Source: Fonticula alba ATCC 38817 (lineage: Eukaryota; Protista; Nucleariida). From it: DNA of 36,304 nucleotides. The notes below the pieces were generated by a model. That model saw only the letters and a list, made by a program, of their open reading frames with translations. It ran no database searches and was not told the origin of the DNA. Of this stretch, positions 1 to 36,304 are shown piece after piece. A program made the translations under genes and the position numbers. Location: the NCBI GenBank assembly GCA_000388065.2, contig KB932217.1, one strand, 5' to 3'. Each line of letters starts with the position of its first letter. The stretch's first letter is position 1.

Positions 1-1293
1 GGGGAGCGACCGCGGTGGCGGTCCATCGACCTGCCCCGGGAGGAGCCGTTCGCGCCGTCGCGCGTGCATTACTCCATCGCCCGGAGCACCGACTCGGGCC
101 TGCGGGGCCTGACCCTGGCGGATCCGCTGTGCACCTGGGACACTGTCATCAACATGTGCCCCAGCCGGCTGCAGGTGGTCTTCCTGGCGGAGGGGCCCAT
201 GGTGCAGGACCTGTCCAGGGTGGCATTCATGCATATGGAGATCTCCTTCCCGGGCCCGGTGGCCGGCGATTACGAGCAGTACCGGGCCAAGGTGCGGCAC
301 TTTCTGACCGAGCATCGCGGCATTGTCCGGAGGGTGCGTCCTGCCCTGTCCGGTGCTTCTCCCCTCTCAGGGGGGAGGGGCCCTGGGTGTGGCGTGGCCT
401 GGCGCGGGGGGCCGGCGCTTGCCGGAGGCGCCGGGCGCGGCGGCCGGCTCGCAAAGGCCCAGGGGGGGGGGCGCCGGCCCTCGACCGGTGGCGGCGCGGT
501 GGCTGACGCGGCCTTTCCTTCCGGCCGGCGGGTGCGGCCGGCCAGGACTCGCTGGTTGGCGACATCGAGGGGCACGGCATCATCATGATGAGGGTGAAGC
601 GCATGTGGGACGGCCGGTGGCGCGGCACCTCGGCCGGCTTGTACTCCGGCCTGACCGAGGTGCTGGTCACCTGTGCCCAGGGCCCGCTGGAGGGGTCGCC
701 GAAGGTTGTCCTGCTCGGCGGCCGGGCCGGGCCCGTGCCCTGGGGCATCCCCCTGCGGGTGTTCCGCGGGGCACAGCAGCATGACGATGTGGTCATGCCG
801 ATGTGCACCGGCATGCAGCTCTCCCGCGACCCGGGGGCCATTGCCGCCCTGAGGGTGGAGCTTCTGGGCAGCTGGCTGCCAGTGGTCAGGTACGAGGCTG
901 TGTCACGCGGGGGCGGGGGTGCGAGCGGGCCGACCATCCTGACCGCCGTGGCGTCTGTCCATCCATCTGTCTGTCTCGACGTGTGCGTCGGGCGGGGGGG
1001 AACCGCGCTTCCATCCGCCCCCCGCCCTTTTTTTCCCCGGCGTGTCCTGCCGCAGCGGCGAGCCACCGGGGTGCCATGTGCACGGCCGGCCGGGGGGCGG
1101 TGTCCCCTCGCAGGCCGGCCACCCGGCCAGGGACGCGAAGAGGCGTGTGGCGAATGGCTGCTTCCCGCCGAGCCTGGCCCTGAGGCCCGCCCTGTTTGAC
1201 GCCGTCTTCCCGGATGCCGGCGCATCTCTGGTGGAGGCCCCCTGCAATCTGAGGTACCTCGAGGAGGCGGGGTCCTTCGCGACCGTGGAGTAG
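1..1293 (+). CDS. 5'-partial spliced hypothetical protein; exons <1-333, 546-889, 1056-1293 (alternative last acceptor at 1131)
   Basis: Frame 1 is open from base 1 (GERPRWRSIDLPREEPFAPSRVHYSIARS...EHRGIVRR). Donor AGG|GTGCGT at 334; branch GCTGAC ~502; acceptor GCCAG at 545 gives the phase-0 join to DSLVGDIEGHGIIMMRVKRMWDG. Donor CAG|GTACGA at 890 (phase 2) matches acceptor GCAG at 1055; TAG at 1291-1293. No recognisable family. Confidence 0.75.
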
Positions 1294-3930
1294 TTCCGAC
1301 GGGGGGCGGGGATGGGCCGCGCACGTGGCGCGGCGTTTGCCCGCCGGGGCGGTGGCTGCCCCCCCTTTGAGTATGTCGAATGCAAGCCGGTCGTTCGGGA
1401 ATGCGTCGTGTTGTCGCGTGCGCGCTGGCGAGTGCGGGCCTCCGTCAGGCGGGGCTTTTTTCCTTTCGCCAGGGCGAGGAGGATCTCTCTCCCGCGCAAC
1501 TCCGAGGTTTTTCTTGCCGGTGCAATCAGGGCGGCGGGCGTCGGCGCCCGCCAGTCGGCGCAGGGGCCACTTCCCCCGGGGGTGCGGCCGCAGGCAGGGG
1601 AGGGCCGCAGGCCGGGGCCGCCGGCAGCGTGGGCGAAGCTGGCCCCTGGTCGTGCGCGGGGAGGGGACCTGGCGCCGGGCCGAGACGCGGTCCCTCCCGC
1701 CGGCGGCCCCGGCACGCTGGGGCTCCCCGCGCCCAGGACGGAGGCAGTCCACGCAGAGGATCCAGACCGCGGGCGGCGCTGGGTGCCCCCCCCCCCCCCT
1801 CCCGGTCCGCGGCATCCTGTTGAGGGAGGGCGCCAGGGGGCGCATGCCTGCCCACACGGGCATCTCGAGCCCCGGGTGCGGGGAGCCGCTCGGGCGCGCG
1901 GCGGGCGCCCTGGGCCGATGTGCCGGCTCGGCCGACGCGAGGAGCACTGCACCCGCCGGCGCGGTCGGCCGCGCGTCGACATGGCAAGGGTGGGTTCCCT
2001 GCCCTGGCATCCTTTTGACTTGCAGCCGGGATCGCCGATGTTGGAGGCGGCCGGGCAGCCGGCGCGGGTGGATTGCCACGGTTCGCGGCCGAGGCCGAGG
2101 AGTGTCTTGGAGCCATGGCGGGGGCCGTGGTGCTGCATGCGCCGGGCATGTGCGGCCAGGCGGGGCGTGCACCTGCGCCAGGCGCCCGGGTGGCGAGGCC
2201 GCGGCCCAGGCGCTTTCGCCGGCGCTCGATGGGAGGGAGCGGGGCAGCCCCCCCCCCCAGCTCGGGGGAAGTCGGCGCGCCGGTGGCTGCCCTCCGGGGT
2301 GATGCGCGTCGTGCGGCGCGACCCCGGCGGACGTGGCCGGGTCCCGACGGCCCGGCCATGCGGAGGTGAAAATGGCGGCCTCTGGCCGGGGCATGCGCAT
2401 GGCCGAGCCGGCTCTCGTGCCTGGCAGGGCCGGGGGCGACGGGCGATGTGCGGGCCTGGCCCCGGTGGGGATGGTTGACGACGGTGCCCAGGGCGCGGCA
2501 GAGCGTGGTCCTTTGGCGGGGGGCCTTGTGTGGATCCCTCGGGCCCGGGCGCGGCGGCGGGGACGGCACACGTTTTTCATCCGCGACGGAGCCCTCAGTG
2601 TGGGCACCCAGCGAGGGGGACCATCGCCGGGCGTGGTGTCGGGCCGACCACCCTTGGGGCCTTCGGCGGACGACTCCCCGGAGGTGGGTGCCCTGCTCCC
2701 CGTGCCCCTCGATCAGCCGCGCGTCCGGCGGGCACCGGCGCAGGGGCACCATGCCTCTCGGCCCGAGGGGTCCCCGTGGTCGGCGTGCTCGGGCAAGGGG
2801 GGGGGGGGGAGGCACGTGCGCGTGTGCGGAGGGCCCGCAGGAGGGGCCAGCTTCGGCGCCGGGCCGCCCGGCCAAGCCCTGGCAGGCTGCCCGCCCCGGC
2901 ACTGGCTCCCCCGGGGGAGGCCAGCTCCTGTCGGGGCGCGCGTGTGCGCGCCGCAGGGGCCCCGGGCACGGCTGCCGGGCCATCGGTCCGCGTGCCGGGG
3001 ACACACGCGCCGGGAGCCCGCGGCCGGTCGCGCCCCGCCCGGCGGCCAGTGGCCGTTCCCCGGCCGGATGCGCCGAGTCGAGACCGAGTTCTGCATATGC
3101 AGAATCCCCGGGGCGAACATCGGCCTGTGTCTGGAGAGGACGAGGCACCGCCGGGCGGGCGCGCCCCGCCTGTGGGCTAAGTGCCCTCCGCCGGGTGGGC
3201 GCGCCCAGGATGCGCAGGGCCGGGCCGAGGGGCGGGATGACAGCCGGACGGAGGGGCGGGCGCGAGAGCGGAAGGGGGGCATGGGTCGGCGGGAGGTGTA
3301 TCCACGCCCCCCCCCCCCCCCCGGGGGGGGGGAGAGGGACAGCACCGGCATCCTGGTGCCGTGCTCCAGGAAGGGGGGGCCCGAGAGGTTGCCTATCCTC
3401 CCGTCCCCCTGGAATCCAGGCTACCCTCGAGCAGGGCTGGCGGTTGCCGGCTCGCGGGCCGGGGCGCCCTCTTCGACCCACGCGGGTGCGTGCCGCCGGG
3501 CCGCGGTGTTGTCGGGCGCCGCCTTTGACAGCGCGGTGCCCGGGGGCGATGGGGCCTTCCATTCGGGGCATTTTCTTGTCGGGACCAATGTTGGCAGGCA
3601 TGGGTGCTCTGGTGAATGGGCTGCATGTGCAATGGCGGCAGCCGCCGGCCGAGAGCGCCACCGGTCCGGCGGCCGTGTGCCGGGCAGTTGGCAATGCCGC
3701 GGCCTGGTCCGGCCGGCGGTGTGGACGGCGCGCATGGGCCCGCGAGAATCGGCGCATCCGCGAGGAGGGGGCTGTGCCCGGGCCGGGGCGCCTTGGGCCC
3801 GTGTGCCGGCCGGTGCGTGTGCAGTACGGCCCGCTGGCCGGCATGTCCGTGTAATGTCGAGAGTGCTGGCCGATGTGTCCATTTGTGTGGAGGGTGCCGG
3901 CCCCTGGTGCGCCCGGCGGCCGGCAGGTGG

Positions 3931-3938
3931 CTTTAAAT
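3931..3938 (+). promoter_or_regulatory. Candidate TATA-like element (CTTTAAAT) upstream of paralog A
   Basis: AT island 184 bp before ATG 4115, followed by CT and CA tracts. Inference. Confidence 0.35.
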
Positions 3939-4114
3939 GGCGGCATCCCTGCATGCCCTCCCCCCCCGGCCGAAGGGGGGACCACATCCCCGACCTTTGT
4001 TGCCTCGCAGGCTCTCTCTCTCTCCCTCTTTGCATTCCCCTCCGAAACGAGCGCACTCACATCCACGAAAGGACACACACACACATACACACGCACAGCG
4101 ACCAGGCAGCCACC

Positions 4115-7100
4115 ATGACCCCCGACGCCAGCAGGCAGGGCAGCAGGACGCCGGCGGCACCGCCGGCCCTGCTGCTGAGCCTGGGGCCGCTGCTGTTGCT
4201 GGCGGCCCTGCTCGGCGGGGGGGCGGCCCCCGCGCGGGGGCAGGCCCCCACGTCGGATGTCTTCCTGCACGCCACCTGGCATGCGGGGTTCAGGCCGGAG
4301 TCGTTCGGGCCGGCGGTCACCCTGCCCGGGGCGCCGTCCTACCTGGTGGACAACTACCTGCAGAATGGCAACATGTACGTGCAGAATACCTCGCTGAAGG
4401 AGGTGGAGGAGGTCCGCTTCGGCGGGCACTTCACGCGGTATTGGGGCTTCGCCCCGCGGACGACCATCCCGGCCGGGGTGACCCCCCGGTGGATGGGGCT
4501 GGCGCTGGCCGGGCACGACCGCCCGGTGGGGGTCCTGCACTCGGACCAGTGGGCCGTGCTCTTCACCGAGAGGGACCAGCGACACTTCCCGGTGAAGCCG
4601 GTGAGCCTGCTGGCCGGCCGGGCGGTGGCCGCCAACCGGGTGGACCTGCTGGGGCTGGTGGAGCCGCCGGCCGGGCCGCGGGAGGTCCACCTGTGGGAGC
4701 TGACCGAGGCCAGCCTGCTGCGGGTGCCCTTCGGCGTGCCGGTGGCCGGGGGCGAGTCGGCCCACGCGTGCCCCGGGCCCGGCCGGGCATTCTACCTGTC
4801 GGTGGGGCAGACCCTGCAGCATGTGAGCCATGCGGGGGTGGCCGGCGGCCCGGCCAGCGTCCAGGCCATCCCCCTGCCGGCGGGTATGGGGGCCATCCGG
4901 CAGCTGGCCGTCACGCGGCTGGTGGCCGATGCCGGCCACTGCCCCGGGGCCGGGGATGTGGTGCTCCTGCTGGACAGCGACCAGGTGCATGTGATCCCGT
5001 GTGCGGGGGCCGCGGCGCCGGCCGCCGGGCTGCCCTTCACGGCGTCGCTGCCGGCCGCGGCGTCGGCCGCCACCGGGCGCCTGGTCGTCCCGCCGGAGGC
5101 CGCGGCCCTGGACCAGGCGTATGGCTTCCTGTACTTCCTGCAGCCGGGCCCGGGCCCGGCCGGGGCGCCGATGCAGCTGTGGCGGGCCGGGGTCCAGGCC
5201 GGCGGGCTTGCCTGGCGGCGGCTGGTCCTGCCCCCCGGGCACGCGGCGCCCGGGCACCTGCAGCTGGTTCGCCTGCGGCTGAACCGGGCCCAGGACCAGG
5301 TCGGCGAGTGGGCCCTCATGGCCGACAAGGACCTGCTGCTGGAGTCCGAGCGCTTTGGCTGCGACACCGATGGCAGCATCGTGTGTGACGGCCCGGCCGG
5401 GGTGACCGGCTCCGCGCGGGGGTGGGCCTGCGCCCCGGGCCGGGTGCTGTCGCCGTTCGTGGCCCCGGGGCAACTGTGCGCCGACTGCGCCGAAGAGCAC
5501 TACCTCGACCGGCCGGAAGGTGCGCATGGCCCGGCGCGCGGGGCGGGGATGAGGGGGGGCGGGGCGGGGATGAGGGGGGGCGGGGCGGCCGGAGGGGGGC
5601 GGGACCGCTCTGCCGTTCATCGGTGCTGGTGTTCTGGCCGGAGGGGCGGGACCGCTCTGCCGTTCAGCGGTGCTGGTGTTCTGGCCGCAGGGGGGCGGGG
5701 CCGCTCTGCCGTTCAGCGGTGCTGGTGTTCTGGCCGCAGGGAGGGACCGCTTTGCCGTTCATCGGTGCTGACGCTCTGGCCGGGGGGCACACCTTGGCCG
5801 ACAGCCGAGCCGCCCTTCTCCGCGCCCGGCCACACGTGCCGGCCCTGCGCCGACAGCATGTGCCAAGTGTGCGATGCCCATGATTGCCTGGTGTGCAAGG
5901 GGGCGCTGCTGCTGCAGCCGACCGGCCCGGGCGGCGGCATGGCCTGCGTGGGGGCCTGCTCCGGGGGCTTCACCCGGCAGGGGGGTGTCTGCCTGCCGGC
6001 GGCCACGCGCCTGGACGTGGCCCACATGGCGGCCGCCGGGGGGGAGGTCCTGCCGGGGCCGGTGTCGGCGGCCGAGGTGACCGGCATCGGGGCCACCCGG
6101 CTCGGGGTGGACCCGGCCACCGGGCTGCCGGTCATCCCGCCGGTGGGCACCGAGCCGCGGAATGTCCTGCTCTTTGCCGGGGCCGGGGCCGACCCGGTGG
6201 TCATGCGGCTGGAGGACATCGGCCGGCCGGGGAAGCCGGCCCCGGTGCCGGTGCGGCTCTTCACCGCGACCCCCGGGCCGCAGGTGCTGGCCATGACGGA
6301 GCTCGGGCCGATGCTGGACTCGGCCGGCCAGCTGGTCATGGGGATCGTGGTCATGCAGGAGTCCGGCTGGGTGATGGTCACCTGGCTGTCGTGCCAGCCG
6401 CCGGCCCCGGGGGAGGGGTGCACCGTGGCCGGGCCCGGGACGCCGGGCTTCTTCACGTCGCACATGCTGCCGCTGGCCCAGCGCCTGGGCGAGCGCCACT
6501 TCATGCTGATGGACGACTACCTGATGACGTCGATTATTCAGGCGGACCCGGACGCCCGGACGCTGGACTACAATTGGCACCAGGCGTCGGATGTGCTGCC
6601 GGTGCCCGGCGAGTGGGTGGTGCAGGTGCTGGGCAAGAACCATGTCGGGGTCGGGCCCTTGGACTTGGTGGCCCGGGATGACCCGCGGTGGTGGTGGACC
6701 GCCGGCGGGGAGGCCCTGCTGCCGGCGGCCAGCTGGCCGGACGACCAGTACCGGGCGGTTCTCCTCCCCCGGGGCCCGGAGGGGGCCCCCGGCCCGGGGC
6801 CGGAGCTGGTCCTGGTGGAGGACACCGCGGCCCATGCGTGGGATGTCGTCCGGATGCCGGGGAGCCTGGCGCCGGTGGCCGGCACCCGGACGCACGGCGG
6901 GCGGACCGTGCGACAGAGGCTCGGCATGCTGCCGGACCGGCCGCGGCTGGGGGCCGAGGATGCGCCGGACGCGCGGGTCTTCGGGGTCCGGCTGGCCGGC
7001 GGGTCGGCCGAGTACCCGAGCGCCCTGGTGCTGCTGTCGCGCAAGTATGTGGCCGTGTCGGTGCTGTGGTGCCGGCCTGGCGGCCGGGCCGCGGCGTGCG

Positions 7101-7702
7101 TCCTGCTGCCGGCGGTCCGGGCCGACCTGCCGGTGGAGCTCCGACTCCCGAGCACCGGGCCCCTGTGGGCGGAGCCGGTGGTCCACACGCCGGCCGGCCC
7201 GTCGGCCCATGCCCCGGGGCTGCTGGTCAGTGTGCTGACCTACGCCAAGACCATGGGGCCGGTGTATGTGCGGCTGCGGGCCACCTGCCCGCCGGGCACC
7301 GTCGGCCTGGGGTGCCGGGCGTGCGACGCCGGGTGCGCCGAGTGCTGGGCCCCGGCCGACCCGGCGGCCTGCACGGCCTGCCCGCCGGGGCACTTCCTGG
7401 CGGCCGAGGGGGGCACCTGCGCGGGCACCTGCGCGGCCGGCACCATGCCCGGGTCCGGGCCCGACGCCGGGGCATGTGTGCCCTGCCCGCCGGGGACCGC
7501 CGGCCCGGGCTGCCAGCCATGCCACCCGACGTGCATGCTGTGCTCGGCCCCGGGGGATCCGGCGGCCTGCACCGGCTGCCCGCCCGGCCGGCTGATGACC
7601 CCCGGGGGCGCTTGCATGGAGCTGTGCACCGGCGGCACCATGCCCGGGTTCGGAGCCAGCGAGGGCAGCTGCGTGCCCTGCCCGGCCAGCTGCCTCGCCT
7701 AG
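4115..7702 (+). CDS. Paralog A: secreted Cys-rich protein (signal peptide, two unassigned beta-rich domains, furin-like Cys repeats), ~1100 aa; exons 4115-5519, 5805-7702; no TM, no kinase
   Basis: ATG in CACCATG context; hydrophobic leader LLLSLGPLLLLAALLGGGAAPARG|Q. Donor AAG|GTGCGC at 5520; branch GCTGAC 5767-5772; acceptor GACAG at 5804. The phase-1 join YLDRPE|AEPPF matches paralogs B and C. CxxCxxxCxxC repeats from 7286; TAG at 7700-7702. Confidence 0.88.
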   Translation: MTPDASRQGSRTPAAPPALLLSLGPLLLLAALLGGGAAPARGQAPTSDVFLHATWHAGFRPESFGPAVTLPGAPSYLVDNYLQNGNMYVQNTSLKEVEEVRFGGHFTRYWGFAPRTTIPAGVTPRWMGLALAGHDRPVGVLHSDQWAVLFTERDQRHFPVKPVSLLAGRAVAANRVDLLGLVEPPAGPREVHLWELTEASLLRVPFGVPVAGGESAHACPGPGRAFYLSVGQTLQHVSHAGVAGGPASVQAIPLPAGMGAIRQLAVTRLVADAGHCPGAGDVVLLLDSDQVHVIPCAGAAAPAAGLPFTASLPAAASAATGRLVVPPEAAALDQAYGFLYFLQPGPGPAGAPMQLWRAGVQAGGLAWRRLVLPPGHAAPGHLQLVRLRLNRAQDQVGEWALMADKDLLLESERFGCDTDGSIVCDGPAGVTGSARGWACAPGRVLSPFVAPGQLCADCAEEHYLDRPEGAHGPARGAGMRGGGAGMRGGGAAGGGRDRSAVHRCWCSGRRGGTALPFSGAGVLAAGGRGRSAVQRCWCSGRREGPLCRSSVLTLWPGGTPWPTAEPPFSAPGHTCRPCADSMCQVCDAHDCLVCKGALLLQPTGPGGGMACVGACSGGFTRQGGVCLPAATRLDVAHMAAAGGEVLPGPVSAAEVTGIGATRLGVDPATGLPVIPPVGTEPRNVLLFAGAGADPVVMRLEDIGRPGKPAPVPVRLFTATPGPQVLAMTELGPMLDSAGQLVMGIVVMQESGWVMVTWLSCQPPAPGEGCTVAGPGTPGFFTSHMLPLAQRLGERHFMLMDDYLMTSIIQADPDARTLDYNWHQASDVLPVPGEWVVQVLGKNHVGVGPLDLVARDDPRWWWTAGGEALLPAASWPDDQYRAVLLPRGPEGAPGPGPELVLVEDTAAHAWDVVRMPGSLAPVAGTRTHGGRTVRQRLGMLPDRPRLGAEDAPDARVFGVRLAGGSAEYPSALVLLSRKYVAVSVLWCRPGGRAAACVLLPAVRADLPVELRLPSTGPLWAEPVVHTPAGPSAHAPGLLVSVLTYAKTMGPVYVRLRATCPPGTVGLGCRACDAGCAECWAPADPAACTACPPGHFLAAEGGTCAGTCAAGTMPGSGPDAGACVPCPPGTAGPGCQPCHPTCMLCSAPGDPAACTGCPPGRLMTPGGACMELCTGGTMPGFGASEGSCVPCPASCLA
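5520..5804 (+). other. Spliceosomal intron of paralog A (285 nt, phase 1, in-frame and stop-free)
   Basis: GT...AG with a CTGAC branch site. Its translation is repetitive and absent from paralogs B and C, which splice at the same codon. Confidence 0.85.
5597..5785 (+). repeat. Four tandem 46-49 bp units (consensus GGGACCGCTCTGCCGTTCAGCGGTGCTGGTGTTCTGGCCGCAG), preceded by a 2x 21-bp G-rich unit at ~5540-5585
   Basis: Unit anchors at 5604, 5651, 5700 and 5746, read directly. Confidence 0.9.
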
Positions 7703-7795
7703 GCCGGCGACCGGATCGCCCCCGGCGTGCTGCCGGGGCGGAGAGGGCATGTGTGCATAGGCCGCCGCCTGAGACGAGGCCGCGCTGGAGCGAGG

Positions 7796-7816
7796 GAGAG
7801 AGAGAGAGAGAGAGAG
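7796..7816. repeat. (GA)n microsatellite
   Basis: Direct reading. Confidence 0.95.
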
Positions 7817-8849
7817 CGAGAACCGTGGGTGCCTTTTGGCTGGCTGTGACCGGGGCGCCGCGGGCCGCCGGAAAGGATGCCGATCCAGCGGGCCCGTGCC
7901 CCACGCCAGGGGGATATGTGGCCACAGGCGGTAGCATGCTGTGGCCGAGCTCGGCGTGTGGTGGCGGCGTGCGGGGGGCATTTCCCGCGCACACGGTGCG
8001 CAGCGGGCACCCCCAGCCAGCCGACGGCCCCCTGCCCGAGAGCGAGAGTGCGCCGCCCGCCGCGCCGGGCCCTGTGGAGTGGCAATAAAACAGGGCGCAA
8101 AAAAAGCGGCAGAGAGGAAGTGCATGCCGGCAAGGCGCCGCCCGCGGGCCCGGATCCGGCGCTGCAAGAAAAAGGCACCACGGGCACGCTTCCCGGCTGG
8201 GAGGCTGGGAGGGGAGGAGGGGTCACAACCGGGCTGGATGGGTGGTGCGGAGGGGGATCCGAGGCGCGGGGTGCGCACACGGGCGGGGCGCGGCCCTCTC
8301 GACGCGCTGGCACGCGTCGGCAGCGTGGCCCAATGTGTCGGGCCGGGGGGGCCCGATCGGGAGTCAGGCGCCGCCAGCGGCGGGTCACATGCGGCCATTG
8401 TGGGGCTGGCTTGGGCGGTGCTTGTGGGTGGCTCGCATGCCCGGCGCCTGCGGGGAGCGATACGCCCGGGGGGGGGGGCCGGCCAGGGGCCGGAGCTTGG
8501 CCGGTGATTTTTGAGTGGTTTTTGGGCGCCAGGTGTGCGCCGGCCATGGGGCCCGGGGGAAAGGGGAATGTCAACTGCGGTGCTCTTCGCACGGGTTTCC
8601 ACACAGGGAGGGAGCTCTGTGACAGAGGGGCGAGCACAAGGTGGAACAACCAAAGGAGCAAGCCATCGTGTTTATTTCCTCGGCACAGGTGGCGCATGCA
8701 CGCATGAGCGAGGGGAGAGGAGCAACCGGGAGGGGACCCGGGCCACGGCCAGGGCGATCTCCCAATGACCTGCCATCCGGAGGGGCACGTTTGTCACGCG
8801 CCCGTGGCCGAAGAGAGGGAGGCGGCAGCCGGCTGGAGGGTGACATTGG

Positions 8850-10727
8850 TCATGATGTGGGGGAAGCACAGCCATCTACCGTCTGGCCGAGGAGCAGGTT
8901 TACCCGGACCGCCCAGCGGCCATCCAGGGCCACCCTGCAATGATCCAGGTCCAGGGGGGCATCGGCCGTCGGGCAGAGGCGGCCCCCTGGGGAGGGGAGG
9001 CGCAGGGCAAAGGCAAAGGCGGCCCGCTTGGACCGGCCACCGCCGAAGGGGTACTCATGGCAGACGAGGAAATCCTCATGGAGCGAGAGAGCCCGCCGGC
9101 CGTGGATCATCAGGCGCTGGGGGTTGATCAGGTTCTCAAAGTCCGGTCCCTGAAGGCAGGGGGGTGAGGAAGGAGGGGCGATCAGGAGAGGGAGCAGAGA
9201 GCGGAGAGGGGGCAGAGAGTGGAGAGGTCAGAGAGGTCAGAGGTCAGAGAGGTCAGAGAGGTCAGAGAGGTCAGAGAGGTCAGAGAGGTCAGAGAGCAAA
9301 GAGAGCAGAGAGCAAAGATAGCAAAGAGAGCAGAGAGCAGAGAGAGGGAGAGAGAGAGAGAGAGAGAGACAAGGTGGGGCTTCGGTCAGGGACCAGAAAC
9401 ACGGTGTGCTAGCGCGCAGAGGCGCCAGGGGAAAGAGCGGCCGGGCAGCGCGCCACGCACATGATAGGCCTCCGGCTTGCAGGCCTCCCGGAAGACCGTG
9501 GCAGTTCCCTTGCGGGGATTGCAGAACACGGTTAGCGGGCCGCCGGCAGGCAGGTTCCGGAAGGGCGAGGCAAGTGACGAGGGAGGGACCGACTCCGGGA
9601 CATCGAAGCGAAAGACGTCGCCATTCATGAAGGACCGGGCTGCCACATCATCCTCGAAGAGGGGCAGGGGGATCTGAATGAAAAAAATGCGGCGGCGGGG
9701 AGTTTCGGGGATCGCGCGCAGAGCAGGGACACCGGCGTGAGTGGAGTGGAAGCAGCAGAGCGCCCCCCTGGCGGCCGGATTCAAAGCCTGCGCGCGGGGA
9801 GAAGCCCAGAGGGCGGCACACGGCCAGGCGCCCAAATGGGCCACGGGAAGGAAGAACAGGGACAAAGGGGGGTCACGTACATGGGCCAGGTCCAGGGGCT
9901 GGGCTGTCGACTGGGCGAGGTTGACCAGGTACCCGGAACGCGTGGCCGAGTCCACCAGCAGGGCCTCGCCAGGGGTGGTGGTCATTTGAAAGGTGGCGCC
10001 CGGGCGGATGCCCCGCTTGAGGATGGTCCCCGTGAGCAGGGCGAGCGGAGCATCCGGCCCCCCGGCGCCCAGCGGGCGGGACCAGTCCACCAGCAAGAGG
10101 CAGCCATTGACGATGACGACCAGGAGCCGGTGGCCATGGGCCGCGAGCATGGCACACGACCGGGCCCCGGCCAGCTGGCATGCCCTGGTGCAGGCGGGCG
10201 TGATGCCTGCCGGGCGGGGGTCTCCCTGCCACCGGTGCCGAGCGAAGGCGCGGATCTTGGTGGTGGTGCTCGGGTGAATGCCAAGACACTGCATGCAGTG
10301 GCTCACCGACGACACCACCGCCATGGTGGAGCCATGCGGGCCTTGGCCCAGGCGGTGGAATGCGAAGTCCACCTGCATGGTGCCCATGTCAATGCGCACC
10401 GTGCCGCGGTGAACGGAAAGGCAACCGACCAGGTCCCTGTCGGTGGTCAGCTGGCGACGATCTTTTCGTTAGCGAACAGTGCGCCCGCCTCCCGGAGCAA
10501 GGGGTGAAGGGCAAAGCAGATGAAGGCAGCACAGCGAGCGGGCGCGCTTGATGTTCCCTGACCAGGGCCACGAGCCAGTCGCCCGGGGAAGCCACTCGCC
10601 CGGGGGGGTAGGCATGGTCATCTGCAGGGGGCCGTGACACACAGGCACACAGGTGGGCCCGGCGGGGATGCGCACACGCCTGGAGCGCACGGCGGAATGG
10701 CGCCGGTGCATGCGCCTCGCCCGACAT
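8850..10727 (-). CDS. Spliced hypothetical protein, ~470-485 aa; exons (minus) ~10727-10563 (tentative), 10450-9461, 9149-8850
   Basis: Long protein-like frame (LAAHGHRLLVVIVNGCLLLVDWSRP...). Donor CAT|GTGCGT at 9460 and acceptor CTTCAG at 9150 join in phase 0 (EAYH|GPDFENLINPQRLMIHG); TGA at 8852-8850. Upstream branch GCTAAC ~10470 and acceptor GCCAG at 10451; donor CTG|GTCAGG at 10562 and ATG at 10727 fit the phase. A further 54-nt in-frame intron (10675-10622) is possible, so the 5' end is uncertain. No family recognised. Confidence 0.7.
9222..9295 (-). repeat. 8x 9-bp tandem repeat (GAGAGGTCA on plus = TGACCTCTC on minus) inside the 311-nt intron 9150-9460, within a long purine (plus) / pyrimidine (minus) tract ~9185-9370
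   Basis: GGTCA at 9226, 9235, 9242, 9251, 9260, 9269, 9278 and 9287. Confidence 0.92.
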
Positions 10728-12640
10728 GAACGACGGCGGAGGGGGAGGCCCAGGCGGAGCAGCCGACAGCAGCGCGATGGCAGAGAAGAGAAAGAACAGA
10801 GGGCAGGCCGGGGGACGGGGTGCGTATGAGCCGGCCTCGCGGCGCCCTCGGGCGGCGGCGTTTGTAGGCCCCCCGGCGGGACTGCCGGGCGGGCATCCAG
10901 CCATGAGCCCCCGGCCTGTGGGCCAGGCACATCCGGAGCTCCCGACATGCTGGGGGCTGGCTGGGGCAGCCACCGCGCGCCAGGGCAGGGCACACACTTG
11001 CGGGAGATCGCCCTCCGGAGGGCGGGGGGGAGGCTGTCGACCGGTCTGACGGCCCGAGTGGCCCCCCCCTCAAGCGGCCCGAGTGGCTGGTGGCAGGCGC
11101 ACTTTGCGGGCCGGGCCGGGCCAACCTGAAGGGGAGGCGCTACGTCCGACCTGTGCAGCCCGTGGCCGAGGCGCGGCCGCGGGAGACCCCCCTTGTTGGG
11201 GATCTTCAGCGTGAGCGTCCATCGGCCGGGCATGGGCGCGTGCGTGGGTCGGAAGGCAGGGGCCCGGGTGTTCCCGACCGCCTCCCGGCCGGATGGGGTC
11301 TCGGGCGTGAGGACCGATCCAAAGCACGGGCGCCAGCCTCACCCCCGGGGAGAGGTCTCGCGCGTACACCTGGCAGCCCCTTCTTGGAGGCTCAGCGGGG
11401 CCGGCGGTGAGGGCTGCCTGAGCGGGGCAAGTTCGCTCGACGCCCCTACCTTTCGTCCCCGGGAGACTCGGAGAGTGTGCGCGGCAGTGTCCGGGCCGGA
11501 CCGAGGGCGGCTCGCATGCCGATACAACTGTCGCCCCTTGCGCTGCGCGATCTCCCCTGATGGCAAGGTCGCCGGAAGAGAAAAAAAAAAACAAACAAGC
11601 CGGCACCGACGTGGCAGGAGCGCGATAGGCGGCCCGGCGAGCCGCGTGCGTTGGCAGTGCGCTGGTCACACGCGCGATCACAGGGCGCGACATGGCGGTG
11701 TTCTTCCCTCCACGCCCCGCGCGTGCCAACACCGGAGTCACGCGGCCTCGCGCCAACTGGCCAACTCGTGCCCGGGCTTCGGGATAATAGCCCGCCGATC
11801 GGGGGCCTGTTTATGACGCCGCCGCCCGGGCCCGACATGCCGCCGGATGGGGCGTGGCGCGCGAGCCCGTGGGCGGCCCGGCCTCCGCTCCTGCCCCCCG
11901 TGGGGGGGGGGGGTTCTAACGCGCCGACGCCCCACCATGCATGCTCGTACGACCGGCGCTGGCGGGGGAAGGTGCCCCCTCGGGCGGGCGGCCACACACA
12001 CACGAGGCCGGCGCATGGTTGCCTGGCTGCGGGGTCCGGAAGGGGGAGGAGCGGGGGCCGAGACTCGGGGTCCGTCTGTCGGGATGGAGTCGCGAAAGGG
12101 TCATCCTCGTGGTCGGTGCCGGGCCGGCGCCACGACACGGCCACATATCCGGGCGGGAGGGGCCTCTCCCCTTACAGATGGAAGGGGCTGTGTGATGCAA
12201 TGTGCGCGGGCCCCCTTGGGAGTCGGGGCAGGCCCCCTTTTTGTGGGGCGGAGGCCGCTCCTCGGGAGGGCAGAGGGGGGGCCATGATTGTGGACTCCGG
12301 CCCGGCTGGATTCCGCTTCCCGGGCCTGACTCGATGATGGCATGCACTTGCGATGCTATGTGGCCCGAGAGATATGAAGGGTCATAGGACCGGGCGTGAC
12401 CTGGCCGGGCTTTGTTGCTTGCGAAGTCCACGGGGAGATCGGGCGGCGGGTGGCGCGCCGTGTGGGCCAAGGGCATCCGCTCGCCGCCAGGGAGGGGCCG
12501 GGGCGGGGGGACACCGGCGGCGCACCCGGCCCGCTCGGGGCGCACGCCGCAGGGAAGTGGCATGTGCCCCCGGGTGGGCGCGTGCGCGTGGCGCCCCTCG
12601 GTGCTTTTCCCCGCCAGCCCGTGTGGCGCCCGGCCAGGGC

Positions 12641-12647
12641 TATTTAA
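12641..12647 (+). promoter_or_regulatory. Candidate TATA-like element (TATTTAA) upstream of paralog B
   Basis: Rare AT-rich island 233 bp before ATG 12874, followed by (CT)n at 12742-12760. Position-based inference only. Confidence 0.4.
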
Positions 12648-12741
12648 GGGCGCGCGGCCGGGGATGTTGTCCGGACAGCCGCCCCACCTTGGGAAGCAAC
12701 AAAAACACCCGCGTCTTCCCCCATAATCAAGCAGTACACTA

Positions 12742-12760
12742 CTCTCTCTCTCTCTCTCTC
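12742..12760. repeat. (CT)n microsatellite in the leader of paralog B
   Basis: Direct reading. Confidence 0.95.
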
Positions 12761-12873
12761 GCCCGCGCCCCCGCACACCCCGCCTCCGACGCCGCCGCCG
12801 CCGCCGCGCCCGCTGCCTGCCACACGCGCCCTGCTGTGCAGCACCGACCCCGAGCATATACCACCGCCTGGAC

Positions 12874-15800
12874 ATGGCGGTCGGCAGTGCCCTCGGCCTG
12901 GTGGCCGGCCTGCTGGCATGGATGCTGACCATGCCGGTGGAGCTGGCCCGCGGCCAGATGCCCCCGCCCTCGGGGCTGCCGAACATCTACCTCCACCGGT
13001 CCATGGGGTCCCTCATGCGGGGCACGGGCCGGGTGGATGTGGTCACCGCGCCGGGGCAGGCCTCGGTGACGTTCAAGCTGAATGGCCCGACAACGATGGA
13101 GATCTACGACCAGCGGGACGCGCTGGACATCCTGCCGGACTACCGGGTCGGGTCCTTCTTCGGGCCGGTGCCGCGAGAGACGCTGGAGTGCCCGCGAAGT
13201 GGCGTCGACCCGGCCAGCACCAGCATCATGGCTTTGCCGGTGACCGGGAGCCCGACCCCGGCCCTGGTGCAGCATACCGACCAGTGGGTGGCGCTGTTTG
13301 AGTCGCCGATGGAACACCCGCTGCCGGGGCCGGCCACGCAACTGCTGCGCGGCCTGGCCGCGGCCGTGGACGATGTGGACCTGGTCGGGGTGACGGACAT
13401 CCCGGGCCAGTCGCGGCAGGGGGAGCTGTTCCTCGGCCGGCTGACGTCGGCCGGGCTGGCCGTGCGGCCGGTCGGCATGACGGTGGCCCTGCCGGTGCTC
13501 ACGGCCACCGGGACCCGGCGGCACTTCTACGTGGCCGAGTCGGACGCCCTGCACAGCATCGCCCTGCAGGAGGACGGCACGGCCGTGGTGGATACCATGC
13601 TGCTGTCGGACACCGTCATCAGCATGGTGACCACGCGGCTGGTGTCGACGGTGGCCCAGTGCCCGGACCATGCGGACGTGGTGCTGGCCACGGCCGACGG
13701 CCGGCTGAGGGTCTTCCCCTGCCACGGGGGCAGCCAGCCCGGGCCCGAGCTCGAGGGCGAGGTGCCGGAGTGGCAGCTCTGGGTGCAGGACAGCCTGGTG
13801 GCCGTGGGGCCGGCCTCGCTGGACCAACTGTCCGGGTTCTTCCTCTACCAGTCCCCCGGGCAGGATGGCTTCGACCGGCCATACGTTTGGCGGGTGAGCG
13901 TCAGCCCGGATGGGGGGGACCTGCTCTGGCAGTGGATGGTCATCAGCGGCGGCACCGAGGTGAGACGGAATGCGCTGGGCAAGTTCCGGACATCGGAGAC
14001 CGGGCTCTCGGACTGGCTGATGGTGAGCTACAACCAGGTGTACTTCGACTCGGCCACCTTTCAGTGCTCCACCGATGAGAGCATCATTTGCGACGGGCCG
14101 AGCTACACCGACACATTCGGGGCCTTCGACTGCATCGAGGGCCATGGCGTGTCGTACTTTGCCCGGCCCGACCAGATATGCGGTGGCTGTGGCCCTCGCT
14201 GGTATTTGGACCGTCCGCCAGGTGCGCGCTGTCCCCCGGGGGGGGGGGGGAGCTGCTGGACGTGTGTGTGTGTGTGTGCCCGGCTCGGCGTGGGTCTGGC
14301 GGCTGAGGGATGCTAACGAGCGAGACACGGTGTGGCGCGTCGTCGACGGGCCGACCCCGGGGGCCGGCTCGGGCGCCGGGGCGGGGGTGCTGCACGAAAA
14401 AACACACATACGGAAAAAAAAAACCAGGCGAGCCGCCATTCAGCCAGCCCGAGCACGAGTGCAAGCGCTGCGACGAGGACAGCTGCTGGACCTGCAATCG
14501 CCAGGGCTGCCTGGTGTGCGATAGTACACGGATTCCGGAGTACAGCGGCCCCGGCGGCCGGGTGGTCTGCCGGCAGGGCGGCTGCTCGCCGGGGTTCCAC
14601 CTGGTGGCCGGGGTGTGCCAGGCCGAAGGGCCGGCCCTGCCGGTCATGCGCATCAGCCCGCCGGAGGTGGAGACCCTGCCCGGGCTGGACCCGGGCATCC
14701 CGGTGACGGCGCTGGCGGCCACGCGGCTGACCGTGGACCCGGTGTCCGGGGGGCCGGTGGTACCGGCGGTCGGAGGCACCGGGACCGACCCGGGCATGGT
14801 GCTCCTGCTGCAGGCCGGGCCCCAGGCCCGGGCATGGCTCATGCCCAATGGGGCCATCGGCCAGCCGGGCAAGGCCCCGCTGCAGCCGGTGGCCCTCCTG
14901 AGCGGCCCGCTGCCGGCGGATGTGGTGGCCGTGGCCGAGGTCGGGCCCTTCCTGGAGGATGGCGGCCAGCTGCTGCTGGGGCTGGCGCTGTGCGACCGCC
15001 AGGGCACCGTGTATGAGGCGTGGCTGGAGTGCACGTCCGGGCAGGCGGACGGGTCGGCGCCATGTGCGGCCGCCGGCGGCCCGGCCGTCCTGACGCCCCT
15101 GCTGCAGGGCACCGGCTGTGTGGACCTCCAGGTCCAGGCGACCACCGGCCGGCATGTGGTCATGCTGTCGGACCAGGCCCAGGGGGCGGCCCTGCTGGAG
15201 GCCGATCCGGCCGGCCGGCGGCTGCTGGCCACCCGGGTGCCGATGGATGGCATGGTGGTGCTGCCGGGGCCCGGGGGCCCGGATGGCCGCGTGGCCGACC
15301 CGGCCGTGGGCGACTGGCTGGTGGGCACCAGCGCCGGGGACCTGCCCTCGGCCATGCCCACGCGCTTGCCGGTGTGGGATTCCCGGTGGAGCTACCTGGT
15401 GGGCCGGTTCATTCGGGGCGTTGCCACCTGGCCGGATGTGCTGGTGCCGGTGGTCCTGCCGGCCGGCGGGGGCTTCCCGCTGGAGCTGGTGTTCGTGTCC
15501 ACGAAGGAGGACCAGTGGCGGGTGGTTCGCGCGCCGGGCGAAATGCAGCCCACCGGCGCGACCATGTGGCTGGCATCCAGCATGCAGGTTTTGATGGAGA
15601 CCCTGCCCCTGCCGGTGCCGCAGCTGCCGGTCAGCACGCTGAATGTCCGGGCCCAGGGGCTGCACATCCCCGGGTCGGCCACATACCCGAGTGCCTTGCT
15701 GCTGCAGGCGCACACCATGCTCGGGGTGTCGCTGCTCCGGTGCCCGGGCGACCGGGTCCTGTGCAGCTTCCTGCCGGCCGTGGTGCTGGAGCTGCCGGCG

Positions 15801-16643
15801 GCATTCCAGGTGCCCTCCGACAAGCGGCTTTGGCAGGTGGCCATCCCGCGGGCAGGTGGCCCGGCTCCCGGGCCCGGGGCCGAGGGCACCGTGCCGGTCG
15901 TCTCGCTGCTGGGCTTTTCCGAGGCCACCGGGCCGGTGCATGTGCGCCTGGGGGCCGACTGCCCGGCCGGCACCTTCGGGCCGGCCTGCGAGCCATGCCA
16001 CCCGGACTGCCAGCAGGCGTGCACCGGCCCCGGGCCCGGGGATTGCGTCTGCGCCTTCTGGCTGCCGGAGGACCCGGCCGTGTGTCTGGCGGCCTGCCCG
16101 GCCGGGACCTACAGCGACTGGGGCGCCTGCCGGGGCTGCCATGCGTCGTGCGCCGAGTGCACCGGGCCCGAGGCCGGGGCGTGCACCGCATGCGCGCCGG
16201 GGCTCGTGCTGGAGGATGGCCACTGTGTGGTGGCCTGTGGGGCCGGGGAGTATGCGTGTGCCTCCGCGTGCCTGCCCTGCCCGGGAGAGTGCGCCAGCTG
16301 CGAGGCGGCCAGCGGCAGCGGCCCGGGCTGCGAGGCCGTGTGCACCGGCTGCAAGCCGGGCTTTGTCCTGGTGGGCGACGAGTGTGTGGCGGAGGTCTGC
16401 CCGGTGGGGGAGTTCCTGCCGCCGGGCTCGGACACGTGCGCCCAGTGCCACTGCACCTGCCGGGCATGCGCCGGCGGCGCCGAGCCCGACAAGTGCACCT
16501 CCTGTCCGAAGGGCTTCCACCTGTCGGAGGAGGGCCGGTGCCGGGTGTCCTGCCTGCCGGGGGGCCTGTGCCCCGGCCGCGTGGCCGAGGTGCTGCTGGT
16601 GCATCTACTTTGCTGGGCTCGGAAGTTCGGCGGCGGCCACTGA
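12874..16643 (+). CDS. Paralog B: secreted Cys-rich protein, same architecture as A, ~1187 aa; exons 12874-14221, 14428-16643; no convincing TM, no kinase
   Basis: Leader MAVGSALGLVAGLLAWMLTMPVELARG|Q. Donor CAG|GTGCGC at 14222; branch GCTAAC 14312-14317; acceptor ACCAG at 14427. The phase-1 join YLDRPP|GEPPF aligns with A and C. Furin-like repeats from 15960; TGA at 16641-16643. Confidence 0.88.
14222..14427 (+). other. Spliceosomal intron of paralog B (206 nt, phase 1)
   Basis: GT...AG; the frame switch between ORFs 12874 and 14310 is resolved exactly by this intron. Confidence 0.88.
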
Positions 16644-17433
16644 GAGTCTGCCTTCCACATCAGACAGGGGAATATACCCGAGATGTCGCATACGGCGAGG
16701 TTGTGTGTGTGGGGGGGGGGGGGCCTCTTGCTGCTGTGTCGTGCGCGTGTGGAGTCCCCGGCGGGGGGAGGCTGGCGCCGGGGTGCGTGGGCGGGAGGGG
16801 CACCGGTATGCCGGTGGTGAGTGGCGATTTGCGGATGGCAGGAGCCGGCACCGGAGAAGCCCCCCCGGGCGGGCGGGGCGGTCTCTTTCCGCCTCCTGCT
16901 TGGGGGCGAAGGCGTAGCATGGTGGGACAACGCGCGCGCGCATGACACTCCATGCGTGGCCGGCGTGGCCCCGGGGCAGGGGTGTCCAACGTGCCGGGGC
17001 ATGACCCTTGTCCGGGCGGGGGGGGGGGAGGGGAAAGAGGGAAGGAGGGAGCCGGGGCGCGCAGCTGGTCCGGAAAAATCGCCCGGGGACCGCAACCCGG
17101 CGAAGCGGTGTGCCTGGGAGGTTGTTTTTACGCGCGGCGCGCGGCGTACTCGGCCGGCGGCTCTTTCGGCTGGGCGTAATGTGGCCAATAAAAAAGAAGC
17201 ATTTCCAGCCGACCCGGCTGCATGCCTGGGCACCCGCGCCCGGCGGGGGAGAGCTCTGGGGGCGGCCATCCGTTGGCACTTTCTCCGTGCTGCGTGTGAG
17301 GGAGGCCGCCGGGGGGGGGGCTGAGATCGGCCGGGGGCGGGGGACACTCGCCCTGGGGGTGCTTTTCAGCGGGGCTTCTGCGGCGTGTGCGCATGGACGC
17401 CCTCTTCATGCTCCTCCACCCTTCCCTCTTCTC

Positions 17434-17509
17434 TTCCACCCGCTTGTTGGTTCTTTTTGTCTCTCTCTTCCCTTCCACCCGCTTGTCGGTTCGGTTTGTC
17501 TCTCTCTTC
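17434..17509. repeat. 2x 39-bp pyrimidine-rich direct repeat (TTCCACCCGCTTGTyGGTTCkkTTTGTCTCTCTCTTC)
   Basis: Copies start at 17434 and 17473. Confidence 0.85.
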
Positions 17510-19888
17510 TTTCACTCGCTCTTTGCCTCGCCCTCTGTGGCGGCGCCAGCACCCCCTCCCTTGTGTGACCCTGCCACCGGCCGAGCGCCTGTCTCCTGCG
17601 ACTGATCTCGGCCTTGTACACGGGCCCTGGTCGGGGAGAGGGGGGGAAGGCACCGGGCGCGTGCGTGTGTGTGTGCGCATGTATGTACGAACCTACATCC
17701 ACCCATACATATGTGTGCTTGCCCACCCGGAGCGGTGCCGGGCCCGCGCGTCGGGCATGCCCGCGGTGCCGGCGCCCAGGCCGGCGGAAAGCAATGCACC
17801 GAGGGAGGTGGCAGCCACAGGGGGGACACCCTTTGGGGGACATGGGCGCGTTGCGACAATCAACAGCGCGCCGCGACGGTCGGTGCGGCTCGGTGCGGGC
17901 TTTGGGCTCTTGTGGCGAGGTGGCCCAGTGCCGGCGCCACGCGGCACCCCGGCCGCAGGAAGAGGACATGTGTATGCATGTGGTCCGGGGGCTGGATGCG
18001 GCCGTGGCGGGAGCAGTGCGAGCAATCGGGACAGCCGCTGAGGCCGAGGCGAGAGGCCCGACAGCCGTCGGCCCGGTGCCTTCCGGCATCCACCCGGGTC
18101 AAGGCCACTTGGGCAAAAGGCCCGGGGCCTCGGTGTGAGGAGCGCCGCATGGCGCCTCTGCCTGGGGAACCAATGTCGTGTGGCATGCTGGATGGCGGGC
18201 TTCAGCTTGTGCGTACCCCATGGCGGGGCCTTGTGCACCATGGGGCGACGGCCAGCGGCGCCCTTGCGCATCTGTCGTCCATGGCGATGGCCGGCTGGTC
18301 TGCTCAGCAGGCCCGGCCGCGCGCGCATGCCCCCCCCCCCCCCCCCTTACGCGACATCAGCCCCATGGGCCACGTCCAACATGTCCTCTTCCTTTCATCT
18401 CCCAAGGGGACAGGGCCCGGCTCGTGTTGATGCCCAGGGCCTGGACTGCTGTCCTGCTCGCCGGAGCGAGTGATCTACCTCCGGGACGGGGGCCGTTCCT
18501 GGCGGTGGGCCTACTCGGGCGTGCCTCGACCATGGCGCACGTCGAAGCGGGCCGGACCCTCGAGTCCCAGGTGTCCCATGGGCAGGGTGCTGGGGCCGGG
18601 CCGATCGCCGTGTCTGCCTGGGCCGGTCGGGGATGCGCCGGCCCGGTCGCCCGGCCATTGGCCCGACCTCTGAGCGCAGGCCGGCTCTCGTGCGATTCGA
18701 CCTGGCGAGCACCTTGCACGGCGCCTCCCCCGCCTTGGGGCACCAGCATGTCGGTTGGGGCGGGGAGAATCTCGTAAAAAAGGGGGCTTGTGCGACCGGG
18801 GGCCCCTCCAACGGGGTGGAGCCCAGTCGCACCGGCGCATGGGGGCAGGTCGTGCGCCATGGCCATGCTCTGGCCCCGGCCGGCGGGCCATGCTCCGGCG
18901 CGCTTGATTCCAGGGCGGCAGCCCGGCCGGCCGCGCGCCATGACCGCCAGGGGATATGGCTCGGCGGGGGCCGACTTGGCGAGGTGCCCGCCACGGGAGG
19001 AGGTGCATGGGGCATCCGGATGTGCGTGTGCGTGTGTTTCGTCGAGCATGCGTGCGCCAGGATGGCGGTGAGGGCTTGTGCCACAAGTGGCCCCGGGCGG
19101 CGGGGGAGCCCCCGCGGATGGGGCTATGGTTATGTGAGGACGACTGCGTGAGCCGGCCCGGCCTGGGAGGTCGGCGAGTGTGCGCGGCCCACTGTCGACG
19201 CGTGGGCTGTCGGGCGCGTGTGCACCCCCCACAGCAGGGCATGTGGCGCGGGATTGCCGGGGCTGCCGTCCGGGCGGAGGCCCGTGTGCAGCCGGGCGGA
19301 CCGCTCGGTCTTGTGGTGCGCATCGTGGCCGGGGATGGCCGCGGGGCCGAGGCGGGCGGCGGGTCCATCCGTGACGTCGGCGGCACGCCCTGGCACCTCC
19401 GCCGGGGGGTCGCCGCGTCGACAGTGGGATCATGTCCCTTCGCATGGGTGGCACTGGCGGAGAGACGGTGGCGGGGCAATGCCACGGGCACGGACTGGCC
19501 TGGACCGCCAGCAGGTCCGCCCCTTCCGGCCTTGGAGACAGCCAGCGGGGCCTGGCGGGTGTTGTGGAGTCGCGGCGGGGATTGGTTTGCGCCTGCGGGC
19601 TGGCTTGGGCGTGTGCCGCGTGTTGGTCCCGGTGCAGCAGGTCCCCCCGGGGGCGTGCTGCCTGGCTTGGCTGCGCGCGAGTTGGCGCCCGGCGTGGGGG
19701 CTCGGCGGTGCTTGTGCGCCTGCTGCCCCGGGCCGCCCTGACCCCGTGGCGAAGACTCGCCCCCGGAAGCGGGTCTTTGTTGGGGCGATGAGCATGGCCC
19801 AAGCACCAGGCGCCCGAGAAGGAGGCACCCTGGGGGCGGGGCCGGTCCGGCACGGGGCGAGGCCTGCTGGCCCGGTCGCACAATCCGT

Positions 19889-19975
19889 CTGTGCACTTCG
19901 GTGTGCACTTCGGTGTGCACTTCGGTGTGCACTTCGGTGTGCACTTCGGTGTGCACTTCGGTGTGCGCTCGGGTG
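19889..19975. repeat. 12-bp tandem repeat (GTGCACTTCGGT) x6 plus one degenerate copy
   Basis: GTGCAC at 19891, 19903, 19915, 19927, 19939 and 19951. Confidence 0.95.
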
Positions 19976-20160
19976 CCGCCGCCGGTGGCGGCCCCGGGGG
20001 TGTCGCGCGGATGGCTTTGGGGCCCGGCGATCACCGGCCAGCATGTGTGCTGCGGCCCTTTGGCGCCATGATCGCCGGGCGGGTGGGCCGATGAGGGCGC
20101 GCTGGCGGGCGGCTCTGTTGTTCGCACCTGGGCGTCATGTTCGCGCGTGTGTTGTCCCGC

Positions 20161-20228
20161 TGTCTCTCTCCCTCTCTCTCCCTCTCTCTCCCTCTCTCTC
20201 CCTCCCTCCCTCCTTCCCTGTCTCTCTC
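20161..20228. repeat. CT-rich tract built from (CCTCTCTCTC)n
   Basis: Direct reading. Confidence 0.9.
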
Positions 20229-22439
20229 GACAGCGGGAGCAGTTTGCTCATCCGGTCGATGATGGGTGCGCGCTAGGGGCGGTTGCCATGTGGGCCTGGC
20301 AGTGGCCACCGGATTCGAGTGCCATGCGAGCAGGATGCCGGGTGCCCCATGGCAGCGGCCACCGTGGGTGGGGTCATTTTGCCCCCGACAGCCGCGGGCG
20401 TTGGCCGTCTTGCAGTGCCCTGTCGCGCGCCATGGGGCCTGGCACGCCTCGGGAGCCTGGGTGTCGGCGTCAGCCGGCCCGGAACCCCCGGGCCCGGGCC
20501 GACGCGTGTGCCGTGCCTCGGGGCGCCACTTGGCACCGGCCGGCCATCCCGGGGGCGTGGTGCGCTTTCTCCCTCGCCCTCGCGTGCCTGCGCCCTGGGG
20601 CTGTCCTCCGCCTGGGCTGTGGGTTTGCGTCTTCATGTGAAGCGCGCCGGCATGCGGGCCCCCCCTCCCGGGCGCATCGCCGCCGTAGCCCCGGTCGCGT
20701 GGACCGCGCCCCGCCACTGCTCTTGCCTGTCGGCCATGCCCATGGTTTCTCCGGCGCCTCTGTCGGTGTGTCTGCCGCGCGCGCACGCGCGCATGTGCCT
20801 GCGGGCCCCCTTGCCTGCCGGCCGGGCTGGCCCGGGCCGTGGGACCGGGCTTTCGCTGCGGCGGTGCCTCCCCGGCCGGCCGCCTGACCCGGGTCCCTGG
20901 CCGGGGCGAACACACCTCGGGGCCGAGGTCGCGCGGCTGCACCGGGCCCCCCCGTCCATGACATGCATGTGGGTCCGCGCCCGGCGCATGCCCGGGGGGG
21001 GATGGGCCTCCCAGGCGGGGGAGGGCGAGACGGCCTGGGCATCGACTCCCGGCGTGCTTGGGGCTGGGTCGGCGCTCGGCCGCAACATCCGGCGGTTCGT
21101 GTGCCTCTCCTCGCGCCGGTCGGCTGCTCTCGGCCTCTTTGTCGGTTTGTCCGTGTGGGTGTCTACGCGTCGGCATGTGCCGGCGTGGGAGCGGTCGGCG
21201 CCTGGCGGGCGTCGGCACAGCCGGCCGGCCTGCCCTGCCATGCTCGGCTCCGCACGGCAGCCTCTTGCGCTGGGGAGCGCCCGGCCACATGGCTGTGAGG
21301 GGGGACCCTTCTCCTGGGGCTTGGGCCCGGCCGGGAGCGCGTCGGCGTCACATCAGCCGAGGGCCGAGCCCTGCGTGTGTCGCCGGCCATGCCGGTCCCA
21401 GGGGGACCTTCCCTGGCCGGGAAAAGGGGCCAGGTCATGTGCCAGTAGATGCCGAGGAGGCAGCCACCGCCGCGCCTGGCGAGGCGGTGGCCCGGCGTGA
21501 GCCGGGGGAGCAGAGGCTAGGGGGGGGGGGGGGCTGCGGCGGCTTTCGGTGCACTCGCCAGGGTCCTTGCACATGCCGGTGGTCTTCGGGCGGTGTCGGG
21601 CGTGCGCCGTCGCCGAGGTGGCAGCTTCTGGGGTCGGAGGTGCAGCACCGGCTGCCTGCGGACAGGGCCGCGCCATGGACAACATAGGCCAGAGGGAGGG
21701 CGGGCCGAGGAGAGCACTGGGCGCTGCAGGGGCACACAAGTGGCACATTTTTGGTGGGGGCATCGGTGTGTGCCGAGAGCCGGACATTCTGGCCCCCGGG
21801 CGCGGGCGGATGAATGGACACACATACACACACACGGAGGGGGCAGGCCGCGTGTGCGTGCGTGCGCCCGCCGGAGGAGTGCCCTGCTCGGCGTTGGCAC
21901 CGTAGCCCGCGCTTTGACCAGTCAGGCCAGCCGCTCGGGCGCGCCGCCCCGGGCCCGCGCATTGCCATCGGCCTGTCCCCCCCCCCCCTTCCCGGGCAAC
22001 GGAGGCGGACACACGCGGGGTGCGGAGGATCGCCCGCGCGTCCCGGGGTGGTCCTTGCCGCCGGCGGCATGCGGCGCGCCAGAGGACGGTCCTTGGCACG
22101 GCGCGAGACGGTGCCAGGTGCCAACCCAGCCGCGCGCATGAGGGGCCGCGTTGGCGCCTTGCCCCGGGCCACGGCACGGGCCGGGGGCGCGGCCGTGCCA
22201 ACTTGCCGGCGGGGGCCCGCCCGGTCAGGCCGGCTGGCGGGGGCGACCAGCCCGGTCGCGGCCCGGTGCGGCCCGGTGCGCCTCGGCCTGGCGGCCTGGC
22301 GTGAGCGGCCCCCAGACGGGGTCGGTCACTGGCCCCCGGGCGGAGGGCCCCGTGGCTGTGTTTGCATGGGCGCCGGGGTCGATCGGGTGTGGCGGCCTGC
22401 ACAGTGCGGGGCCACGCCTGCCCGCCCCGCCGGCCGTGG

Positions 22440-22440
<1 letters not shown>

Positions 22441-22479
<39 letters not shown>
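22441..22479. repeat. (CA)n microsatellite upstream of paralog C
   Basis: Direct reading. Confidence 0.95.
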
Positions 22480-22480
<1 letters not shown>

Positions 22481-22817
22481 GGCCGCTCGTTGCGGCCTGC
22501 CCGAAGCGCGGGCCGGACGTTGCCTCCGGGCGCGGCGGCGGCGGCGGCCAGGCCGGGACCCCGGGACTGCACCGGCCCCCAGGCGTGTGCCTCCTTCCGT
22601 GGCCTCGCACAGGGGCGGGACCCCCAAGAGGCCCCTGTGAATGGGGCCCCCCTCGGCGGCCGGCCGGCGCGGGTCGAGGCACACCCCCGACTCTCCCCTC
22701 CCCCGCGCTTGTCTGTCCTCACCTGCTCGGTTCCGCCCGCTGCCTGCGTGACCCCTCTCCGCCCCAACCTCTCTCTCTCCCCCCCCCCTCCCCCCCTTCC
22801 CGAGCCCCCATCGAGTC

Positions 22818-25800
22818 ATGGCCGGTTTGCCGGCACTGGCCCAGTGGCCGGCCTTGGCCGCGGTGCTCCTGGTGCTCGGCATGCTGGCATGCTCGCGCGC
22901 GCAGGACATCCACCTCCATGCCGCGCGGCAGCCGATCCTGAGCAGGCCCGAGCCGGTGTCCCTCATTTTGGCGCCCGGTGGCGACATGTTTGCCATGGTC
23001 CGCGAGAGTAATGTAGCCTTCTGGTTTGGCATGCTCGTCGATGCGGGCTTCTACATGAGGGAGCACCGGTGGGGCTTGTACTTGCTGGACCACGGCCTGG
23101 GCCTTACCTCGGGGGATCCCAACAACCCCGGCACCGCGGCCATCATGGTCCCCCGGGGGTTCAGCCCGTACCATGGCAACCTCCTGGAGCACACCCTCGA
23201 TGGGGTGGGCTTCTTCGGGGACCCGCCCCCCTATGCGTTTCGCTTGCCGGGCGTCCGGCTGCTGGCCGGATCGTCCAGCCTACTTAGCGCGAACTTCCTC
23301 GGGCTGAGGCAGGACCCCGGCCCGGGGCAGGTGGTGTACCTGGGGGCGCTTGACATCCTCATGGTCGAGGACATCGAACACAACATGCCCCCGGTGGTGG
23401 GGAATGCCCTGGCCATTGCGGCCTCCCGGGGGGCGTTCTTCCTGATCGACGACATGCACCTGCAGCATGTGTCCTTCATCGGCCAGGGCCCGGCCACGGT
23501 CAAGCACATCGCCAGCCCGGGCAGGGCGCTCCAGCTGGAGGTGGCGGTCTTCCCCGAGGCGCTGGCCGAATGCCCGAGCGTGGACGAGGCGGTGCTGGTG
23601 CTGCTGGACACCGGCCGGGTGTGGGTGTGCACCTGCTTTGGCAGCCCCGAGCAGCGGATCATCCCCGGCGGGGACCTGCCGGCCGGGGTGCCGGTGGCCG
23701 GGGCCCGGCTGATCACCCTCCCGACCGGCAGCCCGACAGGCATCCGGCCGCCGGTGTACCTGTCGGCCGCCGGGGCGAGTGACGCGCGCAACCGGCTCTG
23801 GCAGGTGACCCTGGTCCATGGGGCGGTCCAGTGGCGCCGGGTGGTTCTCCCCCCGGCGGTGGCCCATGTGTCCGGCATGCAGCTGGCCCTCAGCAGGACG
23901 GCATACGGCCGGGCCCACTGGGTCTTGGCCGACGCCGAAATGCGGGTTCTCTTCGACGCCGATGCCTTCCACTGTGCCACCGACTCGAGCATTGTCTGCG
24001 ACCGGGAGGGGCTGTCCACCGGGTCGCCTCTCGGGTGGACCTGCGTCGCGGGTCACGTCGAGGCGCCGCTGGTGTCGGAGACGGTCCTGTGCGCCGGGTG
24101 CGCCGAGGGCCACTATCTACACCGGCCTGATGGTATGTGTTTTCGTGTTTTCGTGTTTTCGTGTTTTCGTGCTTGCGTGTATGCGTAGCTGTGTGTGTGC
24201 GCGTAGCTGTGTGCGCGTAGCTGTGTGCGCGTAGCTGTGTGCGCGTAGCTGTGTGCGCGTAGCTGTGTGCGCGTAGCTGTGTGCGCGTAGCTGTGTGTGT
24301 GTGTCTCTCTGGGGCTATTTGTGCCTGTGGGTGTGTATCTTTGTGTGTGTGCTCGCGTGTTCAAGGCACCTCGACAGGCTTTTGTCTGGCTCTTCTCTCG
24401 CCCCAGTCGGCCAGGCAACTGACCCGCGGAGGACATCGCCCCAGGGGAGGCGCCCTTTGCCCAGCCGGAGCACGAGTGCCGGCCATGCGCGCAGGCGGGC
24501 TGCCGGACGTGCGACCAGGACCACTGTCTGGTGTGCGCGGAGGGCATGCTGCTGGAGCCGAGCGGCCCGGCCGGCCGGACCGTCTGCGTGGCGTCCTGCT
24601 CGGCCGGCTTCCGGCCGGTGTCCGGCATGTGCCTTCCGAGCGGTGGCACCCTGCCGGGCATCGGCCTGACGGTGCCGGTGGCGGCCAGTCTCCTGGCCGG
24701 GCTGGGCCCCGGCGACCGGGTCACCGCCATCGGCCCGACGTGGCTGTCGGTGGACGCGGCCTCCGGCGTGGCCATCCTGCCGGCCAGCGCCAGCGGCCCG
24801 GCCACGGGGGTGCTCCTTTTCACGGAGCACCTCAAGTCCTACATCCTGCCGGCCGAGGCCGTCGGGGCCCCGGGGGCGCATGCGGCGGCGGAGGTCCGCC
24901 TGCTGAGCGAGGACCTCGCCAGCCCGGTGGTGGGCTTCGTCGACGCCGGGTCCTCCCGTCGGGATGGGCAGCTCTTCCATGGCCTGGTCATGGTGGGCCG
25001 GGATGGCCAGGCCCAGCTGGCCAGGCTGACGTGCCCGGGCTCGGGGGCATGCCATGCCGGCGAGCTGGACTCGCCGAAGTTCCTGCTCGACAACTGCTCC
25101 AACAGGGTTCGGCGGTTGGGCCATTTGGCGATCGCCCTAGACCGGCCCCGGGAAGGGGTCCTGGTGGTGTACCTGAGTGGCCTGCTGGACCGTTGGTCGG
25201 TGCATGCCTTCTCCGCCGCCGAGCTGGTGGTGCTCGATATGTATGACAGGGTCCGGCGCGCCGAAAGCCACACTGGCACCTGGATGCTGCTGCCGACCGA
25301 GGCCGGCAATGCCAGCCTCTCGCCGGATTCGGCTTTCGGGGCGTACCCGGCGGGCTTGCCGCCGTTAGCCGGGCGCTTCTTGGCCGACTCGCTGGCGCCC
25401 GGCCGGGGCTTTGTGCCGGTGATGCTGGCCCGCGGGCCCGGGGCCCGGGTGTCGGGGGAGCTGCTCTTCACCGGGACCGTCGGCACGGCGTGGCATGTGG
25501 TCCATGTGCCCGGGGACATGGTGCCGGCCGGGCGATCGACCGGCCTGCCCTCCAGCCGCCATGCCATCGGCACCTTCCCCCGGGCATTGGAGCCCCCGGC
25601 CGGGGGGGGGGGCGCACCACGATGCCCTGTTCCAGGCGGTGGCCCTGCCGGCTGGCGGCCCGCGGTACCCCAGCGCGCTGCTGCTGCTGTCGCGCACGTT
25701 CGTCGGGCTGTCGGTGCTCCACTGCCCGGGCGGGCCGGCCGGGGCGTGCGCCCTGCTGCCGGCGGTCTTTGCGGACCTGCCGGCGGAGCTGCGGCCGCCG

Positions 25801-28800
25801 GCCGGCACGGCCCTCTGGACCCCGGCGGCGGTGGATTTCGCGCCGGCCGGCGGTGTGTCCGCGCGGTCGCCCGGCTCGGGGTGGCAGATCGATTTCCTGA
25901 CCATCGCGCCGGCCACCGGGCCGGTGGCCTTTTCGCTGGTGCTCAGCTGCCCGGCCGGGTCATATGGGCCCATGTGCGATGGGTGCCATCCCACGTGCGC
26001 GGCCTGCGCCAGCCCGGAAGAGCCGGAGCACTGCACCGCATGCGCCCCCGGCCGGGCGTGGCTCCATGGCCGGACGTGCGTGAGCGAGTGCCCGGCCGGC
26101 ATGTGGCCCGATGGACCGGCGTGCCGGGCCTGCCCGGGCGAGTGTGCGACCTGCACCTCGGCCGCCGCCTGCACCGGGTGCGTGGCCGGGCGCTTCCTGT
26201 CGGGCACGCACGCGTGCGAGCCGTGCGACGGGTCGTGTGCCCGGTGCACCGACGACCGGAGCTGTGACGCTTGCCGGCCGGGGTTGGTCTTTGCCGGGGT
26301 CGACCCGGGGGTGCCCTCGCGCTGCACGTTGGCCTGCCCGCCGGGCGAGTTCGCCGGGCCCGCCAGGTGCACTTCGTGCGGGCCTTCCTGCGACCTGTGC
26401 GCCGGCGGGGCGGCATCGTGCACCGTGTGCGCCGAGGGCTTCCGCTGGGCGAGCCAGCCGGGCCCCGGGGGCGCTGGCCCGTGCGTGCCCTGCGACCCGG
26501 GGTGTGTGTCCTGCACGGCGGACCGGTGCCTGGTCTGTGGGCAGGGGCTGCTTCTTGGGCCGGATGGGGCATGTGTGGGCTCCTGCCCGGACGGGTGGTG
26601 GCCCAACGGCGAGTCGTGCCAGCCGTGCGATGTCAGCTGCGGGACCTGCTCCGGCGGCGATGCCGCGCAGTGCACCGGGTGCGGGACCGGGCTGGATCTC
26701 GTGGCGGCCGGCCCCGGCGCGGTGGGGGCCTGTGTGTCCGGCTGCCCGGAGGGCGAGTACCGGGACCTTGGGTCGATGGCGTGCCGGGCCTGCGACGCGG
26801 CGTGCGCCACGTGCAACGGCCCGACCGATCGGGACTGCTGGCGGTGCAGGGAGGCCCTGCTGCAGGATGGCGACTGCGTGCAGGCCTGCGCCGCCCGGCA
26901 TGTGGCCCTTGCCGGGCGGTGCCTGCCCTGCCATGTGTCGTGCGACGCGTGTGCCGGGACCCGGAGCACCGAGTGCCTGGAGTGCGCCGACGACCTGCTG
27001 GGCCTGCCGGCCGGGCAGGCGCCGGCCCGGTGTGTGCCCGCCTGCCCGGCCGGGTACAGCCCCTCGGCCGGCGGGTGCGCCGCCTGCCCGGCCCACTGCG
27101 CCAGCTGCCCGGGGCTGAGCACCGTGTGCGGCCTGTGCCAGCGGGGGTGGCTGCTGGCCCGGCCGGACTGCGTGCAAAGCTGCCCGGAGGGAACCTCGTC
27201 GCTGGGCAGCGAGTGCTTCTCTTGCCACGAGGGCTGCGGCAGCTGCTTTGGGCCGGGGCCCGACCAGTGCCTGTCCTGCCCTGGGCAGGGGCTGGTCCTG
27301 GTGGCCGGCCGCTGCCTGGCCGACTGCCCGGCCGGCATGTTCCCGGACCGGGGCACCTGCACCCCCTGCAGCGACACGTGCGCCGCGTGCACCGGGCCCA
27401 CGGACAGCGAGTGCACCCGCTGCACCGGGGATAGGGCGCTGCTGCGGGGCACCTGCCGGGCCGGCTGCCCGGGGCGCTTTTTCCCCGCGGACAATGTGTG
27501 CCTTCCGTGCGGGGCCCGTTGCGCCAGCTGCCAGGACGCGAGTGGCTGCACCGGCTGCGAGGAGGGGCTCATGCTGCGGCCGGATGGCGGCTGCGCCGCC
27601 GGCTGCCCAGCCCGGTCGGCCGAGTGCCCGGCCCGGGCCCGGTGCGTCCCCTGCTCGGGGGAGTGCGCCGCGTGCGAGGCCTTCGGCCCGGGGTGCGAGG
27701 CCTCCTGCACGCGCTGCGAGCCGGGGCATGTTCTGTCGGGCGGCGCGTGCCATGTTGCCTGCCCGGCGGGGGAGTTCCTGCCGGCCGGTGGGCACGCCTG
27801 CGAGCCGTGCTCGGCGGCGTGCCGGACATGCTTTGGCGCGGCGGGCCAGTGTACCGGCTGCAATGGTGGCCTCCTGCACCCGGGCGAGGGCATGTGCGCG
27901 TCGGCCTGCGCCGGGGCGTCGGCCCCGGTGGCCGGCGTCTGCCTGAGCTGCTTGGCCGGGTGCGAGCATTGCGAGGCCGGGCCCGGCCAGCCGGAGTGCA
28001 CGGTCCAGGCGGCTGGCCAGCTGGTCTGTCCGGAGGTTGCATCCTGTAGCCGCTGCGCCCCGGGCCGGCTGCTACTGCCGGGCCGGACGGCCTGTGTGGA
28101 GGTCTGCCCGGCCGGGCACTTCGCCGATGCGGACGGCCAGCCGGCCGTGTGCGCCCCCTGCCATGCGAGCTGCACCGATTCCTGCACCGGCCCCGAGGAG
28201 GGTGACTGTGTCTCATCCTCCAGACCCAAGTCCTCGCGCGTGGGCCTGGCCGTGGGCCTGTCGGTGGGCCTGCTGCTGCTGCTGATCCTGCTGGTACTGC
28301 TGGTGCTGTTCCTCGTGCGCCGGCGCCGCGGGCAGGCCACCGCGAAGGCGCCGGCCGACGACGAGGACGCCACCGAGCTGAACACCATTGTGGAGCTGGC
28401 CCTGCCCGGGGCCATCCTGGTGGACGTGGCGGTGGACTTCCGGCCGCTGGACGAGACCCTCGGCGCCGGGACCCAAGCGAGTGTCTACGCGGCGCAGGCG
28501 GTCGGGGCCGGGATCGTGGCCCGGCTGGGCTGCCCGGAGGTGGTGGCCGTGAAGAAGATGCGCATCGAGGCCATGCAGCCGGTGCACCATGCCCTCTTCC
28601 AGAATGAGGTGGCGCTGATGTGGCTGCTGCGCGAGCATGGCCACATCGTCCGGCTGTTCGGGTACAGCGCCCGGCCGCCGGCCATCGTGCTGGAACGCTT
28701 CGACGGTGACCTGGATACGCTGCTGCACTCGGAGGTCCCGCTGTCGGACCTGCAGCTGGCGGACATCTGCCAGCAGTGGGCCGCCGGGCTGGAGGCCATG

Positions 28801-29316
28801 CACGCGCACGGGGTGGCCCACTGCGACCTGAAGCCGGGCAATGTGTTTGTCAGCCGGACGGCCGCTTCCTGGCGGGCGGCCCTCGGGGACCTGGGCACGT
28901 CGAAGAACCTGAGCGCCGACCGGTCGTCGGCCCTGCTGAGCGCCTTCCCGGAGCTGAATGCCATGTCGGTGCCGTATGCCGGGCCGGAGGTCCTCCAAGC
29001 CTTCCGGCGGAGCGCGCCCCTGGACCGGGGGCACTTCTTCCCGGCCGATGTGTACAGCGCCTCGGTCATGCTCTACGAGTGTCTGACGCGCGCGGCCCCC
29101 TGGCCGGGCATGGATGCTGGCCAGATCACGGCCGCGGTGCTTGGAGGCTCTCGGCCGCGTGTGGCCGGCCTGCCGGGGGCCGGGCCGCTGGCGGCGGCGC
29201 GCGACCTCATCGAGGCCGGCTGGCAGGCGGAGCCCGGTCGGCGGCCTCCAGCGGCCACCGTCCGCCAGCGGTGCGCTGCGCTGTTTGTCTCGGCCAGTGG
29301 CTTGGCTCTCTCTTGA
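22818..29316 (+). CDS. Paralog C: single-pass receptor Ser/Thr (TKL-like) kinase with furin-like Cys-rich stalk, ~2061 aa if the frameshift is corrected; exons 22818-24132, 24445-29316; one extra G in the run at 25602-25612
   Basis: Leader MAGLPALAQWPALAAVLLVLGMLACSRA|Q. Donor ATG|GTATGT at 24133; branch ACTGAC ~24418; acceptor CCCAG at 24444 (YLHRPD|GEAPF). Cys repeats 25948-28210; TM 28240-28317 followed by RRRR; kinase motifs GAGTQA, VAVKK, HCDLKPGN, DLG, GPE, DVYS; TGA at 29314-29316. Spliced length is 6187 nt (3n+1), consistent with one surplus base. Confidence 0.9.
24133..24444 (+). other. Spliceosomal intron of paralog C (312 nt, phase 1)
   Basis: GTATGT...CCCAG at the same codon position as the introns of A and B. 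Confidence 0.9.
24183..24300. repeat. 8x 14-bp repeat (GCGTAGCTGTGTGC), plus 3x 9-bp TTTTCGTGT at ~24140-24168, inside the paralog C intron
   Basis: GTAGCTG at 24185, 24203, 24217, 24231, 24245, 24259, 24273 and 24287. Confidence 0.93.
25948..28210 (+). other. Furin-like / growth-factor-receptor Cys-rich repeat array (roughly 15 units)
   Basis: Recurrent CxxC(H/D)xxCxxCxGPxxxxCxxC...C...CPxG pattern. Repeat count estimated by eye. Confidence 0.85.
28240..28317 (+). other. Transmembrane helix of paralog C
   Basis: VGLAVGLSVGLLLLLILLVLLVLFLV followed by RRRR (positive-inside rule). Confidence 0.92.
28447..29290 (+). other. Protein kinase domain, Ser/Thr type (LKPxN), TKL-like, non-RD
   Basis: Gly loop at 28462, VAVK at 28543-28554, HCDLKPGN at 28819-28842, DLG at 28888-28896, GPE at 28981-28989. 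Confidence 0.93.
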
Positions 29317-31578
29317 AAAGGCGCCTGGCCGCCCGAGGCGCGCTGCTGGCCCCGGCCATACAAGCAGCCAACCCGCGGCGTGGCACATTGCGTGCAGTGG
29401 TAGTGGGGCGCAGGGGGGGGCGCGGGGGCCGGGGGACGTTGACTGGGCTGCGATTCGCCCGCGAGAGGGGCGGCCACTTGGCCAGCACAAGGAGTACCCA
29501 CTCGGCGAGGCGGTCAGGCGCAGCTGGAGAGCTCCAGCAGGGTGCACATCCCCGCGCGGGAGCGATGCCGAGCGGGAGGCCCCGGGCCCCCGCGTGGATG
29601 ATCACGCCCGAGGGACATGGCCACACGGCTGTCTTTCGCTGGGGATGATATGCTTTGCGACAATAGAAAGTACCTCCTTTTGCGTGTTGGGGGAAGTGCC
29701 CTCCGGGCAGCGAGCCGGGCTTCCGACCGGTGGGTCGCCGGCTCCTGCCACATACCAACGCATCATAGTGGCCCCCAATGATTGGGGAGCACCGCACCCG
29801 GGGCAGAGGGGGCTATTTCTTTCCATTTGCCCGGCCCGGACAGCCGAGGGGGGGGGGGGCAGCCGCTTGCTCCGGCGCAAGCACGGCAGGGTGGCGGCTG
29901 CGGTGGTGCCTGGGCGGGCGTCGGGCCTCTTGCCGGTTTTCCATTGCTGGTGCCCTTGACGCACCTGGGGCGCTGCTCGCGAGGGCGGGCCCCTCGATTC
30001 GCGCCCGGCTCCGCCGGTCCATGGAGGACACCGAGCCACCTTGAGTCGTGGGTCCAGCAGTCAGCCAGACACGGGTTCCGTCGCGGCCGGTCCCGGGTCC
30101 GACCTGTCGCGTCCGGATGGCCCGGAGGGGGCGGCAGCCATGCTTGCCCGTGCGGGCCGGCTCCCGAGAGCCTGTGCCTGTGTGCATCGCATGCGGCAAG
30201 GGGTGACCCTCTTCCTTGGGGCCGGGGCTCCGAGCCACGCGCACGCGCGCGCGCGCGCGTCCCATTGCTCCGGGGGTGGGGATGGCCCTCTCCAGAGCCA
30301 GCGTTGGGTTGGCTTTCTATCTGGGCCTGCTGATCCGCTTGATGGGCAGCAAGGCAAGCAGGGTGGAGGCCGGCGTATTTGCCCAGCGCCTCCTGCGTGT
30401 TTGATGCATTGTCCAAGGGTCCGGGAGGCAGGGCCGGGCCGAGGCATGGTCGCGATGCGGGGCGCGCCCGGCATCTTGCCGGGGTGCCCCTCGGCCGTTT
30501 GGTTGGTGTGTGGAAGCTGTGCCGCGCTCGTGCCTGGTTAGCCTCGGCGGTCGGGCGCATGGGCACATACAAGCAGGCAGGTGCCTGCCCTCCTGGTGCC
30601 CGGCTGCCTCGGGGCAGCCCGGTGCGCGCGCGTCCATCGGGGGACCGGTGCCATGTGTCGTGCTGGCAGGCTGGCCCCGATGCCCACGTCGGCAGGGCGC
30701 GCGCCCGGACCGGATGTCCTGGTCCGCGGCCGGCGCGGTGGGCCGGCAGCAGCGTCGCATTTTTGCCGGGGGCCGGGGGCCGGGCGGCGGTCCCGTTCGG
30801 CAGCCGGCCGTGTGCGCGCGTGAAGGGGCATCCCCAGCGCGCCGGCGGCCCGCCTGGGTCTCCTTGACATTGCCCGGCCCCCGGCGAGGGCCGACCCGCG
30901 GTGGGGCTGCCTTCCCTGCGGCAGGCTGGCCGAGACCGGGCATCGCGCCGTGGGCCCGTGTCGGCTTGTTCCCCTGCCTCTGGCGCGGGGAGCGGGCCGT
31001 GCTGGAGCCGGGGGAGGGGGGGATATTTTGTCCGGCCGCAGAGGCCCCTCCGGGGTGTTTGTGCCATCCGGGCCGGCAGTGGGTCTCACATGGCCGGCCG
31101 TGCTCCTGGCACCGCTGGCAATATCTCCCAGTGTCCCAAGGGAGGCCCCGCCCTCTCTTGTGTATTTCATGTTTGCCCGTGGCCTCTCGTCTTCTGGCCC
31201 TGCCTGGCCCGCCCCCCCCCCTGGACTTGGGGCCCGGGGTGGTCGGGCGCGTGGGGCCGATTGTGTGCTGGGTCTCGCGGACTTGTCAACTTGGGCGGCG
31301 GAGCCGGCACAGCAGGTGTCAGCCGGTCGGGGGTGGTCTTACGCCGGGAGATCCCCGGGGATGGGGGGATGTTATTTTTTTTTTCCCGGCCCATGGAGAT
31401 GTCTTTGGTGCAGGGGCTCGGAACAGGGGCCCATAGTTGGAGGCCGGGCTCGATCGGTGGCCATGTCTGGGGGTGGGGCGAGGGGGGGGGGGCACGCCGT
31501 CGCGCGGTGGCCGTGGCGGTGGGCGGCCACGGTCGGGAGTATTGCCAACGGACCAGCTCGGGCTGTTGGCGCGCGGCG

Positions 31579-31586
31579 GTGTGCGC

Positions 31587-31617
<31 letters not shown>

Positions 31618-31619
31618 TG
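31579..31619. repeat. Alternating purine-pyrimidine tract GT(GC)n(GT)n
   Basis: Direct reading; 41 bp. Confidence 0.9.
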
Positions 31620-32163
31620 GCTGGACGCGTGTGCTCACCTCCTTCGTAGATACAGACTTGCCCTGTTAGGACGATCTTCGGGCGCGAAGGGGGCGCAGCG
31701 GCGGCAAAGGGGGCAAATGTGAGGGACCCGGCCTGTTGCTCGGCCTCGAGAGGTGGCCGGCGGCCCCGGGCCCAGACCTGCCCCTTTGGCGACGGGCCTG
31801 CCGCGATGGGGGCACTTCGCGGGGTCGCGCCATGCCCCCTCGTCGATGGGGGTCACTTGCCAGGGGGGGGGGGGGGAACCCCCCTGGCCCCCCATTCCGC
31901 CGATTGGCCGCGCGGAAGCGGGCAGCCGGGGAGGAATAAATCGCCCCGAGCTGGCGGTCTCGCAACCGGGCTGCGAAAGTGGCATCCCTGTCGTGCCGCC
32001 TGTTGCTCGCCTCCTCCTTGTCCTTTCTTCTTGCTCCTTTGCGCGGGCTCTCTCTCTCTCTCGCCCCCTCTATCCGTGGTCTTCTTTCACGGCCTCTCTT
32101 TTCACGGGCCTTGTCTCCTTCTCTTCCCAGGACTCGGGCTGTCCTTTGCCCCGTGCTTCGGCC

Positions 32164-33865
32164 ATGCGTGGTGGCCATCGGTCCGGTGGCGGCGGCAGCA
32201 TGAGCAGCGGCTCGCGGGCCACGTCAAGCTCATCAAGCTCCTCGACCTATCGGCGGCATCCGGCATCCGGCAGCAGTAGCAGCGGCGGCTCGGGCCAAGG
32301 TGACCGCGATTGCTGCGCCGACTGCTGCGAAGCCGTCTGGTATTGCAGGCTGAGTGGAAGACCGTGCGTTGCCCCGGTGCCCGAGGGGGGGGGGGGGGGG
32401 GGGGGGGGGGTCTGATGGGCTTTTCTTTTCTCTCCTCCCTCCTGTGATGGGTCTTCTCGGCATGGGGCTCGGCGATTGACACCCGAACTGGGGACCGCGG
32501 CGCCCGGCACACAGGGACCTTCCCAAGTTTGTCCGCGTGCACAGGGTGATTTGCATGTCGGCCTGCTGGTGGGGCCTGGTCTTTTCGTTTGTGGGCATGA
32601 TGGTCTGCTTGACGTCCCTTCCGCTGTACCAAACCCGGACGCATTACCTCCCGCCGGCCGGGACCTTTTGCCATGACATCGATGGGTTCTACTTCGAGGG
32701 GGTGTCTCTCGAGTCGAGGGCGGCGCTCGAGGCGTACTTCATGCCGCAGGAGGCCAGTCCCCCGGAGCGCGTCAGCCGGCTGACGGGTGACGTGGTCACC
32801 TCGATGAGTAGCCCGGTGCAGAATGGCTACCACGCGATGGACATCTACCTGCCGGCCGGGGCCGGGCTGACGTCGATCCTGGTGGGGGAGGCATCCTGTC
32901 CGCTGTACTACCTCGTCATTCGGGGGGCGTACAATTTCGAAAGCTGGCAAGATGGCCAGTCGGTGCCCTTCGAATTCTACGAGATCTTTCGGTCAGGCAG
33001 CCCGCTGGTCCATTCCCTGCAAGTGAGCAAGTCAAGTCACTACTTTTTCGTGGTCTACAACAGCACTCCCGAGCCATGCCACCGGATGCCGGTCTTCATG
33101 CAGCTGGCGTCCGATATGCCGGCATACCGCCTGCGGCCGGACGCCCGTGTGCCCATGGGCCAGGAGCTAGCGGTGCCGCGTGGGCAGCCCGGCACGACAT
33201 CGGTCATCATTCACACGTCCAATGCGCCGGTGTATCACGAGTTGCAGATGCTCTATTCCCGCCGGCCCGGGGCCCTGGACATGGTGCTGGGGCTGAGCAT
33301 CGGGTTGCCCTATGGGCTGGCCCTGGTCGGGGTGTTCACCAGCTGGGTGTTCTATCGGAGGAGGCTGTCCCGGAATGCGAGAGTGGCGGACAGCACCAGC
33401 GCCAGCGCCAGCGCCAGCGGCGGCGGCGGCGGCGGCAATGGCATCCCGAGCAGAAGCCACAGCCAAGAGGCCCGGTCGCCGGGGCTGGGCGCCGCGGACT
33501 CGGGGTCGGCGCCGGCGCCCGGGCAGAGGTCGAAGGTAGTGCACTTTGCCGAGACCCACGAGGTGCTTGGACCATCCGCGAGCAGGCGGGGCTCCGTGGC
33601 GTCGACCGGGAGTGCGACTTTGGAGTGTGCGCACGGGGGCGAGCACCCGCTGCTGGCCGGGGCGCCGGTGGAGGATTGGACGGCGGACCCGGCATCCGGC
33701 CCGCTGGCAAATGTCTCGCCCCTCGCCAGTGCGTCGGGCTATTGGGCCATCGAGAATGTGCCGATGGGGGACATGGTGTCGGAGCTGCCGCCGCCATATT
33801 CGGCTATGCCGCCGCCGCCGCCGCCGCCGGTGTCTTCCTCGGCCGAGGGGTGGTCCAAATATTGA
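32164..33865 (+). CDS. Two-TM membrane protein, ~498 aa, with a Ser/Gly-rich N-terminus, a luminal domain resembling the APD1-4 E3-ligase N/M domains, no RING, and a C-terminal PPxY; exons 32164-32339, 32545-33865
   Basis: GCCATG start. Donor CTG|GTATTG at 32340 and acceptor GCACAG at 32544 give the phase-2 join CCADCCEAVW|VICMSACWWGLVFSFVGMMVCL (TM1). TM2 MVLGLSIGLPYGLALVGVFTSWVFY at 33281-33355, then RRR; PPPY at 33788-33799; TGA at 33863-33865. The gene model is solid; the APD resemblance is from recall of the motif pattern only. Confidence 0.82.
32385..32410. repeat. Poly-G run (26 nt) inside the intron 32340-32544
   Basis: Direct reading. Confidence 0.9.
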
Positions 33866-34072
33866 CTTGCGTTGTTACTTCCTCCGGGTGAGGGGTGGGG
33901 CCGCTCGCTCGGGTGCTTGTGGGGTGTGGGGGCGATATTGCAGTGGATGCGGGGCATGGGGCCGTGTGATGCGGGCATTCTCCGGCAAGGTGCCCATCGG
34001 GCGCGCAGGCGGAGGGGCCGAAGAGTGGGGCATCAAACGTGCGCCTCTCATCGGCGTCTCCCGACGCTGTGG

Positions 34073-34077
<5 letters not shown>

Positions 34078-34131
<54 letters not shown>

Positions 34132-34290
34132 GTGCGTGTGTGTTTGTGCGCGTATGTACGCTTATGTACACTTATGTACACTTATGTGCGCTTATGTGCG
34201 CTTATGTGCGCGTATGTGCGCGTATGTGCGCGTATGTGCGCGTATGTGCGCGTATGTGCGCGTATGTGCGCGTATGTGCGCGTGTGTACG
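34078..34290. repeat. (TG)n microsatellite (34078-34126) followed by 14 tandem 10-bp units (34151-34290; CGTATGTGCG and variants)
   Basis: The units fall in register with the 10-base print blocks. Confidence 0.95.
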
Positions 34291-35447
34291 TGTGGTGAAG
34301 CGTGCAATCGAGTGCGCACTTCGGTGCTCCTGGCTATGATCGAGCATTTTGCCGACCCACTGGCCGGCCTGCGCCGTACCCATGGGTGTCAGATGGATGC
34401 ATATGCCGTCCGGCGATCGCGCTGGCCAGCTCGCGACCATTTAAGGACACGCCCCCAGGGCAGCTGGATGGTTATGGGGGTATGCTCCTGAACGGCTCGA
34501 CTGCCCTCAGGTCGGGTCCATTCCGGCCCGATCGCGTCAGCTGCCAGATGCTACCGGTTATGGTTATGGGGGTCGACTTGGCTAGTGTGGCTGGAGAGAG
34601 GGGCCGCCCCCCCCCGCCCCCCCACACACCCCACACACCCCCCTCACACAGAGCATTGGCCCATTTGAGGTGCGGAGGCACATGACCCGCGGTGGACGCC
34701 CGCAGCGCCGGGCGAAGCGGGCACGCTGGAGCCGGATATCCTTCCGAGAGCCGTGACCCTGCAACGCCAAGGGGGCCAGGCTGGCTGGAGCTTTCTCGGC
34801 CTGTGTGTATGTGTGGATTTGCGTGTCCCCATATGCCAATGTGGATGGCGTGGACACTTGGCGGAATGTGGCGAAACCAGCCGGCCCCTGCTCCGCCATA
34901 ACCCACAGCCCACGCCAGGCCCTTGCCCTGGCGAAAGGCGGGGGAGCCCGTGCGGGAAGCCCGGTTCCCCTGGGCCTGTGCTTGCTGGCCCGGGATTGCC
35001 GGCCTACCAGCGGGCACCCGCTCCATTCACTGAGCATTGGCGTGTCACATCGGCCGAGGCCCGGCCCAGGCCCTTTGTGCCGCTCCTGCCATGCCGGCCG
35101 GGGAGCCCCTTGCCCGACTGGGAAAAGGAGGCGAGGCCAAGTGCCAGTGGGCGGCGCAGGGCACGGAGCCAGTGTCGCGCTTGGGGAGGGGCGTAGCAGG
35201 GCCACAACCGAAGGAGCAGCAGGGTGATGGCGGCCACCGTGGGTGGCGCGCACTCGCCAGCAGTGGCCTTTGCGCCGGCCGGTGGAAGGTCGGACACGCG
35301 TGCTCGCAGAGGTGGCTGTTTTTGGAACCGGAGGGGAGGGACACTGGCTGCCTGCCGATGGGGCCATCCCACTTATGCCGGAGCATGCAGCTCGCATGGG
35401 TGAAAACCGGGGGAAGCGTCAGTCCCGGGGCAGGGGTGGGGGGGGGG

Positions 35448-35685
35448 NNNNNNNNNNNNNNNNNNNNNNNNNNNNNNNNNNNNNNNNNNNNNNNNNNNNN
35501 NNNNNNNNNNNNNNNNNNNNNNNNNNNNNNNNNNNNNNNNNNNNNNNNNNNNNNNNNNNNNNNNNNNNNNNNNNNNNNNNNNNNNNNNNNNNNNNNNNNN
35601 NNNNNNNNNNNNNNNNNNNNNNNNNNNNNNNNNNNNNNNNNNNNNNNNNNNNNNNNNNNNNNNNNNNNNNNNNNNNNNNNNNNNN
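35448..35685. other. Assembly gap (238 N) flanked by G-rich sequence
   Basis: Run of N. Confidence 1.
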
Positions 35686-36304
35686 GGGAGGAGAGGAGAA
35701 TGAGGGGGAGGGGGGGAGGGGGGGGAGGAAAACCCGCGTCAGGTAACGCTGCCCACCGGAGCGGAAACAAATGCCAGGCGTCGGCGCCAGTGCGGGCCAC
35801 GCCGCTGTCGAAGGCCCCAGATAGCATGTGCACTGCCTCTTGCTCAACCAGGACCGAGACCGTGCATCTTGTGGAAAAGGGGAGATGAGTGTGTCTCGGG
35901 GGGGGGGGGGGGGATTTCCGCCGAGAGACGGCCATACACTGCGACGGCATCGCTGTCGGGGAGGGGAGCCCTTTCTCCCTGGCCGGGCGTCGGCGACGGG
36001 GCAAGCACATTCGGAGATGGTCTCTGGGTCACACCAGTAGCCACGCATGTGGCCATACACATGTGCACACATCACATGGAGGGGCGTTGGCTGGGCAGGT
36101 CCCAACGGTTGTAGGTGTTTCTCGTCCCCCGCTGCCTGCGCCAGAGCGGGCTCTCCCTTCTGCGAGGGGTGCGCAGGTGGCACGCTGTTCCCCATCGGCG
36201 GAGCCCCCCCTCCCCTGTGGTAGGGGCCAGAGTCAAGCGCGAGGGCCGCCCGATCGGACCATCCGGTCGGTTGGGGCATTCTCTCTTCCTTCCCCCCCCC
36301 CCCC

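What the first reader, a model, noticed from the sequence alone, without database searches (positions are those of the whole stretch)
4115..29316. Cluster of three paralogous surface proteins: one receptor kinase and two kinase-less, TM-less relatives
Seen in sequence: A (4115-7702), B (12874-16643) and C (22818-29316) are co-oriented and alignable throughout. Shared motifs include the ARG|Q / SRA|Q signal cleavage, D/N-x-x-LH at the mature N-terminus, F.C.TD.SI.CD, YL.RP.|.E.PF, W.VV..PG.M, YPSAL.L and C..LPAV..(D/E)LP. Only C has a TM and a kinase. Established: plant and animal receptor families often include soluble or kinase-less relatives that act as decoys, co-receptors or ligand presenters. 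Inference: this may be a receptor plus soluble partner/decoy system for recognising prey, pathogens or kin in a protist. Ectodomain identity looks low by eye while the Cys and motif scaffold is retained, as in diversifying recognition gene families.
Basis: partly seen in the sequence, partly recalled or inferred. Interest (0 to 1): 0.85.

Follow-up and report, generated by a model that had tools for sequence, protein, structure and literature searches.

The report
Fonticula double-propeller receptor kinase gene cluster
Three neighbouring genes of the social amoeba Fonticula alba encode related surface proteins with a two-propeller head: one is a membrane receptor kinase and two are secreted kinase-less versions, all from a family of about 65-95 genes found only in this organism.

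Summary
The window is Fonticula alba scaffold KB932217.1. A (H696_06071), B (H696_06073) and C (annotated "TKL protein kinase") are co-oriented paralogues. They share one intron position and phase, and 20 of 22 head cysteines. Only C has a TM helix and a kinase (Raf-like TKL, non-RD HCDLKPGN).

New here:
- **Fold.** The unnamed ~900-aa ectodomain models confidently (pLDDT 89.8) as two beta-propellers joined by a Cys-rich linker, on a furin-like stalk.
- **Family.** At least 65 annotated proteins carry the full head. All 30 sampled hits out of 1.84 billion representatives are F. alba.
- **B is a real secreted form.** B mRNA is spliced and runs through its stop, with no join to downstream exons. 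No coding signal follows A or B.
- **Conserved ends.** The stops of A and B recur in their closest paralogues.

Caveats:
- A, B and C share only 21-35% identity in the propellers. Each has closer paralogues elsewhere, so a strict "decoy of C" is unlikely.
- Soluble forms arose repeatedly.
- B's between-strain changes look near neutral (8 synonymous, 17 nonsynonymous).
- C carries an unresolved one-base frameshift in a G11 run.

The scan had already noted this family on other DNA of this genome. No ligand or function is known.

The parts
4115..7702 (+). Gene A (H696_06071): secreted, kinase-less, TM-less family member, 1100 aa from the ATG at 4115. Exons 4115-5519 and 5805-7702. The 285-nt phase-1 intron stays in frame.
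   Evidence: GC3 periodicity is seen at 4201-5400 and 6001-7700 only. The annotated extra exon 3600-3848 lacks it. One RNA run holds 14% of the gene's sampled words.
4241..5350 (+). A, beta-propeller 1: the distal and most divergent head domain (model residues about 5-372).
   Evidence: AlphaFold2 model, pLDDT 89.8 and pTM 0.88. VIA-align Z 16-17 to seven-bladed propellers over model residues 5-387.
5351..6010 (+). A, Cys-rich linker between the two propellers (model residues about 373-495). It carries F.C.TD.SI.CD and the YL.RP|.E.PF junction, and is interrupted by intron 5520-5804.
   Evidence: Nearly invariant cysteines C374-C489 across 48 family rows. The linker is 42-50% identical among A, B and C.
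6011..7288 (+). A, beta-propeller 2 (model residues about 496-921), carrying the YPSAL.L and C..LPAV..DLP motifs.
   Evidence: Z 17-18 to Nup133, Sec12, coronin, the LGI1 EPTP domain and integrin alphaM propellers.
7289..7702 (+). A, short furin-like Cys-rich stalk (21 Cys) ending ...CVPCPASCLA*. No TM segment follows.
   Evidence: Paralogue P0002 ends at the same position (CVPCPASCLD*).
12874..16643 (+). Gene B (H696_06073, P0128): secreted, kinase-less, TM-less member, 1187 aa. Exons 12874-14221 and 14428-16643, with a 206-nt phase-1 intron.
   Evidence: RNA contigs from three runs cover 12820-16690 with no mismatch, have the intron removed at GT..AG, and read through the stop with no further joint.
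22818..29316 (+). Gene C (P0074, annotated TKL protein kinase): the full receptor, consisting of signal peptide, two propellers, a 759-aa furin-like stalk (125 Cys), TM helix and kinase. Intron 24133-24444 (312 nt, phase 1).
   Evidence: Exact RNA pieces lie at 23710-24093 and 25106-25261.
25602..25612 (+). G11 homopolymer in propeller 2 of C where the reading frame shifts by one base. The public annotation bypasses it with a 115-nt GT..AG 'intron' (25521-25635) that removes 39 residues conserved in the paralogues.
   Evidence: It is the only homopolymer of 8 or more bases inside coding sequence in this window. The DNA contigs of run X3 break at 25580-25916, so its true length is unresolved.
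28231..28332 (+). C, transmembrane helix followed by a basic stop-transfer sequence (residues 1702-1735: ...GLAVGLSVGLLLLLILLVLLVLFLVRRRRG).
   Evidence: Kyte-Doolittle mean 3.41.
28393..29316 (+). C, TKL-type Ser/Thr kinase domain. Motifs: G-loop LGAGTQASVY, VAVKK, NEV, HCDLKPGN (non-RD), DLG, GPE.
   Evidence: Pfam Pkinase E 1.3e-27. Nearest solved kinases are B-Raf and Raf-1, E about 1e-16.

Best explanation
A, B and C are three members of a large multigene family restricted to Fonticula alba. The family encodes surface and secreted proteins with this architecture: signal peptide, beta-propeller, Cys-rich linker, second beta-propeller, then a variable-length furin/EGF-like Cys-rich stalk. 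The full form adds one TM helix and a Raf-like (TKL) Ser/Thr kinase.

**Shown:** C is a full-form receptor. Its distal double-propeller head would bind an extracellular ligand and signal through the kinase (inferred). A and B lack TM and kinase, so they are released into the medium or matrix.

**Inferred:** the secreted forms most likely act as soluble binding proteins. They could modulate receptors of their own subfamilies or serve as matrix or adhesion proteins. They are unlikely to be dedicated decoys of the neighbouring C. The locus is one of many tandem arrays evolving by birth-and-death duplication, in which 3' truncation repeatedly yields secreted or TM-only variants. The ligand class (bacterial prey, self or kin cues during aggregation, or other) is unknown.
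For: **Organism and genes:**

**Paralogy, shared intron phase and Cys scaffold:**

**TM and kinase only in C:**. The kinase is closest to Raf.

**Fold:** AlphaFold2 pLDDT 89.8; two propellers with VIA-align Z 16-18. Global structural matches are only to F. alba paralogues.

**Family size and restriction**
- 69 representatives at 50% identity among 1.84e9 proteins.
- 96 annotated proteins hit the head HMM; 65 carry the full head. Of those 65, 31 have a kinase, 8 a partial kinase, 7 a TM segment only and 19 neither.
- 30 of 30 sampled hits are F. alba.

**B mRNA:** spliced, reads through its stop, no downstream joint.

**No hidden exons:** no coding periodicity after A or B.

**Conserved stops:** the A stop is shared with P0002 (dS about 0.55). 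The B stop is shared with the B' copy in L004 (79% aa identity).

**Block duplication:** an A-type gene followed by a C-type gene recurs at a second locus (L003). A/P0002 and C/P0011 are each sister pairs at 100% support.

**Selection on C:** strain SNPs are 7 synonymous to 4 nonsynonymous, and the GC3 phase follows the frameshift.

**Recurrent truncation:** at least 9 soluble/membrane state changes on the tree.
Against: - No ligand, binding or localisation data exist, and secretion is inferred from sequence only.
- B's strain differences (8 synonymous, 17 nonsynonymous) and its dN/dS against B' of 0.71 fit relaxed constraint.
- With GC3 at 0.90-0.95, long open frames arise by chance, so ORF integrity is weak evidence of function and dS is unreliable.
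- Some annotated 'kinase-less' family members are split or partial gene models (for example P0011), so the counts are approximate.
- C has an unresolved frameshift and could be a pseudogene.
- Expression of A rests on one run holding 14% of its sampled words.
Confidence: 0.72

Rival explanations
1. Dedicated receptor-decoy or co-receptor module. On this view A and/or B bind the same ligand as C, or bind C itself. They would tune C signalling, as sFlt-1, osteoprotegerin, or plant receptor-like proteins (RLPs) paired with receptor-like kinases (RLKs) do.
For: - The three genes are physically linked and co-oriented.
- An A-type gene followed by a C-type gene recurs as a duplicated block at L003.
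- B is expressed.
- Scan note s1-066044 reports another pair of a secreted paralogue next to a kinase.
Against: - The distal propeller is only 21-27% identical among A, B and C.
- Each has closer paralogues elsewhere.
- Other arrays, such as L002 and L007, hold only kinase-bearing genes.
- No B-type gene sits in the duplicated block.
- There is no co-expression or binding evidence.
Confidence: 0.13
2. A and B are decaying by-products of birth-and-death evolution. They would be truncated gene copies that are still transcribed but have no selected function. C itself may be a fresh pseudogene because of the frameshift.
For: - B strain differences are 8 synonymous to 17 nonsynonymous, close to the neutral expectation (P = 0.36 against 27% synonymous).
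- dN/dS for B against B' is 0.71.
- The G11 frameshift in C is unresolved.
- Open frames persist by chance at 75% GC.
- Soluble forms arose many times.
Against: - Stop positions are conserved between paralogues that have diverged to dS 0.18-0.55.
- There are no frameshifts over 1100-1187 codons despite 20-40% amino-acid divergence from the closest paralogues.
- 20 of 22 cysteines are retained.
- GC3 is 0.92-0.95, as in C.
- A's dN/dS (about 0.5) equals that of C's kinase domain (0.43).
- B is the best-expressed of the three genes.
- C's SNPs are mostly synonymous on both sides of the frameshift.
Confidence: 0.15

Closest known systems
Entamoeba histolytica transmembrane kinases (TMKs), with Giardia VSP-like CXXC-rich ectodomains
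   Same: A large lineage-specific protist family. Each member has a signal peptide, a CXXC / furin-like Cys-rich ectodomain (Pfam VSP hit in C), a single TM helix and a Ser/Thr-type kinase. Some members have degenerate kinases; here P0003 has HGDLSPAN and HLG. The comparison with the TMKs rests on my own knowledge.
   Different: The Fonticula proteins carry a roughly 900-aa double beta-propeller head with no Pfam family, which TMKs lack. No sequence relationship outside the generic kinase and Cys repeats was shown.
Plant receptor-like kinases (RLKs), receptor-like proteins (RLPs) and secreted ectodomain-only paralogues
   Same: TKL-group receptor Ser/Thr kinases in expanded tandem arrays. RD and non-RD members are mixed: the family has 12 HCD and 11 HRD representatives. 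Kinase-less relatives recur.
   Different: The ectodomain is propellers plus furin repeats, not LRR, LysM or lectin. The kinase is closest to Raf, and membership of the IRAK/Pelle clade was not shown. The origin is independent, in an opisthokont amoeba.
LRP5/6 and LDLR-type propeller-EGF ectodomains; Sema-PSI receptors (Met/RON, plexins)
   Same: Alternating beta-propeller and small Cys-rich modules form a ligand-binding head on a single-pass receptor. The language-model feature search points to LRP-like clusters, with scores of 0.74-0.75 only.
   Different: No YWTD or Sema match appears in the top structural hits. Scores below 0.9 are leads only. The kinase type differs, and LRPs have none.
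Dictyostelium TgrB1/TgrC1 allorecognition pair
   Same: Adjacent, co-oriented, divergent surface-protein genes in an aggregative multicellular amoeba. Here the distal domain evolves fastest: the crude dN/dS of C against C' is 0.86 for propeller 1 and 0.43 for the kinase.
   Different: The Tgr proteins have IPT/TIG ectodomains and no kinase. No polymorphism-matching or kin-recognition data exist for Fonticula. This is an analogy only, from my own knowledge.
PCSK5/6 Cys-rich domain (furin-like repeats, Pfam Furin-like_2 / GF_recep_IV)
   Same: The stalk of C aligns with the PCSK5 Cys-rich repeats at about 30% identity, E down to 1e-106.
   Different: Only the repeat module is shared. There is no protease domain here.

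Membership tests
Eukaryotic protein kinase, TKL group (C only) | Pkinase fold with the catalytic motifs: G-loop, VAIK Lys, alphaC Glu, HxD...N and DFG. | tested here: met
   Pfam Pkinase E 1.3e-27 and PK_Tyr_Ser-Thr E 2e-21. The motifs LGAGTQASVY, VAVKK, NEV, HCDLKPGN and DLG are read directly in the translation.
Eukaryotic protein kinase, TKL group (C only) | Closest relatives among classified kinases are TKL members. | tested here: inconclusive
   The best solved matches are B-Raf and Raf-1 (E 1e-16 to 1e-13), and NCBI names C a 'TKL protein kinase'. No kinome-wide phylogeny was run.
Single-pass receptor kinase (C) | N-terminal signal peptide, extracellular domain, one TM helix, cytoplasmic kinase. 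| tested here: met
   Hydrophobic N-terminus, and one TM segment at residues 1702-1735 followed by RRRR. The kinase lies C-terminal to it. Topology predictors were not available.
Secreted soluble protein (A, B) | Signal peptide present, with no TM helix and no C-terminal GPI-type hydrophobic tail. | tested here: met
   Only the N-terminal hydrophobic segments pass the threshold. A ends ...PCPASCLA. B ends ...LLCWARKFGGGH, with a short weakly hydrophobic stretch followed by charged residues. Actual secretion was not tested.
Beta-propeller ectodomain (all three) | Closed toroid of four-stranded blades. | tested here: met
   The AlphaFold2 model of the A head has pLDDT 89.8 and is all-beta. Each half aligns over 290-335 residues with seven-bladed propellers at Z 16-18. 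Blade number was not counted directly.
WD40, YWTD (LDLR), Sema or FG-GAP propeller sequence families | A significant match to the family HMM. | tested here: not met
   No Pfam family at E <= 0.01 on any head segment of A, B or C. Structural hits are spread over many unrelated propeller families with none standing out.
Furin-like / growth-factor-receptor Cys-rich repeats (stalk) | Repeated CxxC-containing units matching Pfam VSP, GF_recep_IV or Furin-like_2. | tested here: met
   In C, VSP scores E 7.9e-11 and GF_recep_IV E 1.9e-4 (below its gathering score). PCSK5 Cys-rich domains match at E down to 1e-106. Precomputed Pfam hits exist on the paralogues.
Decoy receptor of a specific signalling receptor | The soluble paralogue shares ligand specificity with, or binds, the signalling receptor. 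| not testable with these tools
   Only indirect evidence: the distal propeller is 21-27% identical between A or B and C, which argues against shared specificity.

The most novel reading that the evidence does not exclude
The F. alba-only repertoire, about 65-95 genes, would be a self-generated ligand-receptor system. Secreted head-only forms such as A and B would be the diffusible or matrix-bound ligands, or kin tags. Receptor-kinase paralogues would read them through propeller-propeller contacts. This would give an independently evolved aggregative amoeba a recognition or aggregation code, a kinase-coupled counterpart of Dictyostelium TgrB1/TgrC1. The duplicated A-type plus C-type block would be one matched pair.
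Probability: 0.1. Interest if true: 0.85.

Novelty: new variant of a known kind. Interest (0 to 1): 0.5.

Why it matters
Fonticula alba is the only aggregative multicellular lineage on the fungal side of the opisthokonts. It has no tyrosine kinases (PMC4342544). I found no paper that describes its receptor repertoire.

This locus shows that about 1% or more of its roughly 6,300 annotated genes encode one lineage-restricted family. The family joins a previously unnamed double-propeller head to a Raf-like receptor kinase, and secreted and TM-only variants are produced repeatedly.

That gives concrete candidates for how this amoeba senses prey or each other, and a new example of convergent receptor-kinase expansion alongside plants, Entamoeba and holozoan receptor tyrosine kinases.

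It also flags annotation problems that would distort any comparative kinome count:
- frameshift-bypassing pseudo-introns;
- split gene models;
- a doubtful 5' exon.

Tried and rejected
**Raw RNA-seq runs labelled 'organism B' (X24, X18).** No reads fell on C. These runs apparently do not contain Fonticula, so they could not test splicing or the frameshift.

**The G11 frameshift.**
- DNA contigs of run X3 break at 25580-25916.
- A protein-guided scan and an exact-pattern scan of JGI metagenome contigs both found nothing.
- The frameshift stays unresolved.

**Pfam.**
- Head segments gave no family.
- Ten ORFs between the genes gave no family.

**dN/dS by Nei-Gojobori.** It was computed, but it is inflated and unreliable at GC3 0.90-0.95. 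Even the kinase domain gives 0.43, so I used it only for comparisons between domains.

**AATAAA as poly(A) signal.** I considered AATAAA downstream of A (about 8085) and B (17187). I rejected it for B because RNA coverage stops before 17100.

**Whole-model Foldseek hits to DDB1, SF3B3 and CPSF160.** TM is 0.2-0.24. I read these as generic multi-propeller matches, not homology.

**ESM Atlas feature hits to LRP and ephrin-receptor-like clusters.** Scores are 0.74-0.84, below the reliable range. I kept them as an analogy only.

**A green-alga origin.** This was my first guess from the GC content. The database match rejected it.
Full report
**Identity of the window.**
The window is 64-78% GC, with a strong third-codon-position GC bias. 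A translated search with gene A returned Fonticula alba proteins.
- P0001 (H696_06071) maps at 97.6-100% identity per exon (100%, 99.8% and 97.6%).
- The contig look-up places the window on scaffold KB932217.1 of GCA_000388065.2.
- B is annotated as H696_06073 (P0128). It is identical to my spliced model.
- C is annotated as P0074, 'TKL protein kinase'.

**Gene models.**
- A: ATG at 4115, exon to 5519, a 285-nt intron, then exon 5805-7702.
- B: exons 12874-14221 and 14428-16643, with a 206-nt intron.
- C: exons 22818-24132 and 24445 onward, with a 312-nt intron.
- All three introns interrupt the same codon, after YL.RP., in phase 1. This supports common descent.
- GC3 periodicity marks coding sequence only at 4201-5400 and 6001-7700 (A), at 12901-14100 and 14401-16600 (B), and at 22801-24000 and 24601-29100 (C).
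- There is no such signal at 7800-8900, 16800-22800 or 29400-32100.
- tblastn with C and with the kinase-bearing paralogue P0003 finds no kinase or TM similarity after A or B.

**Check of the observation.**
- Identity among A, B and C is 21-27% in the first head domain, 42-50% in the Cys-rich linker, 32-35% in the second head domain and 36-43% in the stalk.
- 20 of 22 head cysteines are shared by all five proteins.
- Only C, and P0003, has a strong hydrophobic TM segment and a Pfam kinase domain.

**What the ectodomain is.**
Pfam finds nothing in the first ~950 residues of A, B or C.
- With a 48-row family alignment, AlphaFold2 gives a confident all-beta model of the A head: mean pLDDT 89.8, pTM 0.88.
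- VIA-align splits it into two propellers, model residues about 5-387 and 495-921.
- Each aligns over about 290-335 residues with seven-bladed propellers at Z 16-18. Examples are Nup133, Nup214, Sec12, coronin, the LGI1 EPTP domain, integrin alphaM and bacterial lectins. No single family stands out.
- Foldseek finds global matches (TM 0.74-0.86) only to two F. alba paralogues.
- PDB and Atlas hits are generic multi-propeller proteins.
- The two propellers are joined by a linker that holds most of the nearly invariant cysteines.
- Behind the head comes a furin-like / VSP-like Cys-rich stalk. It has 137 aa and 21 Cys in A, 226 aa and 37 Cys in B, and 759 aa and 125 Cys in C. It resembles the PCSK5 Cys-rich domain.

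**The kinase of C.**
- C carries the G-loop, VAVKK, NEV, HCDLKPGN (non-RD) and DLG motifs.
- Its nearest solved relatives are B-Raf and Raf-1, at E about 1e-16. This agrees with the database name 'TKL protein kinase'.
- Suga et al. reported that Fonticula has no tyrosine kinases (PMC4342544).
- I found no paper describing Fonticula receptor Ser/Thr kinases.

**Family size and range.**
- A profile of the head was searched against 1.84 billion representative proteins. It found 69 hits, 68 of them below E 1e-10.
- All 30 sampled hits are F. alba proteins; one representative came from a Logan assembly and clusters with an F. alba protein.
- Counting everything fetched, 96 annotated F. alba proteins hit the head HMM and 65 carry the full head.
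- Of those 65, 31 have a complete kinase, 8 a partial one, 7 a TM segment only and 19 neither. Some of the last group are split or partial gene models.
- Locus tags and look-ups show tandem arrays on several scaffolds.
- Scan notes report the same family on many other pieces of this genome.

**Are A and B truly kinase-less?**
For B the answer is yes, at the RNA level.
- Contigs from three RNA runs cover 12820-16690 without a mismatch.
- They show the 206-nt GT..AG intron removed, which proves they derive from RNA.
- They read through the stop at 16641-16643 into the 3' UTR, and they show no joint to any downstream sequence.
- B's C-terminal tail and stop recur in its closest paralogue B' (L004 / P0020), which is 79-80% identical.

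For A:
- The stop position (CVPCPASCLA*) is shared with P0002 (CVPCPASCLD*) on another scaffold, at 62% identity and dS about 0.55. The truncation therefore predates that duplication.
- One RNA run holds 14% of A's sampled words.
- No coding periodicity follows either gene.

**Relationship among the three genes.**
They are not recent tandem copies of one another.
- On the head tree, A pairs with P0002 (100% support) and C pairs with P0011 (100% support).
- B sits near P0003 with weak support.
- P0002 is followed 2.7 kb downstream by the C-like gene P0011 plus a 420-aa kinase gene. Together these are one receptor split by a frame change.
- So an A-type plus C-type block was duplicated as a unit. 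That block has no B-type gene and no intergenic similarity to the window.
- Other arrays hold only kinase-bearing genes.
- On the tree, ten soluble forms need at least 9 changes of state. Many nodes are weak, but at least about five fall in separately well-supported clades.

**Selection.**
Nei-Gojobori ratios are inflated by GC3 of 0.90-0.95, so they are useful only for comparison between domains.

| Comparison | dN/dS |
|---|---|
| C vs C', kinase | 0.43 |
| C vs C', stalk | 0.35-0.37 |
| C vs C', propeller 2 | 0.67 |
| C vs C', propeller 1 | 0.86 |
| A vs P0002 | 0.47-0.56 |
| B vs B' | 0.71 |

Differences between the assembly and a second strain seen in DNA run X3:
- In C: 7 synonymous and 4 nonsynonymous (P = 0.012 against a neutral 27% synonymous), with synonymous excess on both sides of the frameshift.
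- In B: 8 synonymous and 17 nonsynonymous, close to neutral. About half of these variants equal the B' base, which hints at gene conversion or paralogue cross-mapping.

So the distal head evolves fastest. A looks constrained. B is either diversifying or relaxed.

**The frameshift in C.**
- At the G11 run 25602-25612, the conserved frame moves by one base.
- The paralogue alignment is continuous across it, and the GC3 phase switches there.
- It is the only homopolymer of 8 or more bases inside coding sequence in the window.
- The public model hides it with a 115-nt GT..AG 'intron' (25521-25635). That removes 39 residues conserved in the family and retained in B's mRNA.
- The C' gene at L003 also changes frame at a short G run, and it was split into two gene models.
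- I judge an assembly homopolymer error more likely than a real lesion, at roughly 3:1. The available contigs break there and the metagenome scans found nothing.

**Interpretation.**
- The best-supported reading is that the window is a typical array of a Fonticula-restricted receptor family, with a double-propeller head, a furin-like stalk and a TKL kinase. In this family, secreted head-plus-short-stalk forms arise repeatedly and at least some are maintained.
- It is weakened for this particular trio by the low identity of the putative binding domains and by each gene's closer kin elsewhere.
- The ligand is unknown, as is any role in prey sensing, aggregation or kin recognition.

Noticed in passing
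window 25521-25635: The public gene model of C (P0074) uses a 115-nt GT..AG 'intron' to step over the G11 frameshift. This deletes 39 residues that are conserved in the paralogues and retained in B's mRNA. It is probably an annotation work-around rather than a real intron.
   Followed up: partly
window 3600-4114: The annotated gene A (H696_06071) starts with an extra exon (3600-3848) that shows no GC3 periodicity and would bury the signal peptide about 100 residues inside the protein. The ATG at 4115 is the more plausible start.
   Followed up: partly
window 16800-22800 (annotated genes at 19241-20094 and 20349-21500): The 6-kb stretch between B and C has no coding periodicity and no Pfam hit. 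It nevertheless carries two annotated small hypothetical genes, and short exact RNA pieces lie at 17632-17846 and 18349-18502. The gene models are doubtful, or the transcripts are non-coding.
   Followed up: partly
L003 20820-20850 (scaffold KB932209.1): The C-like paralogue next to P0002 changes frame at a short G run (gtggggcc). It is annotated as two genes: H696_05303, 1601 aa, plus a 420-aa kinase. This is a second homopolymer-linked break in a C-type receptor.
   Followed up: partly
window 14528-16592: About half of the run X3 variants in B carry the base found in the paralogue B' (L004). This suggests gene conversion between B copies, a third allele, or cross-assembly of paralogues in the contigs.
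   Followed up: partly
window 24170-24300 and 5540-5770: Intron 1 of C holds a roughly 14-nt tandem repeat (gcgtagctgtgtgc), and run X3 shows a 6-nt length difference at 24292. The in-frame intron of A holds roughly 60-nt tandem repeats.
   Followed up: no
window-wide, e.g. 32385-32410 (G26), 18330-18346 (C17), 3307-3332 (C16 then G10): Long G or C homopolymers (8-26 nt) are frequent in introns and intergenic DNA. They are absent from coding sequence except for the G11 run in C.
   Followed up: partly
window 8850-10387 (- strand) and 9220-9295: An annotated 339-aa gene on the opposite strand lies between A and B. It has no Pfam hit and only moderate periodicity. A (ggtcagaga)n minisatellite lies in or next to it, and AT skew and GC skew flip in this region.
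   Followed up: no
window 35448-35685: A run of 238 N, i.e. an assembly gap.
   Followed up: no
P0003 (scaffold KB932210.1, L002): The kinase-bearing paralogue closest to A and B has HGDLSPAN and HLG in place of HxDLKxxN and DFG/DLG. It is likely a pseudokinase receptor. It lies in a tandem array with two further receptor kinases of 2184 and 3462 aa.
   Followed up: no
runs X17-X40 ('organism B'): Run X3, one of the DNA runs under this species label, holds near-identical Fonticula sequence with about 0.2-0.7% differences, together with bacterial-looking contigs. Two raw RNA runs under the same label gave no reads on C. The label is probably not Fonticula itself, for example a co-cultured or host organism.
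   Followed up: partly

What the first reader, a model, noticed from the sequence alone, without database searches (positions are those of the whole stretch)
28819..28842. The receptor kinase is non-RD, with the HCDLKPxN loop typical of pattern-recognition receptor kinases
Seen: the catalytic loop is HCDLKPGN; the catalytic Lys (VAVK), alphaC Glu (QNEV) and Asp residues are retained, but DFG is DLG, APE is GPE and the Gly loop is GAGTQA. Established: kinases lacking the Arg before the catalytic Asp are enriched among innate-immune receptors, and plant LRR-XII receptors such as FLS2, EFR and XA21 have Cys at that position. Inference: a probable protist has independently paired an unrelated large ectodomain with a CD-type kinase, hinting at microbe sensing. 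The changes could instead reflect a weak or decaying kinase.
Basis: partly seen in the sequence, partly recalled or inferred. Interest (0 to 1): 0.75.

Follow-up and report, generated by a model that had tools for sequence, protein, structure and literature searches.

The report
Non-RD receptor kinase family in Fonticula
The kinase end of this giant surface receptor of the bacteria-eating amoeba Fonticula alba does carry Cys instead of the usual Arg before its catalytic Asp. This is an inherited trait of most of an 80-copy, species-only receptor family and not a private defect, and whether it has anything to do with sensing microbes is untested.

Summary

The gene is Fonticula alba "TKL protein kinase" (2023 aa). 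It has a signal peptide, two unassigned head modules, a 730-aa CxxC stalk, a transmembrane segment and a kinase.

HCD is not private to this copy. Of 81 family catalytic loops in the genome, 47 are HCD, 28 HRD and 5 HGD. The family holds 47 of the genome's 52 HCD loops.

On a rooted tree, Cys is the inferred ancestral state of the core family. It derives from HRD/DFG relatives in the same genome, DFG then became DLG, and the HRD copies (mostly one array) are reversions.

All catalytic residues are invariant across copies, and omega against the sister copy is 0.41. A decaying kinase domain is therefore not supported.

The family is Fonticula-only. It is nearest to RAF (TKL), not to plant RLK or IRAK, so the likeness to plant receptors is convergent. 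A microbe-sensing role remains speculation.

One caveat applies to this copy. Its frame shifts by one base in a G11 run (25602-25612), which the public gene model hides as an intron. This is either an assembly error or a recent break.

This scan had already found the family on other DNA of this genome.

The parts
22818..24134 (+). Exon 1: signal peptide and first head module (aa 1-439 of the public model P0001)
   Evidence: tblastn of P0001 to the window is 100% identical. The exon ends at a GTATGT donor. No Pfam family matches. The single-sequence AF2 model is all-beta but poor, pLDDT 39.6.
24135..24444 (+). Intron 1, 310 nt, GT...AG, with a CTGAC branch-like motif about 25 nt before the AG. 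It holds an 8-bp repeat and a 14-bp minisatellite (24194-24297).
   Evidence: Sequence read. Tandem repeats. GC is flat across codon phases (0.54-0.60), against a coding GC3 of 0.91.
24445..25601 (+). Coding stretch in the exon-2 frame: a short CxxC linker and the second head module. The public model ends this exon at 25520.
   Evidence: Paralogues P0038, P0005, P0009, P0008 and P0003 align to residues 383-385 of this 385-codon frame, well past the annotated exon end at codon 358. GC3 of 25521-25601 is 0.88.
25602..25612 (+). G11 homopolymer where the reading frame shifts by one base. The public model hides it inside a 115-nt 'intron' (25521-25635).
   Evidence: Sequence read. The 'intron' encodes residues homologous to paralogues on both sides of the run. 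It has no branch-like motif and has coding-type GC3.
25613..29316 (+). Coding stretch in the exon-3 frame: end of head 2, Cys-rich stalk, transmembrane segment, kinase and stop codon
   Evidence: ORF 25495..29316. tblastn of P0001 is 99.9% identical.
25975..28164 (+). Cys-rich stalk of about 730 aa. The whole protein has 50 CxxC motifs.
   Evidence: Pfam gives weak VSP and GF_recep_IV matches. CxxC motifs counted.
28240..28317 (+). Transmembrane segment (aa 1666-1691), followed by an RRRR stop-transfer
   Evidence: Hydrophobic run located in P0001 and mapped to the window.
28447..29268 (+). Protein kinase domain (aa 1735-2008)
   Evidence: Pfam Pkinase and PK_Tyr_Ser-Thr. The AF2 model has a C-lobe pLDDT of about 90. 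The best solved matches are B-Raf and C-Raf.
28462..28485 (+). Gly-rich loop G-A-G-T-Q-A-S-V (a GxGxxAxV form)
   Evidence: Read. G25, G27, Q29, A30 and V32 are invariant in 21 copies.
28552..28554 (+). beta3 Lys (VAVK)
   Evidence: Aligned to the B-Raf VAVK Lys. Invariant in 38 of 38 copies.
28606..28608 (+). alphaC Glu (QNEV)
   Evidence: Aligned to B-Raf FKNEV. Invariant in 38 of 38 copies.
28819..28842 (+). Catalytic loop HCDLKPGN. The non-RD Cys codon TGC is at 28822-28824.
   Evidence: Translation; codon. H, D and N are invariant and K is in 37 of 38 copies. The x position is C in 24, R in 11 and G in 3 of 38 fully aligned copies.
28888..28896 (+). DLG in place of DFG
   Evidence: Aligned to B-Raf DFG. 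DLG is in 46 of 49 core members, while distant Fonticula relatives and outsiders are mostly DFG.
28981..28989 (+). GPE in place of APE
   Evidence: Read. P and E are invariant. Gly at this position is in only 5 of 49 core members, including the sister copy.

Best explanation
The site is the catalytic loop of one member of a Fonticula alba-only family of about 80 giant type-I receptor Ser/Thr kinases with a TKL-like (RAF-like) kinase domain.

The Cys before the catalytic Asp is an inherited family character. On a rooted tree it arose once, from HRD/DFG receptor-kinase relatives in the same genome, at the base of the core family. DFG then became DLG.

Cys has been kept in about 58% of copies. 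About 35% have gone back to Arg, mainly in one tandem array on contig 10. About 6% have Gly. No other residue is seen among the 80 family loops that could be typed.

Every residue needed for phosphotransfer is invariant: the beta3 Lys, alphaC Glu, catalytic Asp and Asn, the DLG Asp, the APE Glu, and its Arg partner in the C-terminal lobe (the invariant R285).

Inferred, not shown: the domain is a working kinase whose switching does not rely on the Arg-phosphate clamp of RD kinases. It would be turned on by ligand-driven clustering of the ectodomains, possibly with help from RD paralogues.

The likeness to plant FLS2, EFR and XA21 is convergent.

This particular copy carries a one-base frame shift in a G11 run between the heads and the stalk. 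It is either a homopolymer assembly error or a very recent break.
For: Motifs: confirmed.

Identity: 100% match to a 2023-aa Fonticula alba 'TKL protein kinase'.

Family size and states:
- 81 intervals in the genome cover the catalytic loop.
- Pattern counts give HCD 52, H[R/S]D 107 and HGD 5 out of 183 HxDxKxxN sites.
- 47 of the 52 HCD sites lie in family intervals, against 5 of 104 elsewhere (Fisher p = 2e-16).
- Annotated family proteins give 26 C, 12 R and 3 G.

Ancestry:
- The Fonticula clade has SH-aLRT 99.
- Basal relatives are HRD+DFG, P0154 is HCD+DFG, and P0153, P0155 and the core are HCD+DLG.
- Fitch parsimony puts Cys at the roots of the 54-, 52-, 50- and 16-tip clades that hold the target.

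Constraint:
- Catalytic residues are invariant while only 42 of 221 columns are.
- Omega is 0.41 (95% CI 0.28-0.59) against the sister copy.
- The target departs at 1 of 57 positions that are invariant in all other copies. The dead copy L025 departs at 10 of 56.

Affinity:
- B-Raf and C-Raf are the best solved matches by sequence (E 1e-16; profile 1.5e-22) and by fold.
- Every profile-search hit at 35% identity or more whose source was looked up or already known is Fonticula.
Against:
- The backbone of the rooted tree has only moderate support (SH-aLRT 80-92), and earlier notes of this scan report gene conversion among copies, which I did not test. The number and direction of C/R changes are therefore uncertain.
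- Revertant Arg codons are mostly CGG, two steps from TGC. This fits spread by duplication or conversion better than many independent point changes.
- Omega of 0.3-0.6 is high for a kinase. On the target's own branch the counts (14 synonymous, 30 non-synonymous) cannot exclude relaxed selection.
- The N-lobe of the AF2 model has low confidence.
- TKL placement rests on best hits and the public annotation, not on a reference phylogeny.
- The frame break upstream may mean that this copy is not expressed as a receptor.
Confidence: 0.75

Rival explanations
1. Decay: the odd motifs (HCD, DLG, GPE, GxGxxA) mark a weak or dying kinase, and this gene is a pseudogene.
For: - The reading frame shifts by one base in a G11 run at 25602-25612.
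- The public 'intron' that bridges it is really coding sequence.
- On the target's own branch, non-synonymous to synonymous counts are 30:14, which cannot be told from neutral.
- The family does contain dead members: L025/P0025 has HGDLSPAN and HLG, and P0152 has HCHFGPDK and DLA.
Against: - HCD, DLG and the Gly loop are shared by dozens of copies with all catalytic residues invariant.
- The target departs at only 1 of 57 otherwise invariant positions (M101L), against 10 of 56 for the dead copy.
- Pairwise omega is 0.41, with no bootstrap replicate at or above 1.
- Both frames stay open for about 385 and 1227 codons, with GC3 of 0.9.
- A G11 run in 75% GC DNA is a classic place for an assembly error (my own knowledge).
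Confidence: 0.2
2. Neutral wobble: the residue before the catalytic Asp is simply unconstrained in this family, so HCD carries no functional meaning.
For: - The site switches among C, R and G at least 9 times on the 50-copy tree, with at least 3 switches forced by well-supported branches.
- Sister pairs differ at the site: L023 is C and L047 is R; L005 is C and L008 is G.
- The activation segment is nearly the same in HCD and HRD copies, and no column tracks the state beyond lineage effects.
- The states cluster by tandem array.
Against: - Only C, R and G occur among the 80 family loops that could be typed. Ser, Tyr, Phe and Trp are also one step from TGC but are absent.
- Cys persists from relatives at 41-44% identity through to the target.
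- C and G are the same two replacements that typify plant non-RD kinases (PMC10943584, citing Dardick and Ronald 2006).
- GC-biased mutation could explain part of this restriction.
Confidence: 0.3
3. Convergent pattern-recognition system: HCD and HGD copies are ligand-binding receptors for bacterial (prey) or kin cues with low intrinsic activity. They signal through HRD paralogues acting as co-receptors, as FLS2 and EFR do with BAK1.
For: - The family holds both non-RD and RD members with matching activation loops.
- Non-RD kinases are linked to innate immune receptors, have low activity, and work in RD/non-RD complexes in plants (PMC8463890, PMC10943584).
- Fonticula alba is a bacterivore whose germination and collective invasion depend on the state of the bacteria (PMC9097593).
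- The HCD state is strongly concentrated in this receptor family.
Against: - There is no ligand, expression or interaction evidence.
- HRD copies have equally giant, variable ectodomains, with lengths of 1700-2200 aa.
- HRD copies lie together in their own array rather than paired with HCD genes.
- The non-RD/immunity link is a correlation within one kinase clade (RLK/Pelle-IRAK), and this family does not appear to belong to that clade.
Confidence: 0.12

Closest known systems
Plant LRR-XII pattern-recognition receptor kinases (FLS2, EFR, XA21)
   Same: - Type-I receptor with a Ser/Thr-type DLKPxN catalytic loop and Cys in place of the HRD Arg. EFR has Cys848 (PMC8463890).
- A large, lineage-specific, tandemly arrayed family.
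- C and G are the usual replacements for the Arg (PMC10943584).
   Different: - The ectodomain has no LRR. It has two unassigned heads on a CxxC stalk.
- The kinase is nearest to RAF, not to RLK/Pelle-IRAK.
- HCD arose within a Fonticula-only clade from HRD relatives.
- It has DLG instead of DFG.
- A third of the family is RD.
RAF kinases and the TKL group
   Same: RAF is the best match among solved structures, by sequence (26-30% identity, E 1e-16 to 1e-22) and by fold. The public annotation also names these proteins 'TKL protein kinase'.
   Different: RAFs are cytoplasmic RD kinases with DFG and canonical activation-loop phosphosites. This protein is a transmembrane receptor with HCD and DLG and an activation segment about 9 residues longer, counting DFG/DLG to APE against PKA numbering from memory (the alignment to B-Raf shows only 4 extra residues).
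Entamoeba histolytica transmembrane kinases (for example PATMK/TMK96)
   Same: An amoebal family of type-I receptors with a signal peptide, a CXXC-repeat ectodomain, one membrane span and an intracellular kinase. One member acts in phagocytosis (PMC2211552).
   Different: - Homology was not tested here, and no named Entamoeba protein turned up among the 30 hits whose sources were looked up.
- The Fonticula proteins carry two extra head modules of about 400 aa and are about 2000 aa long.
- PATMK lacks a conserved Gly-rich loop (PMC2211552), whereas this family keeps GxG.
TGF-beta type I receptor Ser/Thr kinases (TKL group)
   Same: Receptor Ser/Thr kinases of the TKL group that, from my own knowledge, naturally carry DLG in place of DFG and are active. 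DLG alone therefore does not argue for a dead kinase.
   Different: They are RD kinases (from my own knowledge) with small three-finger ectodomains and a GS box. None of this was compared here for lack of reference sequences.

Membership tests
Eukaryotic protein kinase, catalytically competent type | beta3 Lys, alphaC Glu, catalytic Asp and Asn of HxDxxxxN, metal-binding Asp of DFG, and the APE Glu with its Arg partner | tested here: met
   All are present in the target and invariant in 38 of 38 or 37 of 38 copies. The alignment to B-Raf fixes their identity. Pfam Pkinase scores 1.4e-27.
Eukaryotic protein kinase, catalytically competent type | Measured ATP binding and phosphotransfer | not testable with these tools
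   This needs recombinant protein.
Non-RD kinases (Dardick and Ronald sense) | No Arg immediately before the catalytic Asp of subdomain VIb | tested here: met
   HCD, with codon TGC, at 28819-28827.
Non-RD kinases (Dardick and Ronald sense) | Activity independent of activation-loop phosphorylation, or low intrinsic activity | not testable with these tools
   Sequence alone gives only this: the activation segment is the same in HCD and HRD paralogues.
RLK/Pelle-IRAK family, LRR-XII subfamily | Kinase domain groups with IRAK/Pelle/RLK kinases | tested here: inconclusive
   The best 60 solved matches by sequence are all B-Raf or C-Raf. The fold matches are RAF, Src-family, Fes and RIPK1. No plant RLK was seen among the 30 exhaustive-search hits whose sources were looked up. 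No reference tree could be built.
RLK/Pelle-IRAK family, LRR-XII subfamily | Leucine-rich-repeat ectodomain | tested here: not met
   No LRR family in Pfam. Only VSP and GF_recep_IV Cys-rich repeats match.
TKL group | Closest similarity to TKL kinases, and placement in a kinome tree | tested here: inconclusive
   RAF is the best match by sequence and fold, and the public name is TKL. A kinome tree was not built.
Fonticula alba giant receptor-kinase family (found earlier in this scan) | Signal peptide, two head modules, CxxC stalk, one membrane span and a C-terminal kinase, clustering with the family | tested here: met
   Architecture. The kinase is 55-85% identical to 20 paralogues. It sits inside a 16-tip clade with SH-aLRT 99. 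The beta-propeller fold of the heads was not confirmed, because the model was poor.
Pseudokinase | Loss of at least one of the beta3 Lys, the catalytic Asp or the DFG Asp | tested here: not met
   All three are present. Contrast L025/P0025 and P0152, which have lost them.

The most novel reading that the evidence does not exclude
A close relative of fungi independently built a two-tier receptor-kinase system like that of plant immunity. Non-RD (Cys or Gly) members would bind ligand, and RD revertants would act as signalling partners, for sensing bacterial prey or kin during aggregation. In that case the same Arg-to-Cys/Gly solution evolved twice for surface surveillance.
Probability: 0.1. Interest if true: 0.8.

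Novelty: new variant of a known kind. Interest (0 to 1): 0.5.

Why it matters
Non-RD receptor kinases are known mainly from one kinase clade, plant RLKs and animal IRAK and RIP kinases. There the missing Arg correlates with innate immune recognition, and nobody knows why.

This is a second, independent origin in a RAF-like kinase, on a different ectodomain, in a bacterivorous amoeba next to fungi. It has the same Cys and Gly replacements and natural RD revertants within one family.

That gives a ready-made comparative system. Matched HCD, HGD and HRD paralogues can test what the Arg loss does to kinase regulation, and whether the immune link is causal or an accident of descent.

No paper found here describes the family, although this scan had already flagged it on other windows.

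Tried and rejected
I did not try another route. The rest were typed by DNA-pattern counts, which print only the 24-base match.
- Word-index protein searches, both the kinase region inside the long protein and the domain alone: outside Fonticula they returned only GC-rich bacterial kinases and one unnamed transcriptome protein at 28% identity. This was no help for classification.
- Naming outsiders from the exhaustive search: most are unnamed metagenome proteins.
- A kinome tree with TKL, IRAK and RLK references: no reference sequences were available by id, and I did not type any from memory.
- Fold of head 1: the single-sequence AF2 model was poor (pLDDT 39.6), the Atlas gave only a 0.83 lead to ephrin-receptor-like Cys domains, and the two heads show no mutual similarity. 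The propeller claim of earlier notes is therefore neither confirmed nor refuted here.
- Search for activation-loop changes that track the R/C state: only lineage-linked differences were found, for example Thr or Ala at query position 181.
- Dardick and Ronald 2006 is not held, so it is cited second-hand through PMC10943584 and PMC8463890.
The two frames were analysed separately by reference, and the public model P0001 was used by id.

Full report
**Observation.** Window 28819-28842 (+) translates to HCDLKPGN. It lies in a 1273-codon open frame, 25495-29316. Pfam reads a protein kinase domain there (Pkinase 1.4e-27; PK_Tyr_Ser-Thr 2e-21), preceded by Cys-rich VSP / growth-factor-receptor-like repeats. 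The HMMER alignment to B-Raf fixes the other motifs:
- VAVK aligns with the B-Raf VAVK Lys.
- QNEV aligns with FKNEV.
- HCDLKPGN aligns with HRDLKSNN.
- GDLG aligns with GDFG.
- YAGPE aligns with WMAPE.

**Organism and gene.**
- The window is 72-76% GC. It is contig 17:308228-344531 of a 31.3-Mb, 214-contig assembly.
- The kinase region is 100% identical to a 2023-aa NCBI protein, 'TKL protein kinase [Fonticula alba]' (P0001).
- Mapping P0001 to the window gives the following parts:
  - exon 1, 22818-24134: signal peptide and head 1
  - a 310-nt GT-AG intron
  - a second coding block from 24445: CxxC linker and head 2
  - a third coding block to 29316: CxxC stalk, transmembrane segment at aa 1666-1691, and kinase at aa 1735-2008
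- The protein has 50 CxxC motifs and 154 Cys.
- No Pfam family covers the first 900 residues or so.

**Is HCD private?** No.
- A six-frame search of the genome with the kinase domain finds 137 exon-level matches. 81 of them cover the catalytic loop.
They hold 52 catalytic loops: 32 Cys, 17 Arg and 3 Gly.
- To type the rest without fetching letters, I counted DNA patterns for H-x-D-x-K-x-x-N in the genome:
  - 183 sites in all (reversed control 3)
  - 52 HCD (control 0)
  - 107 with an MGN codon, which is Arg plus at least 4 Ser
  - 5 HGD
- Matching these coordinates to the 81 family intervals gives 47 HCD, 28 HRD, 5 HGD (one of them the dead copy L025) and 1 untyped.
- Outside the family, only 5 of 104 sites are HCD (Fisher p = 2e-16).
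- Annotated family proteins agree: 26 C, 12 R, 3 G.
- The target's sister copy (L002, 85% identical, SH-aLRT 97) and its wider 16-tip clade (SH-aLRT 99; 12 C, 3 G, 1 R) are non-RD.

**Direction of change.**
- A profile of 21 paralogous kinase domains (A1) was run against 1.84 billion representatives.
- Every hit at 35% identity or more to the target whose source was looked up or already known is Fonticula alba. The nearest outsiders, at about 28-31% identity, are unnamed metagenome proteins, an Amoeboaphelidium protein and a starfish protein.
- In a tree of 88 kinase domains, built with the HxD column removed, the 63 Fonticula sequences form one clade (SH-aLRT 99).
  - Its basal branches are HRD, HQD or HLD with DFG.
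  - Next comes P0154, with HCD and DFG.
  - Then come P0153 and P0155 and the core family, with HCD and DLG.
- Fitch parsimony assigns Cys to the roots of the 54-, 52-, 50- and 16-tip clades that contain the target.
- The simplest history is therefore HRD/DFG, then HCD/DFG, then HCD/DLG, with later returns to Arg and several changes to Gly. The returns to Arg include 15 of the 20 copies in the contig-10 array.
- Two cautions apply. Backbone support is 80-92. Earlier notes of this scan report gene conversion among copies, which I did not test.
- Arg codons are nearly all CGG (16 of 17 sampled), two steps from TGC. This suggests that one or a few reversions spread by duplication or conversion.

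**Is the kinase decaying?** The domain shows no sign of it.
- Across 38 fully aligned copies, only 42 of 221 columns are invariant. They include the beta3 Lys, alphaC Glu, the His, Asp and Asn of the catalytic loop, the Gly of DLG, the Pro-Glu of APE and the subdomain IX Asp. The Asp of DLG fails only in the dead copy (37 of 38). The subdomain XI Arg is invariant in the 21-copy set.
- DLG (46 of 49 core members) and the GxGxxAxV loop are family traits. From my own knowledge, DLG occurs in active TGF-beta type I receptors.
- Only GPE is uncommon, at 5 of 49.
- Nei-Gojobori omega for the kinase is 0.41 against the sister copy (bootstrap 95% interval 0.28-0.59; no replicate at or above 1). Against other close copies it is 0.36-0.41. 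A GC3 of 0.90 probably inflates these values.
- The target departs at 1 of 57 positions that are invariant in all other copies (M101L). The truly dead member L025 (HGDLSPAN, HLG) departs at 10 of 56.
- On the target's own branch the counts (14 synonymous, 30 non-synonymous) are too few to exclude recent relaxation.

**A caveat specific to this copy.**
- An earlier first-reader note on this window pointed to a G11 run.
- The public model removes 25521-25635 as a 115-nt intron.
- That stretch has coding-type GC3 (0.88) and lacks the CTGAC branch-like motif seen in intron 1.
- It encodes residues that align with six paralogues on both sides of the run. For example, P0009 residue 835 aligns just before the run and residue 837 just after it.
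- The 'intron' is therefore coding sequence, and the frame slips by one base within 25602-25612.
- This is either a homopolymer assembly error or a very recent frameshift, which would cut the heads off from the stalk, membrane span and kinase. I could not resolve which.
- I analysed the two frames separately and did not join or repair them.

**What kind of kinase?**
- B-Raf and C-Raf fill the best 60 solved-structure matches, for the single sequence (E 1e-16) and for the family profile (1.5e-22).
- A family-alignment AF2 model (mean pLDDT 73, C-lobe about 90, N-lobe poor) matches RAF, Src-family, Fes, RIPK1 and insulin-receptor kinases.
- The DLKPxN loop and the Ser/Thr before the APE-proximal Tyr are Ser/Thr-kinase features.
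- Suga et al. found no tyrosine kinases in Fonticula (PMC4342544).
- I could not build a tree with IRAK/Pelle/RLK references. Membership of that clade is therefore 'not supported', not excluded.

**How it probably works (inference).**
- It is a type-I receptor whose variable heads bind an unknown ligand. Clustering brings the kinase domains together.
- Without the HRD Arg, the domain cannot use the Arg-phosphate clamp that orders the activation loop in RD kinases.
- In plants such kinases have low intrinsic activity and act with RD co-receptors, sometimes without needing their own catalysis (PMC8463890, PMC10943584).
- The family offers both states, with nearly identical activation segments of the form GDLGTSRNLSxDRSSALVxxxPELNAMTxRYAAPE. 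Heteromeric signalling is therefore conceivable.
- Against that idea, RD copies have equally large ectodomains and sit together in one array rather than beside HCD genes.
- The restriction of this site to C, R and G among the 80 loops that could be typed argues against pure neutrality. It mirrors the 'cysteine or glycine' rule of plant non-RD kinases (PMC10943584).

**Comparison and novelty.**
- The architecture most resembles the Entamoeba CXXC transmembrane kinases (PMC2211552). The catalytic-loop state resembles plant LRR-XII receptors. The kinase sequence resembles RAF. It is a member of none of these by the tests I could run.
- Full-text searches found no paper describing Fonticula receptor kinases or their non-RD state. 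The 2022 study of bacteria-dependent collective behaviour does not mention kinases or receptors.
- This scan had already reported the family several times on other windows of the genome, and had noted HCD and DLG in passing.
- This report adds the genome-wide tally, the polarity of the change, the evidence of constraint, and the hidden frameshift.

**Verdict.** I rate it a new variant of a known kind, with interest 0.5.

Noticed in passing
window 25521-25635 (G11 run at 25602-25612): The 115-nt 'intron 2' of the public gene model is really coding sequence. Paralogues align straight through it, and the frame slips by one base in the G11 run. This is either an assembly homopolymer error or a recent frameshift.
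   Followed up: yes
window about 4538-7741 (+) and about 13207-16580 (+): Two further paralogous genes lie upstream on the same strand. Each encodes two heads and the start of a CxxC stalk, 24-35% identical to this receptor. Neither has a kinase match anywhere in the window. They may be kinase-less receptor-like or secreted paralogues, or their later exons were not traced.
   Followed up: partly
L025 (G000:C10:361580-362518) = P0025; also P0152: Two catalytically dead family members. P0025 has HGDLSPAN and HLG (the DLK Lys and the DLG Asp are lost, and the Gly loop is replaced by an acidic run). P0152 has HCHFGPDK and DLA.
   Followed up: partly
window 24135-24444: Intron 1 holds an 8-bp repeat (GTGTTTTC, 5.5 copies) and a perfect 14-bp minisatellite (TGTGTGCGCGTAGC, 7.4 copies, at 24194-24297). 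A related 10-bp array (TGTGCGCGTA, 14 copies) lies at 34145-34287.
   Followed up: no
G000 contig 10, about 261-575 kb: A tandem array of 20 family kinases, of which 15 are HRD, nearly all with the codon CGG. Arrays on contigs 5 and 9 are mostly HCD or HGD, so the RD state clusters by array.
   Followed up: partly
G000:C2:141141, C4:1856222, C6:1059240, C12:591927, C17:81560: Five HCD catalytic loops lie outside the family intervals.
   Followed up: no
window 9185-9369 and 8001-10000: A purine-rich AG/GAGAGGTCA repeat block sits in a stretch with lower GC (0.675) and strong positive GC and AT skew. It was not explained.
   Followed up: no
P0250 (Amoeboaphelidium protococcarum, 869 aa): An aphelid protein with an HCDIKSAN kinase, 30% identical to the target, is among the nearest named outsiders. 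It groups with other outsiders, not with the Fonticula clade.
   Followed up: partly
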